This document shows positions 1-64,000 of a stretch of DNA of 64,000 bases, piece after piece. How positions within the stretch are numbered: the stretch's first letter is position 1; every line of letters starts with the position of its first letter. Source of the DNA: an uncultured bacterium (GTDB lineage Bacteria; Acidobacteriota; HRBIN11; JAKEFK01); contig CAVYSN010000001.1 of the NCBI GenBank assembly GCA_963771165.1, forward strand, positions 62,980 to 126,979, written 5' to 3'. The notes beneath the pieces were generated by a model. That model had not been told where the DNA came from. It did no database searches and saw only the letters and a program-made list of their open reading frames with translations. The position numbers and the translations under genes were made by a program.

Positions 1-364
1 TGCATTTGAACCCGTTGACAGTCCGTTTATTCCCCGTATTTTGAACGTTGAGCTGCGCGTTCTGATTCATCTGTTTTAACATGGCTCCGGCCATATTCAT
101 CATATCGAGGCTCATGACCAGTACCTGTTTTTTGTCGGGATCCACTCTGTAGACTTTCTTTGTTCCAAGATCGAGGATCTGGTATTGCGCTACATTTTGA
201 TGTTCGATCCGTGCCTTGTTTCCTTTGATCTTCATGGTCTGGATTGTGTTCACACCGGGCTGGCCCATCATGGCACTGGTCTCCACTTTTTGAAGGATCG
301 TTGTATCAGCACTGCAAAGATTTGTTACGCCAACGATTGCCAGAATGACTAGAAAATGTCTCAT
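1..364 (-). CDS. Secreted hypothetical protein (DUF4412-like), 3' partial at window edge
   Basis: Minus-strand ORF starting ATG 364-362 with an AGGAGA SD upstream. Signal-peptide-like N-terminus MRHFLVILAIVGVTNLCSA. Its ATG overlaps the TGA stop of the upstream kinase gene (ATGA). Not in the ORF track because it runs off the window. Confidence 0.55.
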   Translation of the reverse strand, partial: MRHFLVILAIVGVTNLCSADTTILQKVETSAMMGQPGVNTIQTMKIKGNKARIEHQNVAQYQILDLGTKKVYRVDPDKKQVLVMSLDMMNMAGAMLKQMNQNAQLNVQNTGNKRTVNGFKC

Positions 365-3300
365 ATTGGTTCTCCTGAGTTTTTTTGTGATTCGTATCCT
401 TTTTTAAGATCTTCCATAACGTCCTTCAATGTAGAATAGCGTTGATTTCGGTCCTTTTCCAATGTCTTTAAGATAATTTTGTGCAGCCAATCGGGAATGT
501 CGGGATTTAGTTTGAGCAGATCAGGCGGCGGCTGGCTCAAATGTTTCAAAACGATTGTTCGCGGATCTTCTCCGGTGAAAGGCTCTTCTCCAGTGAACAT
601 GTAAAACATCAAAACACCGATAGCATATTGATCCGACCGCACGTCAAGGTCCTTTCCTTGAATTTGTTCAGGGGACATATACTTGGGCGATCCCATGACC
701 TGGCCGCTGGTTACATCCACATTGTCCATGGATCGAGCAATTCCAAAATCCAGAACGTGTGGGTTCATAGATTTGTCCATCAAAACGTTCTGCGGTTTCA
801 AATCGCGATGGATGATTCCCTGGGCATGAGCTGCCTGAACTCCCTGCATCATTTTAACAGTCACGGCCAGCAAGGTCTTAAAATCGGGTTTCGCTCTTCT
901 GATCCAGTCATCCAGACTATGTCCTTCGATGTATTCCATGGAGATGTAGCGATTGCCTTTGTATTTACCTGTGTCGAAGACTTTGACAACATAAGGATGC
1001 GCAATACTGCGCGTGACTTTGATTTCACGAAGGAAACGTTTTTGAATCACAGGGTCTGTGCTGATTTCCGCACGCAAAACTTTGAGCGCAACGATTTCAT
1101 CGAGATCACGATCTCGAGCTTTATAAACATGACCCATTCCACCAAGGCCGATTTCCTTGATGATTTCGTATCTTTGGTTGAGAATCATGCCGGCAACAAT
1201 GTCTGCTACTTCCAGCTCTTCCAAAATCTGATCCGCGCCTGCATAGCGACGTTTCGGATCTTTGTGTAAACACTTCTGCATGATTTTTAACAGGAATACA
1301 GGGACCGGAAGGGGATAAGTATCCGGAAAAGCTGGAACCTGTTTGAGATGCTGCAGTTCAACGTCCTGGCCGCTAAAAGGCGTTTTTGCGTACAGCATTT
1401 CATAAAGCACAATTCCAAGCGAATAAATGTCCGTGCGCGCATCCACCTTTTGGCCCAGAATCCGTTCAGGACTGGCGTATTGTTTGGACACCAGGGTGCT
1501 TCCTTTTTCCCATTTCGCATCGATTCCAAAATTCGCAATCTTAATATGATTGCCGGTCGCGCAGTAAATGTTTTCCGGACAAAGATTTTTATGAACCACT
1601 TTTTTCTTGTGAGCAAAGGATAATCCAAGGCAAAGCTGTGAAACCATCTCGCATACTTCCGATACTTCCAGTGGTCCGTGCGCGAGCCGCTGTCGCAATG
1701 TTGGTCCTTCCACGAATTCCATGCAGACGAAATAGTAATCTTCATCCTTTCCGCTGTCGTAGATCGTTAATATGTTGCTGTGGATCAGACCGGACACGAT
1801 GCGAGTTTGCTCCAGAATGTTGCGGGTGATGTTCTTGTCCTGCTCCGGAAAACGCCGGATCAGCACCGGGCGCGCCAGCACAGTGTCCTGCGCTTTGTAA
1901 AGCGTACCAAAGGGGTCTTTTCCCAGCTTTTCCAGCAGCTCGTAGCGGGATGCGAGAATCCTTTTGAGCCCCGTGGGTGTAAAATCCGGGCTTCCCTGGA
2001 CACCATCTAATAAATTCGAAGACTTGATGCGCTGAAGCCTTTTTAACGCATCACTGTAATCGAGATCCACGGAGACGATCTTTTCGTAAATTTCACTCGA
2101 TTTCGAATACTGTGCCCCTTTCTCATAAGCCAACGCCAGACCGTAATAGGTCTGAATGTTGTTTTTGGACAGAGGCTGGTCCCGGATGGCTTCTTTAAAT
2201 TTTTCCTGTGCCACCGAGATACATTTCCATTTGAGTGAAAAGCTGTCCAAGCATGAGACAGGCCTCCGGGTAGTCGTCATCTTCCGATTGGACCTGTTGG
2301 AGAATGGATATGGCCGGCTGGATACTCTTTCTATCGATCAGGAGTTTTGCTGCGCGGATGCTTTTATGGGAGCGGACCAGACATTCTATGGCTTGTTCTA
2401 CCATATCCGCCTGTTCAAAGTAATGTGCCGCCTGTTCGAAGTTTTTTGCTCTGTCAAATAACTCCGCAGCTTTTTTGTAATCCTGCTGCTTGAGAGAAAG
2501 TTCAGCGGCCTTAGGATAGTCTTCCAGCGCCTCATAATAATCCGTAGCGCGTCGATAGTCCTTGAGCCCTTTCAAATGCTTCTGCCGCTCTTGCTCTGCG
2601 TCCAATTTGCAAATAGAGTTCGCCCGCTTCATGAAACTTACCCTGTTGGAAACAGATGTCTGCCAGGAGTTCCTTATTTTCCAGCTCGTCACCCAACCGG
2701 GAAAGGAGCTGGTATGCGGATTCATACTCGTGGATTCGATAATAAAGTTCTGCGGCTTTTTCATACTGATTCGAGAGGGAATAACATTCCGCTGCCTTTG
2801 TATAGTTTTCGGTAAGCTCAAAAGCCTCAGCAGCCCGTTCGTATTTCTTAAAGCGAAGATATAGAGTTCCCGCCGCTTGACCGACTTTGATCATTCTTGT
2901 TCGGTGACTTTGAATGAACCCCTTCTCTTCCCGTTCGCTATAGAGTTGTTTGAAGCGCCGGAAGTATACATCTGCAGCGCGTTCGTATTTTTGCGCTTGA
3001 ACATACAGATAAGCGGCGCGATCCAGAAGCTCAGCTTTTTCGGCAAGAAAAGCGGCACGGGGAATGTCACCGGCCTTTTCGGCCATTTCGGAAGCCCGCA
3101 TGACGTCGCCATTCTTTTCAAACATCGCCGAGGCTGTCCGGTAATCCTTTCAATCTGCCGCTGTAAATTTCGGCGGCATCGGAAATTTTTCCGGCCTGGA
3201 CATAATATTTTGCAGCTTCTTTCCAGTCGCCGCTCTTTTCCAGCATGCGGGCTGCAGAGTGTATAGTGGCCGCCTTTGAGATACATCTGCATTGCGTTCT

Positions 3301-3391
3301 TTTCATCTCCGGCCAGATAGTAAAAATCGCCGGCTTTTGAGTAATCCTCTTGACGTTTCGCCTTCCTGGCTTCTCTTAAGTAATCGGACAT
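361..3391 (-). CDS. TPR-repeat / pseudokinase / Ser-Thr protein kinase multidomain protein, split over at least 5 reading frames (likely assembly indels)
   Basis: ORF pieces 2891..3391, 3118..3306, 2532..3125, 2195..2821 and 361..2280 are collinear on the minus strand. The N-terminal pieces carry TPR/Sel1-like repeats. The middle kinase-like domain lacks the catalytic Lys (VLIRRF), has HKN for HRD and NFG for DFG. The C-terminal domain is canonical (GLGGMG, ALK, HRDLKPQN, DFG, SPE). Confidence 0.75.
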
Positions 3392-3556
3392 CGGCTATTC
3401 AGGATTGTTGAGATACGGATTGCAAGGGCAGAACACACGCATTTACACATTTTATCACGTTGAGCAGGAGGGGGTTGTTCTTCAAGAAAAGATAGCGATG
3501 AGAGTAAAGAGCGAACGAATTCTTTGCTTCCTTCACGATCTTTTGTCCAAAAAGAG

Positions 3557-5000
3557 CTAGAACCCGTATTCTTTCCACCGTTTGGTGACAAGCGCTTTAA
3601 CTTCCGGACTCATGACAATTTCATCCGGCCACGGGCGAGTGAATCCTTCTTCTTTCCACTTTCGTGTTGCATCCACTCCCATGTGCGAGCCGTAACCCAT
3701 CAGGCGAGACGAGTGATCCAGAACATCGACAGGCCCCATCACGAATTCGATGTCACGTTCCGGATCAATGTGATTCAATGCTTTCCACGCGACTTCACTG
3801 ATATTCTGAACATCCACATCGTCATCTACGACAACAATGACTTTTGTAAACATCGCCTGGCCCAATCCCCAGATCCCGTGCATGATCTTTCGCGCATGTC
3901 CGGCGTAGCGTTTCTTGATGCTGACAAGCATCAGGTTGTGAAACATTCCTTCAAAAGGCATGTGCATGTCAACGATTTCCGGGAATTGTTTCCGGATGAC
4001 AGGCAGAAATAGTCGCTCCACGGCCTGTCCCATGTAATCGTCTTCCTGCGGCGGCGGTCCGACAATGATGGTTTGGTAAATCGGATTCTTTCGATGGGTA
4101 ATGCAAGTCAAATGAAATGCGGGATACAGATCTTCTAATGAGTAATAACCCGTGTGATCGCCGAAAGGTCCTTCGATTTTCAGTTCTTCCGCCGGGTCCA
4201 CATAACCTTCCAGAACAATTTCAGCATGGGCCGGCACTTCCAGATCCACCGTTTCGCAACGAACCATCTCGACTGATTTTTCCCGTAACAGATCCGGCGA
4301 AGAGCATTTCGTAGATGTTGTCCGGCAGCGGTGCGATGGCGCTAAACGTAAGGACCGGGTCGCAGCCGATTGCTATTGCCACTTCCATCCGCTTTTTCTC
4401 GGCAAGATATTGTTGATGATGCGCTGCGCCATGTTTGTGCAGCTGCCAGTGCATCAAAAGAGTGCGATCATCGATCACCTGCAAGTCGATAGCATCCGCA
4501 ATTGTGTTTGCCCGTTTCGCTGATCAACGGTAAATACGAGCGGTAGGGTAATGTATCGTCCGCCATCCCTGGGCCAGCATTTTAAAACAGGCAAAGATTT
4601 CAGCGAAGGGCTTCTCTTTTACAATGACTTCTTTGCATGGACCCGACTTCACGCTCTTAGGCGCCATTTGTGCGATTTCGGTGAGTCGTGGAATCAGCTT
4701 GAGCTTATCCATAAAATTGGCTGGTTTTTCGAGGAGCTCAAAATACTTTTCAAAAAATGTTTCGTACGAATCGAGCCCCAATGCTGCCAGCATTCGTTTT
4801 TTGCTTCCCAGTGCATTGATCAGAACGGGAATGTCGTAACCCCTGGGATTTTCAAATAGAAGCGCCGGACCATTCTGTTTGGAAATACGATCGGTGATTT
4901 CAGCGATTTCCAGTTCCACGTCGACCGGGGCTTGTATCCGCTTTAGCTCCCCCATCTGATCGAGCGTTTGTACGAATTCACGGAGATCTTTATATGCCAT
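3557..5000 (-). CDS. ubiD: UbiD-family decarboxylase (3-octaprenyl-4-hydroxybenzoate carboxy-lyase-like), split in 3 frames
   Basis: Pieces 4524..5000 (N-term MAYKDLREFVQTLDQMGELKRI), 4221..4484 and 3557..4267 (C-term) are collinear and match the UbiD family end to end. Confidence 0.75.
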
Positions 5001-5008
5001 GGATCATC

Positions 5009-6556
5009 TCACACGAGTAGTGGCAGAGCATTTGCCCCGCTGTTGTGTCTGAACGTGCTGGCGTTCAGGGCGTGCCTTGCCCACCGAGGGTGATGTTCTT
5101 TTGCAAATGCTCTGCAAGTTTGATGAAATTTTGCAGAGCATTTCCTCGGAGGAGCATGTTCATACAAAGACAAAATCACCAATTCAAAAGTCTTGTTTTC
5201 GGAATTACACAGGAATTGCTCTGCCACTACAAGCCTTCGAACTCTTACCCGTTGACGTTCTGGATTCTTCTCAACTTTCCGACTGCGTTTGTTGCCGCTC
5301 TCGCAATTTCCACTTCCTTGATCTCTTAAATAAGGCTCAAGATAGGTGATCGCAACCGGCTGATGCATATTACCAAGCAAATCAATTAACTGAATCTTAA
5401 ATTTTTTATCTGCACCTTTTAAGTAAGCTGCAACTCCGGGTACGGCGCGAGGTCCTAATTCTACCAGATAGCTTTCGGCCTGACTTTCGAATTCCGGATC
5501 TTTTAAATTCAGAACAACGGTATCGATGTACGCAGATTCTCCCAAAGCGTACAGGCTAAAGCTGAGCGCTGTCTTAACCGCCGGCTCTTTTCCCGTTGAA
5601 AGTGAAGCTGCAGTCTCTGAACGTGCTGAGTCAGATTCATACGTCCGATTCCTTCAATCGCCGAAATTTGCAAAGCCTTATCTTCGGAATCCAAATACTT
5701 TACCATCCAGGATTCGTATGCTGGATCCGCGATTCTGCTGATTGCGTGAAAAGCAGCACGTCTGTAATCGTCATCATCGGAATATTCAAACAGTTTTTGC
5801 AATTCCGGCAAGGCTTCTCGATAACGAAGCTGTCCCAGAACGCGCGCGGTGTCTGTTACAACATCTTCATTCGAATGCTTTAGCATAGGAACTAAGATAA
5901 GGTCCGGCGGCAGGATCTCCAATGTAGCCAAGCGATCGTACGGTGGTCCGTACCATTTTCGTATTGGGTGACCTCAAGTAGAATGCAAGTCTTGGCAGCG
6001 AGGATCTTGCGCGCAGCAGACCGAGTACGGCAGCCGCTTCGATTCGATTGTCTGATCACTTTCTGATCCAGCACGAAAAGTGATGGAATCCACCGCTTGC
6101 TGATCCACTCTCAACCATGGTTCCACAATCGTGACTTCCGGCGGATCAAAAAGCGCCGAAATCGATGCCATTAACTTTTTTAACTTTCCATGTTCGTGAC
6201 TTGGAATGTAGACCTCGGTTAACAACGACATCGCCTTTTCCTGGGCTTCGCCTTGCGTATTTCGCACGGCCCGGCTGAGATAAGCGACCTGTTGCGGATG
6301 ATGAATTTTACCGAGAGCTTCCACCACGGCCAGCTGAACTTTTGGATCTTTATCGAGCGTTGCTTCGTCTAAAGCTTCGAGTCGCCAGCTTTTCACCGCG
6401 ATCCCCAACTTCTTTTGCAGCTTCGACAGTGCACTTTCGGATCTGTGTTTTTCAGATTCTGAATCAGCTCATCTGTCGAGAGCTTCTCAGCCGCAAAAGA
6501 TGGGAGCGTAAACGCTAAAGACAATAGTACCAGTGTGATCTTATCTAACCTCATCT
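5009..6556 (-). CDS. HEAT/PBS-lyase-like repeat protein with signal peptide, split in several frames; the 3' end reads through repeat R1
   Basis: Pieces 5974..6408, 5509..5931 and 5009..5545 carry HEAT-like repeats (VAYLSRAV, ARVLGQL, LLGNMHQ). The N-terminus MRLDKITLVLLSLAFTLPSFAAEK starts at 6556 in another frame. The C-terminal ~80 codons are translation of the MITE-like element. Confidence 0.55.
5015..5233. repeat. MITE-like element R1 with terminal inverted repeats GAGTAGTGGCAGAGCATTT / AAATTGCTCTGCCACTACAAG and two internal GCAGAGCATTT boxes
   Basis: Box 1 at 5021 (direct), box 2 at 5107 (inverted, AAATGCTCTGC), box 3 at 5137 (direct), box 4 at 5214 (inverted). The same architecture recurs at 51419..51635 and 53919..54310. 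Confidence 0.7.
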
Positions 6557-6603
6557 CATCTTCTCCAGTGTAAAGTTAGATTTATTGTAACATGAACAGA
6601 CAA

Positions 6604-6630
6604 CAAAAAAGGCGGGCAAAAAGCCCGCCT
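6604..6630 (-). terminator. Rho-independent terminator downstream of the pilX-like gene
   Basis: GGCGGGC-AAAAA-GCCCGCC hairpin with an A-run on the plus strand (a T-run on the minus transcript), immediately after the stop at 6653. Confidence 0.7.
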
Positions 6631-6652
6631 TGAAACTACAGTCTTAAGGTAT

Positions 6653-8947
6653 CTATTGCACTCGTTGCGACTCTTCCCAGTCTCGCATGCGTACCGACTC
6701 TGTCGACCAAATGTCGCTAGGGTTCTCACAATCATAGTGGAGGTCGAGGCTACCGAAGACCTCTGTTTCGTCCACATCTCCTGAGCAGGTCGCCCGGTCT
6801 TCCGCAATCACGAACCCATTCACACCGACGGTACCATTAAAGCGGATCGATTCATGTGCCAGATACGCGCCTGCGAAGTTCTGTTGCGTTCCTGTGGGGG
6901 CTCCATTGCAATCCGTGCTATTGCAAGCAAGATCATCTGCGGTTCCGTGCAAGTTTAAGTCGCGTCCCGCTACGACCGCCCACCTATAGTCCGGATCACC
7001 GGCCGGTGGATTGATGTTGACCGTTCCTCCGGCACGAACATTGCCGTAACCGATTACTGTGATTCTCCAGGTTGCGTTCAAGTCAAACAACGGATCGTCG
7101 TCGATATTGATTTGAGCAGCAGGATTCGAAGTTCCTGTATCGTAATAAAAAATTCTGCTCACGTTGCCGCCGAAATCGACATCCGCGTAGGTGAAGATCA
7201 CAGCATTGTAGAGGGGCGAATAGATATCGTTGCCGGTTGCAGTGATATCACCATTGCTTATAATCGTGGACGTATCGAAGTCAGCGCTGTTGTCTCCTGT
7301 GTCAACCGTCTCATACAAGCCTGAGACGGCGTTCAATTCCACTGCTCGGACTCCTGGCAGTGGTTTTGTGAAAAGGCAGGAGCTATAAGTGCCGCACGAG
7401 GTTGAACGCGGTTGGGCTGTACCTGCTCCGCCAACCGATTTTAGTGCATTGCTTCGAGCGTCCACGCCATTGACATGGGGGAAGTCATTCACGTTCCAGT
7501 CATTTTGATCGGAGCCGCTGTTGTCTACTGAGGCAATATAAGGAGTATTCGGGATCGTCTCAAATTCTCCACCTGACGGACAGACTTCGGTGCTCAAGCT
7601 GTTATCCGGATTCCATCCGTAGAAAGTGTTGTTTTGACCGGTGACTCCCTCGGTCGCGGGGGTCCATGAAGAGCCTGAATCTAATGACCACGCATCGGCA
7701 TTGCACAACCCAGGTGTAAGCCCGCAAGTAACCACACGTCCACAATTATCTAACCGTATGGTATCGATATTTGCCTGGTCACTGTTTCCGATTAACCGCC
7801 AGATCCATCTTGAGTCCTTGGGAGGCTCGAGACCGAGCCCTGTATCGCCATAATTGCGATAGGCTTTGTATATGTAAATGGTGTTGTTATCGGCTTTCAC
7901 GATCGCGAAGTACTTTGAACTGCCGGGGTCGAATTCAGTGGGCGCCGGGCAATGTAGGAAATCGGGCAGTGTTCCATCAATCGAAGTATTGAATATTGCC
8001 GGATCGGGTCTGAAAATAGCATTGTAAGGGTTCACAATAGGGATGTAGATTTCCGGCTGTGTTCCCATGTCTCCAAGGATTGCTCCACCGTCGTATAGGA
8101 ATCCTTCTGTTCCCGTCACGGATCCGCAAGCGGATGGCCCCTCCCAGGTCATTGTCCCGTTTGCATGCGCGCTACCGCACTCGCCGCAAAGCTCAAGAGA
8201 TCCATGAACATTCATGTCGGAGTCGCTTCGGATTGCAACCGAGCCGACCGGGGAGAATCGCCCTACCAGATGACGTTCGGACTGGCCGCGGGTGGCAATT
8301 GTCGTATCCTCCGATGCGTCGTCGTCTAAATCCACAAACACAGGATAGATAGTCCGTACTTCGACTCTGACTCGCAGATCCGTATCGTTCGAATCGGCAC
8401 TGACCGGATCATAATTATCGAAAACTCGGGCATAAACGACTGTTCGAATATTGCCGTCATACCGATTGTCATTGTTTTCGTCCACGCCTAACCGGAATAC
8501 TTCCCAGTTTAATCCTGGAAAACTTGCTAACGTATCAATTCCGGATACGGTTTCCTCATTATCATTATCTATCTCTAAACGGTTCATCGTGGGATCGAAA
8601 TTATTCTTAAACCCTAAAATGTTCGCCATCCCGGTGGGCTTCACGGATCCATTCAGAACTCCATCCAGATCAGAAGGTCTGACAGTCACCACATAAGTCC
8701 TGATGGTTCGGTTCGCAAAATCAACCGCCCACTCTGCGTCGGCAAGAGCGTGAAAGGAATCCTGCTCGTTTTGTGAAATCAGGTGTTCCGTATTGCTTTG
8801 CATCACAAGCGAAAGCGAAATCAGCACCAGTGTCAGCATCACCATCATCGTGATGACCAGAGCAACACCTGGCTGCTTTGCTTTTCCGATTGTTTTTGCG
8901 AGGATTCTTGCGTTTCGCAGGATATATTTTTTCATAGATGCTCCCAT
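6653..8947 (-). CDS. Large PilX-N-domain pilus-associated protein (Asp/Asn/Gly/Thr-rich, adhesin-like)
   Basis: N-terminus GVALVITMMVMLTLVLISLSL fits the PilX_N pattern. 764 aa, low-complexity D/N/G/T-rich body. Last gene of the minor-pilin operon. Confidence 0.6.
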   Translation of the reverse strand: MGASMKKYILRNARILAKTIGKAKQPGVALVITMMVMLTLVLISLSLVMQSNTEHLISQNEQDSFHALADAEWAVDFANRTIRTYVVTVRPSDLDGVLNGSVKPTGMANILGFKNNFDPTMNRLEIDNDNEETVSGIDTLASFPGLNWEVFRLGVDENNDNRYDGNIRTVVYARVFDNYDPVSADSNDTDLRVRVEVRTIYPVFVDLDDDASEDTTIATRGQSERHLVGRFSPVGSVAIRSDSDMNVHGSLELCGECGSAHANGTMTWEGPSACGSVTGTEGFLYDGGAILGDMGTQPEIYIPIVNPYNAIFRPDPAIFNTSIDGTLPDFLHCPAPTEFDPGSSKYFAIVKADNNTIYIYKAYRNYGDTGLGLEPPKDSRWIWRLIGNSDQANIDTIRLDNCGRVVTCGLTPGLCNADAWSLDSGSSWTPATEGVTGQNNTFYGWNPDNSLSTEVCPSGGEFETIPNTPYIASVDNSGSDQNDWNVNDFPHVNGVDARSNALKSVGGAGTAQPRSTSCGTYSSCLFTKPLPGVRAVELNAVSGLYETVDTGDNSADFDTSTIISNGDITATGNDIYSPLYNAVIFTYADVDFGGNVSRIFYYDTGTSNPAAQINIDDDPLFDLNATWRITVIGYGNVRAGGTVNINPPAGDPDYRWAVVAGRDLNLHGTADDLACNSTDCNGAPTGTQQNFAGAYLAHESIRFNGTVGVNGFVIAEDRATCSGDVDETEVFGSLDLHYDCENPSDIWSTESVRMRDWEESQRVQ

Positions 8948-8958
8948 TGTTTGACTTT

Positions 8959-9876
8959 CTAGTAGCGATGCTTTCGAACCAGAACTTGTGTCGTAAAGTC
9001 CGCACTCTGATAATCCCCAACTTTATCGGCACGATCTGTGGCTGTAAGATCAATTTGAATAATGTCAACACTGTTGGTGAATACCCCGAGAGGGACAGTT
9101 AACGCAATCGGCCCGGCACTTGTTTTCCTGTAATAGCTCAATCGGAATTCACTGATATTTGTGGCAAACGTCTGCCACGTGGCGGTCAGTGTGGGATCTG
9201 AAACTGGAGGTGTTAGATACCTTTCAGCAGCCCGTTGGATTTCGCATTGAGTGTAGTCCGGCTTAGCAGCTGTAGCTTCGTCGCAGATGGAGTCTCCATT
9301 CGTATCGGGCGTAAGTCTGTACATGACATGAAGAGGGCTGGCAAAAATTTCCGTTTCTGCCACAGCAAAAGCCTGAGCTGCTCCGGGGGTGATGTTTAAA
9401 ACGTCTCCGGTCCGGCTTGAGCAGGTTGTTGATTGCCAGTTTCTTCCGCGTTCTACGATCAAAATAGGAATGCCGTCAAATGGGCAGGCAAATTTCCCTT
9501 CCCCGGTTTCGACTGTGATAGTCGAAGCCCCACTTGCAATCGGTCCGGTAGGCAGGGAGTTGTAGCTATCTACATCCCCACGGAAAACGATCTGATTATC
9601 ATCACCGCTGTAAACAGCAGGATTCCAGGTCAGATTGGCTCCAATCTGACCGCCATTCGGTACCCCAAACCCGATCAGCCTCATTTCGCGTTCCATCGCC
9701 TCCAGAGTGAGCCTTCCATTTTCCTGCAGATTTGCCCTCTTTTCGGAGTGCAGGTACATCCACCTTCCACTGTCAAAAAAGTAATAAATACCAATCGCCA
9801 TGAGCGAGAAAATGGCAACGCTCACGATCATTTCCAGCAAACTAACACCTTTTTCCAAGCGTTTCATAAAGGTCAC
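8959..9876 (-). CDS. pilW: Type IV pilus minor pilin, PilW-like
   Basis: Prepilin-type N-terminus KG/VSLLEMIVSVAIFSL. Operon position between the pilV-like and pilX-like genes. Confidence 0.6.
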   Translation of the reverse strand: MTFMKRLEKGVSLLEMIVSVAIFSLMAIGIYYFFDSGRWMYLHSEKRANLQENGRLTLEAMEREMRLIGFGVPNGGQIGANLTWNPAVYSGDDNQIVFRGDVDSYNSLPTGPIASGASTITVETGEGKFACPFDGIPILIVERGRNWQSTTCSSRTGDVLNITPGAAQAFAVAETEIFASPLHVMYRLTPDTNGDSICDEATAAKPDYTQCEIQRAAERYLTPPVSDPTLTATWQTFATNISEFRLSYYRKTSAGPIALTVPLGVFTNSVDIIQIDLTATDRADKVGDYQSADFTTQVLVRKHRY

Positions 9877-9877
9877 C

Positions 9878-10327
9878 TTACTGAGTGATCAGCGTGGGGA
9901 AAACGATCCTTTTTTGTTCCAGCGCCTCAGAGTCCGACTTCAATGTTCCGGCGGAATCGTAAATGTCATACCCTGCCACCACGATGACTGATTTCGCATT
10001 CGTAAGGGCCGTGTAGTCTTCAACGACCCAGTGCACAGAATACTTATCCGCAGATCCGCCCGGCATCGGCCACTTCGGGAATGATGGAGTGGGATGGGTA
10101 CCCGCAACTAAATCACTGTGAGAAACCGGAATGGACCTGAGATAATCCAACTGCATTTGACCAAGATGGTTTAATGTGGCGCTTCTGCCCGAATTTGTAA
10201 TCTGCTTATATCCACCGGGCAATAGAGCCATAATTCCAAGCGCGACAAGTGAAAGGATTACAATTGCAACAAGAATCTCAATCAATGAAAACCCTTCTTG
10301 AGTTTGTTCCGGATCCTTTAAGTGCAT
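9878..10327 (-). CDS. pilV: Type IV pilus minor pilin, PilV-like
   Basis: N-terminal prepilin motif EG/FSLIEILVAIVILSLVALG. Confidence 0.6.
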   Translation of the reverse strand: MHLKDPEQTQEGFSLIEILVAIVILSLVALGIMALLPGGYKQITNSGRSATLNHLGQMQLDYLRSIPVSHSDLVAGTHPTPSFPKWPMPGGSADKYSVHWVVEDYTALTNAKSVIVVAGYDIYDSAGTLKSDSEALEQKRIVFPTLITQ

Positions 10328-10334
10328 GATTCCT

Positions 10335-10853
10335 CTACTCCTTCACTTTCGTTACCATTCCATTGGTCTGGACAGTGATGCGATAAATGTAATCATCGGT
10401 TGATTTCACCCGAATTGTGCTTCCACCGGTGATGGTGGCGGCGCCTCGGGGATTAAAAGTCACTTCTGTGATTCCTCCGGTCAAAATCTTGAGTCCACTG
10501 GCCACCGATGTGTCCGCATTGGAATATTTTACAAACGTCCCGTCCTTGTCATCATCCATCTGGACTTCGTAGGTGTTGGATGGATCTTCATTGAAAACAA
10601 CCTTGTAATTGATTCGCTTCTTTACGGCTGCCATTCTTGCAAAGCGGATGTTCATTGTGATTTGTTCCACAGCGGTTTGAGAACGGTAATTCTGTATCGT
10701 TTTAAAGAACGCAGGCAGGAATATCGCCGCAACAATTGCAATGAGACCTACCACGATCAGGGCTTCCAGTAAGGTGTACCCGCGATCCAATCCATTATCT
10801 TTTTCGCCCATTGTATTGTGATCCTCAGCAAACACCATACCCGACAAAAACAC
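10335..10853 (-). CDS. Type IV pilin-like pseudopilin, FimT/GspH-like
   Basis: Prepilin motif RG/YTLLEALIVVGLIAIVAAI followed by a GspH/FimT-like beta domain. First gene of the operon. Confidence 0.55.
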   Translation of the reverse strand: MFLSGMVFAEDHNTMGEKDNGLDRGYTLLEALIVVGLIAIVAAIFLPAFFKTIQNYRSQTAVEQITMNIRFARMAAVKKRINYKVVFNEDPSNTYEVQMDDDKDGTFVKYSNADTSVASGLKILTGGITEVTFNPRGAATITGGSTIRVKSTDDYIYRITVQTNGMVTKVKE

Positions 10854-10961
10854 TAGCGTAACTCCTTTAATTTTAATATGTTACCATCATTGCCTTTGAA
10901 TAGGAACGAAGCGCCCTACAAAAAAGTGCTACTTTTTGTAACATCGTAGCCCTAATCAGGA

Positions 10962-12603
10962 GGGGCGTATTCTCCGCAGTTCAATGAGAGTTTTTTCTTT
11001 GTCTCCGGAGTCAAGAGCGCGCTGAACGAGCAGAAACCTGGGATCCCAGGTCGACGCCTCAGATAGAATTGTGAGGGCTTCGACGGTTCTACCAAGATGC
11101 AAAAAGGCTTCGCACATCATAAGGATAAGCTCCACCGATTCCCGTCTGTTCGGGTAAACCTGAACAAAATAGGACAGCGCTTCTTCATATTTTTGTTTGC
11201 GATAGCGAATGATACCCAGTCCGGTTTTGCGTCAATAAAATTCGGATCGATTTGAAGAGTCGTCCGAAAGCTTTGCTCCGCTGCTTCGGATTGACCCATT
11301 TCCAGCAACGTAAATCCAAGTCCTGAATGGACGTACGGATTGTGTGGATTTAGGCCGCGCGCTTTCAAATATTCCTCCAGCGCAGCATCATACTGCTTGA
11401 GTTGAAACAGCACGAAAGCAAGATTGATGTGAGGCCGGTATTTTTGAGGAGATTTTTCAACGGTGTCAGCCCAGAGCGTTATCCGCTTCTGCCAGACAAG
11501 ATTTCTTTTCCAGGTGGCGGCGACGTAGAAAGATCAACAAACAGGATAAGGCGAATGGTATTAATCGAGTACCCGACCTTGCAAGAGTGACGGTGTAAGC
11601 CACACAGGCACAGAATCCGAACATGCTGAGATACGTCCGATGTTCCGCCATGAAATCGTTGAGCGGCAGAAGCGAAGAAGGTGCCAGATTTAAAAAGAAC
11701 CATGCTCCCCAGAAAAAGAGCCACGGGTGAATTTTTCTGGACCTCCACAACACAAACATCATAAAGGCAACGACGAGAAGGGAGACGAGAAATTTCCAGT
11801 GCGTCGGATGAAGTGGTTCGACAAAGTGATCCACATTCAGGGGAACCGGAAAAATGGCGAGTCCCAGATATCGCAACCAGACATACATCTCGGTGGAGAG
11901 ATACACTGAGAACGAATAAGGCATTCGGGCTTCAATAAAAGAGAGACGAAAAAGAGCCCCGCATGCGATCAGCAAAAATGTAACAATATGAAAAATGCGA
12001 TGCTTCTTGACAGACTCCCTTCCGAAAAAAGCGTAGTTATAAAGAAGAGCTGCGGCCGGAATCAAAGCGGATTCCTCTTTGCAAAGCAAGCCCAGCAGCA
12101 GAAACAAAACGAACGCTACCGGTTTGAACCAGGCCGGTTTGCGAAGATGAGCATCGAAAGACAATAATGCTGCCCAGTAGAAAAAGTGCGCAGAGCAAGA
12201 TCGGACGGCTTGCTGTGTAAGAAACGGATTCGGTATTCAGAGGATGCACGGCAAACAGGGCAGCCGAAAAAAAGCAAAGGAGCGCGCTCCCGGCGGATCG
12301 TCGCATGAAAACGTAAAAAAGACCTGTCGACAGCAGGTGCAAAACGAAGTCAAAAACGTGATAAGAAAAAGGATCCTTCTGACCGATGCGATAGTTCACA
12401 GCGTAGGTAAAAAGAGTCAATGGCCGAAAGGGTTCAAATCGTGCGATGTTTTGCCAAACCGATAAATCTCTTAAGGCAAAATTGAATCGGATCAGGCGTT
12501 CATCATCGTACTGAAACTCTCCATGAAAAGCGTTCGAGTAAGCGATCCATGCAATCACGCTGATCAGAAGCAGAGCCAGAAGGTCTCTTCGCCTGCCGTT
12601 CAT
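10962..12603 (-). CDS. TMTC-like membrane protein (DUF1736-type polytopic N-terminus plus C-terminal TPR repeats), split in 3 frames
   Basis: Pieces 12037..12603 (MNGRRRDLLALLLISVIAWIAYSNAFHGEFQYDD..., typical TMTC/DUF1736 N-term), 11466..12164 (TM helices) and 10962..11413 (TPR: AALEEYLKARGLNPHNPYVHSGLG). True ATG at 12603. Confidence 0.6.
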
Positions 12604-12630
12604 GGAGAGCACTATACTACGCTTTGTAAC

Positions 12631-12740
12631 GTCCGCGAGACTGTCCCAAAAATGAGTTGGAGCGCGGACTTCCAGTCCGCAAAAACAGGTAATTTCGACG
12701 AGTCTTTGCCGGCAAGGTTGTGCCCGCGCTCCCACTAGAT
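12631..12740. repeat. ~105-nt structured intergenic repeat, copy A (second copy at 21713..21818)
   Basis: Near-identical core AGTTGGAGCGCGGACTTCCAGTCCGCAAAAAC ... GACGAGTCT ... GCGCTCCCACTA. It contains the hairpin GCGGAC-TTCCA-GTCCGC and a long-range stem GGAGCGCGG/CCGCGCTCC. Sits in the divergent region between the TMTC-like gene and suhB. Confidence 0.7.
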
Positions 12741-12779
12741 GTTCGACAGGCTCCACTACTATCAAGGTACAATATCGGC

Positions 12780-13574
12780 ATGAAGCTCGAGACTTTCTTG
12801 CGCCAACTGTTGTTGCAAGCAGGTGACCGCCTGCGGAAACAATTTGGACGCGTAAAGAGTGTTCACTATAAAGCGGGTTCAGTAACAAATCTCGTAACAA
12901 ATGTTGACCGGGATGTCGAAAAATTCATTAAATCCCAGATTCGAAAGAGATACCCGAATGACAGCATACTGGCGGAAGAAAGTGAGCTGGAGAAGGCGCA
13001 TTCTCCGCAAAGATGGATCATCGATCCGCTGGATGGAACGACGAATTTTGCTCACGGTTTGTCTTTGTTTTGTATTTCGATCGGCGTCGAAATGGAAGGG
13101 GATTTAATTGCGGGCGGAGTATACGATCCGATGCACGACGAGCTGTTTTTTGCGAGCAAAGGAAAGGGAGCGACTCTCAACGGAAAAAAGATCCGGGTGT
13201 CACGGATAGAAAAGCTGGAGCAAAGTCTGCTCGTTACAGGTTTTCCTTATGACATCCATGAGAACCCCGAAAAATCTTTACCCTATTTCAACGCTGTGAT
13301 TCAGCGCGCCCAGGGTTTAAGGCGGCTTGGATCCGCCGCTCTGGATATTTGTTATCTTGCAATGTCGCGCTTCGATGGATTCTTTGAAGTGTTTCTGAAT
13401 CCATGGGACACAGCCGCAGGATGTCTGATCTTGCGCGAAGCGGGTGGAGTCATTACTGATTTTTCAGGAAAACCATTTTCCATTTATCAGCGTGAGCTGG
13501 CTGCGAGTAACGGTTTGATCCATGATGAAATGATTCAGGTTTTGAAAAAGGTGAAAAATGAAAAGGTCCGGTAG
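12780..13574 (+). CDS. suhB: Inositol monophosphatase family protein (SuhB-like)
   Basis: IMPase motifs (ILAEESE, WIIDPLDGTTNF, DPWDTAAG). The track start 12720 reads through repeat A, so ATG 12780 (MKLETF) is preferred. Confidence 0.8.
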   Translation: MKLETFLRQLLLQAGDRLRKQFGRVKSVHYKAGSVTNLVTNVDRDVEKFIKSQIRKRYPNDSILAEESELEKAHSPQRWIIDPLDGTTNFAHGLSLFCISIGVEMEGDLIAGGVYDPMHDELFFASKGKGATLNGKKIRVSRIEKLEQSLLVTGFPYDIHENPEKSLPYFNAVIQRAQGLRRLGSAALDICYLAMSRFDGFFEVFLNPWDTAAGCLILREAGGVITDFSGKPFSIYQRELAASNGLIHDEMIQVLKKVKNEKVR

Positions 13575-14986
13575 CTTGCTGGTATTTCTGCTTTTGGCGG
13601 CGCTTGTTTCGGCTCAAGACAAGAACCGCCGCAATTTTTCCTGGACTTTCGATCAGAAGAACGATCCGATCTTGCAAGTAAAGAATGAATCCGTGGATCC
13701 TGTGAGAGTGGAAGTGCGATTGTTGTTTCAGGATGACAGCTATCGATACCCGGAAGATATCGAAGTTCCTTCCGGCGAAAGCCGTTTTTTGCGGATCCGT
13801 GAAGCGCTCGATCGTCTGTCGCGGCGATATGGAGATCTTGCAAGTATGAGCTCCGGAATTGTGCAAATTCAATTCGTAGGAGATAACCAGCAAATAGAAA
13901 GCACGATTGTCAATCTGAATCCGAAAATGGGTGTAACTATCCGACAAATCTCCCGGACACGCAGCACCGGTGATTCGCTCCGTGGAACCCCGGTCCGGAC
14001 CGCCTTCCGGTGGAACAGTTGTAACGATAGCAGGTGAGAATTTTACGGAAGCAACCACAGTCAAATTTGATGGAATTCCTGCGATGCGAAATCTTCAGTC
14101 CGGCGATGCTTTGATAGCGATTGCACCGCCGCACAGTGCTGGAAGCGTCGATATTGAGGTCAGCAATGGGAGGAGCCGCACCGGATTGCGGAAAGCGTTT
14201 ACCTATGCATCGGCAAGTCCTGTCATTGTTCGATTCGATCCGGACAGTGGAGCTCCGGCGGGTGGTGCCACGATCCGTATACGCGGCCGGAATTTTCAAC
14301 CGGGAGCAAGGATCCTGTGGGATGGTCGGGCGCTATCCACACGCTTTATCAGTCCGGAAGAGGTGTCCGTTACAGCTCCTGCAGGCCCCAGCGGTTCTAT
14401 TTCTGTAGAACTCTTGAATCCGGATGGAACCCGTTTTATTTTGGAAGACGCGTTCCTCTACCAAGGCGGACCACGCGTGATTGCAGTTCAGCCGCAAATG
14501 GGTAGTCCGGATGGAGGATACAGGGTGACAGTGGCCGGGGACAATTTTGATCCGGGTTGCAGCGTTCTTTTCAACGGCAATTATGGAGAAACGACGTACA
14601 TCAATCCGCGGGCGCTCGCTGCGGTGGTTCCTCCCGGTGAGAGCGGTGCAGTGGATGTATCCGTCTCCACCGAGGATGGGGAAACGGACACATTGCAGAG
14701 CGCATTCACCTATAATGAACAGCCCGTGATTCACTCCATGTCAGCGTATCCGAATCCGATCGTACGAAATACGACGACTACGATTACTGTAGAAGCTGAT
14801 GATCCGGAGGCTGGTCCGCTCGATTACGAGTATCGCATTGCACAGGGACCGGGGATCATCACAGGGCAAGGGCGAACGGCTGTTTATAATTCTCCGAATG
14901 TGACCGGCATAGCAGTCATTCAGGTAACGGTATATGATCAGCATCGCGCAAAGGCGCAACAGAATCTTGAAATTCACGTGGAGTAA
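13558..14986 (+). CDS. Secreted protein with 3-4 IPT/TIG domains; one frameshift near 13960-13990
   Basis: Signal peptide MKRSGSLLVFLLLAALVSAQ. Repeated P..G..GGT.VTI.G.NF IPT motifs (e.g. GGTVVTIAGENF). ORFs 13558..14037 and 13970..14986 are collinear. Confidence 0.6.
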
Positions 14987-14988
14987 TT

Positions 14989-15237
14989 ATGGAAGAAGCA
15001 CCCATCATCAAACTTAATTTTGGAAGATATCTAAAACCATCCGTTGCGCCCTGCTCATTTTGCGGTGTAGACATTCCAGGCAAGGCTGGATTTCTGTTAA
15101 AGATTGAGAATCTGACAGGGAATACGCTCAATGAAATCCATCTTTGCACCAAGTGTATGGAACACAGCCGCCAGTATGAGGCAGAAATTGATCTGTCGAC
15201 AAGCAACCCGCAACATTCGCTCAAACTCGGATTTTAA
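14989..15237 (+). CDS. Small zinc-ribbon-like protein (CSFCG ... CTKC)
   Basis: 82-aa ORF starting 3 nt after the IPT gene stop, with two CxxC pairs. Confidence 0.4.
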   Translation: MEEAPIIKLNFGRYLKPSVAPCSFCGVDIPGKAGFLLKIENLTGNTLNEIHLCTKCMEHSRQYEAEIDLSTSNPQHSLKLGF

Positions 15238-15244
15238 CTCAGAG

Positions 15245-15296
15245 ACGCAAAGACGCGGAGACGATCAAAAGACTTTGCGTCTCCGCGTCTTTGCGT
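15245..15296. terminator. Bidirectional hairpin (19-bp perfect stem) between convergent genes; member of a GACGCA-heptad hairpin family
   Basis: ACGCAAAGACGCGGAGACG ... CGTCTCCGCGTCTTTGCGT. The arms are built from AGACGC(A) heptads. Lies between the zinc-ribbon ORF (+) and tyrA (-). Confidence 0.6.
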
Positions 15297-15355
15297 TAAT
15301 TCTTATCCATTCATCCAGCAGATTGCGCATGTGTTTTGCGGTGCGAAGCATATTT

Positions 15356-16029
15356 TCACCATTCGACTTCCAGAAAAGTTTTCAGCAAGTCAGGTGACGT
15401 ATTCGCCAGACGAGTCATGGATTGAAAACCGGGCCCCTTGAAATCCGGTGGCACGCTTTTACCTATTTTTTGAAGCAATCCTGCAAGGACAGCAGGAAAA
15501 TGGCTGGTGACGGATACGAAGCGATCATGCTGGTTCGCATCAACAACCACCGGACGCCCTCCAAGGTCTTTCGCGAAAATTTGCACAGTTTTCAAATCCC
15601 GATGCGATGAATGCCTGGAAGTACAAACAAAAAATGGAGCATTCTCAAATAAGTTCTCCCGCCATCCTTTTTCGCCGGCAAATTCATTTCCAGTCATCGG
15701 ATGACCGCCAATAAAACGCAGTTTTCTGCGGTTTGCGAGCCGGATCAGTTTCGCTTTTCCGCTACACACATCCATCAACAGCCGGCCAGGATCAACCCTG
15801 TCGAAGAAAATCTGTTGTCTGAGCGTAATGAAGACAGATGACAGTGAGGTCTGCGTCCGCGGCATCTTCCCATTGCTTGCTCGCATGGTCAAGCAAGGAG
15901 TGGAGTAATTGGAGCCGTTTTGAGGAAGTATCAATACCTGTAATCGAATATGTGCTTTTGATTTTTTCGAAGCGTTAAAACGATGGAACCTCCGATCTGG
16001 CCGAGCCCGACGATGGCGATTCGCTTCAT
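15356..16029 (-). CDS. tyrA: Prephenate dehydrogenase (TyrA), frameshifted
   Basis: N-terminus [15 protein letters not shown] begins at 16029 in one frame. The core ([22 protein letters not shown]) is in the 15356..16255 frame. Its ATG overlaps the aroF TGA (ATGA). Confidence 0.75.
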
Positions 16030-17059
16030 CGCGTTTTCCAAAGCCTGTCCCGTCCAAGGGCAGATGCGATCGCCTTGAGCTCCCGCATGAGATCCGCGAA
16101 CCCTTGAAAATCGAGGCTCTGAGGGCCATCGCTTTTGGCTTTTTCCGGTTGTCCATGCACTTCAACCATGATTCCATCGGCGCCGACCGCAAGCGCGGCT
16201 TTGGCAAGCGCCGGCACCAGACTTCTCCTTCCCGCCGCATGACTCGGATCCACAATGATCGGTAGATGCGAAAGCTCCTTGATCACCGGTACAGCGGAGA
16301 TATCCAGCGTGTTTCGCGTGTATGTTTCGAACGTCCGGATTCCTCGTTCGCACAGCATCACCTGAGAGTTTCCACCGGAAAGAATGTATTCACTCGCAAG
16401 CAAGAATTCTTCGATCGTAGAAGACAACCCGCGTTTGAGCAGAACCGGTTTCTGGGCTTCGCCTGCGGCCTTCAGCAAAGAAAAATTTTGCATGTTGCGC
16501 GCTCCGATCTGAACCACATCGGCATATTGCACAGACCGTATTCATTTCAGAAGCGGACATCACTTCTGTAACAACCGGTAATCCGGTTTTTTCACGCGCT
16601 TCAGCCAGGTACTTCAGTCCCTCTTCTCCCAATCCTTGAAAACTATAGGGGGAAGTCCGGGGCTTATAAGCGCCGCCTCGTAACATGTGGGCGCCCTGTT
16701 CTTTTACAAATTCGGCAACTTCCAGTAAATGATCGCGTGATTCCACAGAGCAGGGACCTGCAATGATTACGAATCCTCCATGGGTCCCTACCTCGGAACC
16801 GTTGATGCGAACAACGCTGTCGGCTTCGTGGAAGTCGCGTGAAGCCATTTTGAATGGCTTTGTAATGCGAATCACTTCTTCCACAGCCTTCAAGATCCAG
16901 AAATGCTTCTCTGGAAATATGCGACGTGTCTCCCAGCAGACCAATGACCGTACGTTCCTCACCACGAGACACGTGATAACGAATGTTCATCTGATCCAGA
17001 TGTTGGATCACATCACTAATCTGTTTTAGCGTCGCCGCATGACCCATCACGACAATCAT
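16026..17059 (-). CDS. aroF: 3-deoxy-7-phosphoheptulonate (DAHP) synthase with N-terminal ACT-like regulatory domain (Thermotoga type), split in 3 frames
   Basis: [44 protein letters not shown] (ACT domain), then [14 protein letters not shown] ... [23 protein letters not shown], then [10 protein letters not shown] ... DPSH. The pieces are collinear with Thermotoga maritima DAHP synthase. Confidence 0.8.
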
Positions 17060-17076
17060 AAAAACCTCCTAGCTCA

Positions 17077-17138
17077 TTAACGCAAAGACGCAATGACGCA
17101 ATGAAAAAAATCTTCGCGGCTTAGCGTCTTTGCGTTAA
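17077..17138. repeat. Intra-operon hairpin TTAACGCAAAGACGC ... GCGTCTTTGCGTTAA between aroH and aroF (GACGCA-heptad family)
   Basis: 15-bp inverted arms with a 32-nt spacer. Followed on the minus transcript by the AGGAGG RBS of aroF. Confidence 0.55.
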
Positions 17139-17142
17139 ATCT

Positions 17143-17499
17143 TCATAGGTCCGGCCGCAGGGAAGCCGCATTGCCCAAGTACTGATGGCGTACATCTTCC
17201 TGAGCCGCATTTGTTTCAAACAAAACTAAAACTCGTAAAACTCTTTCCAGCGCTCCTTCTACGGGAATCTCCTGGCCACACAAGAAAGGAACCAATTCCC
17301 ATCCAAGTTTGGTCCGGACGGCTGCTGGAAATGCCGCATTCAAATCGGGCGTCACCGTAAAAAAAACCGTCGATACGTTCTCTCGCTGGATTTGATTCGA
17401 ATCGATCAATGCAAGCATCAACTCTTCGGCAGCTGCAACGATTGCCTGCTTCTCATTGATGCTGACCTGAATGGCTCCACGAACACCTCGTATCATCAC
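17143..17499 (-). CDS. aroH: Chorismate mutase, AroH class (monofunctional, B. subtilis type)
   Basis: MMIRGVRGAI ... TPDL ... LRPDL, about 118 aa, matches AroH end to end. Confidence 0.8.
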   Translation of the reverse strand: MMIRGVRGAIQVSINEKQAIVAAAEELMLALIDSNQIQRENVSTVFFTVTPDLNAAFPAAVRTKLGWELVPFLCGQEIPVEGALERVLRVLVLFETNAAQEDVRHQYLGNAASLRPDL

Positions 17500-18218
17500 A
17501 ATCTCCTGAAGCTTTCATAGAACTTTTGCAACTTCTCAACGTGACCTGAACGGATGATTTCAACGATTCTCGAACCAACGATAAATGCATCGATTGCGCC
17601 TTGATATGGTTCCGTGTCTACCGCACTCTTGATTCCGAAGCCGAGGGCCAAGGGCACGCGTGCGTGTTTCTTGACTTGAAATGCTTTATTTCTGATCTGC
17701 TCATGATTTTGAATCGTGGCGCCCGTTGTTCCCTTCAGGGAGAGCAGATACACAAATCCTTCGGCCGCCGCTGCGATTCGTTTTAAACGTTCTTCACCGG
17801 TTGAAAGGGAGATAAATGAAATCCAGAATATTCCACATTCTTTTGTCATTTCCCGCCACTCCGCCGATTCTTCAAAGGGCACATCCGGTACGATCAGATA
17901 CTTCGCGCCGCATTCCGCGGAAGCTTTCATGAATTCTCTCTGACCATACGCGAGAATCGGATTTGCGTACGACATCAAGGCCAGCGGTACGCGGGTGGAC
18001 TTGCTTTGCAAGAGCTCGAATAGAGAATCGATTGAAAAAGCGTGCTCCAGCACCTCAGAGGCGGCACTCGCCAGGACGGGTCCGTCAGCAACCGGATCTG
18101 TAAACGGGATTCCGATCTCAATCGTGTCGGCGTATTGCAGCGTAAGATCCAGGATTTCTGAGAAACGGGATGCATCAGGGAACTGCGCCAGCAAATAAGG
18201 ATAAAAGAGTTTTTTCAC
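17496..18218 (-). CDS. trpA: Tryptophan synthase alpha chain
   Basis: TrpA family similarity across 240 aa. Overlaps trpB by 4 nt. Confidence 0.85.
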   Translation of the reverse strand: MKKLFYPYLLAQFPDASRFSEILDLTLQYADTIEIGIPFTDPVADGPVLASAASEVLEHAFSIDSLFELLQSKSTRVPLALMSYANPILAYGQREFMKASAECGAKYLIVPDVPFEESAEWREMTKECGIFWISFISLSTGEERLKRIAAAAEGFVYLLSLKGTTGATIQNHEQIRNKAFQVKKHARVPLALGFGIKSAVDTEPYQGAIDAFIVGSRIVEIIRSGHVEKLQKFYESFRRL

Positions 18219-19381
18219 TCCAGCTCCTCCAGCACAATGTTGAGATCCTTGTCGCCGCGTCCCGATAAATTCACCACAATCGCGCCGCTCTGATTTGTCA
18301 GTGTTTTCAGATAAGCGATTGCATGACAGGATTCCAGGGCAGGAAGAATTCCTTCTGTTTTTGCCAGTGTTTGAAATGCCTCAAGGGCTTGCTGATCGGA
18401 AACAGTTACGTATTGCACACGTCCCGTGTCTTTCAAGTGGCTGTGCTCCGGACCAACCGCCGCATAATCCAGTCCGGGCGCTATGGATTCCGTGTCCTCA
18501 ATCTGTCCCTGTGATCTTTGCAAGACATAGGTGTAAGCGCCGTGCAGAATTCCCGGTTTGCCATGTTTGAGTGTTGCAGAATGGTGTCCGGGTGCGTCGC
18601 TGTTTCCCCCCGCTTCCACTCCTATCAACCGAATGCCCGTGTTGAGGAGTGGATAGAATAGTCCGATCGCGTTGGATCCGCCTCCTACGCAAGCGATTGC
18701 AACAGAAGCTTTTTGATTCTCAACCTGAATCTGCGCAACAACTTCTTCACCGATCACTTTTTGGAAATTGCGAACAATCATCGGATACGGATGAGGTCCT
18801 ACGACGGATCCGATCAGGTAATGAGTATTGTCGACGTTTGCAATCCAGTCGCGGAGCGCTTCGTTGATTGCATCTTTCAACGTTTGTGAACCCTGGACCA
18901 CAGGACGGACTTCCGCGCCAAAATGTTTCATCCTGCGAACATTCAATTGTTGTCGCTGCACATCTTTTGCGCCCATATACACAACGCAATCGAGTCCAAG
19001 CCGTGCACAAGCTGCGGCAGTAGCGACTCCGTGCTGCCCGGCTCCCGTTTCAGCAACGATCCTGCTCTTCCCAAGTTTTGCTGCGAATAGAGCTTGACCG
19101 AGACAGTTGTTGATTTTGTGTGCGCCTGTATGGCACAGATCTTCGCGCTTTAAATAAACCGGTCCGATTTGTAATTGCTCGGTTAGACGTTTTGCAAAAT
19201 AAAGTGGCGTCGGTCTTCCTGCAAATTCTTTCAGCTCGCGGGATAGGCTGCTTCGGAATTCGGAAGATCCGGCTATCCGTTCATAGTCGCTTTCGAGCCG
19301 CAACAACGCTTCCATCAATGTTTCCGGGACAAATCGCCCACCATACTTACCGAAATATCCCCGGCTATCCGGTACTGTCAT
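18215..19381 (-). CDS. trpB: Tryptophan synthase beta chain
   Basis: PLP-enzyme motifs (HTGAHKINN, GGGSNAIG). Confidence 0.9.
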   Translation of the reverse strand: MTVPDSRGYFGKYGGRFVPETLMEALLRLESDYERIAGSSEFRSSLSRELKEFAGRPTPLYFAKRLTEQLQIGPVYLKREDLCHTGAHKINNCLGQALFAAKLGKSRIVAETGAGQHGVATAAACARLGLDCVVYMGAKDVQRQQLNVRRMKHFGAEVRPVVQGSQTLKDAINEALRDWIANVDNTHYLIGSVVGPHPYPMIVRNFQKVIGEEVVAQIQVENQKASVAIACVGGGSNAIGLFYPLLNTGIRLIGVEAGGNSDAPGHHSATLKHGKPGILHGAYTYVLQRSQGQIEDTESIAPGLDYAAVGPEHSHLKDTGRVQYVTVSDQQALEAFQTLAKTEGILPALESCHAIAYLKTLTNQSGAIVVNLSGRGDKDLNIVLEELE

Positions 19382-20685
19382 TTTCCGTTCACCAGCCGGA
19401 TGAATTCGCGAATCTTATTTCCATCTTTGATGCCCGGCTCGCTTTCGACGCCGCGTGCTACATCGACCCATTCCGGATGACAAAGCGAAATCGCCTGTGA
19501 GATATTTCCTGCATGTAATCCGCCGGCAAGCGCAAACAGGGATTTCCGGCTCAGTAGTTCCCATGCCTGAGGGAGATCGGATTCCGGGATTTTGATGTCG
19601 AGCAAACGACCTTGAGAAGCTTCGGTTTGCTCTGCTATTTCACGCAAAGACGTTAGAGTTGTTGCATGCCAGGTTGGAATCGAAGCGCTGCACGAATCAT
19701 AGATCTGGGCGATGTTCAGGGCGCATTCGGCGATGGTTGATTCGATCTCCTGCCGCGATTGATTGCGAAATACGCCGATGCATGGAACAGCAATCCGTTC
19801 ACGGAACGACTTCAGGCTCTCAACGGAGATTCGTCTCGGACTCTCTGCGAAAATGAACCCCAGAGCAGAAGCTCCCAACTCAGCGGAAGTTCTCGCATCA
19901 CGCTCAGTTGTGATGCCACAGATTTTTACCTTCGTGTGCGATGCAGATCGAACAAAGCGGGACAGTTCTTCGGCTGGATTTTCGGAACGCAGAAAATGTT
20001 CGCCAATCAAAGCGCCGTTGTATCCAAGCGAAAAAACTTTTCGCAAAACCTCAACACTGTCGATGCCGCTTTCTGCAATGCAGTAAGCATCGGGAAGAAG
20101 ATCTCTCATTCGAACAAATCTTGATAGATCGACCTGCAAGGTCTCCAGATCGCGTGAATTTACGCCAATGTACCGGACCGGGAAATCGAGTTTCTGCAAA
20201 TCCTTCTCGTCCGTGACTTCAACAATCGCATTCATTCCGATCTTTTCACACAATTGTTGCATTTCTCGAATCTGTTCCGGTTTTAGAAATCTTGTAATCA
20301 GCAGAATAAAATCTGCACCGGCTTCCTTTGCTTCAAGGATCTGGAATTCATCCAAAATAAAATCCTTTTGCAAAAGCGGCGTCGAAACTGCTCGGCGCAC
20401 CTGGCGCAAATCGTCCAGCGATCCTTGAAAGAAGTGTTCTTCGGTCAACACCGAAATGGCTGCGGCTCCTGCAGCTTCATAGGATCGAGCCAGCCGGTCG
20501 AGATCCAGGCCCGGTCGAATCGCGCCGACCGAAAGCGATGCGCGTTTGATCTCTGCAAAAATTCGGAATTGATTTCTCTCCCAATAGAGACGCCGGTCAT
20601 CCAGAGGAACATCCGGCGTATGCTGCGATTTACGTTGTTCCACATCGGTCTTTTTACGTTTCAGAAGCTCCGCGATTGTTTTCAT
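19378..20685 (-). CDS. trpCF: Bifunctional indole-3-glycerol-phosphate synthase / phosphoribosylanthranilate isomerase (TrpC-TrpF fusion)
   Basis: IGPS half (MKTIAELL ..., FILDEFQILEAKEAGADFILL, IGVNSRDLETL) plus PRAI half (KICGITTERDA ... IQIYD). The real ATG at 20685 overlaps the trpD TGA. The track start 20922 is a read-through extension. Confidence 0.85.
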   Translation of the reverse strand: MKTIAELLKRKKTDVEQRKSQHTPDVPLDDRRLYWERNQFRIFAEIKRASLSVGAIRPGLDLDRLARSYEAAGAAAISVLTEEHFFQGSLDDLRQVRRAVSTPLLQKDFILDEFQILEAKEAGADFILLITRFLKPEQIREMQQLCEKIGMNAIVEVTDEKDLQKLDFPVRYIGVNSRDLETLQVDLSRFVRMRDLLPDAYCIAESGIDSVEVLRKVFSLGYNGALIGEHFLRSENPAEELSRFVRSASHTKVKICGITTERDARTSAELGASALGFIFAESPRRISVESLKSFRERIAVPCIGVFRNQSRQEIESTIAECALNIAQIYDSCSASIPTWHATTLTSLREIAEQTEASQGRLLDIKIPESDLPQAWELLSRKSLFALAGGLHAGNISQAISLCHPEWVDVARGVESEPGIKDGNKIREFIRLVNGK

Positions 20686-21690
20686 GCGGGGAACATCTCC
20701 TGGAGTCGTTTTACCACGCGAAGGGCCGCGCCTGAATCCAACGATTCGATCACAGCCTGCTTTGCACTTTCCTCCGTTGCATCCGGATGGTATGCAAGAT
20801 AACCCAGCAAAGCGTTGAGTAATACAGTATCCCGTCGGGCACCTTTTTCTCCGTTCAAAATGGCCTGCGTAATCCGTGCGTTCTCCGCCGGCGAGCCTCC
20901 TTTCAGGTCTTCGCTGCAGCATTCCAGGAACCCGAAATTCGCTGCATTTTTGACGTCAGGTGGCCCAAACGTGCTGTGTAGAATGAATTCAGCAGAAGGG
21001 GATGCTTCATCGAAGCCATCCACTGAATGAACCAGGAAGGCGCGCTTTTGAGAATCGAGTTTTCGAATTGCTGACTCCATCAAAGGAAGAGCACGCCTTT
21101 CATAGACTCCAATGACTTGAACCTCAGGAATGGCTGGATTGGTCAACGGCCCGAGTAAATTGAAGATGGTTGGAGTGTCAAGCTGTTTTCGGACCATAAC
21201 AACAGATTTTGTTGCCGGATGATAGTCGGGAGCAAAGAGGAAAACGAAACCGGTTTTTTCCAGCGCCCGCGGACAGCTGTTCCGGGCTCATGCTGTGCGA
21301 GATCCCCAGCTCATGCAAGAGATCCGCGCTTCCGCTTGCCGATGAAGCGGCACGATTTCCGTGTTTGACGATCGGAATTCCGCACCCGGCCAGAACAAAT
21401 GCTGCGCTCGTTGAAATGTTAAAACTATTCTTTTTATCTCCGCCGGTTCCACAAGTGTCCATGATCCGAATCCCATTCAAATGAACTCGAATGCATTTTT
21501 CCCTCATCGCTGCAGCAAAACCAGCAATTTCTTCGGCGGTTTCCCCTTTCCTGTGAAGCTCTGTTAGAAACGCTCCGGTTTGTGCAGAATCCCATGCTTG
21601 TTCCATCATTGCGAAAACAGCTTCTTTACTTTCGCGGGCGTTTAAATCCTCACCGAGCTTTACCTTTTCGATGAACTCTTGATATTTCAT
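20682..21690 (-). CDS. trpD: Anthranilate phosphoribosyltransferase, split in 2 frames
   Basis: N-terminus MKYQEFIEKV ... DTCGTGGDKKNSFNISTSAAF (21178..21690) and C-terminus (20682..21197) are collinear. Confidence 0.8.
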
Positions 21691-21712
21691 TTTCGCAGTT
21701 GACCTATTAACG

Positions 21713-21818
21713 CCCGCGAGATCCTCCCAAAAGTTAGTTGGAGCGCGGACTTCCAGTCCGCAAAAACTGTTAAGCTCCACGAGTCTATTGCGGGCCAAAG
21801 ATGTCTGCGCTCCCACTA
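21713..21818. repeat. ~105-nt structured intergenic repeat, copy B (trpG-trpD spacer)
   Basis: Aligns with copy A at 12631..12740. Fills nearly the whole 125-nt trpG-trpD spacer. A C to T change in the 3' arm keeps the long-range stem as a G-U pair when read as the plus-strand RNA. Confidence 0.7.
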
Positions 21819-22388
21819 AATCTGATCCAGGAAGTTTTTCATCAAGCGCATTCCTTCCTTTGTCATATAAGATTCCGGATGAAATTGCACACCTTCGGTC
21901 ATTGTTCCTCGCACTCGAAGTCCCATGATCTCTCCCGCTGGCGTGTGCGCAGAAATATGCAGCTCAGCTGGAAGCTTTTCTTCAGCCACAATCAATGAAT
22001 GGTAGCGCGCCGCCGCAAACGGGTTTGTCAGTCCTGAAAAGACTCCATTCCCATCATGGATGATCATGGATGTTTTCCCGTGCATTAGAACAGGAGCGCG
22101 TTGTACTCTCCCGCCAAAAACATGTGCGATGCATTGATGACCGAGGCAAACCCCAAGCACAGGAACCCTGGAGTGAAAATGCAAGATCATTTCATTGGAG
22201 CAGCCGGCATCAATCGGTGTTCCCGGTCCAGGTGAAATCACGACATGTGAGGGGCGGTACTCTTCCGCCTCCTGCACTGTAACCTGATCGTTATACTTAA
22301 CCTTCACATCGGCTCCCAGTATCAGAAAAGCCTGATACAGGTTGTATGTAAATGAATCGTAGTTATCGATCAGCAGGACACGGTTCAT
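21816..22388 (-). CDS. trpG: Anthranilate synthase component II (glutamine amidotransferase)
   Basis: Class-I GATase motifs (GVCLGHQ, H/E triad region). Confidence 0.85.
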   Translation of the reverse strand: MNRVLLIDNYDSFTYNLYQAFLILGADVKVKYNDQVTVQEAEEYRPSHVVISPGPGTPIDAGCSNEMILHFHSRVPVLGVCLGHQCIAHVFGGRVQRAPVLMHGKTSMIIHDGNGVFSGLTNPFAAARYHSLIVAEEKLPAELHISAHTPAGEIMGLRVRGTMTEGVQFHPESYMTKEGMRLMKNFLDQI

Positions 22389-23710
22389 AAAGGCTCCCGG
22401 GACATCTCCAACATTTTTCGCAGCGCCATCGCTTTATTGTTAATCTCTTCGAACTCTTTTTCGGGAACAGAATCTGCAACAATTCCCGCTCCTGCTGTGA
22501 AACGATAACGTCCTTCCTGGTACTGAAGACATCGAATCGCTATGCAATGATCCAGCACTCCATGTGCGCCGAAATAACCAACCGATCCGGCATAGAGCCC
22601 GCGACTGTGCGGTTCGAGCTCTTCAATGATCTGCATCGCACGCACCTTCGGTGCGCCCGATACTGTGCCGGCAGGAAAGACGGAAGAGAGTAGTTTTTGC
22701 AGAGATGGCGTTTTCGAAACAGTGGATTCCACCGTAGAGACAAGATGCATTACGTGCGAGTATCGTTCCACTTTCATGAACTCTGTGACCTGAACGGATC
22801 CGGGATCGGCCAGCCTTCCCAGATCGTTTCTTGCAAGATCCAGCAGCATCATGTGTTCCGCCTTTTCTTTTTCATCTTGCAGCAGATCGGTTTCGAATCC
22901 CCGATCTTCCTCCTCATCCTTGCCGCGCTTGCGCGTTCCGGCAATCGGCCGCAACAGGATTCTGGATCGCTCCGTGCGCACCATGGTTTCAGGACTCGAT
23001 CCGAAGAATTGAAAACGGTCCTGGAAATTTAAATAGAACATGTAAGGGGAAGGATTGATCATTCGAAGCGCGCGGTACATTTGAAATGGATCGGCTTCAC
23101 TTTCACCATCATATTGCATCGAGAGCACCACTTGATAAATATCTCCCGCAGCGATAAACGCTCTCGCTCGTTCGACCATCGACTCGAATTCTTTTTTGGA
23201 CACATTCGCGACTGGTTCGGAAGATGAGCCGGAACGGGGCATGGGAAGAATTGTACGAAGGCATGCGCGAATCTCCTGCGCAAGCTTGTCTGTTCTTGCT
23301 CGTCAAGTATCGAATTCAGATAGATTCTGTTCTTCAGATGATCAAACGAGAGGATCGCAGAGGGAAGAACGAATCCCGCTAGAGGATCCCTGGAAGGTTT
23401 GAGACTGATTTTTGGGTGCAGTAGAGCCGCGAGCGGATACGACAAAAATCCGATGAATCCGGAAGTCAGTCTTCCATTTTCTTTTTCGGGCAACGAATGG
23501 ATTTGTTCTTCCAGTGAATCGAAGTACGGTCCGGCCTGAGCCGGATCTTCCAGAACAAAGTATTGCTTTGGGCAGAATTCCGATGAAGGAATATCTTCCC
23601 ATGGTTTCGTTTTTTTCAACGCTTTCCAAAAGGAAGAGCGGCTGCAATGGCGTCAGCTTCAGAAATGCCGAAACCGGAGTCTCTAGATCCGCCGCAAACT
23701 CGTTACTCAT
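22385..23710 (-). CDS. trpE: Anthranilate synthase component I, split in 3 frames
   Basis: Pieces 23342..23710 (MSNEFAADLETPVSAFLKL), 23059..23619 and 22385..23242 (chorismate-binding domain, GTVSGAPKVRAMQII) are collinear. Confidence 0.8.
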
Positions 23711-23728
23711 TGCTCATGACTCATTACT

Positions 23729-23768
23729 AAAAACAAGAAAACCCACTGACTCTTTCGAATCAGTGGGT
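23729..23768 (-). terminator. trp attenuator terminator: 12-bp stem, GAAA tetraloop, then UUUUCUUGUUUUU
   Basis: The minus transcript ACCCACUGAUUC-GAAA-GAGUCAGUGGGU is followed by a U-run, 18 nt upstream of the trpE ATG. Confidence 0.8.
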
Positions 23769-23819
23769 CGTTAAGATTCCTTTTAATTTGTCGTGGTCAG
23801 AGGAAGCCCAACAACCCGC

Positions 23820-23867
23820 CTAGCGGTACCACCAGTAATAGCGGTTGATTGTTGGACGAAACTTCAT
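23820..23867 (-). CDS. trpL: trp operon leader peptide MKFRPTINRYYWWYR (tandem Trp codons)
   Basis: 15-codon ORF with UGG UGG at codons 12-13, ending about 50 nt upstream of the attenuator terminator. Confidence 0.7.
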   Translation of the reverse strand: MKFRPTINRYYWWYR

Positions 23868-23995
23868 ATCTGACCTACATGGAGAACATAGACTAGTTCC
23901 CGTTCCATTGTCAAGGTGAGTGGGGATAAGAGAGGTCAAAAGCTAAAAGTTAAAGGTTAAAGGTGTTTACTCAGAAAACACCTCATCCTTTGATG

Positions 23996-24551
23996 CTACA
24001 ACCAGGCTAGATATTGTTGCAAAACTTTTTTGACAAACATTCGGGTGGTACGAAAGGGAGGGATTCCGCGATGTCGATCTACAGCGAACTCTCCGGTGTT
24101 ATAAGCAGCAATCGCAAGCTCCAGATTTCCGGCATACCGGTCGATTAACATTTTGAGATGCTGCACGCCTGCGTCAATGTTTTTGTATGGATCGTACAGT
24201 TCCTGTGCGCTGACCTTATACCGTGAAGCGGTTCGCGGTGTGAGCTGCATCAGTCCGCGAGCACCTTTGTTGGACGTAGCCTTCGATTTGAAATTTGATT
24301 CGTGTTTCATCAAAGACGCTACAAGCTGCCAGCTGACCCCGTATTTTGTTGCCACGTTCATGAACCATATCCGCGTAACGCGGAGGTACGAAGTGGGATG
24401 GTAGAACAGACGGTTTTAATTCCCCGGGGGGAGCCAACAGTGCAAGATCAAAGCTCGGAGTGGCGGGAATGATCTCAAAGGATTCCTCTGCCACTGAGAG
24501 GCTGCCGGAAAACAGCAGCAATGCACAGACAAACAAAGACCATCGAAACAT
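23996..24551 (-). CDS. Lytic transglycosylase (SLT domain) with signal peptide, frameshifted
   Basis: N-terminus MFRWSLFVCALLLFSGSLSVA (24216..24551). SLT domain ESNFKSKATSNKGARGLMQLTP (23996..24361) is in another frame. Confidence 0.7.
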
Positions 24552-24672
24552 AAAATTTACCTCTCCAGTTTATGAATGCGGGGAAAAACTCAGTCCTGTT
24601 TCGTGATCTATCGTTGATTCAACAGCTATTTTATGATTTTTTTTTGGCTTTGCAATGTTTCGCAGAAAAAAA

Positions 24673-24693
24673 ATAGTTGACTTTGTCAACTAT
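24673..24693. promoter_or_regulatory. 21-bp perfect palindrome ATAGTTGAC-TTT-GTCAACTAT in a divergent promoter region (candidate operator)
   Basis: 9-bp perfect inverted arms, 3-bp spacer, contains TTGACT. Lies between the SLT gene (-) and the GT2 gene (+). Confidence 0.45.
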
Positions 24694-24856
24694 TTCTGAA
24701 TCTTTCCCCGCCTGGTGTGACAAGGCTTTCGTACTGCCAGATCGCGCGTCCAGTCTACGGCAGTATATTGTTCGGTCGTACACACGGATGAACGATTGAA
24801 CCTCCTGATCCTACCCTTCACAGCGGAAAAGGCCGCCAGTCCGGCATCGTGATAAA

Positions 24857-25885
24857 ATGGCTTCCATTGTTATGCCTCCGCTTGTGAGCTTCATCGTTGT
24901 GAACTGGAATGGCTCCGCTTTTCTCGAAGAATGTTTAACGTCGCTATTGAAGCAGACTTATGCAGATTTCGAAATTCTAGTTGTGGACAACGGTTCGACG
25001 GATGCTTCTTTTCAGATTCTAGAACATTTTCCGGAGGTCATCGTCATACGCAATGAAAGGAATCGCGGGTTCGGTCCCGCGAACAATCAGGCCTTGCTGC
25101 AAGCGAGGGGCGAACTGATCGCCTTTGTAAATAATGATGCGGTACTGGAGGAATCTTGGCTTGCACACATGATGGCTCCTTTTGATTCTCCTGACATCGG
25201 GATGTCTGCCGGAAAAACGTTGTCTTATTTTGACCGGCAAATCATCGACAACACGGGACACCTTCTGTACTGGGACGGAGTGAACCGTGGCAGAGGAAGA
25301 ATGCAAAAGGATGAAGGACAGTTCGATTCTATTCGCAGCGCACTGTTCCCGAGCGGTTGTGCGTGCGTGTTTCGCGCGAATACTCTGCGCCAAATCGGTT
25401 GCTTCGATGAAGATTTCTATCTTTACGGCGATGATACCGAGATCGGTTTGCGCGCGCGGCTCGCCGGTTGGGAGTGTTCATTCGTTTCGGCTGCGGTTGC
25501 TTACCATCGCTATTCCGGTTCAACAGATCGGTATGATCCGATGAAATTCTTTTTTGTTGAAAGGAACCGATTCTGGGTTGCGCTGAAATACTTTCCCGTT
25601 GAATTGCTTTTGCTCAATCCGTTTTTCAGCGCGGCACGGTGGTTCTTTCATTTGCTTGCGCTGATTTCAGGAAAGGGGGTTTCCGGCGAATATGTCCGGA
25701 GCAGGCCCGCTTCGGAATTATTGTCACTCTGGTGGACTGCTCAGATTTCCGCCTGGAGAGCGGCTCCCCGGTTCTGGCGAAAAAGACAGGAACTTTTCAA
25801 AAAATTTCATTGGACTCGCCGCCGTTTTTACAAGTGTTTCCTGCCGAATCGTTTGAGTTTGCGTGAATTAACATTCACTTCATGA
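24857..25885 (+). CDS. Glycosyltransferase family 2
   Basis: GT-A N-terminus (VVNWNG ... DFEILVVDNGSTD ... NNDA ... DED). Confidence 0.8.
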   Translation: MASIVMPPLVSFIVVNWNGSAFLEECLTSLLKQTYADFEILVVDNGSTDASFQILEHFPEVIVIRNERNRGFGPANNQALLQARGELIAFVNNDAVLEESWLAHMMAPFDSPDIGMSAGKTLSYFDRQIIDNTGHLLYWDGVNRGRGRMQKDEGQFDSIRSALFPSGCACVFRANTLRQIGCFDEDFYLYGDDTEIGLRARLAGWECSFVSAAVAYHRYSGSTDRYDPMKFFFVERNRFWVALKYFPVELLLLNPFFSAARWFFHLLALISGKGVSGEYVRSRPASELLSLWWTAQISAWRAAPRFWRKRQELFKKFHWTRRRFYKCFLPNRLSLRELTFTS

Positions 25886-26016
25886 GTCATGAGCGATGAG
25901 CAAGAGCAAGAGAACCGCCAAGACGCCAAGAAACCAAGTTCCCAGGATTAATTATTTTTTCTTGGCGTTTTTGACTATCTTGGTTTCTTGGCGGTTTTCC
26001 TGACTCATGACTAAGG
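25886..26016. repeat. Degenerate short-tandem-repeat region arranged as a ~50-nt-arm imperfect inverted repeat
   Basis: TCATGAG x2, CRATGAG, CAAGAG x2, (A)ACCGCCAAG, ACGCCAAG, AAACCAAG. The 3' half is its reverse complement (CTTGGCG ... GGTTTCTTGGCGGTTTTCCTGACTCATGAC). Confidence 0.55.
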
Positions 26017-26018
26017 TT

Positions 26019-26715
26019 ATGAAAATCCTTATAGCGCTTCCGGCCCGAAACGAAGAGCAAAATATCGGAGTTGTGTTAGACCAGATCCGCAGACAGTATC
26101 CGCAATTATCCGGTGCTTGTCGTAAATGATGCCTCTCAAGATTCAACCGCACAGGTGGTTCGAAAGTACGGCGGAGTTTCTCTCATCCAACTTCCTTTCT
26201 GGATGGGCTATGGCGGAGCATTGCAGACCGCATATAAATACGCTTATAGAAACGGATTCGATGCGGTGGTCCAATTGGATGCAGACGGCCAACACGACCC
26301 ATCTTCCATTCAACAATTTCTGAGCCACATCGATCAGGCTGATGTCGTTGTCGGCTCCCGTTTTTTAGCAGACTCCGAGGCATACCGGATGCCCTTTATC
26401 CGTCGGATGGGCTGCCATTTTCTTTCTTTTCTTGCTAAACACCTGACCGGAATGAGAATTACAGATCCAACATCCGGCTTCCAAGCTCTCAATCGTAAAG
26501 CGCTGGGCTTCGCCATTCAGGATTACTATCCAATGGATTACCCTGATCTGGATGTGTTGATTCTGATGCATCGTTTTCGTTTAAAGGTCATGGAAATTCC
26601 TGTGAACATGCATCGTTCTCACGGCAAAACAGGAATGCACGACGGATTACAAGTCTGGTATTATGCATTCAAGATGATTCTGTCCATCTTTGTGATGATG
26701 CTCCGAAAGGCTTGA
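26019..26715 (+). CDS. Polyprenol-phosphate sugar synthase, GtrB/DPM1-like GT2, frameshift near 26105
   Basis: MKILIALPARNEEQNIGVVLDQIRRQYP then a frame change into VVNDASQDSTAQ ... VQLDADGQHDP ... VVVGSRF. Confidence 0.75.
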
Positions 26716-26718
26716 GCC

Positions 26719-27070
26719 ATGCCACTCAATCAACGAATCTTTGCGATTGCGCTGGCTGTTCTCTTTTTTCTTTTTGTAATCGACCTGGCCAGACGGAAAA
26801 AGCTACGTGTGGAGTATTCCATCCTGTGGAGCATGACGGCAGCCGCTATTCTCGTGCTGGTTCTCTGGTATGATTCATTGCTGTTTATTACAAAAGTTAT
26901 TGGCGCTGTTCTTCCTACTACCACATTATTTATCTTTGGATTGATGTTCTTATTGTTTGTGAACCTGCATTTCTCGGTGAAAGTTTCCGAACTCTCCGAA
27001 CAGGTAAAGAATCTTGCCCATGAGATAGCTATACTGACTGTGGAGGAGGAGAAAAGGCGGGTGAGCGGAG
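26719..27070 (+). CDS. Small membrane protein (DUF2304/GtrA-like partner); 3' end uncertain
   Basis: 3-4 TM helices directly after the GtrB-like gene. The track ORF runs to 27246 through nonsense-looking sequence overlapping the next gene, so an indel error near the true stop is suspected. Confidence 0.45.
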
Positions 27071-27073
27071 CGG

Positions 27074-28246
27074 TTGATGCGTATTTTGATGGGAATCCCG
27101 TTTTTATATCCTGCGTTAGGATACGGAGGAGCAGCGCGTTCGGCGTACGAACTGTCCTGTGCATTGCACGATCTGGGGCACCATGTGACGGTGCTGACCA
27201 CAGACGTGTGGGATTCTGCGAAACGATACAGTGCGAACGGTTCTGAGCCCCCTTTCGAAGTGGTTCGGGTTCCAAATCTCAGCAACAAAATTGCTTACTA
27301 CTTTCAGTTTTATACTCCACTGGGCGTTTTGAAACATGCGGAACGGTTGCTTGCGGAAGCGGACATTCTTCACTTGCATACGTTTCGAAATCTATTGAAT
27401 GACCTGCTTGCCCGAACCGCAGTCAAACAGCGAAAACCTTTTGTTTTGAGTGGCCATGGAACGATTCCGCGAATCGAACGTTTTCGGTTCATCAAGCAGA
27501 TGTACGATTTGATGATCGGCCGGTGGCAACTGGACAATGCGGCAGGATATCTTGCTGTTTCCGTTGCCGAACGGAAGGCGATGCGACGCATGCAGCTGGC
27601 GAAAGAAAAGATCAAGGTGATTCCCAATGGTGTCGGAAAGATTCATGTTCCTGCTGCCGGAAATTTTCGCGAAAAATGGGGATTTGAGCCGGGCGAAAAA
27701 ATGATTCTTTTCCTTGGAAAGATTACGCCAAGAAAGGGAGTACAGCATCTGGTGCGAGCCTTTGCCGGAATCCGGCATAAGGCACGCCTCGTGATTGCAG
27801 GAAATGACATGGGTTATGCTTCGCGGATCAGGCAATTGATTGCGGAATTCAGACTACAGGATCGTGTCATCTGGACGGGACTTTTGGACGATGAGCGCAA
27901 GTTTGAGGCCCTTTCCGATGCAAACGTCACGGTTTATCCTTCCGTAAATGAAGTATTTGGGCTGGTTCCGCTGGAATCGATTTTGTCCGGAACCCCGGTG
28001 ATCGTTTGTGATGATGATGGTTGCGGTCAAATCATCCGCACGACCGGAGCGGGAGATCTTGTGCCATGGGGAGATTCTTCGGCGTTATCTTACGCGATCA
28101 GCAAACGCCTCGAAGAAGGAAAAAAACCGGAAGAGATCCAGCTTGCCCAGGAAAAAATCCGTTTGCATTTTAACTGGCATCTCATTGCCAGAGAAATCAC
28201 GGGATTCTATCAGAGCTGTTTGAACACACAACAAGCTCTTCTATGA
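27074..28246 (+). CDS. Glycosyltransferase family 4 (GT-B)
   Basis: N-terminal GT4 fold (GGAARSAYELSCALHDLGHHVTVLT), C-terminal EVFGLVPLESILSGTPVI. Confidence 0.8.
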   Translation: MMRILMGIPFLYPALGYGGAARSAYELSCALHDLGHHVTVLTTDVWDSAKRYSANGSEPPFEVVRVPNLSNKIAYYFQFYTPLGVLKHAERLLAEADILHLHTFRNLLNDLLARTAVKQRKPFVLSGHGTIPRIERFRFIKQMYDLMIGRWQLDNAAGYLAVSVAERKAMRRMQLAKEKIKVIPNGVGKIHVPAAGNFREKWGFEPGEKMILFLGKITPRKGVQHLVRAFAGIRHKARLVIAGNDMGYASRIRQLIAEFRLQDRVIWTGLLDDERKFEALSDANVTVYPSVNEVFGLVPLESILSGTPVIVCDDDGCGQIIRTTGAGDLVPWGDSSALSYAISKRLEEGKKPEEIQLAQEKIRLHFNWHLIAREITGFYQSCLNTQQALL

Positions 28247-29040
28247 GTCTGGCTGCAGTCATTGTCCACTTCGGAAACCCGCACCCGACGCAAAGACTCA
28301 TCGAAGTTCTCCGTTCTTGCCCTGCTGTGAGCCGTACGATCGTTGTTCTCCATGATTCTTATCCGTTGCACCGCGTCAAGGAAGTTGAGTGGGTTGAAAA
28401 GGAGAATCGCGGTTATGCAGCAGGTTTGAATCGGGCGGTGGAGCACATTCTGGCAAATCCTGGCGATGTTCACGTGATACTTGCTTTAAATCCGGATGTT
28501 CAGGTGGATTCGAAAACAATTGAGAAGTTGTATGCGGAGCAAGAGGCGCAGCATGCCGACTGCCTGTTTCCTGTCCTTCAGGAGAATGGACGGCTAACAT
28601 ACGGTTATCGTTTTTCACGATTTGGCTCCTTGTTATCATCCATGGATCCGGAATGGTATTCGGGCGCCTGCTTTATTTTTTCGATTCAAGCGTGGGAGCA
28701 GACCGGAGGTTTTGACGAAAGCTATTTTCATTACTTTGAAGATCGGGATTTCTGTTTGCGTTTGCGGCGAGCGGGTTTGCGTTTCCATCAAGCTTCTGAA
28801 ATCATTATTGAACATGCAGGAAAATCGGGGGCTGACTATCCCGCATCTGAGTTACCGAAATTTGCGGTGCGCAGCCATCTAATGGCGCTGGAACGAAGTA
28901 AATTGTTGGGGCCTGTGAGTTTCTTGAATGTCACTGCGCGCCATATTTTGTATCTTTTTCGATGGAAAAGAGGATGGCGGGGAATTCCCAAATGGCTCAA
29001 AGGAATCGAGGAATTTGTGACAGGAACGGTTGTAGAATAA
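28243..29040 (+). CDS. Glycosyltransferase family 2 (rhamnosyltransferase-like)
   Basis: GT-A fold. GGFDESYFHYFEDRDFCLRLRRAG motif. Confidence 0.7.
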   Translation: MSLAAVIVHFGNPHPTQRLIEVLRSCPAVSRTIVVLHDSYPLHRVKEVEWVEKENRGYAAGLNRAVEHILANPGDVHVILALNPDVQVDSKTIEKLYAEQEAQHADCLFPVLQENGRLTYGYRFSRFGSLLSSMDPEWYSGACFIFSIQAWEQTGGFDESYFHYFEDRDFCLRLRRAGLRFHQASEIIIEHAGKSGADYPASELPKFAVRSHLMALERSKLLGPVSFLNVTARHILYLFRWKRGWRGIPKWLKGIEEFVTGTVVE

Positions 29041-29044
29041 AACC

Positions 29045-29353
29045 ATGAACACGCGTGATGCCCGGCGTGTAAAGCTCAACCTCCCCGTGAGCATTTTTTT
29101 GCTGAATGACGATCATTCGGTCTCTTCAGAGAGTCAGGGACGACTCCGAGATCTATCCAGAGGTGGATGCGCGTTTTATCATCGGTCGAACCTGCCGGTG
29201 GGCAAACGCGTTGAACTACGTATACGATTAAATGAAGCGCTTGCAAAAAAGTTAAACAAGGAGGAATTAAAAGCGCATGGGGCAATCATCCGTTCAATTC
29301 CCGGATCAGGGGGCTACTTATTGTCCGTCAGGTTCGTGCGCACAAAACCGTAG
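29045..29353 (+). CDS. PilZ-domain protein (putative c-di-GMP receptor)
   Basis: RxxxR (RRVKL) and DxSxxG (DLSRGG) motifs in a 102-aa stand-alone protein. Confidence 0.7.
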   Translation: MNTRDARRVKLNLPVSIFLLNDDHSVSSESQGRLRDLSRGGCAFYHRSNLPVGKRVELRIRLNEALAKKLNKEELKAHGAIIRSIPGSGGYLLSVRFVRTKP

Positions 29354-29360
29354 TGAAAGG

Positions 29361-29447
29361 GGATCAGGAGAAGATAAGGAGATAAAAAAAAATTCTTATT
29401 TCATCTCCTAATCACATCCGATCTCCATATCTCCCTTTTTACACGAG
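29361..29447. repeat. Intergenic repeat family C, copy 1
   Basis: AGGAGAT-N19-ATCTCCT hairpin, then ATCTCC repeats and CCCTTTTTACACGAG. A homologous element lies at 42361..42463. Confidence 0.55.
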
Positions 29448-29822
29448 AGGATGGCGCGCTTCGATCACACTTTTCATTCCACCACGAACATTGAATTCAC
29501 CACGCACCATAGCCCACTTTGGCTTACAGGCTTGAACAAGATCCTTTAGAATACGGTTGACTGCATTTTCATAGAAGATGCCGAGTGTCCGATAGGCGTT
29601 GATATAGTTTTTTAATGATTTCAGCTCGAGGCACAACTGATCCGGTTCATATTCAATCGCGATGGTTCCAAAATCGGGTAATCCGGTTTTCGGGCAAACA
29701 GCTGTGTATTCCGGGATGCTGATGCTGATCCGGTAGCCCGGATATTGATTCGGCCAGCATTCAATCGCCGGCAAATCGGCATTGATGCCCGCCCGCGCGT
29801 GATCTTCTGTATAATCTGGCAT
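29439..29822 (-). CDS. queF: NADPH-dependent 7-cyano-7-deazaguanine reductase
   Basis: QueF motif EYTAVCPKTGLPDFG, 127 aa. Confidence 0.85.
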   Translation of the reverse strand: MPDYTEDHARAGINADLPAIECWPNQYPGYRISISIPEYTAVCPKTGLPDFGTIAIEYEPDQLCLELKSLKNYINAYRTLGIFYENAVNRILKDLVQACKPKWAMVRGEFNVRGGMKSVIEARHPLV

Positions 29823-29881
29823 AGGATATCTTACTGGTTCAGATTAGATTATAGTAGGAACCGAAATAAAAAAAGCGGCAA

Positions 29882-30574
29882 ATGGAAAAGTTTGAAGTGA
29901 AAATCAGAAATTTTGTTAGAAACGCAATTTTGTTGTTGATTGCTTTGTGTCTCTATTCTTGCGGTGGTGAAAAAAAGCAGGACCAGGCGCCCGCACCTCC
30001 TTCCTTTCCTAAAAATACTCCGCAGGACCTGAATTATGAAACGGCTTCGAGGGTCCTTCAGGACATGAAGCTCTACACCGAAGCAGTAAAGAAATTGAAT
30101 CAGCCAGCATCACAGAAGCTGGACCAAAATTATCAAGGCGTCATTTTCAAAACACAGCAGAAGCCGTTATTCTTGAATGTTTACCCCGATCCGGCGGGAG
30201 GAAGAGTGGTCTTTTTGCTGGTTCCGAAAGACGCCACAACAGGATCCAGTTATTTGCTGACCTTTGACAGGAAACTTCCCGTCATAGACAGCGAAACTGT
30301 CGAATTACAGGTGCGAACACGCGATCCGGAAAAACCTCTCACGTGCACCGCCCAGGTTTCCGATACCGCAGCTTACATGACGGAATATCCGACCCATGAC
30401 ATTGTGGTGGAATATCAGTTCACCAAGAAATTTCTTCAGAGCGGTAGTTACGATTTCGATGCTCTTACGGTTCCAGGGTATCGCCCGCGCGGTTATATGT
30501 TTATTACATTCGATCTGGCCAAAGCCGAAGTGAAAGATCAAACTGTAAATCTAACAGCTGCCTGCGTCGATTGA
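29882..30574 (+). CDS. Hypothetical lipoprotein
   Basis: Signal peptide with lipobox-like LYSCGG. Confidence 0.5.
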   Translation: MEKFEVKIRNFVRNAILLLIALCLYSCGGEKKQDQAPAPPSFPKNTPQDLNYETASRVLQDMKLYTEAVKKLNQPASQKLDQNYQGVIFKTQQKPLFLNVYPDPAGGRVVFLLVPKDATTGSSYLLTFDRKLPVIDSETVELQVRTRDPEKPLTCTAQVSDTAAYMTEYPTHDIVVEYQFTKKFLQSGSYDFDALTVPGYRPRGYMFITFDLAKAEVKDQTVNLTAACVD

Positions 30575-30858
30575 TGGAGGAAATTCCGGTAACGGATATC
30601 CTGGATCTTCATACATTTGCGCCTCGCGACATAAAGACTGTTGTCGAAGAATATCTGTATCAGTGCACACAGAAAGGATTTCGTTATGTTCGAATCATTC
30701 ACGGAAAGGGGATCGGCGTGAATCGCGAACTCGTCCGGTCGATCCTGAAACGTTCCGAATTCGTTGAATCTTTTGAAGAAGGACCGGATTGGGGCTCCAC
30801 CGCCGTAACATTATTCACCACAGAGGATGCGGAGAACACAGAGAAAAGAACGAAATGA
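30571..30858 (+). CDS. Smr-domain protein
   Basis: LDLHTF ... RIIHGKGIGV is the Smr signature. Confidence 0.7.
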   Translation: MMEEIPVTDILDLHTFAPRDIKTVVEEYLYQCTQKGFRYVRIIHGKGIGVNRELVRSILKRSEFVESFEEGPDWGSTAVTLFTTEDAENTEKRTK

Positions 30859-30897
30859 ATTTTGCTCGGCGCCCTCCGCGTTCTCTGCGGTGAAAAT

Positions 30898-32985
30898 TCA
30901 GGCGATTTTTTCTTGTGGGGCGGACATTTTAGCCGAGACGGCTTCAAGATCCGCGTACAATTCAGAAATTTTCTGATATCGCTTATCCGGATTCTTTGCC
31001 ATTGCGCGGATGAGAACTTCTTCCAACTCCTTCAGAAGGGTTGGATTGATGCTTGTCGGTTTAGGAACCGCCTCCCGGATATGTTTATTCAACACAGCAA
31101 GCGACGAATCTGCTATAAAGGGAAGTCTTCCGGTAAACACTTCAAACAACACGACACCGGCCGAATAGATGTCTGTCCGATGATCCACTCCGAGCCCCTG
31201 TGCCTGTTCGGGTGACATATAGTCGGGTGTTCCCATAATGGTTCCGGCTGAAGTCATTCCTTTCATATCCGCAACGCGCGCAATCCCGAAATCCATGATT
31301 TTCACATCGCCGGTGCTTTCCAGAAGTATGTTCTGGGGCTTCATGTCGCGATGGACAACCCCTTTTTCATGCGCTGCATCGAGAGCGCTGCAAATCTGTT
31401 TGCCGATTTGCAGCCCGATCCGGACCGGCAGCATCCCGCGTTGCCGTATGAGATGCTTCAATGTAATACCTCTTACATATTCCATACTAATAACATAGTA
31501 GTTATCCAGCTCGCTGTAATCGTACGTCCGCACGACATTGCGATGCGTTATTCTGCGAGCAAGCTTCAGCTCCTGTTTGAAGCGATCGAGAGCTACGGGA
31601 TCCTGTTGAAATACTTCGCTTTTTAGAAGCTTCAGGGCGACAACTTCATCCAGCTGTCTATCCAACGCCTTGAACACGACTCCCATGCCTCCCGCTCCCA
31701 GGATCGACTGCACCTGGTAGCGACCGGCGATAATAGAACCTGGCCCGATGGACTCCAGAGAAACGGAGGACTGGGTCCCGGAAGTCTGCGGCGATGGCGA
31801 AATGAAACCAGTGGGCGCATTGGCCGAGAAAGTGACTGTGGGTTGCTGCGAAAGGTATTCCACCAGCTGCTGTTTCTCCTTCAATTGTGACAGGAGCTTT
31901 TTGAACGATTGGGCCAGTATCCCAACTTCGTCGCGAGAGGTTGTCTCAATCGGGACATCGAAATTGCCTTCTTTAACTTCGTTCACTGCATTGGTAAGAT
32001 CGCGCAATGGACCTGTGATCCGGCGCGATCCCAGAAAGCTAATCAGAAAAGCAAGAGCCATCATTCCGATACCAACGATCAGCACGTTCTTTTGAAACTG
32101 CCGGAACGCAAACAACTCGCGGTCCAGAGAGCGAAACGCCGCAAATCTACCGAGCGTTTGCCCATCCAGATTTTTCAACAGTCTGTAAACTCCAACATAC
32201 TTCTCGTTGCCGATCTGAAACTCGAACGGCACATCCGGTGTGCTTGCGGCGGAAACGGATTGCGTTAGGTCTTCACGTTCTTCTGTAATCGTGCTTGCAA
32301 TCAAGGAAAGCCCGTCTTTCTCAATGAAGAACGCAGCCTCTGAATGAGTGTATTCCTTGAGTTGAGTTACGAGGGCATCGTTGATCGAATATCCGACGGC
32401 GAGCGCTGCGGTGATGATATCTCCTGTAACAACCGGAAGCGCAATCGCGTGATACAGATTCTGATTTTCCAGCATCAATCCGCTGACTTCGTCTCCTTCC
32501 AGAGCGCTGGAAATCAAAGGAACATTTTCGAGACTCTGTCCGCTGACGCCCGGTTTATCCGTACGCGCAAGAATCACACCCTCCGCATCCGTGACGATTA
32601 TGAAATTGCTTTTGATGCTTTCTTCTGTGTCGCGCGCCAGATCCAGGATGCTGTTGGAATCGGCTTCCTGAATATATGCTTGAATATATGGACTTTGCGC
32701 AAAAATCTTGTTTGCAATTTTTAGCTTCTCATAGCGGTCTTTCTGAAATGTTTCAAAAACCGACAGCGTTTGTTTCAGATCTGATCGAATAGTTTCATGC
32801 GCGAGCGCCCTTGCTCTACGGGAGCTGAAAAGAATGGTTACGGCGATCAACAACACGATGATCAGAGCCGTGAAGAGGAAGAATTTCAGATTCAGGCTAA
32901 GACCGGGCTTAGTATCGTTCATTTTCGTCGTAATCTTTCCCGAATTTGTTTTTGTGCTTTGCTTTCTTGAAATTCCGTCCGTCAA
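30898..32985 (-). CDS. Receptor-type Ser/Thr protein kinase: TM, periplasmic sensor (Cache-like), HAMP, kinase
   Basis: N-terminal TM helix, ~250-aa extracytoplasmic region, second TM, HAMP-like segment (GPLRDLTNAVNEVKEGNFDVPIE), then a canonical kinase (GAGGMG, ALK, HRDMKPQN, DFG). Confidence 0.75.
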   Translation of the reverse strand: MTDGISRKQSTKTNSGKITTKMNDTKPGLSLNLKFFLFTALIIVLLIAVTILFSSRRARALAHETIRSDLKQTLSVFETFQKDRYEKLKIANKIFAQSPYIQAYIQEADSNSILDLARDTEESIKSNFIIVTDAEGVILARTDKPGVSGQSLENVPLISSALEGDEVSGLMLENQNLYHAIALPVVTGDIITAALAVGYSINDALVTQLKEYTHSEAAFFIEKDGLSLIASTITEEREDLTQSVSAASTPDVPFEFQIGNEKYVGVYRLLKNLDGQTLGRFAAFRSLDRELFAFRQFQKNVLIVGIGMMALAFLISFLGSRRITGPLRDLTNAVNEVKEGNFDVPIETTSRDEVGILAQSFKKLLSQLKEKQQLVEYLSQQPTVTFSANAPTGFISPSPQTSGTQSSVSLESIGPGSIIAGRYQVQSILGAGGMGVVFKALDRQLDEVVALKLLKSEVFQQDPVALDRFKQELKLARRITHRNVVRTYDYSELDNYYVISMEYVRGITLKHLIRQRGMLPVRIGLQIGKQICSALDAAHEKGVVHRDMKPQNILLESTGDVKIMDFGIARVADMKGMTSAGTIMGTPDYMSPEQAQGLGVDHRTDIYSAGVVLFEVFTGRLPFIADSSLAVLNKHIREAVPKPTSINPTLLKELEEVLIRAMAKNPDKRYQKISELYADLEAVSAKMSAPQEKIA

Positions 32986-33568
32986 TCGTCAAATTGACCT
33001 TCAAAGGCTTGTCACCTACCGTTACTTTTTGCATCGTTTGTCCCTCTTCCGCATACACTCGTAGCTGAAAATCTCCATTCGGGATGTTCCCCAAAGTGAA
33101 ATACCCTTCCTGGTCCGCAATCGTATAGTGCGGCGAAGAGGTAACGATGATCGTGGCGGACATTTGCGGATGTACATTGCAAAATACTTTTACGACACCT
33201 GGATGCTCAAAGGTTTGAGTCTTATTCCCTCCGCCTTTATAAAGTCCGAGATCGAACCGGTTCGGCGCCGACACAGAAAAGATGTTGTGGAATATGGAAT
33301 CGAGATTCGGAAACTGAACGGACGCTCCTACCGGAACAGCGAGAACACGCGGAGCAAATTGCTTATCCTTTGTCGCCATGGTGAATTTCTTTTTCAATGC
33401 TTCCTGGGGTATGTTCGATTGCGAAACGGCTTCCAGATACAGGATCACCGAGGAGTGGTCTGTCTTCTTTTTCTCACCTTTGAGGAGCACTTGCACCATA
33501 CCGAATACTTCGTGGGCATTCGCCTCCAGCCCGAATAGAAGAAGCATGAGTGCCGCGAAAAACCGCAT
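32909..33568 (-). CDS. Secreted cupredoxin (amicyanin-like type-1 Cu site) fused to a CarbopepD_reg-like beta-sandwich
   Basis: Signal peptide. FAPRVLAVPVGASVQFPNLDSIFHNIF ... FCNVHPQM (His, Cys-x2-His-x2-Met ligands). C-terminal GYFTLGNIPNGDFQLRVY. Overlaps the start of the downstream receptor kinase. Confidence 0.55.
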   Translation of the reverse strand: MRFFAALMLLLFGLEANAHEVFGMVQVLLKGEKKKTDHSSVILYLEAVSQSNIPQEALKKKFTMATKDKQFAPRVLAVPVGASVQFPNLDSIFHNIFSVSAPNRFDLGLYKGGGNKTQTFEHPGVVKVFCNVHPQMSATIIVTSSPHYTIADQEGYFTLGNIPNGDFQLRVYAEEGQTMQKVTVGDKPLKVNLTIDGRNFKKAKHKNKFGKDYDENERY

Positions 33569-33625
33569 GGAACCTTACCTCGCCAGATCTGTTATCTTAT
33601 TGCAGAGTCAAATTTAGAGCAAGGT

Positions 33626-33690
33626 TAGACGCGTCTGAGAGTCGTGAGTCATCGCGTCGACGCACAGACGCGTGACGCACAGACGCATAC
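33626..33690. repeat. Palindrome-rich GACGCA-heptad repeat in a divergent promoter region
   Basis: TTAGACGCGTCTGA, then GTCGACGCACAGACGCGTGACGCACAGACGC. Confidence 0.5.
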
Positions 33691-33712
33691 GTCCGTGCTA
33701 TGATGGCCTGCA

Positions 33713-33940
33713 ATGAAATGGCGAGTGCGTCTTGTAACGAAACGCAAAAGAAAACGGGCGCTGAGAATCAAAGGAAACTCAATCGACGAACTGGCTGCAA
33801 AACTTGCCAAGCATTCCAGCAAATTTCTCGATTTTGAAATTGAAACACCTGTTAATGATCCCGCTTACTGGAAATCCCTGATCCTGGCAAAACTTTTCCA
33901 GAAAACCCATCGTGAAGACTCCACTCCCACCCTCTTCTAA
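33713..33940 (+). CDS. Hypothetical small basic protein
   Basis: 75-aa ORF only, no recognised domain. Confidence 0.25.
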   Translation: MKWRVRLVTKRKRKRALRIKGNSIDELAAKLAKHSSKFLDFEIETPVNDPAYWKSLILAKLFQKTHREDSTPTLF

Positions 33941-33998
33941 TTTCAGATTTCAGATTGCAAATTGTAGATTGAATATTTCTTTGCGCCTTTGCGTTAAA

Positions 33999-34901
33999 TC
34001 ATTCGTGCATTTCGACACAAACTTCCTGAACTTCGACCTGCAGAGTCGTATGATCAAGATGAAACGCGGCGCGCAACAGATCTTCCACTCGTGTCCGAAC
34101 ATCAATCGGATCGTAATTTGGCTGCACAACGATATGCGCGGAGAGCGCATGAGATTTGGAGCCAATGCTCCAGACATGAAGGTCATGGATATTCTCCACA
34201 CCGGTTAAGTTTCTTACTTCTTCACGGATCCGTTTTAAGTTCAAGTGTTTCGGAACAGCCTCCATCAGGATATTGACGGAATCACGGATCAAGCTCCATG
34301 CGCTGAAAAGGACGAGACCACCGATCAAAAAACTCAATAGCGGATCGAATACGGGCCAGCCGGTTAGATAGATGAGAACTCCTGCGACCAGCGCTCCGAC
34401 CGATCCGAGCGCATCGTTGATGACGTGAATATAGGCACCACGAACATTGAGATCATGATGACCGTGCAGCATCCAGGCGGAGATTAAATTCACAATCAAA
34501 CCCGCTGCGCCAATTGTTATGATTCCCGTACTGCTCACAGGCACAGGAAGAAATAGCCGCTGTAAAGCTTCGTAGTAGATAAAACCGATCATCAAGAATA
34601 AAACAAGCCCGTTGAAAAGCGCCGCCAGAACTTCGGTACGATAATACCCATAACTTTTTTCGGCGGTTGGTGCTCTACGCGTCATATTTGCAGCATACAA
34701 ACAGATAAGTAGCGCCAGCATATCGGAGAGCATATGCCCCGCATCTGAAAGCAATGCAAGGCTGTTGGTGAGGTAACCTGAAATGGCCTCGACCACGAAG
34801 AAGGCCGAAGTCAATATGAAGGCTGTCTTTAAAACGCGTATATCGTGGCCATTTCCCCCTCCCCTGGAAGGAGGGGGATTTGGGAAATTAGAACTCGACA
34901 T
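33999..34901 (-). CDS. Cation diffusion facilitator family transporter (CzcD-like)
   Basis: Six TM helices plus C-terminal HDLHVWSIGS ... HIVV. Confidence 0.85.
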   Translation of the reverse strand: MSSSNFPNPPPSRGGGNGHDIRVLKTAFILTSAFFVVEAISGYLTNSLALLSDAGHMLSDMLALLICLYAANMTRRAPTAEKSYGYYRTEVLAALFNGLVLFLMIGFIYYEALQRLFLPVPVSSTGIITIGAAGLIVNLISAWMLHGHHDLNVRGAYIHVINDALGSVGALVAGVLIYLTGWPVFDPLLSFLIGGLVLFSAWSLIRDSVNILMEAVPKHLNLKRIREEVRNLTGVENIHDLHVWSIGSKSHALSAHIVVQPNYDPIDVRTRVEDLLRAAFHLDHTTLQVEVQEVCVEMHE

Positions 34902-34908
34902 GTGACCC

Positions 34909-35811
34909 TCACTGGGTCGTGGTCAATGCCTCATCAATAATTTTCTTAAATTGATCAACCGGAATGGCTCCAATGACAGTTCTTCCATTCACCAAAAAAG
35001 AAGGCGTAGAGCTTAACCCGAGACTGCTTGCTTCTGCTGTATCTGCAGCCACTTTTTGTTCGGTTGTCGGATCAGCCATACACTTTTTCAATTCTTCAGA
35101 GTTTATACCATTCTGTGCGCCGAATTCCTGCATCTTGGCATCAAAATTTTCTTTGGTAATTGCTTTTTGATTTGTGAAAAAATAATCGGAAAGCTTCCAG
35201 AATGCATCGGGATTCTGTTTATGAACGCATACCGAAATCGCCGCTGCGTCCTTTGCCCAGTTGTGCATGGCAAGCGGAAGATGTTTGTATGCCACCTTTA
35301 CTTTTCCTTCGTATTGTTTCAGCAGATCTTTTACAGTAACGTGTGCCGAGCTGCAGTATGGACACTGAAAGTCTGAATATTCCACGATCGTAACTTTGGC
35401 ATCGGGGGCTCCGGTTGTGGGCACGTTGGCAAGGGAGACTTTATCCAGGTTCCTTTTGTAAGGATCGACGGTCATATCGAACGTCTTTCCCACGATGAGC
35501 TTGTTTTCTGTTGTGATCCACGCTTCCTGTTTTTGATCCACACGATCCCCTTTGAACTCGACCACAACCGGATAAGTTCCGGGAACGTCCTTTGATTGCG
35601 GATTTTCTTTTACTGTGATCGTTACATTGGCAGGGACGTTGAAAGCCTTACGAATGTAGTTGGCGATCTGTTCATGCGTCATGGAAGGCTTCACCGGTGC
35701 AGCGGTCTGTTCCTGCGCGCAGGCGCACAGCTGAAAAGTGAAGACAGCCAAGAACAAGAAAACGATTGAAATCTTTTGATACTTCATCATTTCATCCTTT
35801 TGATTTTGCAC
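34909..35811 (-). CDS. DsbA-like thiol:disulfide oxidoreductase lipoprotein
   Basis: Signal/lipobox LCACAQ. Thioredoxin-fold CPYC active site (DFQCPYCSSAH). Confidence 0.75.
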   Translation of the reverse strand: MQNQKDEMMKYQKISIVFLFLAVFTFQLCACAQEQTAAPVKPSMTHEQIANYIRKAFNVPANVTITVKENPQSKDVPGTYPVVVEFKGDRVDQKQEAWITTENKLIVGKTFDMTVDPYKRNLDKVSLANVPTTGAPDAKVTIVEYSDFQCPYCSSAHVTVKDLLKQYEGKVKVAYKHLPLAMHNWAKDAAAISVCVHKQNPDAFWKLSDYFFTNQKAITKENFDAKMQEFGAQNGINSEELKKCMADPTTEQKVAADTAEASSLGLSSTPSFLVNGRTVIGAIPVDQFKKIIDEALTTTQ

Positions 35812-35977
35812 TGAAATCTAAGTCTAACCTAAATAGATTAGAATGCCATTCAGGCGGTTTTGTGCTCTATCCTTTCTCTTTTCGTATTGGTGAGTTTCCA
35901 CCGGACCGAGGAAAGAGGCGGTAAGATTGAAAGTTTAATGGTCGCGCTCGCGGAAGGCAAGACCTTCCATAGCGTCT

Positions 35978-37090
35978 TTATAGCCGGCTCTCAGTTCGTA
36001 ACCCATACCAGAAGATGGCTGCCAGAATCGCTGCTGCAGGCAGAGTGAGCAACCACGCCAGCAGTATCTGAAGGATCACGCTTTTTCTTGCGGTTCGGTT
36101 TACGATTCCAATGCCGAACAGAGCTCCGCAAGACACATGAGTCGTAGAAAGTGGAAGGCCGAACAAAGAACCGAACAGAACCAGCGCGGCAGTTACAAAA
36201 TTTCCGGTGAATGCCTGTCCGGGATTCATTTCGGTCACCTCAAAACTCATCCTTTGTGCGATCCTCTTCGAATGGATCAACCCGCCTGCAGTCATGAAAA
36301 TTGCAACGGACAATAAGCCAATTTTCGGTGAAACGAATGGTATTGCGAGAAACAGAGCAGCCAGCTTCGGCGTATCGTTCATACCGCGAGCCAGGGAAAC
36401 GGCCCCCGCGCTGAACATATGAATCAAGTCCATGGCCTTTTGCAAATTGACGCCCATGAAATGGCCTGGATAAATGATGCGACAGTGCTTTTGTTCGGCA
36501 ATCGAGACGCGTACACCTGAGGATTGTATCGTCAAAAGTCCCGGAGCTCCGATCAAGACCTCCTGCGTTTCACCGATGCAAAGACAATAGGAGCTTTGTA
36601 CGCCTGTTCTTAAACGAAGCCTGTGGCAGACTCTATAAAGCAGAGTGGTCAGAAACAACGCAGCAACGGGTCCAAGTAACAAAGGGACAAAAAAAGATTT
36701 CCCGAGTGCTGTAAATGATGTAAGTCCGCCGCTAGCAATACCGCAACCCATCAAAGCTCCGACCAGACTATGAGTCGTTGAAATTGGAAACCGCAGCAAA
36801 GTTGCGAGCATGACAGTGCATGCGGCAGCCAGCGCAACCGTTGTCAGGAACGCGGGATCCTGCAGAATTGCATTCTGCACAATGCCTTTGCCGGAGAATA
36901 ATGTCAGGAGTCTTGTGGTCATGAAGAAGCTGGCAATTGATCCTGCAAAGGTTGCAATCAGGCCCCATGCCAGCGCGCGATTGTAGGAAAGGACCTTGCT
37001 TCCATATAATGTTGCAACGCCTTTGAAGTCATCGTTCGCACCGTTCGCGTAAGAAATAAAAAACGTGGCAAGTGCTAGAACTGAATTCAT
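35978..37090 (-). CDS. Inorganic phosphate transporter, PiT family
   Basis: Duplicated signature GANDDFKG / ARGMNDTPK and PISTTHSLVGALMG / PLSTTHVSCGALFG. Confidence 0.75.
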   Translation of the reverse strand: MNSVLALATFFISYANGANDDFKGVATLYGSKVLSYNRALAWGLIATFAGSIASFFMTTRLLTLFSGKGIVQNAILQDPAFLTTVALAAACTVMLATLLRFPISTTHSLVGALMGCGIASGGLTSFTALGKSFFVPLLLGPVAALFLTTLLYRVCHRLRLRTGVQSSYCLCIGETQEVLIGAPGLLTIQSSGVRVSIAEQKHCRIIYPGHFMGVNLQKAMDLIHMFSAGAVSLARGMNDTPKLAALFLAIPFVSPKIGLLSVAIFMTAGGLIHSKRIAQRMSFEVTEMNPGQAFTGNFVTAALVLFGSLFGLPLSTTHVSCGALFGIGIVNRTARKSVILQILLAWLLTLPAAAILAAIFWYGLRTESRL

Positions 37091-37093
37091 GCT

Positions 37094-38152
37094 TTAGCAA
37101 CAGCTGGCCTTCGAGGATTCTCCTGAAGTGGAAGATGTTCCGCATGCAAACAGGCCGAAGTGTTTGACCGGAGCAGACACTTCAAAATGGCGGCCGAGAC
37201 GCGTTTCTGAAAGCATTCGTGCCGTGTTGCGGCAAACGGGAACCGGACGATTGGCTTCGAACACGTGATGATCATCCAGAACAAATCTGGCAGCCGGTCC
37301 CGCCAAACTTCCTTTATAAATGGCTATCTGCCCGTAGTCTTCACACCGGCGGTCAAGAGGATCTGAAAACCGGAAACCACGAACCGTCATTGAATAAAAC
37401 ACGATTGGCTCTCCCAAAACATCTCTTTGCACTTCCATCCGGCTCATGGTTCTGGGGTCCTGAAAGCCACAATCCTTTATCACATCAAACCAGTCATGCT
37501 CATACTCGGCTCCACCCAGACATTCCGCCACCATCTCTGAATGATTACGAATTGATTCCGGCACGCGTCGATCGGATACAATGTCGGAAATGTAAAACTC
37601 CCCCCCTTCTTTCAACACCCGAAAAATCGTTTTGAAGACCAGATCCTTTCGAGGAGACAGATTGATGACGCAATCAGATATGACAAGGTCTATTGATTCA
37701 TCAGGAATCGATTCAGCTACCTCGATAAAATCCTTTTCAAAGCTTACGTTTGGACTGTTGTAGTGGAAACGATCCATCACCATTTGTGTGTTCCTTCTGG
37801 CAACATCCAACTGTTCATCGGTCATATCTATTCCACAGACCGATCCTGAAGGTCCGACAAGCCTGGAGAGAATGAAAGCATCGACTCCAGCGCCCGATCC
37901 CAGATCCAGTACGCGTAGTCCTGTTAAATCATCTTCCGGAACCGGACAACCACATCCATAATGACGGGCTTTGACTTCTTCCGGTATCAATTCAAGTATG
38001 TGTTTAAACCGGGACTGACTTTGTTCCGTGCAACATGCTTTCTGGGAAAGATCCGACTTGCTTTTTAGATGCCTTCCATAATAATCACGCAAGATCGAAC
38101 GGACGTAATCCAGATCTTGCATGCTGGAAGTCGATGACAAGGATTGATTCAT
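37094..38152 (-). CDS. arsM: Arsenite S-adenosylmethionine methyltransferase (ArsM family)
   Basis: HYGCGCP ... VLDLGSGAGVDAF ... GIDMTDEQL ... ISDCVINL, plus N-terminal CC and C-terminal Cys residues typical of ArsM. Confidence 0.7.
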   Translation of the reverse strand: MNQSLSSTSSMQDLDYVRSILRDYYGRHLKSKSDLSQKACCTEQSQSRFKHILELIPEEVKARHYGCGCPVPEDDLTGLRVLDLGSGAGVDAFILSRLVGPSGSVCGIDMTDEQLDVARRNTQMVMDRFHYNSPNVSFEKDFIEVAESIPDESIDLVISDCVINLSPRKDLVFKTIFRVLKEGGEFYISDIVSDRRVPESIRNHSEMVAECLGGAEYEHDWFDVIKDCGFQDPRTMSRMEVQRDVLGEPIVFYSMTVRGFRFSDPLDRRCEDYGQIAIYKGSLAGPAARFVLDDHHVFEANRPVPVCRNTARMLSETRLGRHFEVSAPVKHFGLFACGTSSTSGESSKASCC

Positions 38153-38242
38153 GAGCTTTTATTCCTTAGATGTGGTTTGCCGCGGAATTATTCTAACTCC
38201 AAATTGGATGCGAGCGCCATGAATCGCGCCCTCATACTCGAT

Positions 38243-40007
38243 TCAGCTTTTCTTGCTCGCGATCCAGCGATCGATTTTTCCATCGAGAACATCCAGCGGA
38301 ACAGAGCCAGTCAACAGTATTTCATTGTGGAATTCACGCACGTTGAACTGATCTCCAAGCGCTTTTTCCGCCCGATTACGAAGCTCCCGAATTTTCATTT
38401 GCCCCACTTTGTAACCGAGCGCCTGTCCCGGAGCGGCGATATAGCGTTCGGTTTCACTGACGGCACGAGCCTCCTTAACGGCAGCGTTTTCATACATGTA
38501 ATGGAGCACATCCTCGCGAGTCCAATCTTTTGCGTGCAGACCCGTATCCACCACCAACCGGATCGCCCGCCACAATTCCGCGTTCAAAGCCCCGAAATAC
38601 TGATATGGATCCTTATAGACTCCCAGTTCTTTGCCGAGAGATTCCGCATACAAACCCCAGCCTTCGATATAAGCGCCAAATCCGCCAAAACGTCTGAAAC
38701 GGGGTAGTTGCTCCATCTCTTGCTGGATGGCAATTTGAAAATGATGTCCGGGTGCCGCTTCGTGAAGTGACAACGCTTCCATCGCCCATTTTGGCCTGGC
38801 AGAGAGATCGTAGGCGTTTACATAAAAAACACCCGGACGTGAACCGTCAGGCGATGCAGCATCGTAAGAGCCTCCGGAAGCAGACTTCTCGCGAAAAGGT
38901 TCAACGGCTCTTACCTCGTAGTCGGCTTTCGGCATCATGTCGAAGAGTTTTGGCAATAACGGCCGAACCTTATCTTTTAACGCCGTGTATCCGTCCACCA
39001 GATCTTCACGCTTCGTAAAATAGAACCGCTTTTCGTTGTTCATGAATTCGAAAAATGCTTTGAGATCCCCCTCAAATCCGACCTCCTTCATCACTTTGCG
39101 CATTTCGTCATGAATTCTTTTGACCTCGGAAAGCCCGCGGTCATGGATCTCTTCCGGAGTCAGAGTTGTGGTTGTAAAAGTCTTCACATTGTATGCATAC
39201 ATCGCCTTCCCATTGGGCAAAGCACTCATTCCCACGGTCGTACGCGTATGCTTCATATAATCATCGCGGATGTAATCGTGCAGCGAGCGGTAAGCCGGTA
39301 CGATTTTATTTTGAATCGCTTTCGTGTATTCGTTCATCAAACGCGCGCGATCGATTTTGTGAAATTTTCCGGAAAAGCTCTTAATCGGCTCCCAGAACAA
39401 GCTTTCCTCAGGATTTTCCACCACTTGTGCTTGCAACTGGGGCAAGACTTTTTCCATGACCACCTTGGGCTGAACGTAACCCTTTTGTATACCCTCTTTC
39501 ATATTTACGATTGCCTGGTTCACCCAAACGACAAAACCATCGATCCTGTGCAGAAAGTCTTCGTAATCCTTTACAGTCTTGAAAGGATGAGCCCCTTTCC
39601 CGGATCCCATTTGTGCGAAAAAGTTGGGGATACCGAAGGATTGATTAACAGGAAGCAGGTGATCGGGATATTGAAAGCCTTCGACGTCCGATTTCGCGCC
39701 CTTGTTTAAAAATCTCGTAAGTTAACTGATCCTGCGCATTTAAGCCGGAGACATCCAATGTTTTGATTTTTTTCAGGTATGTTTTTTCCAGGTCTTCCCG
39801 TTTTTTTCTCTCTTCAGGTCCAATGAAGTTCGGAAATCGATCGTTGTAGCGCGGATCGCCGATTTCAGTCGCCAGAAACGGATTCAGTTTCAGCATTTCC
39901 TCAAAATAACTTTCAACAAGGTCGTTGAGTTGTTTGTTCTTCGTTTCGGCGGAAAGCGGCACGATACCGATGAACATTAAAATCGAAAATAATGCGATGA
40001 ATTTCAT
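38243..40007 (-). CDS. DUF885-family protein (predicted secreted metallo-hydrolase-like), frameshifted
   Basis: N-terminus with signal peptide (MKFIALFSILMFIGIVPLSA) at 39645..40007. Remainder at 38243..39610 with HEAAPGHHFQ. Confidence 0.6.
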
Positions 40008-40172
40008 AGTCCTTCCTTTTACCTCAAAGCAGGAGTTAATGGTTAAAGATTGTAAGGACGAGGTTTCATAGCGACTGGACACTGGCGCATATGTTTTCAG
40101 CACGGTCGCGATAAATGCTCACCTACATCTACGAATTTAAGCATAACGTAAATGGTATAGTAATAAATTTCC

Positions 40173-42007
40173 ATGGACGATAAAAAGGTTGTGATCATCG
40201 GAGGTGGGCCTGCCGGGTTAACCGCCGCATACGAGCTTTGTAAACGGAACATTCCGTCGGAAGTACTGGAGAAGGATCCGGTTGTCGGCGGACTGGCTCG
40301 AACGGTTTCTTACAAAGGCTATCACTTCGACATCGGTGGTCATCGTTTTTTTACCAAAGTTCGGGCCGTGGAGAACATGTGGCACGAAGTATTGCAAGAA
40401 GGATTTTTTGTACCGCGGAAGACTCTCACGCATTTATTACAACCATAGATTTTTTTATTATCCACTTCGCGCCTGGAACGCGCTCCTTGGCCTCGGCCTT
40501 TTCAATAGTTTTTTGATCGTCAGCAGTTATGTCTGGGCCCGTTTGTTTCCCAACCCGAAAAATGAAACTTTCGAACAATGGGTTTCGAATCGCTTCGGCA
40601 AACGATTGTATCGTATTTTTTTTCAGACCTATACCGAAAAAGTCTGGGGAATTCCCTGTAATGAAATACGTGCCGAATGGGCAGCTCAGCGGATCAAGGG
40701 CCTCTCTCTCACTGCGGTTCTAAAAAACACACTGCTGAAAAAGGAGACCCAAAGGAAAGAAGATGTGATCAAATCGCTCATCGATGCTTTTCATTATCCG
40801 CGTTACGGGCCCGGCATGATGTGGCAACGGGTGGCAGACAGCGTCACAAAGAATGGTTGCAGACTCCAACTTAATGCGGACGTCGAGCGAATTCGATGGA
40901 ATAAACAGGGGGTCCAGTCCGTGGAAGTGAACCATGACAGAGGCAAAGAAGTGGTTTCCGGAACGCATTTCATCAGCACCATGCCGGTTCGGGAACTGAT
41001 TCACAAGTTGGCTCCAGCCTCCGCCGGAAGAAATTCTGAACGCTGCATCAACATTGAATTACAGAGATTTCATTACAGTCGCTCTGATCGTGAATCAAAA
41101 AGATGTGTTTCCGGATAATTGGATTTACATTCATGATCCGGAGGTGAAAGTCGGTCGCATCCAGAATTTTAAAAACTGGAGTCCGGATATGGTGCCGGAA
41201 CAAAATAAGACTTGCCTGGGGCTTGAGTATTTTTGTTTCGAAGGGGATGGACTCTGGAACACGCCGGATGCCGAATTGATCGAGCTCGCAAAAAAGGAGG
41301 TCGAAACTCTGGGACTTATACGCGCTGACGATGTTGAGGATGGTATGGTTGTCCGAATGCCCAAGGCATATCCCGTGTATGATTCGATTTATAAACAAAG
41401 TCTGGAGACGATTCAGAAGTTTCTTGCGTCGTTGGAGAATCTTCAACTGGTTGGCCGGAACGGAATGCACAAGTATAACAATCAAGACCATTCGATGCTG
41501 ACGGCGATGCTGGCGGTCCGAAATATTGAAGGTCAAAAGTACGATCTATGGGCCGTCAATGTCGACCCTGAATATCATGAAGAAGTTACGGGTGTCCAGG
41601 CGGAAGATGAATTCGCCATGCTTGCCTCGCAACAGCCGTTGGTGCCTGAACGGTTGGAGCCTGCGCTGGATCGTGCGGTTCTCAAGTCTCTTGCAAGAAT
41701 GGATAAACTCGCATTCGCAACCGCGATTGGAACCGTTTGCGGCCTGATCATTCTTGTAGCGACGATCTGGCTGAAGATACGGGGGCCTATGGAAGGAGCG
41801 AATTTGTGGTTGCTGGGACAGTACTTCCTGGGCTATTCGCTTTCTATAAAAGGGGCCTTCATCGGTTTTGGTTACAGTTTTTTCTGGGGATTCTTTTTCG
41901 GCTGGTTGTTCGCGTACTTGCGTAATCTCGCTATCGGTGTATTTCTGTATTATGTAAAACAGGAAGCAGAGGCCTCATCGTTTAAAAACCTTTTAGACTA
42001 TATCTAA
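40173..42007 (+). CDS. FAD-dependent oxidoreductase (amine-oxidase/protoporphyrinogen-oxidase-like) with C-terminal 3-TM membrane domain, split in 3 frames
   Basis: Rossmann VVIIGGGPAGLTAAYEL ... VGGLARTV. Pieces 40173..40448, 40282..41118 and 41054..42007 are collinear. The C-terminus has hydrophobic helices. Confidence 0.6.
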
Positions 42008-42017
42008 GGAGTCACTC

Positions 42018-42326
42018 TTGGCGCGTGTTCGTCCCCCCGAAGAAGAACGATTGATCCATGCTGTTGTCGTTCTGAACGCAAAAATTCTGGGATTGATTCT
42101 TGGAATCATTTTCGGACTCATCATTTTTATCGCAACCAATTGGCTTGTATTGAAAGGCGGCGCCGTTGTGGGGCCTCACCTTCAGCTTCTCGCTCAATTC
42201 TTTATTGGATACAGAGTTTCCTTTTGGGGTAGTATCATCGGATTTTTTTGGGGCTTCGCTGTTGGTAGTCTCTGTGGCACGACGATCGGATGGATTTATA
42301 ACCGACTCGTGGAGCTCCGCAATTGA
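42018..42326 (+). CDS. Small membrane protein paralogous to the C-terminal domain of the upstream oxidoreductase
   Basis: LAQFFIGYRVSFWGSIIGFFWGFAVG (here) against LGQYFLGYSLSIKGAFIGFGYSFFWGFFFG (upstream). Confidence 0.5.
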   Translation: MARVRPPEEERLIHAVVVLNAKILGLILGIIFGLIIFIATNWLVLKGGAVVGPHLQLLAQFFIGYRVSFWGSIIGFFWGFAVGSLCGTTIGWIYNRLVELRN

Positions 42327-42360
42327 TTCACCACGGAGGGACGGAGGTCGTGAGGAAAAG

Positions 42361-42463
42361 GGGATATGGGGATAATTGAGATGAGGAGATTGTTTCCCGT
42401 TAAAAATTAAATGAGCTTATCTCCTTCTCACTATCATCTCTGCATCCCCTTTTTTACACGAGC
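42361..42463. repeat. Intergenic repeat family C, copy 2
   Basis: GAGGAGAT-N27-ATCTCCT, then ATCTC repeats and CCCCTTTTTTACACGAG, matching 29361..29447. Confidence 0.55.
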
Positions 42464-42505
42464 CTTAGCTTCTGCTGTCTTGCGGCCTTACCGTTTTACG
42501 AGTCT

Positions 42506-43681
42506 GTGGTTATGAAAATCGGGGTGGATGCGAGTTGCTGGTCCAATCGCCGCGGATTCGGACGTTTTACGCGGGAATTATTGACGGCTCTGGCCAGGAT
42601 TGACGATCGAAACCAATTTTGGTTCTTCCTCGATCAACAAACCGCAAGGGAAAATCAACTTCCGCAAAATGTTCACGCCATTGAGGTCCAAACGCGAATT
42701 CCACCAATCGAAGCGGCCTCGGCTTCCGGTCGAAGATCGCTTTCGGATGTTTGGAAGATGATTGACGCGGTGGGAAAACAGACTCTGGATCTGTTCTTTT
42801 TCCCTGCGATTTATTCATACTTTCCAATTCGTAATCGCGCAAAAATAGCAGTTACGATTCATGACATGACTCCTGCCCGTTTTGCCAGCTCGATCTTTCC
42901 AAACAAGAAATTAGAATTGTTTTGGAACTTGAAGGAAAAATTCGCTTTATGGCAAGCGGACAGGATCGTAACGGTTTCCGAGTATTCCAAAAAACAAATC
43001 ATGGAATATCGCCGAGTGGCGGCAACGCGAATCAGTGTTATTTCTGAGGCCCCCGGTGAAGAGTTTCGCACTCTTCCACACGATCGAAAGCGAACCGAAG
43101 TTTTATCGAAATTTGGAATCAAGCTATCGGATCACTATTTGCTGTATGTCGGTGGCATCAGCCCGCACAAAAATTTGCAATTCCTTGCCGGAGTATTCAA
43201 AACTCTTACACAAATGGGCCCATTTTCGGATTACAAACTGATATTTGCCGGCGATTTTGAAAAAGATTCTTTCTATTCCGATTATGCGGCGCTTCAGAAA
43301 ATTCTCGAACAGATGCAACTCTTGAATAGAGTAATCTTTACTGGCTATGTTGACGATTCCGTTCTTGCCCATCTGTACAATTCCGCCGCATTGTTCATAT
43401 TTCCTTCGTTGCAAGAGGGATTCGGTTTGCCTGCAGTCGAGGCGATGGCTTGCGGAACTCCGATTGTTGCAAGCAACGCAGGTTCTCTGCCTGAAATCAT
43501 TCATGATGCGGGTGAATATTTCGATCCGGCGGATGCGGACATGGCGCTTGAGGTGACCCGCCGTGTGTTGCTGGATGAAGGGTTGCGACAGGAGATGCGC
43601 AGGAAAGGTTTGGAGCGGGCACGGCTCTTCAGCTGGAACCGCGCCGCGCAGCAAACTCTCGACGTTTTTGATAGCATGTAG
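42506..43681 (+). CDS. Glycosyltransferase family 4
   Basis: GT-B C-terminus EGFGLPAVEAMACGTPIVASNAGSLPEII. Confidence 0.8.
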   Translation: MVMKIGVDASCWSNRRGFGRFTRELLTALARIDDRNQFWFFLDQQTARENQLPQNVHAIEVQTRIPPIEAASASGRRSLSDVWKMIDAVGKQTLDLFFFPAIYSYFPIRNRAKIAVTIHDMTPARFASSIFPNKKLELFWNLKEKFALWQADRIVTVSEYSKKQIMEYRRVAATRISVISEAPGEEFRTLPHDRKRTEVLSKFGIKLSDHYLLYVGGISPHKNLQFLAGVFKTLTQMGPFSDYKLIFAGDFEKDSFYSDYAALQKILEQMQLLNRVIFTGYVDDSVLAHLYNSAALFIFPSLQEGFGLPAVEAMACGTPIVASNAGSLPEIIHDAGEYFDPADADMALEVTRRVLLDEGLRQEMRRKGLERARLFSWNRAAQQTLDVFDSM

Positions 43682-43711
43682 GGCGGGTCTCAGACCGGCG
43701 TCTACAAAAAA

Positions 43712-44938
43712 ATGCGATTTTGCATGCTCACAACCTTTTATCCCCCTTACAGTTTTGGCGGGGACGCGATTTACATTTACAGACTAGCAAATGAGCTTGC
43801 GCGAAGAGGACATTCCATCGATATCATTCACGATGCTGATTCGTTCCAGCTCCTTCAGACAGAAGGGCTGAAAGGAGATTTCCCGAATCATCCGAACGTC
43901 ACAATCCATCCGCTGAAAAGTTCGGCAGGGTTTCTTTCCCCTTTGTTAACGCAGCAAACTGGTGCTCCTTTTTTCAAGCAAAAGAGAATCCGCGAGATCG
44001 TGGAAGGCGGTCGCTACGATGTCATTCATTACCACAATATGTCTCTGATCGGAATCACCGCGCTTGCCTATGGTGAGGCAATCAAACTGTACACGACTCA
44101 TGAGCACTGGCTGGTTTGTCCGATGCATGTGCTATGGAAGTATGACCGCGAAGTTTGCACCAAAAAAAACTGTATTCCGTGTCAGCTTCATGGAAAACGG
44201 CCCCCTCAGTGGTGGCGCTACAGCGGACGTATGGAAAAAATGCTGCGTCACGTGGATATGTTTATCTCTCCCAGCCGGTTTACACTTCAGAAGCATCATG
44301 AAATGGGTCTGAATATACCAATGCTTCACATTCCTTATTTCCTCTCCGAATCAAAATCCGGATCGGAGATCGATGCAGAGTCTCCGCATTCGAGTCCTTA
44401 TTTCTTGTTTGTCGGAAGGCTCGAAAAAATCAAAGGATTGCAGAATCTGATCCCGATCTTTCGAAAGCACCCCGAATTCAATCTTCTCATTGCCGGTCAG
44501 GGAAACTATTCCCGGCAGCTCAAAGAGCTTGCTGCAGGCGCTGAAAATATTCAGTTTCTTGGAAAGCTGGGCCATTCAAGTCTTCGCCGCCATTACAAGC
44601 ATGCTACAGCCGTGATCGTTCCATCCATCTGTTACGAGGTTTTTGGAATCATCATCATTGAGGCATTTGAGATGAAAACTCCCGTTATCGTAAACAATCT
44701 TGGAGCTCTGCCTGAAGTTGTAGAAGATAGCGGCGGCGGGATCATTTACAATAATGAAGCGCAAATGGTGGCTGCGTTGAAGGAGCTTGCCGCAAATGAT
44801 CAAAAGCGTGATGAACTAGGACGTAAGGGGTATGATGCATTTTTACGATTTTGGAATGAAGAGAGTCACATGCGTCAATATTTACAGCTCATCGAAGAGC
44901 TTCAGAAAAAACGTTTCATGAAAGGGGTTGCCGTTTGA
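43712..44938 (+). CDS. Glycosyltransferase family 4
   Basis: YPPYSFGGDAIYIYRLANELARRGH ... EVFGIIIIEAFEMKTPVIVNNLGALPEVV. Confidence 0.8.
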   Translation: MRFCMLTTFYPPYSFGGDAIYIYRLANELARRGHSIDIIHDADSFQLLQTEGLKGDFPNHPNVTIHPLKSSAGFLSPLLTQQTGAPFFKQKRIREIVEGGRYDVIHYHNMSLIGITALAYGEAIKLYTTHEHWLVCPMHVLWKYDREVCTKKNCIPCQLHGKRPPQWWRYSGRMEKMLRHVDMFISPSRFTLQKHHEMGLNIPMLHIPYFLSESKSGSEIDAESPHSSPYFLFVGRLEKIKGLQNLIPIFRKHPEFNLLIAGQGNYSRQLKELAAGAENIQFLGKLGHSSLRRHYKHATAVIVPSICYEVFGIIIIEAFEMKTPVIVNNLGALPEVVEDSGGGIIYNNEAQMVAALKELAANDQKRDELGRKGYDAFLRFWNEESHMRQYLQLIEELQKKRFMKGVAV

Positions 44939-45909
44939 AAGCACTCATCACCGGTGGAGCGGGTTTTATCGGAAGTCATCTGGCAGAGATGTTAATGGGG
45001 ATGGGACATAGCGTCGATGTAATCGATGATTTGTCCACGGGTAATTTCCGGAACCTTTCCGGTTGTCAGGGGAGAGCTGAATTTCGATTCATTCATGGTT
45101 CTGTGATGGATGAAAGGCTTCTGCACATGCTGATTGATCGCAACGACATGGTTTACCACCTGGCGGCGGCCGTTGGAGTGGAACTTATTGTCAAACAGCC
45201 AGTGAAGACAATTGAAACAAACATCAAGGGAACGGAGTTGGTTTTGGAGATTGCCAAGAAATTCCGGAAGCGCGTTCTGCTTGCCAGTTCTTCGGAAGTT
45301 TACGGAAAAAGCGAAAGGGTTCCCTTTTCAGAAGATGATGATTGTGTTTTTGGCTCCACGACTTTCAGTCGTTGGAGTTATGCTTGTTCCAAAGCGATCG
45401 ATGAATTTTTGGGACTTGCTTATCATCGTCAGTTCGGGCTTCCAGTCTTGATTGTGCGCTTCTTTAATACAGTGGGTGAAAGACAGACAGGACAATATGG
45501 CATGGTGATTCCCCGTTTCGTAAAATCGGCGCTGGCCGGAGAACCGATGGAAGTGTACGGTGACGGTAAACAGACACGGTGTTTCGGGTACGTGAAGGAT
45601 GTGGTGAATGGGGCGATAGCGCTTGCGGAGGATGCATCCTCTTACGGCCATGTATACAACATCGGTTCATCGGAGGAAATTTCAATTGAGCTTCTTGCGA
45701 AAAGAATCAAAGAACTCACTGGGAGCAATTCTGAAATCCGATACATACCTTACGAGCAGGCTTACAGCCAGGCTTTTGATGATCTTCGGAGAAGAGTTCC
45801 TTCGCTGGAGAAAATTCAGAAACGAGTCGGATATCAGGCGAAGACATCTCTGGATCAGACCTTAAAGATCATTATCGAATGGATGCGCGAAGAGTATGAC
45901 GCCAAATGA
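44935..45909 (+). CDS. NAD-dependent sugar-nucleotide epimerase/dehydratase (UDP-glucuronate decarboxylase / GalE superfamily)
   Basis: ITGGAGFIGSHL Rossmann motif, YxxxK region. Confidence 0.8.
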   Translation: MKALITGGAGFIGSHLAEMLMGMGHSVDVIDDLSTGNFRNLSGCQGRAEFRFIHGSVMDERLLHMLIDRNDMVYHLAAAVGVELIVKQPVKTIETNIKGTELVLEIAKKFRKRVLLASSSEVYGKSERVPFSEDDDCVFGSTTFSRWSYACSKAIDEFLGLAYHRQFGLPVLIVRFFNTVGERQTGQYGMVIPRFVKSALAGEPMEVYGDGKQTRCFGYVKDVVNGAIALAEDASSYGHVYNIGSSEEISIELLAKRIKELTGSNSEIRYIPYEQAYSQAFDDLRRRVPSLEKIQKRVGYQAKTSLDQTLKIIIEWMREEYDAK

Positions 45910-46663
45910 AATCAGCGTCCCGATCCTTACGTATCATTCACTGGATTCCAGCGGCTCTGTGATCTCGACATCTCCGGAAAAATTTCGGGAACAAATGAAA
46001 GGCTTATCTCAGTCGAATACGCAGGTTATAACGCTTCGTGAGATCGCCTCCTGTTTGCGCGAACGGCGCAATTTGCCGTCTGATAGTGTTGCTTTGACCT
46101 TCGATGATGGTTTCCAGAGCGTCTATGACGTCGCGCTTCCGGTTCTGCAAGAATATGGTTTCCCGGCAACCGTATTTTTAGTTACGGATTTCTGCGGCAA
46201 AAATAACCAATGGTATGGCCAATCCGGCCGCATTCCGACATTCGATCTTCTTTCGTGGGATCAAATTCTAGAAATGGCGAAACGGAACGTGGAATTTGGC
46301 GTGCATTCAGCAACCCATCCCGACCTCACAAGAATCCCGAAGGGAAAAATCGCAGATGAAATTCTGGGTGCGCGCGACAAGATTCGCGAGAGATTGGGGC
46401 ACAGCGAAACAGCTTTTGCGTATCCGTACGGAAAATATTCGGATGAAGCCGGGAGGATTATTGAGTCCAACTTCTACGCCGCCTGCTCTACGGAAATGGA
46501 TTTTGCTTCCGCAGAGTCCAACTTACACTTCCTGCCGCGCATTGATATGTATTACTTTTCAAGCAATAACTTCCTTTCTACGATCGGTACGGCGTCTTTC
46601 AGAAGATTTGTTCATCTTCGCAAAATTCTGCGCGGGCTGAAGCGAATGATGATGGGCGACTGA
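45896..46663 (+). CDS. Polysaccharide deacetylase (CE4 family)
   Basis: VALTFDDGFQSVYDVALPVLQEYGFPATVFLV. Confidence 0.75.
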   Translation: MTPNEISVPILTYHSLDSSGSVISTSPEKFREQMKGLSQSNTQVITLREIASCLRERRNLPSDSVALTFDDGFQSVYDVALPVLQEYGFPATVFLVTDFCGKNNQWYGQSGRIPTFDLLSWDQILEMAKRNVEFGVHSATHPDLTRIPKGKIADEILGARDKIRERLGHSETAFAYPYGKYSDEAGRIIESNFYAACSTEMDFASAESNLHFLPRIDMYYFSSNNFLSTIGTASFRRFVHLRKILRGLKRMMMGD

Positions 46664-47230
46664 TTGATGCTCTTAAGGGTGCTGCTCTTCTCAGGTTTGG
46701 TGTTTCATAAGCTGGTATGGGAAATCTGGAAAAGGAAATATCCATCCGGTGCAAAATTCAAACCTTCCACTCTAGTCAAAAGAATCGTGAAACTTTGTAA
46801 AGTTGCTTTTCTGGTGTTCCTGCTGGTTCAGTCGCTCTTTCTGGATATTTTTCCGATCCACAATGCTCCGCCTTATTTGCGTTACCTTGGGGTTACGCTT
46901 TTTATCCTCGGTTTATGCATTTCCATCAGTGGACGAATTCGCCTCGGACAAAACTGGGCGGATCTGGAAGACCAGCGGGTCCTGCCGAAACAAGAGCTCG
47001 TTACTGTCGGCATTTATCATTACATCCGACATCCCATTTATCTGGGTGATGTTTTTTTGGTGACAGGATTCGAACTCGCGTTAAACTCCTGGCTCTTTTT
47101 GCTGGGATTCATGATCGCTATGGTTGTCATCCGCCAGGCGATCCTGGAAGAGAAGTTGTTGAAGAACGCATTTCCAGAATACGGCGAGTACTGCATGCGT
47201 ACGAAACGATTCCTTCCATTTATTGTTTAA
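46664..47230 (+). CDS. Isoprenylcysteine carboxyl methyltransferase-family membrane methyltransferase
   Basis: 4-5 TM helices plus RHPIYLG motif. Confidence 0.6.
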   Translation: MMLLRVLLFSGLVFHKLVWEIWKRKYPSGAKFKPSTLVKRIVKLCKVAFLVFLLVQSLFLDIFPIHNAPPYLRYLGVTLFILGLCISISGRIRLGQNWADLEDQRVLPKQELVTVGIYHYIRHPIYLGDVFLVTGFELALNSWLFLLGFMIAMVVIRQAILEEKLLKNAFPEYGEYCMRTKRFLPFIV

Positions 47231-47276
47231 CATAATTGTAGTGGCGGGTCTCAGACCCGCCATACGAATTTCTTAA

Positions 47277-48698
47277 ATGAATCGACCACACGTTGTGATC
47301 CTGGGTGCCGGGCCTGCGGGACTCGGCGCTGCATTTCACCTTGCAAGGCGCAAGTTTGCGGATGTTACGGTTCTGGAACAGAACGCCCATCCGGGTGGAA
47401 ATGCCGGCAGTTTTGAGATCGAAGGAATACGTGTTGATTTCGGAAGCCACCGCCTCCATCCCGCCTGTGATCCTGATGTCATGAATGACATTCGAAATTT
47501 GCTCGGTGATGATTTGCTCCTGCGGCCCCGCCACGGAAGAATTCGCATGCAAGGACGGTGGATTCATTTTCCCTTGCGTATGTTGGATCTGGCTCTTCGT
47601 CTTCCTCCCGGTTTTGTGATCGGGGTCTTTGGAGACCGGATTCGAAAGGTCTTCAACCGGAGCAACCCGAAGGTCCAATCCTTCGCCAGCGTATTAGAAT
47701 CCGGTCTGGGACGCACCATCTGCAGAGATTTCTATTTTCCGTACGCGCTGAAAATCTGGGGCGTCCCGCCTGAAGAACTTGCTGCTATTCAAGCGCACAG
47801 GCGGGTCTCTTCAGGTTCCCTGACGAAAATGTTTCGCAAGGTTCTTTCTGTTTTGCCGGGCCTCCGACCGCCAGGACATGGTTACTTTTTCTATCCCCGT
47901 CTGGGCTATGGCCAGATCTCTGAAGCATTTGAAGCCGCTGCTGTAAAAGAGGGAGCGCAGGTCCATTTTCGAGCTCGAGTCGAATCGGTGGAGCTTTCAA
48001 ATGGCAAAGTGACGGGGGTGCGTTTTCAGAAAGATGGATCTTTGCATGAATTGGAAGCGGGCCACGTATTTTCAACAATTCCGGTCAACGCGCTTGCGCG
48101 ATGTGTTTCGCCGCCTGCGCCGGCAGCAGTGTTGGATGCAGCCGCGCGTATACGTTTTCGCGGGATGATTCTTGTGTATTTATTGTTGGAACAGGATCAC
48201 TTTAGCGAATTTGACGCGCATTACTTTCCTGAACCGGATGTTGCCGTATCTAGAATCTCTGAGCCCAAAATCTTTTCCAACGGAGCCGGCACTCCGGGTG
48301 TCACTGTTCTTTGCGCCGAGCTTCCATGCGAAGTAAATGGTCCCTTCTGGACGAAGTCAGACGGAGAACTGAGCCAGCTGGTTTTGGATTCCTTAAGGAA
48401 TGCTGATATTCCGATCGACACAACGATCCTCAAAGTTCTGACTCGCCGCTTGCCGAATGCTTACCCAATCTACTATCAGGGCTATGAAGATTTCTTTCAA
48501 ACGGTGGATCGCTGGGCCAGTCAAATCGATGGGTTGCTGAATTTCGGCCGCCAGGGGCTTTTTGCTCATGACAATACACACCACGCACTGTTCATGGGCT
48601 ACGCTGCTTCGAAATGTCTGGGTGAAGATGGTCAATTGAACCTCACACGATGGGAAGAGTATCGCAAAATATTCGAAACTCACGTCGTTGAGGATTAA
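47277..48698 (+). CDS. FAD-dependent oxidoreductase, paralog of the 40173..42007 enzyme
   Basis: VVILGAGPAGLGAAFHL. Shares the GSHRLHP, YFFYP and AYPIYYQGY motifs with the other copy. Confidence 0.65.
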   Translation: MNRPHVVILGAGPAGLGAAFHLARRKFADVTVLEQNAHPGGNAGSFEIEGIRVDFGSHRLHPACDPDVMNDIRNLLGDDLLLRPRHGRIRMQGRWIHFPLRMLDLALRLPPGFVIGVFGDRIRKVFNRSNPKVQSFASVLESGLGRTICRDFYFPYALKIWGVPPEELAAIQAHRRVSSGSLTKMFRKVLSVLPGLRPPGHGYFFYPRLGYGQISEAFEAAAVKEGAQVHFRARVESVELSNGKVTGVRFQKDGSLHELEAGHVFSTIPVNALARCVSPPAPAAVLDAAARIRFRGMILVYLLLEQDHFSEFDAHYFPEPDVAVSRISEPKIFSNGAGTPGVTVLCAELPCEVNGPFWTKSDGELSQLVLDSLRNADIPIDTTILKVLTRRLPNAYPIYYQGYEDFFQTVDRWASQIDGLLNFGRQGLFAHDNTHHALFMGYAASKCLGEDGQLNLTRWEEYRKIFETHVVED

Positions 48699-48714
48699 TG
48701 TATATGAGCAAGAA

Positions 48715-50253
48715 TTACCTTCGACGCCAGATCACATAAAGAATGAAGGCGGCCAGCGCAAACAATGGCAGAGGGGAAGGTCCGTAAGGGAAATATTCCT
48801 TCATGGACTCCATTCGACTGAGAGTCGTAAGCACCGGCAACTGAAATCCTCCTGAAAAAACGCGGATCACCGGCTCCAGAATTCCTGAACCGCGTTCCAC
48901 ATCCCTGTACATCGCCATGCACCAGGCGAGCGTGTACGACATTAGAATCAGGCTTTGCCGGATGAAAGGAGTCAGCGCCATCAACACAACCGATACTGGA
49001 ACAAACAACAACGGAATCAGAACAACCAGATATCGAATACCCGTATTGAATTGAAAATTCGTGTAATTAACTCCGCCAAAAAAGAGCCAGAGGGCAACAC
49101 AGACCAAGAACAGGAAGCGGAGCTCCAAGCGAGGCAGTTTTGGGTCACGGATCCAGAATGAAAAGAAAGCGAGTAGCAAAAGAGGGCAGCTCAGGAACAA
49201 TCCGTAGCGATAGTCTGACAGAAGAGACCACATCAGATCGGTTCTCGGGAAAACGAAACCGCGGAATCCGGTCTCTACCCATTGATTGATCGCAGGCATG
49301 TGATACTGGGGCGGATGAAAGGGATCGCCAAAACTTTTCCATTGATAAAACCAGAGCAATGCCAGCGGAATGAGGGCGCCGGCTGCAAATCGCACGGAGT
49401 GCGCAGCCCGATTTTCACGGTACTTGATCAGACCGTAAAGCCATAGCAATGCAAGCGGAATTACGCCACTGTAATCCAGAAGAACGCAGAATCCGCCGGC
49501 CAGACCTGCCAGCATGAAACGCGCACCTATGTTTGATGACGGCAGGCGAACGCCGCTATTCCACAACAAAACAAAACCGGCAAACAGAATGTGCGCTGTC
49601 ATCAAGTTCTGATTGAGGTATCCCGTGCGATAAAAAATTGGCGTGCCGAAGCCGTAAAGAATCGATAACCAGAGTGCGGTCCGGTTCGATCCAAAGATCC
49701 TTCGCAACACAAAAAACATCAGTACCACACCGGCGGCGGAGAATGGAGCCATGCAAAAGATTTGCATGACAAGCGCGGCCAACCCCAGTTTCACATCCAA
49801 TCCCCGGCGCCAGGCTTCCTCATAAAAATCGCGTGCAAGCGGCCATGGGGAATCATATTTAGGAGGATTCACCGTGCCGGATCGGTTGCGCGTTTCCATC
49901 ACGTGATTCACAACCCTGTCAATCCATGATCGATTCAATAGATAAGGAACGGATCCAATCATGGAAGCGCCGGGATTATTGTTGATGTGCCACCCATGGC
50001 CGGGTTTTTCAAACAGATCCGGGTGGAGCCCGGCATATTCATCGATGCGGAAGGTGTAATGGTCGCCGATCGAAACGGCAAGGTAAATTTCACGCACGAT
50101 GTTGGTGGAGAAATGCAAAGCATACAGAAACCAGCAACTCAGAAATAAACGGACTGCAGTTCCACGGGTCGTGTAGCGCCATGCTTCGGGCTCGATTGGC
50201 ATGATGCTAGTGTAGCCCCGGAGGGCCGCCGGCAAAAGTAGGCCGCGGCTCAT
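48715..50253 (-). CDS. Polytopic membrane protein, putative GT-C-type glycosyltransferase
   Basis: More than 10 predicted TM helices; sits in the glycan locus. An internal start MPIEPEAW is possible. Confidence 0.4.
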   Translation of the reverse strand: MSRGLLLPAALRGYTSIMPIEPEAWRYTTRGTAVRLFLSCWFLYALHFSTNIVREIYLAVSIGDHYTFRIDEYAGLHPDLFEKPGHGWHINNNPGASMIGSVPYLLNRSWIDRVVNHVMETRNRSGTVNPPKYDSPWPLARDFYEEAWRRGLDVKLGLAALVMQIFCMAPFSAAGVVLMFFVLRRIFGSNRTALWLSILYGFGTPIFYRTGYLNQNLMTAHILFAGFVLLWNSGVRLPSSNIGARFMLAGLAGGFCVLLDYSGVIPLALLWLYGLIKYRENRAAHSVRFAAGALIPLALLWFYQWKSFGDPFHPPQYHMPAINQWVETGFRGFVFPRTDLMWSLLSDYRYGLFLSCPLLLLAFFSFWIRDPKLPRLELRFLFLVCVALWLFFGGVNYTNFQFNTGIRYLVVLIPLLFVPVSVVLMALTPFIRQSLILMSYTLAWCMAMYRDVERGSGILEPVIRVFSGGFQLPVLTTLSRMESMKEYFPYGPSPLPLFALAAFILYVIWRRR

Positions 50254-50270
50254 CGCGCCAGAGTCCTCTC

Positions 50271-50639
50271 TTGACTTTTATTTTAGTATTTACTAAAATA
50301 TTGACTATGGAAGTTTTTCAAGCCTTACAGACGCCGCGCAGGCGTGAGATTTTGAGACTGGTTTGGGATGAAGAGCTGTCGGCAGGCGAAATTTGCCGAC
50401 GTCAGAGAGATGTCACATTTGGCGCTGTTTCGCAGCATCTTCGCATACTGGAAGAAGCGGGCCTGGTCGGAAAACGGGAAGATGGAACTTACAGATACTA
50501 CATCGCAAAGAAGGAGACCTTAGGAGCGCTGCGAAAGTATCTGGAAGAGATGTGGGATGCATCTTTGTACCGGTTAAAGATCCGAGCCGAGATCGAAGAC
50601 GCGCGGAGAGGGCCACGATCAAAAAAGAGGAGAAAATGA
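50271..50639 (+). CDS. ArsR/SmtB-family transcriptional regulator
   Basis: wHTH LSAGEICRRQRDVTFGAVSQHLRILEEAGLV. Confidence 0.8.
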   Translation: MTFILVFTKILTMEVFQALQTPRRREILRLVWDEELSAGEICRRQRDVTFGAVSQHLRILEEAGLVGKREDGTYRYYIAKKETLGALRKYLEEMWDASLYRLKIRAEIEDARRGPRSKKRRK

Positions 50640-50640
50640 T

Positions 50641-51408
50641 ATGTCCAGGGAGCTGATTCATTCATTGGAAAGAACGATCGTCATTTGCGCAAAAAAATCG
50701 ACGGTCTTCCGTTTTTTTACGGATTCAAAGCGTTTTGCAGATTGGTGGGGCGAAGGTTCCACGATAGAAGGTCACGTGGGTGGGTCGTTACTTATTCGCT
50801 ATCCGAACGGAATTCTGGCCTCCGGTAAAGTTCTTGAAATGGAACCAGATAAACGAATCGTTTTTAGTTACGGCTATAACTCGGGCAAGCCGTTTCCTGC
50901 CGGCGAATCGCGAGTCACCATTACGGTGCAAAAGCACCCAGATGGTACTGAGTTATCGCTTCGACATGATTTGCCGGATTCTGCCGTACTAGATGAACAC
51001 ATCCAGGGTTGGCGCTATCAATTGGCCCTCTTTGCTAATGTTGCGTCGCGTTATCAGCATTTTGACGTGTCAGCAAAGGTCGATGCCTATTTTGATCTGT
51101 GGAACACGACGGATGCTGAGGCGCGTTTAACAAAGATGAACGGGCTGCTGGAACCTGAGATCACTTTCCATGACAAATTTAGCTGTACTCTGGGATGGGA
51201 GGATCTAAATGCGCATCTTTCGGCCTATCAATACTTCATGCCCGGAATGAGCCTTGCAAGGGAAGCTGAAGCGGAACAGTGTCAGGGTACCGTCCTGTCC
51301 AGATGGGTCGCAAACAAAAAGGATGGAACTCAAGCCGGGAAAGGATGGAACGTGTTTACGTTTTCTCCAGAAGGACGCATCCGTCACATCACCGGATTCT
51401 GGGAATAG
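50641..51408 (+). CDS. SRPBCC (AHSA1-like) tandem-domain protein
   Basis: Typical ArsR partner. Two Bet v1-like halves. Confidence 0.65.
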   Translation: MSRELIHSLERTIVICAKKSTVFRFFTDSKRFADWWGEGSTIEGHVGGSLLIRYPNGILASGKVLEMEPDKRIVFSYGYNSGKPFPAGESRVTITVQKHPDGTELSLRHDLPDSAVLDEHIQGWRYQLALFANVASRYQHFDVSAKVDAYFDLWNTTDAEARLTKMNGLLEPEITFHDKFSCTLGWEDLNAHLSAYQYFMPGMSLAREAEAEQCQGTVLSRWVANKKDGTQAGKGWNVFTFSPEGRIRHITGFWE

Positions 51409-51418
51409 TCCGGAAAAT

Positions 51419-51635
51419 TGCAGTGGCGAGAGCATTTTGCCGTCTAATTGAAAATGGCTGGCATCTTTCAGATGGATAACCATTTGTTATTATGAGCCTT
51501 TCCTGTAAGGCAAATGCTCTGTTTCCTGCCTCTCAGCAGAGCCTTTCCAAATGCAAAGAAATCCGGCGACAGTTGATAGGCTGTTGACGGAAAAGTTCAT
51601 ATTAAGGGGAGCGGGAAATGTTCTGCCACTGCAGC
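51419..51635. repeat. MITE-like element R3 (GCAGAGCATTT-box family)
   Basis: Left end TGCAGTGGCGAGAGCATTTTGCC, right end GAAATGTTCTGCCACTGCAG. Internal boxes GCAAATGCTCTG (inverted) and CAGCAGAGCCTTTCC (direct). Packed between two convergent genes. Confidence 0.7.
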
Positions 51636-51640
51636 CTGCA

Positions 51641-52827
51641 TTAGGAAGTAGGTTTTTCTTTGAGTTGTTTTTCGATCAGGCCTTTGTCGATCTCGCTTTT
51701 CTCATCCGGGGCTTCCACTTTCACAGTCGGAGCCTCTTCCTTCTTTAAGACCTTTTCCATAACCGGCCTGGCCTTCTCATCTTGTATCTTCTCAGCCACA
51801 ATCTCAGGGAATTTATCCGGCGCGATCCATCCCTGTTCCACGGCGTGTTTTGCCGCTGCGAGCGTATCATCGGTCAGGATCAGCGTGCTGCCTGCTTCAA
51901 TCACTTTCTTGGCAAGTTCCCGAATGGCTGCAGGCCGTTTTAAGTCACGGCTGACGTTTCTGATGTAGATCGCCAGGATTCGTTTGGGATACATAGAAAG
52001 GATTTCATGATAGATTTCAGGATCCTTTTGTCCGCTATCTCCTATCAGGATAAATGGGAGATGGCTTACGACGTCCATGATGTGGCGGATCGTTTCCAGT
52101 TTGTGGTCGCGGTGGTTGTGCGGCAATGTATCCCGCGAGCCTCCCCAATCCCGCAGGAGCAGCGGTCCAATCGGAATATTCTGCAGATAGAAAAACTCCA
52201 TCAGCAGGTCATACAAATTCCAGGGACTGCTCGATACATAATAGAGCGGGTTCGTGGGCTTTCCATTCTCCTCATGCAAAGCCTGATAAAACGCGGCGAC
52301 TCCTTTGAAGGGCATTCGCGTTCTTGCATTTCCCAAAACTATGTTTTTGAACATTCGAATCACATTCGTAGCATCCGTTTGAAGAACGGTGTCATCCATA
52401 TCACTGATGACACCAAACCTTGCATCTTCCGATGGGATCATCACGTAACCCGTTTCTTGAATCTTTCCTTGACCCGGATGCATTGGCTCCAGGAGTTCAA
52501 CGTCCACCTGGTGCCAGAGTTTGTCCTGAACAAGGGGAACGGACGGTTGCAGGGAGAAACTGAAGTAGCCTTCCGAATCGGTTATGGCTTCCTGGGTGAA
52601 GCCGTTTATGGAAGCTCGTGTCCGGGCGCCGGGGATCTCATCGCTTTCGAAACGTTTCCACGCGTTTCTAAAATTCCGCCATGCTGAGTCTGTCACCGCT
52701 GACAGGCCAACATCTTTGCTTTCCAGTACCCGGCCACGGAGATAGACGATTCGTGGATTTCCATACCCGCGATACGGAACAATTTGAATCGGACTTTTCG
52801 CGCGAAGTTTTCGGGCCCAATTGCGCG
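51641..52827 (-). CDS. App1-family (DUF2183) phosphatase; probable frameshift near the 5' end
   Basis: DDTVLQTDA ... YVSSSPWNLYDLL ... LLRDWG. The conserved N-terminus IVPYRGYGNPRIVYLRGRVLE is in frame upstream of the track start 52696, but the ATG at 52827 is in another frame. Confidence 0.6.
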
Positions 52828-52874
52828 CTTTGTTTATAGGGAGTCATGATTTTACCGTTCTACATATATTATCT

Positions 52875-53925
52875 ATGGATATGGAGCTTCCTGTTCAACC
52901 GCCCGTCCCGCCGATGCTGGCTGTCCTTTCGCGCGAGTTGCCTGAAGGCAAAGGATGGTTGTTCGAGCCGAAGTGGGATGGTTTTCGAGCGCTCGTTTTC
53001 CGGGATGGTAACGATTTAATGATCCAGAGTCGCGATTTGAAACCGCTGGACCGCTATTTTCCGGAGCTCCAGGAAGACTTGCGGAAAGTCCTTCCCCGGA
53101 AAGTTGTTCTGGATGGAGAAATTGTTATCGCCGGCCCGAACGGTCTGGATTTTGACTCATTACTGATGCGGATTCATCCCGCTGCTTCACGCATCGCGAA
53201 ACTGGCAAAGGAAACGCCCGCTTCCTTCGTTGCGTTTGATATTCTGGCGCATTCCAGCACGAATTTGATGAATGTTTCGTTGGAACAACGAAGAAAAACG
53301 CTGGAGAAAATCGGCGCAAGTCTTCCACCGCCTTTCTATTTAACTCCGGCTACAACCAGCATTGAAAACAGCAAAGGATTGGTTTATCCGCTTCGAAGGG
53401 GCCGGTTTGGATGGAGTGATCGCGAAAGAATTAGATCAGGTTTATGTGCCCGGTGAGCGGGTCATGCTCAAGGTGAAACACCAGCGCACGATCGATTGTG
53501 TTGTCGGAGGATTTCGCTGGTTCAAGGATCTGAAAGGACAGGCGATCGGTTCATTGTTGCTCGGTTTATATAAAGACAAAACTCTGCATTACGTAGGGCA
53601 TGCATCGAATTTTCAGAAAGAGGAGCGCCGCAAACTTGTAGAGTTTTTGAAACCCTACCGCGATTCTTCGGGAAAGGAAGGATTTGGAGCCGGCCGAACG
53701 CCGGGTGGAATCAGCAGATGGACAAAGAACGCCGATGTGACCTGGGAACGATTACGTCCGGAACTTGTTTGTGAGGTTGCATTTGATCATTTGCAAGGTG
53801 AACGGTTTCGTCATGCTGCATCGTTTCTTCGATGGCGACCGGATAAACCACCCATCGAATGCACCTTTGATCAGATCGACACAGCGGTCCCCTTTGAGCT
53901 GAAGCAGATCTTTGACATCGAGTAG
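52875..53925 (+). CDS. ATP-dependent DNA ligase (ligase domain only, LigC-like), frameshifted
   Basis: Motif I KWDGFR in EPKWDGFRALVF. Pieces 52821..53456 and 53362..53925 are collinear (adenylation plus OB domains). Confidence 0.75.
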
Positions 53926-54310
53926 TGGAGCCTGTCGAAAAATTCGACGAACTGTGGCAGAGCATTACAACGACTGTGCACGGGCAGCATGGACTCTACG
54001 ATGCTTAACAGTAATCAGAATTCTTGTTGTGTTGGAAATGCTCTGCATCATCCCCGAAGAAGCAGAGCATTTTCTAAAGTAAGAATGCCTATACTCAATG
54101 CTAGAGTCATACCTTCGAAAGAAAGTCCCTGGTCACGGAATGCTCGCCAGCACGGTGGAAGCAACACCTGAATGGACAAGTGTGGATTTTCTGGGAGGAA
54201 TTGCTCGGCAGAGCATTTGCTCAACTGCTGAAAGCATAGGCTAAGAACAATTCATCAGAGCGGAACTAAAGCTTAGCAAGAGTACCCGTCAAATGCTCCG
54301 CCACTACGAG
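53919..54310. repeat. MITE-like element R2, composite (about 1.5 units) of the GCAGAGCATTT-box family
   Basis: Left end CGAGTAGTGG overlaps the ligase stop codon. Boxes at 53966 (direct), 54033 (inverted), 54063 (direct), 54207 (direct, fused to an AGGAATTGCTC right-end fragment) and 54291 (inverted, AAATGCTCCGCCACTACGAG). Confidence 0.7.
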
Positions 54311-54355
54311 ACTGACGTGTTTCTGCGGTTAAACTATAATCGTGAATAATCGGCC

Positions 54356-57300
54356 ATGACTCATACGCGCAAAGACCCTCTGATTGGCAGCAGGATCCGG
54401 GAATACGAGATTCTTGAACTGCTGGGAAAAGGAGGGATGGGTTCTGTCTATCGAGCTCGCCATGCCTATCTCGAAGAAGAACGCGCAATCAAAGTCATTC
54501 ATGGCCGACATACCGGTGATAGTGGTTTCATCGAGCGCTTCATACGTGAAGCAAAGATCCTGACAAGACTGCGCCATACGAATCTGGTCCAGCTTTATGA
54601 ATTCGGGACGTTGGAAACGGATTCATTTTTCATGGTGATGGAATTGATCCGCGGAGAAAGTGTGTGGCACAGGATCCAACGAATGGGGCGAATTCCAATT
54701 CCGGATGCCGTTCGAATGATGCGTGAAGCCGCTTCCGGTCTCCAATGCGCCCATCAAAATGGAATTATTCATCGCGATATTTCGCCTGACAATCTCATTC
54801 TTCTGAACAATAGCCTCCCGGAAATCACGAAGGTCATTGATTTCGGAATTGCAAAACCTTTGCTGGACACCTCCCTGCAGCTCACGGCTTCCAATCTGTT
54901 TATAGGCAAACCGGAGTATTGCAGTCCGGAACAATGCACGTTTTCCGAAAACAGACAGCCGCTCGATGCGCGCTCCGATATTTATTCCCTGGCGGTTACG
55001 TTTTATCAGATGTTGACAGGAAATCTTCCGTTCTATTCAAAAAGTCCACAGGGTTACTTCATGAAACACGCTCACGAACTACCCGATGCTCCTTCTTCCC
55101 ATTTTGCGGCAGGAACTTTTCCGGAGCTTTTAGACAGGCTGATTTTAAAGGCGTTGTCAAAACGACGTGAAGATCGCCACGAAAACCTCGGAGAATTTTT
55201 ATCTGAGCTCGACGCATTCTCTGAACAGCGAAGCATTCCCCTTCTGTTTTCTTCCGAACCGGAGATTGGAGAAGTGTTTGCCGGACGTTACTTGATAGAA
55301 AAGAAGCTCGGCAAGGGCGAGATGGGAATGGTTTTTCAAGCGGTCGACAAGATATTGGAGATTCCAGTCGCTTTGAAAACGATCTCCTGGGACATCGCGG
55401 AAGATGAAAAGAATTTGGCGCGTTTTAAGCGGGAAGTGATCCTGGCACGCAAAGTAAGTCACGCGAACGTTTGCCGCGTGTATGACATTGGAGAAAACGC
55501 AAATGTTCATTATGTATCGATGGAACTTGTGGAAGGTAAGACGCTTGCGGATTACATGCGCGCCCAGGGGCGGCTCACGATGGAAGCAGCCATCCCGATT
55601 TTGGAACAGGTGCTATACGCGATTCGCGAGACTCATCGTGCAGGGATTATTCATCGCGATTTAAAACCGCAAAACATCATGATCGATCAACAAATGCGCT
55701 TGAAGATCATGGATTTTGGAATCTCACTCTCGCCAGATTTTTCTCGAATTACGCAAACCGGATCACTTCTTGGAACGCCGCATTACATGGCTCCCGAAGT
55801 TTTTGAGGAAAAGAAGGTGGATGAGCGCGCGGATCTTTATTCCTTTGGCGTTTTGATGTACGGCCTATTTACGGGACGCCTTCCGTTCGATGGCCCGACT
55901 CCGATCGCTGTTATCTATGCGCACCTAAAGGGAGATCCGCTCAAACCTTCAGAGATTGTTCCGTCATTTCCAGCAGGTTTGGAGCGAATCATTCTGAAAG
56001 CTCTGCAAAAAGAACCTTCGAAAAGGTATGAAAGCGCAGACAAAATCCTTCATGATCTTGCGTTGATCAGTCAACCGACTTCCGATCCGAAGTTGCATGC
56101 AGGGGAACAATTTACACATAAGTTGATTGCGGAGCACCGGTATGGAAAAGCGATCCGGGTTCTTCAGTCGTTGCTGAAAGAACACCCGGGCAACCTTCAA
56201 TGGAAAAAACTTTTAAAGAATGCGGTCGCAGAGAAAGCAAAAAGGGACATTCATCGCACACGATTTTTGATACGCAAAGGCAACTGGATGCAGGCTGAAG
56301 TGTGTCTGGACCGAATTGGAGGACCGCAGCTGGAAGTTCCAGGCGTTCTCAATCAGGTCAAGAAACTGCAGGAGCTTCTGATATCCGGGAAAAAATTCGC
56401 GGTTGAGAAGTACGTGAAGGAAGCAGAGGAGAGGCTTTTGAGAAGCGACTATCTGGCCGCGATGGCGAGTCTGGAATCTGCATGGCATTTGCAGCCAAAC
56501 GATCCTGCAATCATTCAAATGCAGGAAAAAATTCAGCTCGCACAGGAAACGGAATCCACGGAAAAATATAAAAAACAATTGAATGAAGCTCAATTGCTGT
56601 TGTCTGAAGGTCACGATGAACAAGCGTTCTCCATTGCTCAGGAAATTCTTGGCGAAAACCCTTCCCATCGATCAGCCAAGGCTCTTCATGATCAAATTCT
56701 CGATAGCCGTTGGGAGAAAGTTCAGGAGCCCATCAAGCAAGGCCTCGAACTTGCCGTTCAACCCCTCTCTTTTTGTGATTTTGAAGTTGCGCTGGATCTG
56801 TTAATGAAATTGCAAAGCGATCTTGAGATAGAGTCCTGCCGAAAGGAAATTGACAGGATCCGGAAAGCCGTCACATCGCTCGACTCGGCTTTTCAAGCGG
56901 AGCAGTACTACGACGTTCCGCACGTGGTGAAAAAATTGCTCGCAAAGGATCCCTTTCGCTGGTTGGAACCGCATCGTTCTGTTTTTACCGAAATTGAAAG
57001 CGCTGCTGCGGAAAGACTAACCCAGCGTCAAAAGACAGTTCAGGAAGCGCTATCCGAAAGCCGAACCCTCTTGAACGCAGAACGTTACTTAGAAGCACTG
57101 GCTAGAGTAGAAGAAGTATTGACAAGCTGGTCCGTGCCGGAAGCGGAAGAATTGAGATCTAGGATCCTTCATGCCTATCGAGAATCGAAACAGCGAGAGG
57201 CGCAAGAATTCGCCGTGCAACTGGAATGGGAGCAAGCGATATCATGCTGGAAGGAGATCCTTGTTTTTTTTCCGGAAGCAGCCGAAATCAAGCAGTCTGT

Positions 57301-58894
57301 GTCACAAGCCGAATCTCATGTGCGAACGGAACTTGGCGCTCAACAAGAACTTCTTCGTAATCTGAAAAATTGCTATTCCTTAATTCTAAAAGAGCACTGG
57401 GCGGAGGCGCAGGATCTTGTCGAAAGCATGTTGAAATCGATTCAGCCGGGATTCCGGCTCATTGAAATGGAGAAGCAGATAGAGGCGCTCCAGACTGAAA
57501 TCCTTCTTTATAACAGACAGCAGCAAAAGCATCTGGAATCTGTTTCGCTTGAATTATCGGAGATTCGAAAACTGTACAGACGCGGACTATACGCAGAGGC
57601 CCTGGAAAAAATTTCCTTGATACTCGAGTTGGATATTGTGCAGGAAGAGGCTTTGGAATTGAAGATTTCCATTGAAAAAGCCATTCAGGTCCAGTCTGTG
57701 TCGTTGAGGTTCCAATCGGCAGTGCAAAAAGGGAAGGAGTACTACGAGCGCCGGAACTGGCAGAAGGCGATTGAGTTCTGGAAGAAGGCGAGTTCACTTT
57801 CGGATGAGACCTACGTGAAGGATTGGATCGATCAGGCCGAGCAACTTTTGAAAAAGGAACGGCAGACTCGCTTATCAATCATTGCAATGCTTGCCGAAGC
57901 GGAAGAATTAATCTTTTACAACAAATTTGTAGAAGCTGGCCGGAAAATCGACAAATGCAGAAAAGCTCTCTCAAACGAGTTTTCCCTGGAAGATCTTTCC
58001 GAACAAGTACGAAAGTTATCAGCCAGACTGGAGACTGAAATACAAAAAGAGGAGGCCTTTCGTTACAGTCTGCAAGCAGAACTGGAAGAAGCGGCGCTTC
58101 TGTATCATCAAAAGCTTTATCCGCAAGCGCTGCTGAAACTGGATGCGATCCTGCAACAACAGCCTGAAATGGAGACTGCCATGCAGTTAAAATCTTCGAT
58201 TGAAGCGGCCGAAGGGGAGGAACGGAACGTGTTGGAGATCATTCGAGCCGTTGTAAAACTCGTTGTGAAAAAGGACTTCAAGCACCTTCCGGGTTTGTTG
58301 TTGAAGCTCAAGGAAACATCGATCCGAACACCTTATGCCGAAGATTGTTCAAGCATTATTGATGAAATGCCTTTACTGGTTCTGGAAATCGAATCGGGTG
58401 ATCAGGTTGCTGTGCAAGGACGGTTGGATCGTTTGTTTTCGCGATCTTTGCTCTTGCTCGAGTATGAACAGACGCTAAGGACTTTTGTAGAAGCACTGGA
58501 ATCGAGGAATCAGAAGGAACATGATCTGCAAAAGACGCTTTCGGAAGGACTCGAGTTATTGGAAGCAGGGGATCGTAAAGGAGCGCTCCAGTGTTTGGAG
58601 AGATTTCATCTGATCCTTGGAGGTAAACAGCAGAAAAAAAAATCTCAACCCGCGGAACATTTAGACCGGACAGCAACGTTATCTGACGACGATCTGAAAC
58701 TTTCCGAATTCGAATTGCAGACTCTACAACATTCGTTGTTGCATCATGAAGTTGAATCGATCCTTTCAACTGCTCATAACATCCTGATCGCCGGTGACAA
58801 AGCGCGAGCAGAGGAGCTATTCTTGCAAGTTCTTGAAATCGAACCGGACAACCAGGGAGCGCTCGAAGGATTGCGCCAAGTAAAACAGGATTGA
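54356..58894 (+). CDS. Giant tandem dual Ser/Thr kinase with ~900-aa C-terminal TPR/coiled-coil array (1512 aa)
   Basis: Kinase 1 has GKGGMG, AIK, HRDISPDN, DFG. Kinase 2 has GKGEMG, ALK, HRDLKPQN, DFG. Both carry a full catalytic residue set. The rest is helical repeats. Confidence 0.85.
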   Translation: MTHTRKDPLIGSRIREYEILELLGKGGMGSVYRARHAYLEEERAIKVIHGRHTGDSGFIERFIREAKILTRLRHTNLVQLYEFGTLETDSFFMVMELIRGESVWHRIQRMGRIPIPDAVRMMREAASGLQCAHQNGIIHRDISPDNLILLNNSLPEITKVIDFGIAKPLLDTSLQLTASNLFIGKPEYCSPEQCTFSENRQPLDARSDIYSLAVTFYQMLTGNLPFYSKSPQGYFMKHAHELPDAPSSHFAAGTFPELLDRLILKALSKRREDRHENLGEFLSELDAFSEQRSIPLLFSSEPEIGEVFAGRYLIEKKLGKGEMGMVFQAVDKILEIPVALKTISWDIAEDEKNLARFKREVILARKVSHANVCRVYDIGENANVHYVSMELVEGKTLADYMRAQGRLTMEAAIPILEQVLYAIRETHRAGIIHRDLKPQNIMIDQQMRLKIMDFGISLSPDFSRITQTGSLLGTPHYMAPEVFEEKKVDERADLYSFGVLMYGLFTGRLPFDGPTPIAVIYAHLKGDPLKPSEIVPSFPAGLERIILKALQKEPSKRYESADKILHDLALISQPTSDPKLHAGEQFTHKLIAEHRYGKAIRVLQSLLKEHPGNLQWKKLLKNAVAEKAKRDIHRTRFLIRKGNWMQAEVCLDRIGGPQLEVPGVLNQVKKLQELLISGKKFAVEKYVKEAEERLLRSDYLAAMASLESAWHLQPNDPAIIQMQEKIQLAQETESTEKYKKQLNEAQLLLSEGHDEQAFSIAQEILGENPSHRSAKALHDQILDSRWEKVQEPIKQGLELAVQPLSFCDFEVALDLLMKLQSDLEIESCRKEIDRIRKAVTSLDSAFQAEQYYDVPHVVKKLLAKDPFRWLEPHRSVFTEIESAAAERLTQRQKTVQEALSESRTLLNAERYLEALARVEEVLTSWSVPEAEELRSRILHAYRESKQREAQEFAVQLEWEQAISCWKEILVFFPEAAEIKQSVSQAESHVRTELGAQQELLRNLKNCYSLILKEHWAEAQDLVESMLKSIQPGFRLIEMEKQIEALQTEILLYNRQQQKHLESVSLELSEIRKLYRRGLYAEALEKISLILELDIVQEEALELKISIEKAIQVQSVSLRFQSAVQKGKEYYERRNWQKAIEFWKKASSLSDETYVKDWIDQAEQLLKKERQTRLSIIAMLAEAEELIFYNKFVEAGRKIDKCRKALSNEFSLEDLSEQVRKLSARLETEIQKEEAFRYSLQAELEEAALLYHQKLYPQALLKLDAILQQQPEMETAMQLKSSIEAAEGEERNVLEIIRAVVKLVVKKDFKHLPGLLLKLKETSIRTPYAEDCSSIIDEMPLLVLEIESGDQVAVQGRLDRLFSRSLLLLEYEQTLRTFVEALESRNQKEHDLQKTLSEGLELLEAGDRKGALQCLERFHLILGGKQQKKKSQPAEHLDRTATLSDDDLKLSEFELQTLQHSLLHHEVESILSTAHNILIAGDKARAEELFLQVLEIEPDNQGALEGLRQVKQD

Positions 58895-58960
58895 CAGGGT
58901 TGATTTTATTTACAGAAGTTTAGCAAAGGAAACAAAGAGAATTGACGCATGCTTGTTTTC

Positions 58961-59095
58961 GGAGAAATCGATGATAGATCGTGCTGTTGAAGAGGTTCAA
59001 AAGGCCGGAGGAATGATCATCGAAAGAGGAGAATTTTCTCCGGATTTTCCCAACGCCTTTGTAGGCGACCAGGACGGATACATAATCGAAATTTG
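58961..59095 (+). pseudogene. 3' remnant of a glyoxalase/VOC-family gene (44 codons)
   Basis: MIDRAVEEVQKAGGMIIERGEFSPDFPNAFVGDQDGYIIEIWYE resembles only the C-terminal beta-strands of a VOC domain. No room for the N-terminal half after the kinase stop. Confidence 0.35.
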
Positions 59096-59162
59096 GTATG
59101 AGTAAAGTATTGACTCTGAATAAAACCAGTACTATTTTTCTTCAGGAATAGCCGAGGAGTAT

Positions 59163-59924
59163 ATGTTAAGAACCTTTCTGATTGTCTGTTTCAGTGTGTG
59201 TAGTGTGCTGGCTGCTGACACCGTTAAGGTTCAGCCCGAGTTCGAATATCCTATTATTGATCCGAATTCCACCTACAGTTGGGAAAGCGTGCGCAGTGAA
59301 TGCCTTCCCCCGACTGAGAAGGATCCTGCAGAGCGTTGCACAATCAAGAAGCTCGGCGATTTGGGGCAAGTGGATAATAAGAATTTTTATTTCACTTTAT
59401 ACGAGTGGCTGGATAAGAGTGAAGTCGAAGAGCATGAAAAATCGGACCCGCCGGCAAAATATCCTCGCACGAACACAGCAATCGTGCTGTTTTATTCCAC
59501 TAAAGAGTCTCCAAATATGCTGCGACCGTTTTATGCGGATCGAACGGACCTGAATGTGGGTTGGTTTGAAGAACCGCGAATCATCAGAGGCGCGCAGGGC
59601 GTTCTTCTGCAAATTCCGCATCGCGGACCGAAAACGGCGAACACGGAAGTCGACAGCATTTTGAGCTGGCAGGCTTCAGAGTGGCGAATAATAGATACTC
59701 AATCCTGGGTTGATGATTTGCAAAATCGTTTGCCGGAGGGATGCTCTGTGATTCGTGAGACTCTCGTGAACTTTGAAAGCATGAAAGCGAGCAACTATCT
59801 TTGGAAGGCTTCCGATTCGAACTGCTGTCCGACTTGCGGCCGTTTTTCAGCGACTCTGGCTCTGCAGGAAGATCGTTTGGTGATTAAAAATCTGCAACAC
59901 AACCTGAAAGCTCGTTTGAAGTAG
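59163..59924 (+). CDS. Secreted hypothetical protein
   Basis: GAGGAG SD. Signal peptide MLRTFLIVCFSVCSVLAADT. Cys-rich C-terminus. Confidence 0.5.
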   Translation: MLRTFLIVCFSVCSVLAADTVKVQPEFEYPIIDPNSTYSWESVRSECLPPTEKDPAERCTIKKLGDLGQVDNKNFYFTLYEWLDKSEVEEHEKSDPPAKYPRTNTAIVLFYSTKESPNMLRPFYADRTDLNVGWFEEPRIIRGAQGVLLQIPHRGPKTANTEVDSILSWQASEWRIIDTQSWVDDLQNRLPEGCSVIRETLVNFESMKASNYLWKASDSNCCPTCGRFSATLALQEDRLVIKNLQHNLKARLK

Positions 59925-60024
59925 TTGTTGCCCTGATGTAGGGGCGCGATTTATCTCATCCGGATCATCCTCCTACATAAGTTATCGGTGCATCGGAAGG
60001 TTGCCCCTCTTCGAACAAATCGGA

Positions 60025-61473
60025 TTAACCGGACCATTTTGGTATCCGGAATCCTATTAATGGTAACAAGGAAGATGATTGCTGCGAGCCCTCTTGATTG
60101 AAAAGAATGTGTATTAAAACAGGATACGGTCGCGCACTCATATTCATCCACCAGAAATCGATAGGATTGCGCGTCGTCCCTTCACGCTTTGCGATCTTAT
60201 AGGATTCTATCGTCGTGCAAATCCACTCGATCGGGTTCGACCCTCCATTTTTTAAGAGAATATTGATTTGCCGCGATCCGGTCAGTACAAAGTACGTGTT
60301 GAAAAGCAGGAATCCCCAGAGTACACAAATGGCGGCAAGAACCGTGGATATCTTTCTGAAACGTAAAAAAAGTTCTGAGAGGCCAAACGCCCAGAAAACG
60401 TATAGATGCGTTAAGAGTCTTTGTCCGAAAGTACTTCCAGGAAAGATAATCGCAGCAAAGCGGATGCTGATGATGACGATGGAAACCACTGCAACCGCCA
60501 CGATGGCATGACGGCGCTTCTTGAAAAAAGCCAGTATCAAACCAATCGTTCCTAGAAGTGCAATAGGCGACCAGGGGTAAATTCCAGCCACCGGATGGAA
60601 AAAAAGCCAGAAGAATTTAAAAAGGCGTGCTTGGGCATGCTTTGCGACCGACACAGCGTATCCTGTCGCAATTAGTTTTCCGTATTGACCTAAATTGAAG
60701 AACACATGAATCATAAGAACCGGAAGCGCCCCGGCAAGTATTTCAAAACACGTATGCACAGCGTTTTTAAAACCCTTTTCGCGTTCCAGGTAAATCACAC
60801 CCAGCACAAGGACCGGTACAATTACGATATTGTTGTTTCGCAGAAGTACGGAAAAAGCCAGAACAAAACCGAGTAATACTTTTCGAAAGTGGATCGGGCC
60901 TAGTCGCCATTCATTTGTTGAAATAGCCAGCACAAATGAGCATGTCACAAGAAAAGTATCTGATGCGTGAGCAAAGGAGGGAACTGTAAAAGTATAAAAA
61001 ACCAATGGAGTTCCGATAAAACAAGATACCGAAATAAGAAGGGAAGCAATCGGGGAAAGTTTTTGATGGCGAACGAGAACATAATAGGCCAACGCAACAG
61101 AAAGAAAGCTGTAAAAAATACTTCCCGAAAAAAAACCGAAGGTATGCGAAAACGGAAACCTGACGTTTTGCGCATAAGGCCTGAATTCGCGGAGTACGGA
61201 AAAAAGGTCCATCACATACAGAAAAGGAAGATACAGAAAGGCAATCCCACAGGAGTAATAGGAACCTATTTTGCCATCCGGACCCTGTAGGACTCGAATT
61301 TCACGATGCTCAATGTATTGATTTTCGAGATCGAAATCGTGATCTTTCAATAGACTGATTGTCAAACCGTAGTACGAAATGCCGTCGTTTTGAATCACGG
61401 GCCTTCCATAAAACAGAGCCAGAACAAGAAACAGGAACAGAAGAAGACCCAGCATCACGATATGAATCTTCAT
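60025..61473 (-). CDS. Polytopic membrane protein, putative GT-C-like glycosyltransferase
   Basis: More than 10 TM helices. Converges with the upstream gene. Confidence 0.4.
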   Translation of the reverse strand: MKIHIVMLGLLLFLFLVLALFYGRPVIQNDGISYYGLTISLLKDHDFDLENQYIEHREIRVLQGPDGKIGSYYSCGIAFLYLPFLYVMDLFSVLREFRPYAQNVRFPFSHTFGFFSGSIFYSFLSVALAYYVLVRHQKLSPIASLLISVSCFIGTPLVFYTFTVPSFAHASDTFLVTCSFVLAISTNEWRLGPIHFRKVLLGFVLAFSVLLRNNNIVIVPVLVLGVIYLEREKGFKNAVHTCFEILAGALPVLMIHVFFNLGQYGKLIATGYAVSVAKHAQARLFKFFWLFFHPVAGIYPWSPIALLGTIGLILAFFKKRRHAIVAVAVVSIVIISIRFAAIIFPGSTFGQRLLTHLYVFWAFGLSELFLRFRKISTVLAAICVLWGFLLFNTYFVLTGSRQINILLKNGGSNPIEWICTTIESYKIAKREGTTRNPIDFWWMNMSARPYPVLIHILFNQEGSQQSSSLLPLIGFRIPKWSG

Positions 61474-61587
61474 TTGCAGATGATGTTAACATGAATGATA
61501 TGGTTGCAGGGGCGTGATTTCAAAAACCCGCGTTTATGTTTGCTGATCGGGCGCGTTGAACCACGTTCCACTACAGGAGTGTGCACT

Positions 61588-61782
61588 ATGACTTACGAAG
61601 AAGCTTTCGATTACATGCGCAGTCTCAGCAGTTTTGGAGAAGATAAGATCCGCGAAGTGTTAACGGAGCATTCTCAACAAACAGGATCTGATTTTATTTT
61701 GAAGGACGAAGACAGCAACACATCTTTCCAAATTAGATATACTGAACAGGACGGTTTTATCATAGACGCTTTATTTTCATGA
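61588..61782 (+). CDS. Small hypothetical protein
   Basis: MTYEEAFDYMRSL ... . Its stop overlaps the next start (ATGA). Confidence 0.35.
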   Translation: MTYEEAFDYMRSLSSFGEDKIREVLTEHSQQTGSDFILKDEDSNTSFQIRYTEQDGFIIDALFS

Positions 61783-62750
61783 TCATTCACACTTCCGAGA
61801 TCGCGATCAGCAGACTGCCTCAAGTACAACTCGATAGCGCCTTTCCTTTAAGAGATATCGTTCATATGGTTCTTGCAGGAGGACCCTCTCAGACTCTTTA
61901 CAATCTATCCACAGGTATGCATCAGCGCGCTCTGGAGTATCTCTGCTGCGATGCCGACGGCGCGATTCTTGAGGATGTGCGAGGACGCCCTTACTTCAGT
62001 GCAGACCGGGCGGACAGGCTCCATGAATCGCTTGGTGTTTTTGCAGTGGCGGGAGTGCATTTTGAGCGCACTCCAATTATGACGTCGAACGGGCAAGAAG
62101 GCACGATGGGGGATCTTGTTGAAGCTGCCGCAAAATCGTTCAAACAGGATTCGCGCGAAAAAAGCTGGTGCTTAATGCTTTTTTCGATTCATCCCGGCGT
62201 GACAGCCGAATGGCTCAACGACAAGGGTGAATTGCAAAGCGTAGAAAGAATTTTAAAGGCGGAATCTGCGAGCCCTTATGGAAATGGGTGCTGCTTCGGG
62301 ACCCATCGTCTGGAAGGAATCGCGTTCGCTATCAGACGTTTTTGTCTTGAAAATGACCTGGAGCCTTCTCAGTTGAAAAGTGTCTGGCTGGAAGGGTATG
62401 AGTATCTCCAGGGCGCTACCCAACTGATCAAGAGAAATCAGCGCGATGACGGCTCGCTGCAACGATCCTGGTTTCGTAAAGCGCCGTTTCCAACAGACCT
62501 ACTGGAGCTTCGTGAGGTATTCAAAGATGTCGCGCCGTTTCAGCAACGGGATACTGCCGTGGTTTATGCGACAGGTCATTGCCTGGATGCGATCAGTCCG
62601 ATCGCAGAATTCCTGCCTGATGAGCAAGAATGGATGCAACGCGCATGTTACATCCTTGCACAAACAATTGAAGCTAGTTGGACCTCAGTCGGCCGGAACA
62701 TCGGTCCGCTCACGCATGCCATCCATGCCTTGAAATTGCTTGATGTGTAA
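61779..62750 (+). CDS. Hypothetical protein (possible alpha-alpha-toroid / prenyltransferase-like repeats)
   Basis: 323-aa intact ORF. QRDDGS-like motif. No confident family assignment. Confidence 0.4.
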   Translation: MIIHTSEIAISRLPQVQLDSAFPLRDIVHMVLAGGPSQTLYNLSTGMHQRALEYLCCDADGAILEDVRGRPYFSADRADRLHESLGVFAVAGVHFERTPIMTSNGQEGTMGDLVEAAAKSFKQDSREKSWCLMLFSIHPGVTAEWLNDKGELQSVERILKAESASPYGNGCCFGTHRLEGIAFAIRRFCLENDLEPSQLKSVWLEGYEYLQGATQLIKRNQRDDGSLQRSWFRKAPFPTDLLELREVFKDVAPFQQRDTAVVYATGHCLDAISPIAEFLPDEQEWMQRACYILAQTIEASWTSVGRNIGPLTHAIHALKLLDV

Positions 62751-64000
62751 ATGTATCCCGGTATCTTTCTAATTTCGGCCGCCACACTACTCTTTCAAAT
62801 CTCGTTGACGAGAGTTTTTTCAGTTCTGTTTTACCATCACTTTGCTTTCCTTGTGATCAGCACGGCGCTATTTGGATTTGGTTTTAGCGGCGTATTCCTT
62901 TTCTTTTTTCAAAGCAAAATTCGGAACATAAAAAACACTTTAAGCCTCAGCGCGCTGCTCTTCGCCGTCTCGAGTTTGCTGTCTTACAAGCTTATTCTCA
63001 TGCTTCCGCATCAATTTATGGATATTGCGGATAATCCCCGGCAGATTGTCCGGTTGGTTCTCAATTACGCTCTTCTCATTGTTCCTTTCTTTTTTTCAGG
63101 TGGCGTGATTGGTTTGATCTTGAGCACTTACACTGAGAAATCAGGGAAACTGTACTGCGCGGACCTGGTCGGCGCCGCGATTGGATGTCTTGCCGTGTTG
63201 TGGTTGGTCCCTTCGTTGGGGGCGTCCGGAGCTATCGTTTCCTCCGCATTCCTGGCAGCCGCTGCGGCTCTGGTTTTTTGGCCACATTCCGGAATGTTGA
63301 AAGCCGCATCCATTCTGATTGCAGGTTTTACTCTCTTCGTGATCCCGGCCGCAGAAACGTATCTTCCACTCCCCATGTCGCAGATTTTCTACGAAAAGCA
63401 CGGCAATTTTTTTCAAGCGCCCAAACGCAAAATTGAATTTTCGGCATGGAGTCCCGTTTCCCGTCTGGATGTTATTGCAACCGGACGAACCAAACTCATT
63501 TATCTGGACGGGGGCTCCAACGTCTCCTTTCTTGTACCGTTTCGTCGCAAAGATTTAAAGGATATCGAACCACGCCTGAATTCTCGTACGGTGCCTTACA
63601 TGATCGCCCCGAGAACATCTGCCTGCATTATCGGGCCGGGGGGCGGAGAGGATGTTCTGAACGCATTCTCTTTTGGTGTCAAACGAATCATCGCAGTTGA
63701 AATGGATCCATTGATGGTAAGCATCGTTAAGGGTAGATATAACACGTTTCTTGGAAATCTATTTCATCAGCCTTCTGTTCAACTGATCAACGATGAAGGG
63801 CGCAGTTTTTTGCGTCGTTCCGAAGAACAATTTGATCTCATTCAAACGGTGCACAACTGTTCGCCCATGGCTCTTGCAACAGGCGCTTTCAATCTTTCAG
63901 AAAGCTACTTATTTACAAAAGAAGCATTTCAGGAATACTGGCAGCGATTAAAACCTGGCGGAATGCTTGCGATCAACCGGAGTGGGATTCTTCGCGCTGC
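62751..64000 (+). CDS. Spermidine-synthase-like aminopropyltransferase with N-terminal polytopic membrane domain, 3' partial
   Basis: Verified open frame from ATG 62751 to the window end. 6-7 TM helices, then the IIGPGGGEDV methyltransferase-fold motif. Absent from the ORF track because no stop falls in the window. Confidence 0.65.
   Translation, partial: MYPGIFLISAATLLFQISLTRVFSVLFYHHFAFLVISTALFGFGFSGVFLFFFQSKIRNIKNTLSLSALLFAVSSLLSYKLILMLPHQFMDIADNPRQIVRLVLNYALLIVPFFFSGGVIGLILSTYTEKSGKLYCADLVGAAIGCLAVLWLVPSLGASGAIVSSAFLAAAAALVFWPHSGMLKAASILIAGFTLFVIPAAETYLPLPMSQIFYEKHGNFFQAPKRKIEFSAWSPVSRLDVIATGRTKLIYLDGGSNVSFLVPFRRKDLKDIEPRLNSRTVPYMIAPRTSACIIGPGGGEDVLNAFSFGVKRIIAVEMDPLMVSIVKGRYNTFLGNLFHQPSVQLINDEGRSFLRRSEEQFDLIQTVHNCSPMALATGAFNLSESYLFTKEAFQEYWQRLKPGGMLAINRSGILRA

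Follow-up and report, generated by a model that had tools for sequence, protein, structure and literature searches.

Control of an active kinase by a dead one has been studied mostly in the JAKs, in GCN2 and in the tandem kinases of plant immunity. In the JAKs (JH2-JH1) and in GCN2, all of them eukaryotic, a pseudokinase lies immediately N-terminal to an active kinase in the same chain; JH1 is a tyrosine kinase found together with FERM-SH2, and GCN2 has RWD/HisRS-like domains. According to the accessible parts of the plant literature, the plant proteins (for example, WTK1/Yr15, Pm24/WTK3, Pm36, Pm57 and Lr41) also have two tandem kinase folds, one of which is often a pseudokinase; they function in immunity, belong to unrelated kinase-superfamily lineages, have no helical-repeat arm, and for the most part are not membrane receptors and have the order kinase-pseudokinase.

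Among bacterial proteins, PknB, Stk1 and StkP are the nearest to the protein described here, both in sequence and in fold. Hanks kinases that carry a helical-repeat interaction domain are also known, i.e., PknG, Myxo1, Strep1/2 and GN-NS1, and in these proteins the TPR follows the kinase on its C-terminal side. To our knowledge, bacterial pseudokinases are almost unstudied experimentally. Seven families of them (ActPs1-3, GLW, CP1, DYD and DLHK), from Actinobacteria, Firmicutes, Proteobacteria and Cyanobacteria, have been catalogued (10.1101/2025.01.12.632604, PMC12599244). Neither of these two sources describes any of the seven as joined to an N-terminal repeat domain or an active kinase, and the word 'tandem' occurs in them 0 times.

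A bacterial gene fusing a helical-repeat arm, a pseudokinase (K1) and a kinase (K2) is present near the beginning of the window, by which we mean the whole stretch of 64,000 nucleotides that was analysed (Table 1). The preliminary description had proposed the order TPR, pseudokinase and active kinase for 361-3391, and all three parts are indeed found there on the minus strand. Many uncultured bacteria have conserved this layout, which is absent from current bacterial kinase catalogues (10.1101/2025.01.12.632604, PMC12599244).

Table 1. Positions in the window of the tandem kinase gene, its parts, its frame breaks and the gene that follows it
Feature	Position	Strand	Details
Whole gene	361..3391	-	1008-aa product once four inserted bases are removed
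N-terminal alpha-solenoid	2294..3391	-	residues ~1-365; ~28 copies of a 13-residue motif
Frameshift 1	3256 (±2 nt)	-	+1 base; DNA alignment to the intact orthologues L001 and L005
Frameshift 2	3150	-	+1 base, AAA vs AA; alignment to L001 and L005
Frameshift 3	2565	-	+1 base; alignment to L001 and L005
Frameshift 4	2218	-	+1 base, TAT-C-TCG; alignment to L001 and L005
TPR-like hairpins (2-3), longer helices	2020..2272	-	residues ~373-456; AF2
Repeat–K1 linker	1954..2019	-	residues ~457-478; predicted disordered
K1, PknB-like pseudokinase	1198..1953	-	residues 479-730; motif alignments, Pfam
K1-K2 junction	1180..1197	-	within the nearly invariant ILEELEVADIV(A/P)GM
K2, canonical Hanks/PknB-type Ser/Thr kinase	394..1179	-	residues 737-998
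Downstream DUF4412-like gene, start	1..364	-	ATG 364-362; runs off the window

The resemblance to PknB, Stk1 and StkP extends to both kinase-fold domains, with E values of 4e-56 for K2 against StkP and 1e-39 for K1 against Stk1, and TM scores of 0.8-0.9 (normalised to the target). Unlike these kinases, the window protein has no PASTA domains and no transmembrane helix (the maximum 19-residue hydropathy is 1.09), its sensor-like domain is N-terminal and cytoplasmic, and it has two kinase-fold domains per chain, the first of which is predicted to be catalytically dead. The NCBIfam family PknB_PASTA_kin (NF033483) was considered as an identity and rejected, as there is neither a PASTA match nor a transmembrane segment; the match covers only positions 2-274 of the 563 in the model, and its 527 bits pass the cut-off only because the scores of the two kinase domains add up.

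The comparison with JAK-like logic made in the preliminary description holds for the order of the domains and is otherwise an analogy, since K2 is a Ser/Thr kinase of the PknB type and there is no FERM/SH2 match; beyond the kinase fold, no homology to JAK or GCN2 was found, and a linker of only ~6-12 residues separates K1 from K2. The plant tandem-kinase logic that was also invoked fits in having two tandem domains, one of them degenerate, and in not being a membrane receptor, but, as far as the plant sources available to us go, most of the cloned plant proteins have the reverse order. The arm of the window protein differs from that of PknG, Myxo1, Strep1/2 and GN-NS1 in being N-terminal and in consisting of 13-residue AdAR/SNAP-like units. 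With regard to the catalogued pseudokinases, K1 resembles DYD and ActPs2 in its beta3 Lys to Arg replacement, DYD (as defined in PMC12599244) also in lacking the alphaC Glu, and CP1 and DLHK in being cytoplasmic. However, DYD pseudokinases have a DYD motif, are membrane-associated and belong to Actinobacteria/Firmicutes, whereas K1 and its counterparts have NFG, GFG, HFG or DFG and no transmembrane segment; unlike all seven families, the relatives of K1 are uncultured, Acidobacteriota-like bacteria.

The second kinase domain is fully canonical, as had been proposed. It matches Pfam Pkinase (364-1173) with 183.6 bits (E 6.1e-54) and has the motifs GLGGMG, VALK, E, HRDLKPQN, DFG and SPE, the catalytic loop being of the Ser/Thr type. 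The important sites are K769 (1083-1081), E788, the HRD at residues 860-862 (810-802), the DFG at residues 880-882 (750-742) and T893 (711-709) in the activation loop; neither T893 nor G895 varies among 35 tandem homologues. The pattern GGG / VAK / E / HRD / KN / DFG / PE, i.e., that of a Hanks kinase, is present in K2 of the window and in every homologue. The junction that connects K2 to K1 has the invariant columns I726, L730, E731, D734, I735, V736, G738 and M739 (1013-aa numbering of alignment A1).

K1 is also a recognisable kinase domain, matching Pfam Pkinase (1174-1950) with 140 bits (E 1.3e-40) over profile positions 1-259 of 263, and its AF2 model (pLDDT 75-95) has a PknB-like secondary structure. 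The preliminary description had called it well preserved in length, and it is conserved rather than decaying. The losses reported there are real as well: the beta3 Lys is R511 (VLIRR, codon 1857-1855), the HRD is HKN (1593-1585) with N601 in place of the Asp, and the DFG is NFG (1533-1525) with N619 in place of the Asp. In addition, the alphaC Glu is a Gln (Q527) and the Gly-loop is a degenerate GKDPFG. Realignment of the catalytic residues against Pfam, a canonical-domain HMM and Mycobacterium tuberculosis PknB did not restore them. K1 is a pseudokinase in that the kinase fold is present and the VAIK Lys, HRD Asp and DFG Asp are all replaced, and one would predict that it cannot catalyse phosphotransfer, a prediction that belongs to the overall explanation given below and that we hold with the same fair degree of confidence. 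A WNK-like compensating Lys in beta2 of K1 was considered and rejected; the position varies between K and R, and such a residue is found equally in K2.

The dN of K1 to its orthologues is 0.07-0.09, compared to 0.06-0.07 for K2; only dN was compared because dS is saturated in nearly all of the pairs. Judged by these values, K1 is under strong purifying selection. The pattern of conservation inside the domain is uneven. For example, all members of the clade have R511 and Q527 and most keep the catalytic-loop Asn, while the HRD-Asp position is N, S, C, F, H, G or Y in different orthologues and the DFG-Asp position is N, G, H or D.

The invariant Arg and Gln, which are not what random loss would leave, together with the mostly retained Asn, are the main reasons for considering that K1 is not inert, and that it either binds a nucleotide as a ligand-controlled switch or has a non-canonical activity as an atypical enzyme. 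There are precedents: bacterial pseudokinases with a beta3 Arg and no alphaC Glu, such as the DYD family, are predicted to bind ATP (PMC12599244), ULK4 binds ATP, and SelO-type chemistry is another possible model. Against this, the Gly-loop is degenerate and K1 conserves neither an alternative catalytic base nor an alternative metal ligand, since the HRD-Asp and DFG-Asp positions are so variable. We regard an active or nucleotide-binding K1 as unlikely, even if it is the alternative that survives best; it is likely that K1 regulates K2 as a partner that has no catalytic function of its own.

The explanation that we favour, with reasonable but by no means full confidence, is that the gene encodes one cytoplasmic signalling protein of ~1008 aa, composed of a solenoid, the pseudokinase K1 and an active-type K2, and that K1 regulates K2. 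The K1-K2 tandem would have arisen once and long ago, and K1 would then have lost its catalytic residues in the clade to which the window belongs and have been retained under purifying selection. K1 would now serve as a built-in partner of K2 by way of the N-lobe 'back-to-back' surface (R10, L33 and D76 of PknB), through which, we presume, kinases of the PknB family exert allosteric activation on one another. A protein-binding or sensor function is proposed for the repeat arm, i.e., the solenoid with the TPR-like hairpins, which would link K1-K2 regulation to the binding of a partner; K2 would in turn phosphorylate its own activation loop and its substrates. The residues aligned with R10, L33 and D76 are invariant in both domains (R481, L504 and D544 in K1 and R739, L762 and D805 in K2), and PknB mutants L33D and D76A have been deposited in the PDB. 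AF2 models of K1-K2 alone (pLDDT 86, pTM 0.70) and of the full-length protein (pTM 0.45) suggest a defined arrangement of the two kinase domains and a mobile repeat arm.

Intact orthologues have 1001-1008 aa and are 53-88% identical, and at 50% identity at least 30 clusters share the architecture; every one of them has a canonical K2, and in nearly all K1 is degraded. A few distant members keep a near-canonical K1 (VAK, E, HRD and DFG in P0046 and P0047). An NJ tree, which is crude and has no support values, separates the K1 domains from the K2 domains as two clades whose topologies are congruent. The relatives are all bacterial, and they are uncultured and Acidobacteriota-like. A scan of a genome collection with the family alignment, which was swamped by the generic HRDLKPQN pattern, returned full-length relatives only in L010 (61% identity) and L011 (Polarisedimenticolia, 36%). 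No paper on a bacterial tandem pseudokinase-kinase was found, which is weak negative evidence because the search was limited to open-access papers and bioRxiv. The earlier statement that such proteins are rarely documented in bacteria is correct in that a kinase atlas and a 2025 review of pseudokinases do not mention them; with at least 30 clusters, however, they are not rare in sequence space.

We suggest more tentatively, and would sooner bet against it than for it, that, among prokaryotes, this is the first family to be recognised with an internally paired Hanks kinase of which one copy has become a dedicated allosteric pseudokinase. It would be an intramolecular version of the PknB-style 'back-to-back' pair and a counterpart of JAK JH2-JH1 and GCN2, widespread in uncultured Acidobacteriota-like bacteria and graded from active-active to dead-active. 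If this is true, the graded series would allow the evolution of a pseudokinase regulator to be reconstructed stepwise. The relatives with a catalytically intact first domain permit the steps of the change in K1 to be compared, and the conserved repeat–pseudokinase–kinase family offers a simple bacterial system for the control of a live kinase by a dead domain.

The label TPR given to the N-terminal arm applies to a small part of it. Residues 1-365 have a 13-residue period and not the 34-residue repeats of canonical TPRs: the motif is ..D-Y/F-x-x-A-A-x-x-Y/F.., each copy consists of a helix of ~10 residues and a turn of 3, an Ala is invariant at every 13th position, and the autocorrelation at lag 13 is 0.222 against a background of ~0.05. 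The AF2 model agrees, with helices spaced 13 residues apart at pLDDT ~90. Pfam finds only sub-threshold TPR/SNAP/AdAR/Clathrin/IFT-TPR matches in the N-terminal part, and the matches to TPR families, apart from marginal ones, are all under the curated gathering cut-offs, including those of TPR_14 and TPR_19 in the hairpin region. Only the hairpin region looks TPR-like, with AF2 helices at 373-386, 390-401, 411-423, 427-440 and 447-456, so that the arm is mostly an AdAR/SNAP-like repeat followed by a few TPR-like hairpins. In the linker after it, the pLDDT of residues 464-473 falls below 50.

The gene as given is broken. It had been described as split across at least five frames; there are five segments, but they occupy only three frames of one strand, and they result from exactly four +1 single-base insertions, all of which are in the repeat region and none in 361-2217. 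When bases 3256, 3150, 2565 and 2218 are taken out, the gene has 3027 nt from an ATG at 3391-3389 to its sole stop, the terminal TGA at 363-361, and the product is co-linear in a protein alignment with orthologues of 1005-1008 aa (P0001-P0005). Depending on which base is removed at the third site, the residue there is Q or K. Neither 1008-aa variant is present in the public protein collection, where the only record of the gene is a fragment of 617 aa (P0265), and exact-sequence look-ups with the 639-aa ORF described below, both variants and P0265 returned no contig, so that an intact copy from the same strain was not found.

These four frameshifts, and the lack of an identical intact copy in the public collection, would be expected of a genuine pseudogene in which the insertions are real mutations and the full-length protein is not made. 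Several observations argue against it. Single-base indels continue in the next two genes, with 4 insertions in the UbiD gene (sites 4611, 4517, 4486 and 4291) and 6 insertions plus 1 deletion in the HEAT gene (sites 6429, 6384, 6080, 6058, 5895, 5581 and 5320), and 14 of the 15 indels in these three consecutive genes are +1 insertions. Natural decay of bacterial genes is deletion-biased. Elsewhere in the window, trpE, trpD and the DAHP synthase gene are likewise split, and another long-read-style contig (L007) has split neighbours of the same kind. After repair, there are zero nonsense codons in the kinase gene, and its shifted part has a dN of 0.09-0.10, compared to 0.118 between two intact orthologues, so the window lineage shows no excess of dN. 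The concern over a pseudogene is probably unfounded, because the frameshifts of the gene are all insertions, neighbouring and housekeeping genes are affected too and constraint is not visibly relaxed. To us, decay is less probable than even an enzymatically or nucleotide-competent K1. Errors of the assembly or consensus are the best reading of the four breaks, and on this comparison of sequences the living organism most probably has an intact gene. In long-read metagenome bins, noise from frameshifts can mask multi-domain architectures and mimic pseudogenes.

An intact ORF of 639 aa (2280/2214→361) lies within the gene, and the public gene call, P0265, covers much the same part. This might mean that the pseudokinase-kinase part alone is expressed, as a product of 617-639 aa that works without the repeat arm. 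Such a product requires the frameshifts to be real, however, and the first ~22 residues of the ORF are out-of-frame sequence; moreover, all of the orthologues are full length and conserve the repeat arm to the same degree as the kinase domains. We consider a separate C-terminal product very improbable.

The gene has the stable neighbourhood UbiD - gene - DUF4412 - AlaX-like, which is kept down to 56-59% identity. The nearby genes encode no substrate, phosphatase or FHA partner, and a promoter/terminator scan of 1-3800 gave nothing that exceeds the shuffled expectation. Assignment to a defence system, on strong matches to the PADLOC kinase models PD-T4-6 and MAD6, was rejected, as these are generic kinase-domain matches with a score summed over two domains. 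Together with the resemblance to plant tandem kinase proteins, in so far as the plant sources at hand describe them, these matches are what would favour K1 as an integrated decoy or docking domain (the target of a kinase, an effector or a phage protein) whose modification K2 reports, but the same generic and summed scores, a neighbourhood (UbiD, DUF4412, AlaX-like and HEAT) unlike a defence island and an evolution slower than that of typical arms-race decoys make this the least probable of all the readings.

The indels of this region are patchy and mostly outside homopolymers, a profile unlike textbook sequencing error that counts against reading them as artefacts. A neighbour protein of 482 aa is intact in two Logan short-read assemblies. 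As had been noticed, the kinase gene is coupled by an ATGA to the downstream ORF, whose ATG overlaps the kinase stop codon. The product of this ORF is incomplete in the window, and the fragment of 121 residues that is visible has no Pfam match by itself; its identity to orthologues is 68.6%, and the full-length products of these carry PF14371 (DUF4412). The N-terminus of the fragment, MRHFLVILAIVGVTNLCSA, is signal-peptide-like.

The minus strand carries the tandem kinase as one gene, and not, as the preliminary description had it, as one that is split across at least five frames: there are five segments and four frameshifts, in the three frames of one strand. Its C-terminal 1.86 kb is uninterrupted (ORF 2280 to 361, 639 aa), and its N-terminal 1.2 kb is scattered in segments across all three minus-strand frames. 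A DNA alignment to two intact orthologues identified four frame-changing indels in the gene and no others, each of them a +1 single-base insertion (at about 3256, 3150, 2565 and 2218), and removal of the four bases gives an ORF of 1008 codons with zero internal stops. A homology search with the stitched protein as the query identified intact homologues of 1001-1008 aa (53-88% identity), which are co-linear with it from end to end. The repaired full-length sequence is absent from the public protein collection; the only entry there for this gene is the fragment P0265, and so, the public annotation lacks the entire helical-repeat arm that precedes the kinase domains.

In the two genes that lie upstream, the same alignment analysis detected four +1 insertions (UbiD gene) and six +1 insertions and one deletion (HEAT-repeat gene). 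Thus, 14 of the 15 single-base indels over the three genes (2218-6429) are +1 insertions; they are patchy in their spread and mostly outside homopolymers. The DAHP synthase, trpD and trpE genes (15356-23619) are each fragmented into pieces that match successive stretches of one Pfam model. In the frameshifted part of the kinase gene, dN from the window to the intact orthologues is 0.09-0.10, not above the 0.118 that separates those two orthologues from each other. One alternative is that the gene is truly pseudogenised in this strain. However, the excess of insertions, the involvement of housekeeping genes, the lack of nonsense codons and the lack of any signal of relaxed constraint suggest that the frameshifts are probably consensus or assembly errors. 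In an orthologous locus (L007, 3078-5977 of ENA contig_14742), the kinase gene is intact, and the HEAT and UbiD genes are each called as two genes; an independent record shows assembly noise of the same sort.

Features of the window and their coordinates
Feature	Position	Strand	Details
Tandem kinase gene	ATG 3391, stop 363-361	minus	single gene
Public fragment P0265	364-2214	minus	617 aa, start GTG 2214, 159,698-bp contig, NCBI and ENA
Downstream ORF	starts at 364	minus	signal-peptide-like N-terminus
K1 Pkinase (Pfam)	1174-1950	minus	140 bits, E 1.3e-40
K2 Pkinase (Pfam)	364-1173	minus	183.6 bits, E 6.1e-54
Type IV pilin-like/pseudopilin cluster	6653-10853	minus	PilX_N, N_methyl, GspH-like; intact
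Receptor-type Ser/Thr kinase	30898-32985	minus	dCache_3 and HAMP N-terminal to canonical Pkinase
ORF overlapping it, upstream	32909-33568		
Second tandem-kinase protein	54356-58894	plus	1512 aa; two N-terminal Hanks domains, then ~900 aa TPR-like

The N-terminus had been described as TPR, which applies only to residues 373-456, where the AlphaFold2 model has two to three longer TPR-like hairpins, followed by a disordered linker (464-473). Residues 1-365 are not 34-residue TPRs; they have a sharp 13-residue period (identity autocorrelation of 0.222 at lag 13 versus a background of about 0.05) with an invariant Ala every 13 positions, and are modeled as about 28 helices of ten residues with three-residue turns between them (pLDDT about 90). 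Pfam gave only sub-threshold matches on the arm (SNAP, aromatic-di-alanine repeat, Clathrin and IFT-type TPRs). No hydrophobic segment was found in the whole protein, which is therefore cytoplasmic.

Both kinase domains are closest to PknB/Stk1/StkP by sequence and by fold. In the first (K1), Arg replaces the β3 Lys (VLIRR) and Gln the αC Glu, the HRD motif reads HKN, the DFG motif reads NFG, and the Gly-loop is GKDPFG. The loss of the catalytic Lys and of the HRD and DFG Asp residues, noted from the sequence alone, was the same in three alignments (to the second domain, K2, to a canonical-domain HMM and to Mycobacterium tuberculosis PknB), none of which restored a catalytic residue. K2 is indeed canonical in every motif, and its activation-loop Thr (T893) is invariant. 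The K1-K2 junction, ...ILEELEVADIV(A/P)GM..., is almost invariant. The pTM of the K1-K2 model alone is 0.70 versus 0.45 for the full-length model, which suggests that K1 and K2 have a defined arrangement and that the arm is mobile.

Among 120 listed homologues, the arm is most commonly joined to one kinase (750-860 aa); other architectures are a longer arm with a single kinase (912-927 aa), the arm with K1-K2 (about 1000 aa) and the arm with an active and then a degraded kinase (1070-1130 aa). When 1.84 billion representatives were searched with a profile, the arm-K1-K2 layout was present in at least 30 clusters (50% identity). K2 is canonical in every one of these clusters, and K1 is anything between near-canonical (the homologues P0046, P0047, P0121 and P0123, with VAK or VAR/E/HRD or HRN/DFG) and strongly eroded. 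In a rough NJ tree, the K1 and K2 domains form separate clades with matching internal topologies, which points to a tandem that arose once, long ago, and lost K1 catalysis afterwards. One contig (L090, 1385-6247) has adjacent paralogues, each an arm with a single kinase (750 and 748 aa), that could be a two-gene counterpart of the fusion.

In the window's clade, the rate of K1 is almost as low as that of K2 over short distances (dN 0.07-0.09 versus 0.06-0.07) and about double over long ones. All members of this clade have the Arg and Gln substitutions, and the former HRD-Asp and DFG-Asp positions are variable, so K1 has no conserved replacement catalytic residues. We infer that K2 is the enzyme and that K1, presumably unable to transfer phosphate, is retained in a structural or regulatory role. 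In the PknB family, activation proceeds via an N-lobe back-to-back dimer, and the PDB matches include the interface mutants L33D and D76A. The equivalents of PknB R10/L33/D76 are invariant in both domains (R481/L504/D544 in K1, R739/L762/D805 in K2). The model we prefer, and to which we give an even chance, is that K1 would be a built-in allosteric partner of K2, the arm would connect the pair to a binding partner, and K2 would fire through activation-loop autophosphorylation. Alternatively, K1 may be a nucleotide-binding switch or have an atypical activity, or it may be a decoy or docking domain.

The pseudokinase-kinase order is that of JAK (JH2-JH1), as the preliminary description proposed, and also that of GCN2; its plant parallel holds less well, since the plant tandem kinases that the papers found mention by name mostly have the reverse order. 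The protein does not belong to the JAK, GCN2 or plant families (no FERM-SH2, a Ser/Thr-type catalytic loop, bacterial origin). Seven bacterial pseudokinase families are catalogued in the bacterial kinase atlas (10.1101/2025.01.12.632604) and a 2025 review (PMC12599244), neither of which mentions kinase domains in tandem or a repeat arm at the N-terminus; where their kinases have TPRs, these are C-terminal. K1 has the β3-Arg, αC-Glu-less signature of the DYD family (PMC12599244) and differs from that family in having no DYD motif, in not being membrane-associated and in its taxa. "Rarely documented in bacteria" is true of the catalogues, but judged by sequence the repeat-pseudokinase-kinase family is widespread. 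The analogy with JAK and GCN2 is of interest and the evolutionary series is useful; the function is putative. One homologue, P0001, passes the NCBIfam PASTA-kinase equivalog NF033483 (527 versus 450 bits) only because the scores of two kinase domains sum, and automatic annotation could mislabel the family as PASTA kinases.

The ATGA overlap with the downstream ORF is present, and the product of that ORF may be a DUF4412-like secreted protein, as first described (68.6% identity to PF14371-bearing orthologues). The overlap is not conserved, with gaps of 2-75 nt in orthologues. The order UbiD, kinase gene, DUF4412, AlaX-like is kept down to 56-59% identity and is not kept in the distant tandem or single-kinase relatives examined. 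The pilin-like cluster is upstream of the HEAT-UbiD-kinase block and syntenic with two related loci (L001 and L005). Both domains of the second tandem kinase retain the full set of catalytic motifs (HRDISPDN/DFG in one, HRDLKPQN/DFG in the other), and its layout recurs in the Bryobacteraceae/Terriglobia loci L012-L014. The ORF that overlaps the receptor-type kinase gene may reflect one more frameshift or be a CarboxypepD_reg-like gene in its own right.

Follow-up and report, generated by a model that had tools for sequence, protein, structure and literature searches.

A REP/REPIN-type repeat family with long hairpin loops, probably tied to a RAYT transposase clade, in an uncultured soil bacterium

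Three intergenic sites in a 64,000-nucleotide (nt) stretch of DNA from an uncultured bacterium (the window, meaning the whole stretch that was analyzed) were compared with each other, with related genomes and with known repeat systems. Sequence comparison makes it likely that a REP/REPIN-type repeat family is present in copies at the three sites and that a clade of RAYT proteins (REP-associated tyrosine transposases of the Y1, HUH type) has this family as its cognate DNA. This is a new repeat family of a known bacterial kind and not a new kind of mobile element; its unusual features are long loops without common sequence. The initial annotation had proposed a novel element. Novelty does not extend to the kind, which is known through the link to REP/BIME repeats (5′ GTAG tag, alternating orientation, flanking of RAYT genes), but the family itself appears undescribed; with the 24 families of PMC3733652 it was compared by size class and layout.

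Results

Three intergenic sites share a conserved box

The box GCAGAGCATTT, searched with at most one mismatch, gave 13 matches in the 64 kb, compared to 1.8 ± 1.3 in shuffled sequences (none of 100 shuffles reached 13). Twelve of the 13 matches fell within the three sites listed in Table 1, the third of which covers positions 53922-54307. The 17-mer GTAGKGGCAGAGCATTT was matched five times with up to three mismatches (0.19 expected), each time inside one of the sites. These results confirm the earlier observation of three sites built from this box; the box is enriched and confined to these intergenic sites, and its order (direct, inverted, direct, inverted) agrees with the initial annotation. 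Altogether, seven units and one arm remnant are present in the 64 kb, in alternating orientations.

Table 1. Positions of the repeat units and their parts in the window
Feature	Position	Strand	Details
Site 1, complete double element	5017-5230		Head GTAGTG, a-unit, 17-nt linker, b-unit, tail CACTAC; flanked by the HEAT gene (upstream, - strand) and by the start of UbiD at 5000
Site 1, a-unit	5023-5115		Arms 5023-5035 GCAGAGCATTTGC and 5103-5115 GCAAATGCTCTGC; 67-nt loop, unique
Site 1, b-unit	5133-5224		Arms 5133-5145 GCAGAGCATTTCC and 5212-5224 GGAATTGCTCTGC; 66-nt loop, unique
Site 2, double element	51420-51632		Variant head GCAGTG, tail CACTGC
Site 2, a-unit	51426-51522		
Site 2, linker	51523-51535		
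Site 2, b-unit	51536-51626		
Site 3, displaced head	53922-53928	+	GTAGTGG
Site 3, first double element	53954-54155		a-unit 53957-54046, linker 54047-54061, b-unit 54062-54149
Site 3, inner right arm remnant	54196-54209		AGGAATTGCTCGGC; abuts the next unit, remaining a-unit absent
Site 3, last b-unit and tail	54208-54307		b-unit 54208-54301, tail CACTAC 54302-54307

The sites had been described as sharing one architecture. This is true of the arms, which are alike; the internal sequence is not common to them, and the loops of the seven units are no more similar to each other than to be expected from shuffled sequence. At site 2, the left arm of the a-unit carries a 1-nt insertion (GCgAGAGCATTT). 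At site 3, the head is separated from the arm by a gap of approximately 29 nt (53929-53953) edged by a repeated GTGG, and in the first double element both the right arm of the b-unit and the tail (AATGCTCGCCAGCAC) are decayed. The junction of fused boxes, AGGAATTGCTC/GGCAGAGCATTT, which the initial annotation placed in the second site, is actually located in the third (54196-54218). Site 3 ends 49 nt upstream of a kinase start at 54356.

Each unit is a hairpin with a conserved and covarying stem

A window unit is approximately 92 nt long (88-97 nt) and consists of a 13-bp stem, GCAGAGCATTTNC / GNAAATGCTCTGC, that closes a loop of approximately 66 nt. The arms themselves are not palindromic. 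Units are usually arranged tail to tail, with GTAGTG at the outer left and CACTAC at the outer right end, and the GTAG tag is found only on the outer side of a unit pair. Two further bases lie between the perfect 13-bp stem and GTAG. In a logo of the ends, G-T-A-G-(T/G)-G before the stem was conserved and the sequence outside the head was flat. The a-unit of site 1 folded with a minimum free energy of -44.5 kcal/mol (z -3.5).

Pairing was analyzed in a set of 69-71 non-identical units from the window, genomes and soil metagenomes. The 13-bp helix was 97% paired across the set, and slid and shuffled controls scored lower. Pairing stopped exactly after base pair 13, the next three positions being at chance level (34%). 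Compensatory, double-sided changes were found at six base pairs of the stem; at pair 12, for example, UA was counted 32 times, GC 23 times, CG 10 times and AU once, with only two unpaired cases. For one stem position that is T, G or C, the partner arm carried the matching base in 66 of 71 units. In 18 double elements, this position agreed within the unit in 33 of 36 cases, and the two units of an element agreed with each other in only 2-3 of 18, showing that each unit is its own hairpin. The proposal that a site is a tandem of two hairpin-forming units is borne out for the usual site, which is such a pair. The covariation fits RNA and single-stranded DNA alike, and the two cannot be told apart from these sequences.

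The same data bear on the suggestion that the boxes form an array of binding sites, in which a dimeric regulator or a nucleoid protein would recognize double-stranded DNA at intervals of approximately 80 bp. The 11-13-nt box is highly conserved, occurs in inverted pairs and has a narrow spacing (unit length 89-96 nt), as such sites would. However, the compensatory changes that link the arms of a unit contradict this reading: the T/G/C-variable position is matched on the partner arm and not on the neighboring unit, a match that half-sites in a duplex do not need. In addition, the sites are not located at promoters. We therefore regard regulator binding as a highly improbable explanation.

Loops are constant in length and unique in sequence

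In scans that allowed gaps of 52-82 nt only, loops were 66.0 ± 1.8 nt long, and their sequence was unique to each copy. Loop sequence was common to only 4 of 2,485 unit pairs overall. Compared to shuffled sequences, loops showed no excess folding (mean z -0.06), and they had no match in nearby sequence or in any other sequence of the analysis. Sequence was retained in paralogous units: one unit at locus L066 and one at L071 were alike at 79% identity including the loop, and their flanks were unrelated. The orthologous loci L116, L117 and L118 were 99.8% identical. These units do not look like a near-identical, REPIN-like population, and the sequences give no sign of recent replication in the window genome. 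Since the loops are fully diverged, the window copies appear old and immobile.

A uniform length combined with unique sequence and no excess folding could mean that loops carry information, as captured or targeting sequences held on a conserved stem with an approximately 66-nt length ruler. Yet the length was measured within the scanned gap range, and units adjacent to RAYT genes have other loops, of 4 nt (L121), approximately 33 nt (L124) and approximately 41 nt (L097). The failure to match any other sequence also speaks against it, and the shared loops of paralogous units are expected from ordinary copying followed by drift. We consider informative loops very improbable.

A different possibility, to which we give a small chance, is that the hairpin of this RAYT clade has a loop that is constrained in length (approximately 66 nt) and free in sequence; either new units would get new loops, or single-stranded loops would mutate much faster than the sequence around them. 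If true, the family would stand apart from other REPs as an architectural class of its own and not merely as another REP sequence. One core box is found with loops of 4 nt, approximately 33 nt and approximately 66 nt, and also in a Terriglobia family whose stem is long and GC-rich and whose overall length is equal; this range of loop sizes would then be a natural test of what RAYT reads. The Terriglobia hairpins were themselves considered as a RAYT-linked family and rejected, as no tie was found and the sole adjacent gene (L019) is bracketed by a different palindrome.

Units flank RAYT-type genes in related genomes

A gene for a Y1/HUH transposase was flanked by units in ten loci outside the window (L072, L116-L118, L119, L120, L121, L122, L123 and L124). 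At L097, the Y1_Tnp protein lies only partly between units. The L072 protein matched Pfam Y1_Tnp with a score of 5.3e-9. When four homologues were scanned, their best NCBIfam match was REP_Tyr_transpos (NF047646), at 69-78 bits, just under the equivalog cut-off of 80; the same four reached 25-28 bits on the IS200 model, whose cut-off is 55. The HUH motif, the catalytic Tyr and the NP motif were invariant between the homologues and Escherichia coli RayT, to which the homologues are only 21-25% identical.

L122 and L121 have the structure GTAGTG-a-RAYT-b-CACTAC, in which the gene takes exactly the position of the linker in a double element. The RAYT gene there has an a-unit on one side and a b-unit on the other, and the double element resembles a transposase-carrying element of this kind from which the gene has been lost. 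The box covaries with the RAYT lineage (GCTGAGC in L119, GCGAAGC in L124, GCCGCGC in L123), and the lineage-specific changes are always compensated on the opposite arm. Genome GCA_975752425.1, a relative of the window genome with a 64% identical TrpC, contains both a RAYT gene with flanking units (L117) and, elsewhere, a dispersed intergenic double element (L109). A search for a RAYT open reading frame in the 64-kb window found none; therefore, the RAYT link for the window genome rests on relatives. A further candidate for an autonomous element, L078, was rejected: its box pair, 1.6 kb apart, consists of chance 1-mismatch matches inside glycosyltransferase genes.

The sites had been called MITE-like. 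They are indeed dispersed, non-autonomous, hairpin-forming intergenic repeats, but they are not classical MITEs, as they have neither target-site duplications nor common internal sequence. A classical MITE would be a deletion derivative of a DDE-type insertion sequence, moved by cut-and-paste via its terminal inverted repeats. Terminal inverted repeats of 17-19 nt are present, and the TA inside the GTAG and CTAC ends can be read as a TA duplication. However, the G before and the C after this TA are conserved as well, indicating that GTAG belongs to the element. No further direct repeats flank the copies; in the listed units, no target-site duplication was found outside GTAG/CTAC, in keeping with the flat logo outside the head. 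Moreover, the sole transposase type found beside units is Y1/HUH of the RAYT type, not DDE. An origin as a classical MITE has very little probability.

Gene context and possible effects on mRNA

All three sites are located at gene ends or between genes, and the contexts given in the initial annotation were reproduced. The last HEAT reading frame passes through site 1, which thus provides its read-through tail. Site 2 takes up the space between convergent stops at 51408 and 51641. The ligase open reading frame (53362-53925) has as its stop codon the TAG at 53923-53925, which is part of the GTAG head of site 3. In 16 of 79 cases, a gene directly adjoins the GTAG head and takes its stop codon from it. 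The HEAT-UbiD spacer was empty in a more distant relative.

Such positions raise the question of whether the units are kept purely as RNA elements that stabilize, terminate or mark mRNAs for processing, with the transposase having no present role. The location at gene ends, the supplied stop codons and the covarying stem agree with this; the arms are exact inverted repeats, so the stem is identical on transcripts of either strand, and comparable roles have been reported for REPs (PMC3733652). Pairing alone, however, does not account for the conservation of the stem sequence and of the unpaired GTAG among lineages with only 64% TrpC identity, or for a box that varies in concert with the RAYT lineage. 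A terminator scan found nothing at the arms, and no U-tract follows the stem. A purely RNA-based function is in our view unlikely. An RNA role is compatible with the RAYT explanation as a secondary effect, and units transcribed as hairpins at gene ends probably have an influence on mRNA 3′ ends as well.

Comparison with known systems

The closest parallels are GTAG-tagged REPs and their transposases. The family shares with E. coli REP/BIME and RayT (TnpA-REP, REPtron) the 5′ GTAG tag, a hairpin with a conserved stem, the alternating orientation of neighbors, the intergenic position at gene ends, a Y1/HUH gene flanked by repeats and the lack of target duplications. However, E. coli REPs are 29-37 nt long, their stem is bulged and their loop measures a few nt, whereas the stem described here is a perfect 13 bp and the loop approximately 66 nt. 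Described REPs in general are 20-40 nt with few-nt loops; the window units, 88-97 nt by one measure and approximately 98 nt by another, are far larger than these short palindromes.

REPINs of Pseudomonas fluorescens SBW25 (Bertels and Rainey 2011, PMC3116915) resemble the window elements in having an inverted conserved pair at a fixed distance that forms a hairpin over a spacer of lower conservation, as well as a cognate RAYT and clusters of higher order. They form near-identical populations in which each REP is palindromic, in contrast to the non-palindromic arms and saturated loops of the window family. The GTAG-tagged REP superfamily with its TIRtrons/TIRYT (PMC3733652) has the GTAG tag, dimers in opposite orientation and repeat-flanked transposase genes in common with it; these repeats belong to a 20-40 bp size class, and the window units are larger. 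Tyrosine transposases with flanking inverted repeats were reported in Acidobacteria in the same study (Di Nocera et al. 2013, PMC3733652).

IS200/IS605 elements and their transposase-less derivatives also depend on a transposase of the Y1/HUH type, which recognizes hairpins in single-stranded DNA, and make no target duplications. They have different left and right hairpins on one strand and several gene copies, whereas the ends are symmetrical in the window family, and the transposases found here score lower on the IS200 than on the RAYT model (see above). MITEs of the Correia, ERIC and RUP type are likewise small intergenic inverted-repeat elements co-transcribed with their neighbors; their internal sequence is conserved, and Correia elements show a TA duplication, both absent here.

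Database and literature searches gave no name to the family. The window had no match to Rfam 15 at gathering score. In 16 related loci, Rfam 15 matched only a tRNA, and E values up to 10 added chance-level matches only. A full-text literature search for the box sequence returned primers only.

Several other assignments were considered and rejected. Integron attC sites are characterized by R″/R′ core sites (RYYYAAC / GTTRRRY) together with extrahelical bases, and they lie between gene cassettes beside intI; here, the arms GCAGAGCATTT/AAATGCTCTGC are fully paired and units are adjacent without cassettes between them. A sigma-54 promoter (TGGCAG-N5-TTGC) fits the GCC subfamily only and would point into the element. 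A Xer/dif-like core is not supported, as the inner-arm spacing varies from -2 to 35 nt.

Discussion

We propose that the unit would act as a hairpin formed in single-stranded nucleic acid, with the GTAG(T/G)G tag, a conserved 13-bp stem and a loop that is free to vary. The usual element, GTAGTG-a-linker-b-CACTAC, would correspond to a RAYT gene and its two flanking units minus the gene. By analogy with studied systems, a RAYT encoded once elsewhere in the genome may bind the folded single-stranded hairpin plus the GTAG tag, cleave nearby and now and then excise or copy units without target duplications. RAYTs act on single-stranded REP hairpins and require the 5′ GTAG (PMC8266576). REPINs are inverted REP pairs with fixed spacing and a less conserved spacer (PMC3116915), and among GTAG-tagged REPs, dimers in opposite orientation are common and RAYT genes are flanked by such REPs (PMC3733652).

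The repeat accounts for three odd intergenic sites, a stop codon supplied by a repeat and the read-through tail of the HEAT gene. With it, the range of the REP/REPIN-RAYT system would come to include an uncultured soil lineage, which may belong to the Acidobacteriota, and a hairpin much larger than those studied so far. The box, which changes in step with the transposase lineage and is compensated between the arms, is ready material for studies of DNA recognition by RAYT.

The three sites are built from a unit of about 92 nt

The initial annotation had described three intergenic sites sharing one box, and counts of box enrichment and position bore this out. At up to one mismatch, the GCAGAGCATTT box matched 13 times in the window versus 1.8 expected from shuffles, and 12 of these matches fell within the three sites. 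A 17-mer including the head gave five matches (0.19 expected), all in the sites, each of which is intergenic. At two mismatches the added matches were near chance; therefore, no additional copies are present in the window.

The repeating entity, however, proved to be a unit of about 92 nt and not the proposed 220-bp element. The unit consists of the left arm GCAGAGCATTTNC, an interior of about 66 nt and the right arm GNAAATGCTCTGC. Units are mostly paired as double elements, with the head GTAGTG before the left (a) unit and the tail CACTAC after the right (b) unit; these six bases are missing from the inner arms, and the linker measures −2 to 35 nt. When units were compared, the end logo read G-T-A-G-(T/G)-G followed by GCAGAGCATTT-N-C, with no conservation beyond it on either side. 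Site 3 contains, in order, a pair with a decayed right end, an inner-arm remnant and one further b-unit.

Positions of the sites and associated features
Feature	Sequence	Position	Remark
Site 1	window	5017-5230	between HEAT-repeat gene and UbiD start
Site 2	window	51420-51632	between two convergent stops
Site 3	window	53922-54307	between ATP-dependent ligase and large Ser/Thr kinase
Insert in site 3	window	53929-53953	about 29 nt between GTAGTGG head and arm; small hairpin gtcgaaaaattcgac inside; GTGG repeated at borders
Three genes adjoining elements	window	3557-5000, 5009-6554, 52821-53925	several reading frames each: UbiD three, HEAT-repeat gene four, ligase two (overlapping)
TGGCAGAGCATTTGC	window	5019-5036	also in other GCC-subfamily units
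Head-supplied stop	window	53922-53925	
Head-supplied stops	L116	9885, 10513	
Head-supplied stop	L072	733-736	
Tandem duplication CTACAAGTAT	L117	10722-10741	10 bp, relative to L116; starts in element's CTAC tail
Local tandem array	L060	1286-1792	period 161 bp
Local tandem array	L065	2711-3124	period 323 bp
Local tandem array	L119	10750-11120	period about 195 bp
RAYT gene beside Terriglobia hairpin	L019	1380-2203	a different palindrome, CCCACCCTTCG-N8-CGAAGGGTGGG, on both sides

The split UbiD, HEAT and ligase frames point to either assembly indel errors or pseudogenes. A 1-nt insertion in a site 2 arm could be explained by assembly indel errors too.

Related units occur in other genomes and in soil metagenomes

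Scans with an arm-gap-arm pattern yielded 53 loci (L-numbers) in species-representative genomes and 55 in metagenomes; the patterns covered gaps of 52-82 nt, placing other loop sizes outside the sample. The genome total was close to chance expectation overall, yet it includes members of the window's own family with GTAG heads: L011, L015, L051, L024, and L018 and L052 (GTAGGG). Metagenome unit lengths piled up at 89-96 nt within the permitted 73-103, and thus nearly all of these matches are genuine. Excluding duplicates and the Terriglobia type, the set comprised 71 units.

The Terriglobia type, a second family from the genome scan, combines the same core box with a long GC-rich stem. This Terriglobia/Acidobacteriota repeat, TAATGCAGAGCATTTTTAGCTCGGCGGCGCGGC...GCCGCGCCGGTGAGCTAAAAATGCTCTGCATTA, matches the window family in overall length (86-94 nt), with the stem conserved and the GTAG head absent, and was seen in about 20 loci (L002, L005, L006, L008, L019-L021, L025, L030, L035, L044, L046-L049). 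It had no Rfam match.

After an exact match, relatives of the window TrpC were 64-66% identical. In one relative (GCA_975752425.1, L109), another intergenic site holds a complete double element. L112, from a more distant relative, keeps the HEAT-UbiD order, with a 118-bp spacer that is empty at the site 1 position.

Stem covariation assigns one hairpin to each unit

Within units, the arms were complementary over exactly 13 positions, with chance-level agreement past them. Pair counts were made on 69 arm pairs without gaps, of which RAYT-flanking units in L117 and L120 contributed five. In the 13-bp helix, 97% of cells were paired, and six pairs were changed on both sides; the next three positions reached 34%, and slid controls 38-46%. 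Several positions varied between units yet remained paired: 4 (GC 67, AT 3), 11 (TA 61, CG 4, GC 2), 12 (TA 35, GC 21, CG 9, AT 1) and 13 (CG 44, TA 6). In 18 double elements, variable position 12 agreed within the unit in 33 of 36 cases; between a and b of the same element it agreed in only 2-3 of 18. Each unit is thus its own hairpin, and common descent of the element as a whole does not account for the arm agreement. These data also remove the alternative of the initial annotation, an array of regulator sites, since a duplex binder would not need arm matching confined to the unit.

Sharing of the variable stem base by a and b (2-3 of 18) compares with about 6 expected from base frequencies. 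Neighbouring hairpins may in this way avoid mispairing with each other; the difference is not statistically secure.

Units flank genes for REP-associated tyrosine transposases

Using E. coli RayT as query against six-frame ORFs of the collected sequence, we found a 171-aa Y1_Tnp protein in L072. Its gene is bordered by a double element on one side and a further arm on the other, and takes its stop codon from the element's CTAC tail. Units flank the gene in all the homologous loci retrieved with their context (L116-L118, L119, L120, L121, L122, L123, L124; partly in L097). The RAYT of L116-L118 is 58% identical; L117 and L109 are one assembly. L122 and L121 have the layout GTAGTG-[a unit]-RAYT-[b unit]-CACTAC, which is the window double element with a gene in place of the linker. 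This position of the gene accounts for the head at outer ends only and for the variable linker.

The NCBIfam model for REP-associated tyrosine transposase was the best for all five proteins scanned (those of L072 and L019, and the homologues P0125, P0131 and P0129). The four close homologues scored 69-78 bits, just missing the cut-off of 80 and well above the 25-28 bits that they reached on the IS200 model. The HUH motif, catalytic tyrosine and NP motif of E. coli RayT were kept in seven aligned proteins. The box varied with transposase lineage (GCTGAGC with GTAGGG in L119, GCGAAGC in L124, GCCGCGC in L123), and the other arm always compensated. A profile search that included ORF fragments of at least 40 aa detected no RAYT-like ORF in the window.

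Loops of the sampled units vary little in length and share almost no sequence

Loop length was 66.0 ± 1.8 nt. The loops had no position-specific composition, folded no better than shuffled sequence (mean z −0.06) or adjacent DNA and had no matches elsewhere in the collected sequence. In the window, the seven unit interiors were unalignable, their similarity being no higher than that of shuffled sequence. Loop sequence was common to only 4 of 2485 unit pairs, three of these being one and the same locus or tandem copies close by. The fourth joins L066, a single unit carrying both head and tail, with the a-unit of L071 (79% identical across the whole unit); since the flanks are unrelated, units have been copied to new places, loops included. 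No target-site duplications were visible at the elements. Loop size differs by lineage: loops measure about 33 nt in L124 and about 41 nt in L097, and the unit lying upstream of the L121 gene has one of 4 nt. The narrow length in the window subfamily may reflect simple inheritance with few indels. The window copies appear to be old, judging by their fully diverged loops and by the arm decay in sites 2 and 3. Three loci carry local tandem arrays in which unit and flank are repeated.

Elements frequently lie right against the end of a gene. For 16 of 79 heads, a long ORF upstream used the TAG of the GTAG head as its stop codon, compared with about 6 in each of the other two frames. The duplication in L117 is the sole length difference from L116 over 20 kb (assemblies 99.8% identical). 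The sigma-54 −24/−12 consensus is TGGCAC-N5-TTGC; TGGCAGAGCATTTGC fits this pattern, pointing into the element, and other subfamilies, TTTTCC and TTTTTG among them, do not.

The family is probably of the REP/REPIN type

REPs have a 5' GTAG and fold into hairpins; they border RAYT genes and are frequently found as dimers of opposite orientation (PMC3733652, PMC2817692). In a REPIN, conserved sequences in inverted orientation stand a fixed distance apart and pair over a less conserved spacer (PMC3116915). Because their features fit these definitions, our reading is that the window sites are REP/REPIN-type repeats belonging to a RAYT clade. Anatomy, covariation, linkage to transposase genes and box co-variation were observed directly. 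RAYTs bind and cleave single-stranded REP, not its complement, in a GTAG-dependent manner (PMC8266576); by homology, RAYT would bind the units as folded single strands, cleave them and mobilize them.

In contrast to described REPs, the unit is about three times as large; compared with known families, its stem is perfect and not bulged, with GTAG set off from it by two bases. REPIN populations are near-identical, whereas the loops here share no common sequence. A literature search by sequence returned nothing for the family, and Rfam holds no model. On these searches, and on the text of PMC3733652, whose repeat sequences are given in figures only, the family appears undescribed. The feature is genuine and represents a known kind of element, not a new element type. 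Its use lies in annotation and in comparative work on RAYT recognition.

Follow-up and report, generated by a model that had tools for sequence, protein, structure and literature searches.

A probable non-autonomous REP/REPIN-like element present in two copies, in the trp operon and beside suhB

Location and structure of the two copies

The window (the whole 64-kb stretch of DNA that was analysed) carries two intergenic copies of a palindromic element. Copy A (12626-12759, plus strand) lies between an inositol monophosphatase gene and a divergent TPR/PMT-like gene, and copy B (21708-21821, plus strand) lies between trpG and trpD, both on the minus strand. The initial annotation had placed both copies and their neighbouring genes correctly, but the extent that it gave (about 105 nt) was too short, since copy A comprises 134 nt and copy B 114 nt. 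The features of both regions are the following:

12603, minus strand: ATG of the divergent TPR/PMT-like gene
12626-12759, plus strand: copy A, complete element of 134 nt, inside a 176-nt divergent spacer
12626-12658, plus strand: outer terminal inverted repeat of copy A, GTAACGTCCGCGAGACTGTCCCAAAAATGAGTT, equivalent to GTAGCGCCGGCGAGACTGTCCCAAAACGCA of the full-length copies at loci L070, L092, L123 and L126
12659-12680, plus strand: REP-like unit 1 of copy A, foot GGAGC and hairpin GCGGAC-TTCCA-GTCCGC
12681-12707, plus strand: inter-hairpin spacer of copy A, 27 nt, some of it shared with copy B, L022 and L124
12708-12732, plus strand: REP-like unit 2 of copy A, inverted and degenerate, GCCGGC-AAGGTTGT-GCCCGC and foot GCTCC
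12733-12759, plus strand: second outer inverted repeat of copy A, degenerate, CACTAGATGTTCGACAGGCTCCACTAC, whose reverse complement GTAGTGGAGCCTGTCGAACATCTAGTG matches 12626-12658
12780-13574, plus strand: inositol monophosphatase gene, ATG at 12780
21688-21690, minus strand: trpD start codon, 125 nt downstream of the trpG stop
21708-21821, plus strand: copy B, 114 nt, between trpG and trpD (genes on the minus strand)
21708-21739, plus strand: outer terminal inverted repeat of copy B, TAACGCCCGCGAGATCCTCCCAAAAGTTAGTT
21740-21761, plus strand: REP-like unit 1 of copy B, identical to that of copy A
21762-21789, plus strand: inter-hairpin spacer of copy B, 28 nt
21790-21813, plus strand: REP-like unit 2 of copy B, inverted, GCGGGC-CAAAGAT-GTCTGC and foot GCTCC, with a C-to-T change
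21816-21818, minus strand: trpG stop codon TAG, within the segment common to copy A (CTAGTGGGAGCGC)

The 28-mer GGAGCGCGGACTTCCAGTCCGCAAAAAC occurs exactly twice in the 64-kb window (12659 and 21740), with 0 occurrences expected from 100 shuffles. A repeat search of the window returned a direct repeat of 86 nt (12627-12712 and 21708-21793, 84% identity), and pairwise alignment showed the copies to be homologous across about 114 nt. No further copies were found in the window, and both are intergenic. The window appears to be rich in indel errors, with numerous overlapping same-strand ORF pairs and apparent frameshifts in trpE and trpD, which could favour an assembly artefact. However, other assemblies, made independently, contain sequences closely related to the element over its whole length, at L022 (81% over 118 nt) and L124. 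These relatives, together with the 28-mer statistics, already refute similarity by chance or by assembly artefact, whose probability is negligible.

The local hairpin GCGGAC-TTCCA-GTCCGC described at the outset is present in both copies, and so is the enclosing stem GGAGCGCGG/CCGCGCTCC. The C-to-T change reported for this stem is also real: the partner in copy B is CTGCGCTCC, which introduces one G.T pair. In the folds of copies A and B, both hairpins sit within GGAGCGCGG...CCGCGCTCC and the feet base-pair with one another, giving one long hairpin. In the DNA fold of copy A the outer repeats pair as well (GAGACTGTC with GACAGGCTC). Both outer inverted repeats are kept in copy A and one in copy B, which lacks the second because the trpG coding sequence abuts it. 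Copy B had been taken as the entire trpG-trpD spacer; it makes up most of it, but 17 nt (21691-21707) beside the trpD ATG are absent from copy A. In relatives, the clean form of unit 2 is GCGGGC-AAGAT-GCCCGC-GCTCC. This unit is degenerate in both window copies, and copies A and B may therefore be immobile relics.

Architecture, spread and RAYT association of the family

The element has at its core two short hairpins of different type, inverted relative to each other and each with a conserved 5-nt foot: GGAGC, a 6-bp stem with a TTCCA loop, a spacer, and a 6-bp stem with an A(A/G)GAT loop followed by GCTCC. The same inverted doublets were found at L022, L070, L092, L119 and L120 and in Labrys. 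Matches to the extended pattern of the window copies were scarce in the metagenome collection, at four loci. These loci revealed that, in full-length acidobacterial copies, inverted repeats of about 30 nt that begin with GTA(A/G)C lie on the outer side of the core.

The stems covary, and the feet and loops stay fixed. Among 25 distinct variants of the foot+N6+TTCCA+N6 pattern, 77% of the cells were paired, compared with 59% in shuffles (0 of 500 reached 77%) and 27-38% in slid controls, and double changes were observed in all six stem pairs. Moreover, 10 of 24 distinct stems were fully paired when the foot was present, versus 2 of 1524 for TTCCA without the foot.

Concerning the spread of the family, its 19-mer occurs at least 128 times in at least six phyla, often as inverted doublets and mostly in intergenic regions. 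Among the matches listed, a G[GT]AG foot is present in 106 of 128, and 11 of these 106 footed copies carry GTAG (10 from Verrucomicrobiota and one from Hymenobacter). Labrys and Prosthecobacter have many copies per genome; at least 36 occurrences in at least 29 loci were counted in Labrys and at least 49 in at least 41 loci in Verrucomicrobiota. In its inverted doublets, intergenic location and multiple copies per genome, this distribution is typical of REPs. An identical 22-nt REP unit is shared by Acidobacteriota, Verrucomicrobiota, Chloroflexota, Planctomycetota, Bacteroidota and Alphaproteobacteria. The canonical REP tetranucleotide is GT[AG]G, located 0-2 nt 5' of the stem foot (PMC6006769). 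The window foot is GGAG directly at the stem, not GT[AG]G, but the structural rule of a foot at the stem holds for the window copies. A scan of viral contigs for the 21-mer gave no matches, and a literature search with the hairpin sequence returned only unrelated mouse primers.

The family is also found next to genes of REP-associated tyrosine transposases (RAYT). The product of L046:47-616 scored 88.2 bits on the NCBIfam model REP_Tyr_transpos (cutoff 80) and matched Pfam Y1_Tnp (3.4e-9) and PDB 4ER8 (TnpArep, 5e-9), and its gene is flanked on both sides by GGACTGGAAGTCCGCGCTCC. A homologue at L119, 66% identical to that of L046, has GGAGC-GCGGGC-TTCCA-GCCCGC-x7-GCGGCC-AAGAT-GGCCGC-GCTCC on both flanks, and the flanks of the L120 gene read GGAGC-GCCACC-TTCCA-GGTGGC-AA-TGCCAGC-AAGAT-GCTGGC-GCTCC. 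The core architecture of copies A and B is the same as that of the repeats flanking RAYT genes in these three other genomes. Of two further RAYT loci, L122 shows a diverged two-hairpin version and L121 a different REP. No RAYT/Y1 gene was detected within the 64-kb window by tblastn and an HMM of 120 homologues. A RAYT gene was also sought beside the Prosthecobacter copies, which share about 80 conserved nt downstream; only ordinary flanking genes are found there, and the conserved part is repeat sequence.

Presence in relatives and alternative explanations

In close relatives nothing separates trpG from trpD, the stop of the former touching or overlapping the start of the latter (L112-L115, TrpG 84% identical; L116-L118, 80%), whereas in the window a 125-nt spacer made of the element separates the two genes. 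Copy B is therefore an insertion relative to these genomes. TrpG of the window ends in LDQI*, and most relatives end in LET*, LEM* or LE*. As the stop codon lies inside the segment shared by copies A and B, it was probably donated by the inserted element, with a boundary whose exact position we infer. Copy B would put a strong hairpin into the trp mRNA. A further family member lies in frame inside the trpC-trpF gene linker of L116.

Regarding copy A, the element is absent from the orthologous suhB spacer of the relatives L127-L130, which contains unrelated palindromic repeats instead, including classic GTAG-headed ones. Copy A would occupy most of the divergent promoter/5'UTR region. Presence thus differs between relatives at both loci, with no duplication seen at the ends; a precise empty site is available for copy B alone, and this copy is truncated at one end.

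An RNA function has to be weighed against this variable presence. The element could be a cis-acting regulatory structured RNA (a stabiliser, processing site or translation barrier in the trp mRNA, or part of the suhB or TPR gene 5'UTR) or encode a trans-acting small RNA on the plus strand. In E. coli, a REP hairpin in an mRNA can make the upstream message more stable and reduce translation of the gene that ends nearby. Copy B is necessarily included in the minus-strand mRNA of the trp operon, if this is expressed, and it folds more stably than shuffled sequences (z = -4.6 on the plus strand and -3.1 on the minus strand). The hairpin covaries across the family, and in both window copies a minus-strand start codon follows the same end of the element at a distance of 17-23 nt. 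However, it is conserved at neither orthologous locus in relatives, the fold z-scores of copy A are weak (-1.65 and -2.45), and family members occupy unrelated contexts across six phyla, even the interior of a coding sequence as in trpC-trpF. Rfam gave no relevant match at gathering or permissive thresholds, only a chance hit to SNORD107 (E = 8.9), and a scan found no promoter-like or terminator-like site on either strand of the element. Furthermore, the covariation has no strand bias and is predicted equally well by a DNA hairpin recognised as single-stranded DNA. The initial annotation had leaned towards selection on RNA structure from the single G-U pair of copy B. Variants with a single mismatch show no clear preference for G.T (5) over A.C (3), so this pair says nothing about a plus-strand RNA. 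The refuting outcome that the initial annotation had named, a plain DNA repeat lacking compensatory changes, was found in part: the element is essentially such a repeat, but the compensatory changes exist. Taken together, an RNA function is very improbable. The jump of copy B into the trp operon points to an ordinary genomic parasite and not to a conserved regulatory RNA.

Other candidate functions of the element were considered and rejected. Inspection by eye and by scan gave no convincing sigma-54 or sigma-70 promoter. As for an intrinsic terminator, AAAAA comes after the hairpin on the plus strand, the T-run of the minus strand precedes the hairpin, and the scan found none. An encoded peptide was suggested by a minus-strand reading frame that is open through both copies, in the same frame, but an open frame of 35 codons is not unusual and the trpD start is fixed by orthologue alignment.

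The outer repeats raise the possibility of a classical MITE, in which the repeats of about 30 nt (GTAGCGCCGGCGAGACTGTCCCAAAACGCA) would be the ends for the DDE-type transposase of an insertion sequence. The REP-like core would then be a passenger, such as a former REPIN insertion into another palindromic element. In favour of this, the element is bounded at L126, L123, L070 and L092 by near-perfect terminal inverted repeats of 30 nt, its size is 134-175 nt, the flanks often read TTT/GTA...TAC/AAA, and the outer repeats are absent around the RAYT genes of L046, L119 and L120. Nevertheless, a target-site duplication is visible at no copy, an autonomous element with ends GTAGCGCC...GACTGTC was not found among the loci examined, and the outer repeat never appears without the GGAGC core in these loci, which were selected on that core. 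GTAG, a hallmark of REPs, also opens the outer end and precedes a GC-rich palindrome, as it does in the GTAG REPs of the relative L128, and copy B keeps only one outer repeat. Hence, a MITE is unlikely, though slightly less so than an RNA function.

Copies A and B are most likely non-autonomous mobile DNA elements of the REP/REPIN (BIME-like) type. The small RNA, riboregulator and processing site suggested earlier receive no support, given the absence at orthologous loci, the Rfam result and the RAYT-flanking relatives; a REP-like DNA repeat, suggested along with them, is the sole option backed by evidence, namely the insertion and those same relatives. By analogy with E. coli and IS200/IS605, a single-copy RAYT (HUH-Y1) encoded elsewhere in the genome would recognise the hairpins as single-stranded DNA. 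This putative enzyme might contact the fixed foot and loop bases and could cut and rejoin beside the foot, copying the element to new intergenic sites with no target duplications. Such an event would have separated trpG and trpD, which normally abut, and any effect of the copies on expression would be a by-product and not the cause of their sequence conservation.

Comparison with known systems and significance

The family shares with the REPIN/BIME and RAYT (TnpA-REP) systems of P. fluorescens SBW25 and E. coli (Bertels & Rainey 2011, PMC3116915; Quentin et al. 2018, PMC6006769; PDB 4ER8) short hairpins with a conserved 4-5-nt foot immediately 5' of the stem and two inverted units forming a larger intergenic hairpin. 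Stem covariation and the absence of target duplication are common to both, and the two units are of different types, as in the Y/Z BIMEs of E. coli. The RAYT loci of the family have the REPtron arrangement, in which a single Y1/HUH gene is flanked by the same repeat, and simple GGAG...CTCC hairpins (L012, L016) resemble the 'double-foot' REPs of RAYT subclass 2.4. On the other hand, the foot is mostly GGAG and not GT[AG]G, and the TTCCA and AAGAT loops are strictly conserved. REPs are usually described as species-specific (PMC6006769), whereas here an identical 22-mer recurs in at least six phyla.

GTAG families with a link to tyrosine transposases are known in Chloroflexi and Planctomycetes/Verrucomicrobia (Di Nocera et al. 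2013, PMC3733652), and the same survey described intragenic REPs as well as RAYT-like genes with long inverted repeats on their flanks. The outer ends of the present element resemble those GTAG palindromic repeats/TIR families, with GTAG/GTAAC at the start and then a GC-rich palindrome. The GGAG-footed family is not listed in that survey, however, and in the present case a REP doublet, not a transposase gene, lies between the inverted repeats. This additional 30-nt outer layer of the acidobacterial copies is a difference from REPIN/BIME as well, and so is the lack of a cognate RAYT gene with the present copies inside the 64-kb window.

ERIC/IRU and the Correia elements of Neisseria are MITE-like, imperfectly palindromic repeats that measure 100-170 nt, have inverted repeats at their ends and insert in transcribed regions. 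Co-transcription with their neighbours is frequent, including in operons, and their presence varies among relatives. They create TA target duplications and are not known to be linked to Y1 transposases. The present element is similar to enterobacterial ERIC/IRU and Correia in its palindromic form, operon insertion and variable presence, with no sequence similarity.

For the window, this reading removes a candidate regulatory RNA and explains the odd 125-nt gap within the trp operon as the scar of a transposon. On a wider scale, it describes a REP/RAYT family in which the foot is a non-canonical GGAG and the loops are fixed, from phyla such as Acidobacteriota and Verrucomicrobiota, where REPINs are scarcely described. 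Current REP finders would overlook this family if they require GT[AG]G. The combination of fixed foot and loops with covarying stems offers a testable guess at the bases that the transposase reads. The GGAG-footed repeat with TTCCA/AAGAT loops and its RAYT could tentatively be regarded as one system moving horizontally between phyla, although this seems somewhat doubtful. If true, it would contrast with the usual species-specific REPs and vertically inherited RAYTs, and such a system would tolerate insertion into operons and even, as the trpC-trpF linker of L116 illustrates, in-frame insertion within genes. In any case, a unit that is near-identical across phyla poses a small puzzle about how REP/RAYT systems spread.

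Two copies and their surroundings

The segments 12631-12740 and 21713-21818, described in the initial annotation as one structured intergenic element, match that description in sequence. Exactly two occurrences of the 28-mer GGAGCGCGGACTTCCAGTCCGCAAAAAC were counted in the 64 kb (none expected from shuffles), the repeat search of the window paired 12627-12712 with 21708-21793 at 84% identity, and pairwise alignment showed homology across ~114 nt. Both structural parts, a local GCGGAC-TTCCA-GTCCGC hairpin and around it the stem GGAGCGCGG/CCGCGCTCC, are present, with one G.T in the stem of copy B; single-base details of the two copies need care, since indels seem to be numerous in the window assembly. 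The stretches 15235-15308 and 17070-17145 form a second, unrelated palindromic repeat family (~79% identity, arms TTAACGCAAAGACGC...GCGTCTTTGCGTTAA), one copy of which lies directly downstream of the gene after trpA. Moreover, 25907-26002 is an intergenic inverted repeat whose 25-nt arms, 84% complementary, are 46 nt apart (CAAGAGAACCGCCAAGACGCCAAGA / TCTTGGTTTCTTGGCGGTTTTCCTG). The gene context proposed for both copies holds:

12603 (start), minus strand, TPR/PMT-like gene, divergent from the next
12626-12759, plus strand, copy A
12733-12759, degenerate second outer repeat of copy A
12780 (start), plus strand, inositol monophosphatase gene
21708-21821, copy B, in the trpG-trpD spacer
trpE, trpG (22388-21816), trpD (from 21690) and trpC-F, in that order, minus strand, trp operon

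Judged from gene spacing, copy B is an insertion, because the trpG stop abuts or overlaps the trpD start (TAA|GTG or TGATG) in the relatives L112-L115 (TrpG 84% identical) and L116-L118 (80%), while the gap is 125 nt in the window, of which 108 belong to the stretch that both copies have in common. This stretch includes the TAG ending trpG (copy A there reads CTAGTGGGAGCGC, copy B TTTAGTGGGAGCGC), and TrpG ends in ...NFLDQI in the window and in ...NFLE(T/M/L) in most relatives; therefore, the element probably supplied the stop codon, at a boundary whose exact position we infer. Incidental effects at the RNA level are possible, as trpG-trpD translational coupling could be lost and a strong hairpin could form 2 nt past the trpG stop.

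Other irregularities were seen in trp genes. The TrpG homologues P0002 (85% identical) and P0005 (84%) carry an 8-residue C-terminal extension (TGTTDEHR / TATTDEHR) past the usual ...NFLE, and their trpG-trpD junction may also be altered. In L116, the trpC-trpF gene (5568-6971) contains at ~6318-6380 (minus strand) an in-frame REP doublet of the element's family (GGAGCGCAGGCTTCCAGCCTGCATTATGGGCCGCAGGCATTCTGCCTGC). It lengthens the IGPS-PRAI interdomain linker by 27 residues (IFRAKQAECLRPIMQAGSLRSIGQGRT) compared with the protein of the window. This is an independent family insertion in a relative's trp operon, and its stem variant also occurs at L128:5169 (minus strand). In the window, a frameshift in an A7 run (~21252-21258) divides trpD (20682-21690, minus strand) into two ORFs, and trpE (22388-23710, minus strand) requires two frame changes (-1/-2/-1). 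Since same-strand overlapping ORF pairs are numerous in the window (e.g. 2198-3394, 5012-5973, 11469-12924, 15359-16986, 40222-42004), the more probable cause is indel error in the assembly, not decay confined to the trp genes.

Concerning copy A, the element is absent from the orthologous spacer of four relatives (L127-L130) with 76-79% identity in the SuhB-like protein. L127 carries there an unrelated palindrome (2400-2480, CCGCAGAG...CTCTGCGG), and L128 (2190-2480), like L129 and L130, a ~290-nt cluster between canonical GTAG-headed REPs (TTTGTAGGGGCGCGATTCATCGCGCCCC ... GGGGCGCGATGAATCGCGCCCCTACAAT; GTAGGGGCGCGATTCATCGCGCCCC). With such different palindromes, this spacer has evidently been colonised repeatedly, as a landing pad for palindromic repeats. 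Thus, the element is not conserved in place at either orthologous locus. By its position in the divergent 5' region, copy A might have an incidental effect at the RNA level.

The REP-like unit, a linked transposase gene and the outer repeats

The 19-mer GCGCGGACTTCCAGTCCGC, scanned against one genome per species, was found at at least 111 loci. Among the matches listed, the foot G[GT]A- (giving GGAG or GTAG) precedes 106 of 128 occurrences; footed copies belong to Verrucomicrobiota, Alphaproteobacteria (Labrys and others), Chloroflexota, Acidobacteriota, Planctomycetota and Bacteroidota, an inverted partner very often lies 30-70 nt off (e.g. ...GCGGAC(TGGAA/AGGAT/AAGAT)GTCCGCGCTCC), and a few foot-less matches, in coding sequence, look like chance. 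L012 and L016 present the unit as a simple double-foot hairpin (GGAGCGCGGACTTCCAGTCCGCGCTCC), and L022, the locus most closely related to the window copies, has the core GGAGC-GCGGAC-TTCCA-GTCCGC ... GCGGGC-AAGGAT-GCCCGC-GCTCC. Tandem arrays occur in Verrucomicrobia, with 33-nt units in L013:1-150 (GGAGCGCGG(A/G)CTTCCAG(T/C)CCGCGGCCCGCCCTG) and units of ~108 nt in L108:1780-2220. In three Anaerolineaceae genomes (L017:3053, L053:4945, L075:3217) the 22-mer lies in a conserved stretch with third-position-like differences, which looks like coding sequence; the match would be an ancient in-frame REP or coincidental.

A 190-aa ORF (47-616) in L046 is flanked on both sides by GGACTGGAAGTCCGCGCTCC. 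With 88.2 bits it passes the cutoff (80) of NCBIfam NF047646, REP-associated tyrosine transposase (RAYT), and it matches Pfam Y1_Tnp (3.4e-9) and the E. coli TnpA-REP structure 4ER8 (E = 5e-9); its family comprises 4695 proteins at E <= 1e-10, many named RayT by their source. The flanks of four homologues were compared. Both flanks of L119 (66% identical) read GGAGC-GCGGGC-TTCCA-GCCCGC-ATGAAAG-GCGGCC-AAGAT-GGCCGC-GCTCC, in L120 GGAGC-GCCACC-TTCCA-GGTGGC-AA-TGCCAGC-AAGAT-GCTGGC-GCTCC recurs in several copies, and L122 has a diverged two-hairpin version and L121 a different REP. The foot, TTCCA-loop hairpin, AAGAT-loop hairpin and inverted foot are common to RAYT flanks and window core, and the stem differences among these flanks, L022 and the core are compensating. 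No RAYT gene lies within the 64-kb window.

The extended pattern was found at only four loci in the metagenome scan. These, L070 and L092 surround the core with near-perfect ~30-nt inverted repeats (GTAGCGCCGGCGAGACTGTC(C/T)CAAAACGCA ... TGCGTTTTGGGACAGTCTCGCCGGCGCTAC), usually bordered by TTT and AAA. The window's CCGCGAGACTGTCCCAAAA is one such repeat; copy A keeps a degenerate second one and therefore spans 12626-12759, and copy B, truncated against trpG, lacks the second one.

Stem covariation and the nature of the element

All foot+N6+TTCCA+N6 matches in the sequences compared gave 25 distinct variants, with 77% of cells paired against 59% in shuffles (0 of 500 as high) and 27-38% in slid controls. 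Double changes occur at all six stem pairs, the covariation score is 0.488 (0.197 in shuffles), and stems are fully paired in 10 of 24 distinct footed variants versus 2 of 1524 where TTCCA lacks the foot. Single-mismatch variants show no clear preference for G.T (5) over A.C (3), so there is no sign of one strand being read as RNA. Recognition of the hairpin by a protein would predict this pattern, in which foot and loops are fixed while the stems vary freely but stay paired.

Regarding the options of small RNA, riboregulator, processing site or REP-like DNA repeat, the last is favoured. Repetition, insertion and structural covariation were all observed, as was association with RAYTs in other genomes, and the element is likely a mobile repeat of the REPIN/BIME type with hairpins that serve as RAYT substrates. 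A selected regulatory RNA is very unlikely: Rfam gave no match, whether its thresholds were set to gathering or to permissive, and around and within both copies the scan found neither a sigma-70-like promoter nor an intrinsic-terminator-like site. As RNA, copy B folds better than shuffles on both strands (z = -4.6 and -3.1) and copy A weakly so (-1.65 and -2.45). A DDE-type MITE using the outer repeats is unlikely; no target-site duplication is visible at the copies. Chance or artefact has a negligible probability.

In such a REPIN/BIME-type repeat, as E. coli TnpA-REP and IS200/IS605 suggest, the RAYT would cleave single-stranded DNA at the foot and the element would be copied at replication forks (PMC6006769, PMC3479197). 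REPs, REPINs and RAYTs are already well known (PMC3116915, PMC3733652, PMC6006769), and the canonical foot is GT[AG]G (PMC6006769), whereas that of the window element is GGAG. The element is a further REP family, with a non-canonical foot and conserved loops, to which an inverted-repeat shell has been added in one lineage and whose REP unit varies unusually little between phyla.

Follow-up and report, generated by a model that had tools for sequence, protein, structure and literature searches.

A predicted leader-peptide attenuator upstream of the trp operon in an uncultured Acidobacteriota-labelled bacterium

The minus strand of the window (by which we mean the whole 64,000-nt stretch of DNA analyzed here) carries a nine-gene operon at 23710–15356, consisting of trpE, trpG, trpD, trpC/F, trpB, trpA, aroH (chorismate mutase), a DAHP synthase gene and tyrA (prephenate dehydrogenase, PDH). 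The DAHP synthase has a ferredoxin-like N-terminal domain, and the chorismate mutase is of the AroH type (CM_1). Gene order is the same in two relatives with intact operons (L097 and L098), with trpA followed immediately by CM_1, DAHP synthase and PDH. The trpE gene of the window is broken up into three reading frames, and trpD, the DAHP synthase gene and tyrA are also frameshifted. The total length of trpE is 1326 nt, equal to that of trpE in L087, the closest full-length relative; compared with that gene, there is a +1 insertion near 23572, in a CCC/AAA context, and a net change of −1 near 23289–23304. These frameshifts look more like assembly errors than decay, because the indels are paired, compensating and spread over many genes. 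Were they real, the operon in the window would be a relic. The leader that precedes trpE in the window is itself consistent with the leaders of relatives.

This leader lies on the minus strand throughout, in the order promoter-like site, open reading frame (ORF), terminator, trpE. Its features are as follows.

23914–23885, minus strand: promoter-like site from a consensus scan, with TTGACA (23914–23909), an 18-nt spacer and TATGTT (23890–23885); 10 of 12 consensus matches; TTGACA is unchanged in all 17 aligned leaders and lies at a similar distance in each.
23875–23869, minus strand: GGUCAGA, which contains AGG, the likely Shine-Dalgarno (SD) sequence of the leader ORF; 5' strand of the RBS helix.
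23875–23869 with 23801–23795, minus strand: RBS helix of the MFE fold, GGUCAGA with UCUGACC.
23867–23820, minus strand: leader ORF of 15 sense codons (ATG plus 14) and TAG (23822–23820); predicted peptide MKFRPTINRYYWWYR.
23855–23848, minus strand: segment 1, CCAACAAU (codons 5–7), predicted partner of segment 2 (anti-antiterminator).
23840–23835, minus strand: tandem Tyr codons UAU UAC (codons 10–11); a third Tyr codon, UAC, lies at 23828–23826.
23834–23829, minus strand: tandem Trp codons UGG UGG (codons 12–13), the putative regulatory codons.
23817–23807, minus strand: segment 2, GGGUUGUUGGG, which begins 2 nt past the stop codon; predicted partner of segment 1 or segment 3.
23775–23765, minus strand: segment 3, CUUAACGACCC, predicted partner of segment 2 (antiterminator).
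23768–23729, minus strand: intrinsic terminator (3:4), ACCCACUGAUUC-GAAA-GAGUCAGUGGGU at 23768–23741 followed by the U-run UUUCUUGUUUUU at 23740–23729.

The first-pass annotation had described this locus as a 15-codon ORF with adjacent UGG UGG codons (here, ATG at 23867 and TAG at 23822–23820, with UGG UGG at 23834–23829), followed by a strong terminator with a 12-bp stem, a GAAA tetraloop and a U-run, ending 18 nt before trpE. All of this holds: the terminator is found at 23768–23729, with a stem of 12 bp including one U·G (the scanner counts 13 pairs), and the trpE ATG, at 23710, lies exactly 18 nt past the U-run. The distance from the Trp codons to the terminator stem, put at about 50 nt, needs correction to about 60 nt. 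The SD of the leader ORF in the window is weak (AGG, 6 nt before the start codon). Segment 3 and the terminator share ACCC, which forms the last 4 nt of the former and the first 4 nt of the 5' arm of the latter. When compared to dinucleotide shuffles, the fold of the 190-nt leader has a z score of −5.9.

If this element has a function in control of the operon, one would expect it to accompany trpE in other genomes. Using the C-terminal part of TrpE as query, we scanned a genome collection and recovered L001 (67% identity), the other matches (Nitrospirota, Aquificota, Terriglobales, Proteobacteria and others) being at or below 59%. A protein search delineated a discrete TrpE clade with 59–88% identity to L001, plus one outlier at 52%; the next tier lies at or below 52%. 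The loci taken were L001, eight members of the TrpE clade selected on the length of their contigs, and one found via TrpB (together L001, L081–L084, L093–L096 and L098). The element lies directly upstream of trpE in all 10 of these relatives, which were retrieved via TrpE or TrpB alone (52–88% TrpE identity to L001). Their leader peptides are given below.

L001: MIYCSTINHYYWWYRY; the leader has the GCGGGUUGUUGGGC block, and its terminator carries compensatory changes.
L081: MITISSLNVNRYYWWYR.
L082: MKIYPTFNRYYWWYR.
L083: MICPTNRYWWYP.
L084: M(TM)RTQRTWWWPRKGLLVVL.
L093: MMRPTINRYYWWYH.
L094: MNSSTKRYSYWRP.
L095: MTIQNPTRWWRP (TrpE, 52%).
L096: MIRPTHRHYYWWYPF.
L098: MMIAPTFNRYYWWYR.

A pattern scan of metagenomes gave eight matches, seven of which carry the element; the remaining one, L091, is a false positive. 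Conservation of an ORF with the Trp pair, proposed earlier as a check, is thus seen before trpE in 10/10 relatives and in the seven metagenome matches, and in all the element directly precedes trpE in 17 other loci. The upstream neighbour of the leader changes from locus to locus (SLT, epimerase, glycosyltransferase, M23 peptidase or sulfatase) and in many cases is encoded on the opposite strand, which argues that the element belongs to trpE. The leader in the window is 85% identical to that of L087, compared to only 72% for the trpE coding DNA. When a covariance model of the family was searched against the window and 85 loci, the 64-kb window yielded a single match, at 152 bits, and none of the Nitrospirota, Aquificota, Terriglobales or proteobacterial loci yielded a member; a weak match in L017 corresponds to a non-homologous small ORF and terminator. 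Where clade members carry a name, it is 'Acidobacteriota bacterium' or 'bacterium', and most of the sources are soil metagenomes.

To look for signs of translation, we aligned the codons of the 18 leaders on the Trp pair. An in-frame start codon and stop codon are kept in 18/18. The stop codon is at the same position as TGA in nine leaders, TAA in four and TAG in one, and lies one codon later in three more; in L084, the usual stop codon is lost. UGG UGG is kept in 17/18 leaders, with L084 having UGG UGG UGG and L094 a single UGG. The Arg codon at position −3 varies synonymously (CGC, CGT, CGA, CGG). Tyr is found in 15/18 leaders at each of positions −2, −1 and +2, encoded synonymously by TAC or TAT. 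An AGG lies 5–12 nt before the AUG among the leaders. This pattern is what a translated ORF shows, because the stop codon is fixed in position rather than in sequence and the sense codons vary synonymously; the ORF is, on these grounds, probably translated. The last residue of the peptide behaves differently, alternating between R, P and H and co-varying with an RNA pair.

Pairing within the leader was evaluated in the window and across the family. Without a ribosome, the leader is predicted to form a long hairpin, in which GGUCAGA pairs with UCUGACC and segment 1 (CCAACAAU) with segment 2 (GUUGUUGG); the paired strands enclose two small hairpins, and the terminator lies downstream. The energies calculated for the window are −34.6 (1:2), −18.7 (2:3, a value that includes the inner UUCCU:AGGAA helix) and −20.3 kcal/mol (3:4). 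For the terminated state, in 17 sequences, 93% of cells are paired, compared to 28–48% in slid controls, and six pairs show compensatory changes. In percentage paired, in compensatory cells and in covariation score, the real alignment exceeded all 500 shuffles, while for the count of compensatory pairs 12/500 shuffles reached its value. Among the individual helices, the RBS helix is 95.8% paired, with a CG-to-UA compensatory change in two sequences; the 1:2 helix is 92.8% paired, with one-sided changes only; and the terminator helix is 96.6% paired, with compensatory changes at three pairs. The stop-codon hairpin shows a swap between GC and CG, such that a change of the last codon from CGC (Arg) to CCC (Pro) co-varies with a change from GCGG to GGGG. 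It follows that what is kept at the last codon is the RNA pairing and not the residue.

The putative antiterminator (2:3) pairs GGGUUGUUGGG with CUUAACGACCC, and its 9-bp core is 98.1% paired in the 18 sequences, versus 26–53% in slid controls. No covariation was seen in this helix among the 18 sequences, only changes from U–A to U·G. Because segment 2 is invariant, this covariation test is uninformative. Segment 2 (GGGUUGUUGG) harbours a 10-nt block, GGGTTGTTGG, that does not vary among the 18 leaders, and no other block of that length is invariant (segments 2 and 3 were set by the metagenome pattern through which seven of the family sequences were retrieved). Segment 2 is also alone in having to pair with two partners. 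In 16/17 leaders, the gap between the stop codon and segment 2 is 0–3 nt. Support for the predicted antiterminator thus comes from invariance, not covariation. Pairings 2:3 and 3:4 overlap by only 4 nt (ACCC), so that the two exclude each other only in part and the choice between them must be kinetic. An additional helix involving the terminator arm, GGUCAG:CUGAUY, appears in the predicted read-through fold (89.8% of cells paired, no covariation, one pair broken in six sequences). Speculatively, this helix would tie up the remainder of the terminator arm during read-through.

To model the effect of a ribosome, we folded transcripts ending before the 3' arm of the terminator, with about 30 nt masked as the ribosome. 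For both the window and L001, the 2:3 antiterminator is predicted when the A site is on the Trp codons; moving the A site to the stop codon covers segment 2 and removes the antiterminator; and the unmasked RNA folds to 1:2. The alternative antiterminator (GGGUUGUUGGG:CUUAACGACCC) for which the first-pass annotation had suggested folding the region is hence predicted with the ribosome on the Trp codons and lost with it at the stop codon. Among the aligned leaders, 16/17 form 2:3 with the ribosome at the Trp codons and not with it at the stop codon. In 14/17, 1:2 forms without a ribosome, in folds that included untranscribed promoter sequence; the unmasked RNA of L096, L084 and L095 already adopts 2:3. 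In L094, where the Trp pair is reduced to one UGG, 2:3 is absent from every fold. For the window, placing the A site over the second UGG makes a residual 1:2 structure slightly favoured (−24.6 versus −23.5 kcal/mol). If the ribosome footprint is taken to extend some 12 nt past the base that opens the A site, a ribosome at UGG leaves GGGUUGUU free, and one at the stop codon covers exactly GGGUUGUU.

In equilibrium folds of the complete, ribosome-masked leader, the terminator was always retained and the antiterminator never was. The trpL leader of E. coli, whose sequence we verified against 5,422 E. coli genomes, behaved no better under the same procedure, its terminator likewise being retained at equilibrium. 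Because a proven attenuator behaves in the same way, we dropped equilibrium folding of the full leader as a test and relied on truncated, co-transcriptional folds. The retention of the terminator at equilibrium in both cases implies that the decision must be kinetic.

Taken as a whole, the data make it very probable that a ribosome-mediated leader-peptide transcription attenuator controls trpEGDC/FBA-aroH-DAHPS-tyrA according to the supply of charged tRNA-Trp. The support is in silico, in the form of anatomy, conservation, compensatory changes, translation signatures and the modeled switch; from these we infer actual translation of the ORF, Trp-dependent read-through and the kinetics of the switch. 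Transcription would start a few bases before GGUCAGA, and the 15-codon ORF would be translated while RNA polymerase advances. With Trp-tRNA plentiful, the ribosome would reach the stop codon and hold segment 2 (GGGUUGUUGG) under its footprint, since segment 2 lies only 2 nt downstream. Segment 3 would then be free, allowing the 3:4 hairpin and U-run to bring about termination 18 nt before trpE. With Trp-tRNA scarce, a ribosome stalled at UGG UGG would sit over segment 1, with segment 2 open to pair with segment 3 once the latter is made. This pairing would remove the G+C-rich base of the terminator stem (ACCC) next to the U-run, and polymerase would read on into trpE. With no ribosome, 1:2 would form, extended by GGUCAGA:UCUGACC, and the terminator would form again. 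If this model is true, changing GGGUUGUU to CCCUUGUU in segment 2 would result in constitutive termination, and adding a change of AACGACCC to AACGAGGG in segment 3, with the 3' arm of the terminator repaired, would result in rescue.

Other explanations for the locus differ in how they fare against these data. An ordinary terminator, for example that of the upstream SLT gene, might happen to lie beside a random short ORF. Short ORFs are frequent, and terminator-like sites in our consensus scan are no more common than in shuffled sequence. However, the element accompanies trpE in the 17 other loci, where upstream genes differ and some are on the opposite strand; the SLT gene has its own hairpin and U-rich stretch (about 23985–23935); the leader is conserved above trpE itself; and compensatory changes are present. 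Chance juxtaposition appears already contradicted by these comparative data, and we regard it as exceedingly improbable. A switch that is real but driven by an RNA-binding protein or small ligand, in the manner of TRAP, a T-box or a riboswitch, would make the small ORF incidental. Such a switch would fit with the stronger conservation of the RNA elements, especially segment 2, than of most of the peptide, and a 7-nt, GAG-containing tandem repeat (4.4 copies) does lie at the start of trpE, downstream of the terminator. Yet no T-box or other Rfam family was matched even at E ≤ 10, and in our reading of the leader we did not find a TRAP-type array, that is, about 9–11 (G/U)AG triplets spaced 2–3 nt apart and overlapping the antiterminator. 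The stop codon, fixed in position and not in identity, the synonymous changes, and UGG UGG in 17/18 leaders all speak for the peptide, and a spacing of 0–3 nt between the stop codon and segment 2 makes sense only for a ribosome. We consider a protein- or ligand-driven switch very unlikely.

Two further proposals would add to the Trp-responsive attenuator. Stalling at the Tyr codons Y10 and Y11 may also antiterminate, in which case the nine-gene operon would answer to a shortage of Trp or Tyr. This reading extends the Trp attenuator and is compatible with it. The YYWWY core is present in 14/18 leaders, and the Tyr residues at −2 and −1 are maintained despite synonymous TAC/TAT variation. Because the second Tyr codon is in the loop of a hairpin, where its third base alone varies, and synonymously, pairing does not account for its conservation. 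The genes after trpA for CM_1, DAHP synthase and PDH (tyrosine branch), in the window as in L097 and L098, also fit. From the geometry, a ribosome stalled 3–6 nt further upstream would better cover segment 1 and free segment 2, making joint control by Trp and Tyr mechanistically plausible. Multivalent leaders are known in E. coli for thr and ilv. On the other hand, L095 (TRWWRP) and L084 (TWWWP) lack Tyr codons, two Tyr codons would give weak sensitivity, and something else, for instance codon context or an effect of the nascent chain, might account for the retention of the Tyr codons. In addition, Tyr availability was reported to have no effect on transcription in the case of the AroR leader of Corynebacterium glutamicum (PMC11802643). 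Hence we put forward Tyr sensing tentatively, as possible though rather doubtful. If it is real, one leader peptide integrates two aromatic amino acids, and the element would be a Tyr-responsive leader-peptide attenuator. To our knowledge, a leader peptide for two aromatic amino acids is undescribed for trp operons. The other proposal is that the terminated leader RNA (roughly 140 nt) or the peptide acts in trans, besides its role in cis. For a leader, both the RNA and the NRYYWWY core of the peptide show unusually high conservation, and rnTrpL/peTrpL of the soil bacterium Sinorhizobium meliloti provides a precedent (PMC6614838, PMC7298713). But our analysis found no target or other evidence for such a role, and cis constraints alone can explain the conservation, leading us to view an activity in trans as improbable.

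The Trp-responsive attenuator favored here can be compared with known systems. The first-pass annotation had likened the locus to the classic ribosome-mediated design of E. coli trpL (RF00513), a comparison that is supported now that an antiterminator is predicted and the ORF is found to be conserved. Both leaders contain an ORF of 14–15 codons with two adjacent UGG codons near its end, a stop codon that closely precedes segment 2, pairings 1:2, 2:3 and 3:4 that exclude one another, and an intrinsic terminator directly before trpE. The stabilities of 2:3 and 3:4 are comparable, and the response in the ribosome-masking model is the same. Unlike trpL, the element here has a YYWWY peptide core, an antiterminator/terminator overlap of only 4 nt, and an extra conserved helix, in which the leader RBS pairs with UCUGACC; its operon adds chorismate mutase, DAHP synthase and prephenate dehydrogenase, and its host is labelled Acidobacteriota. 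There is no detectable homology of sequence or structure between the two. The Rfam model Trp_leader (RF00513) gave no match with cmscan, either at E ≤ 10 in the region 23000–24600 or at gathering thresholds in the whole window. The same searches gave no T-box match. The earlier view that the aro/trp organisation and DAHP synthase of this genome are not proteobacterial is in line with this lack of a match to the enterobacterial Trp_leader, and with the labelling of the closest named relatives as Acidobacteriota bacterium. The element is analogous to Rfam Trp_leader but not a member of it.

Two candidate assignments were rejected. A match to PyrG_leader, weak at 28.6 bits where the threshold is 65, is accounted for by the terminator alone. 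A TnaC-type sensor of free tryptophan, whose nascent W...D...P-stop peptide stalls at the stop codon and so prevents Rho-dependent termination, does not fit, as termination here is intrinsic; moreover, the last residue here is R, P or H and is tied to an RNA pair, and a stall at the stop codon would be expected to favour termination rather than block it.

The trp attenuators found in our literature searches are those of gamma- and alpha-proteobacteria and Actinobacteria (PMC1262725, PMC6614838, PMC11802643), and these searches turned up no trp leader in Acidobacteria. With the classical trp attenuators predicted or demonstrated in Actinobacteria (Corynebacterium, Streptomyces) and alpha-proteobacteria (Sinorhizobium trpL), the element shares a leader peptide with a double or triple UGG and a G+C-rich terminator with a U-tract. 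In proteobacterial and actinobacterial attenuators, the blocks conserved over large distances are those that participate in several pairings (PMC1262725), and the invariance of GGGUUGUUGG parallels this. Unlike the actinobacterial and alpha-proteobacterial attenuators, the family here is A+U-richer and independent in sequence, with its own triplet of complementary blocks (CCAACAA / GGGUUGUUGG / AACRACCC). The aroR leader of C. glutamicum (Phe-Tyr-Phe), upstream of the DAHP synthase gene aroF, acts by attenuation and senses Phe, with Tyr availability reportedly being without effect (PMC11802643). It resembles the element in having aromatic codons, Tyr included, and in having a gene of the common aromatic pathway under its control; it differs in lacking Trp codons and in controlling aroF rather than a trp operon. 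ORFs with WW or WWW also lie 80–270 nt upstream of trpE in Steroidobacteraceae, other Gammaproteobacteria and three Armatimonadota metagenome-assembled genomes (MAGs). The peptides (RWWWP.., QWWWRE) and RNA of these leaders are unrelated to ours, and our covariance model misses them. No WW or WWW leader ORF was found in the Nitrospirota, Aquificota or Terriglobales trpE loci examined.

Because its features match those of the trpL class while neither Rfam 15 nor the literature searched contains a matching family, we class the element as a previously uncatalogued sequence family of the classical type of trp attenuator, a new family of a known design. The general principles of attenuation are unchanged by this finding. 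It would carry the textbook mechanism of trp attenuation over to a soil lineage that is uncultured and labelled Acidobacteriota, and the 18-sequence family and its covariance model could enter RNA family databases and help annotate MAGs. The spacing between the stop codon and segment 2, together with the doubly paired invariant block, would re-create the logic of the E. coli system without sequence homology, suggestive of convergent design. Finally, the YYWWY core, in combination with tyrA, aroH and the DAHP synthase gene in the operon, offers a directly testable hypothesis of joint control by Trp and Tyr in these organisms.

The interval between the trp attenuator's terminator and the trpE start codon in the window is filled by a short tandem repeat:

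Window 23698-23728, minus strand: 7-nt tandem repeat AGUAAUGAGUCAUGAGCAAUGAGUAACGAG, unit AAUGAGU, about 4.4 copies

The repeat generates three ATGs, one in each frame, and only the last of these opens trpE. It is also found in L093 and L098, two relatives carrying the homologous leader, and at lower copy number in L087 (another such relative) and L088. Possibly, it provides start-site context or a GAG array for protein binding. A second 7-nt tandem repeat, UUAACCU (23933-23964), lies farther upstream, inside the U-rich stretch that follows a hairpin located before the trp promoter.

Window 24361-23996, minus strand: SLT-domain gene
Window ~23935-23985, minus strand: hairpin and U-rich stretch between the SLT-domain gene and the trp promoter

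This hairpin, AGGUGUUU-UCUGAGU-AAACACCU, probably terminates the upstream lytic-transglycosylase gene.

Several genes of the operon are interrupted in the window.

Window 15356-23710, minus strand: frameshifted trpE, trpD, DAHP synthase and tyrA genes

The trpE gene is spread over three frames, trpD is in two pieces and the DAHP synthase gene in three, and tyrA is likewise frameshifted. The trpE indels, +1 at about 23572 and net -1 around 23289-23304, cancel out in length: overall, the gene is as long as the intact one of L087. These frameshifts look like assembly indel errors rather than marks of pseudogenes. As a separate observation, large Ser/Thr protein kinase genes of the PknB type occur three times in the 64 kb (361-2280, 30898-32985 and 54356-58894); the product of one has 1512 aa and two kinase-like regions.

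Among the relatives, the genome of L001 carries palindromic insertions at two sites, the attenuator/trpE gap and the trpA/aroH gap; such elements are absent from the corresponding sites in the window. They resemble REP-type intergenic repeats. Two leaders within the clade also vary.

L001:3446-3522 and L097:6390-6440 (the latter an intact locus with the window's trp gene order): G+C-rich palindromes, general form GUAGGGGCG...CGCCCCUAC
L094:1346-1484: variant leader with a single Trp codon, RYSYWRP
L084:2383-2519: variant leader with WWW, without Tyr

The antiterminator (2:3) pairing is weakened in L094 (AAAAACCC). In L084 the usual stop codon is gone, and the ORF runs across segment 2 to a UGA within CUCUGACC.

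Leader-like ORFs precede trpE in other lineages as well.

L017:2843-3005: small ORF and terminator in a Deltaproteobacteria MAG, about 250 nt 5' of trpE

Downstream of the L017 ORF, MALTITPITWRAAGAAGEGSV, which has a single Trp codon, lies a strong terminator (GGCCGCGGCGUUU..AAACGCCGCGGCC plus U-run). This element scored 28.6 bits with R1, the covariance model built from the leader family, and was rejected as a member of that family, being non-homologous. Three Armatimonadota MAGs (L028, L029 and L064) have short ORFs containing a run of three Trp codons ~210-270 nt 5' of trpE, with peptides including ..GQWWWRE.. and ..GRWWWRG..; L064 additionally has a strong terminator-like hairpin. These ORFs suggest a separate, independent family of trp leader peptides in the Armatimonadota.
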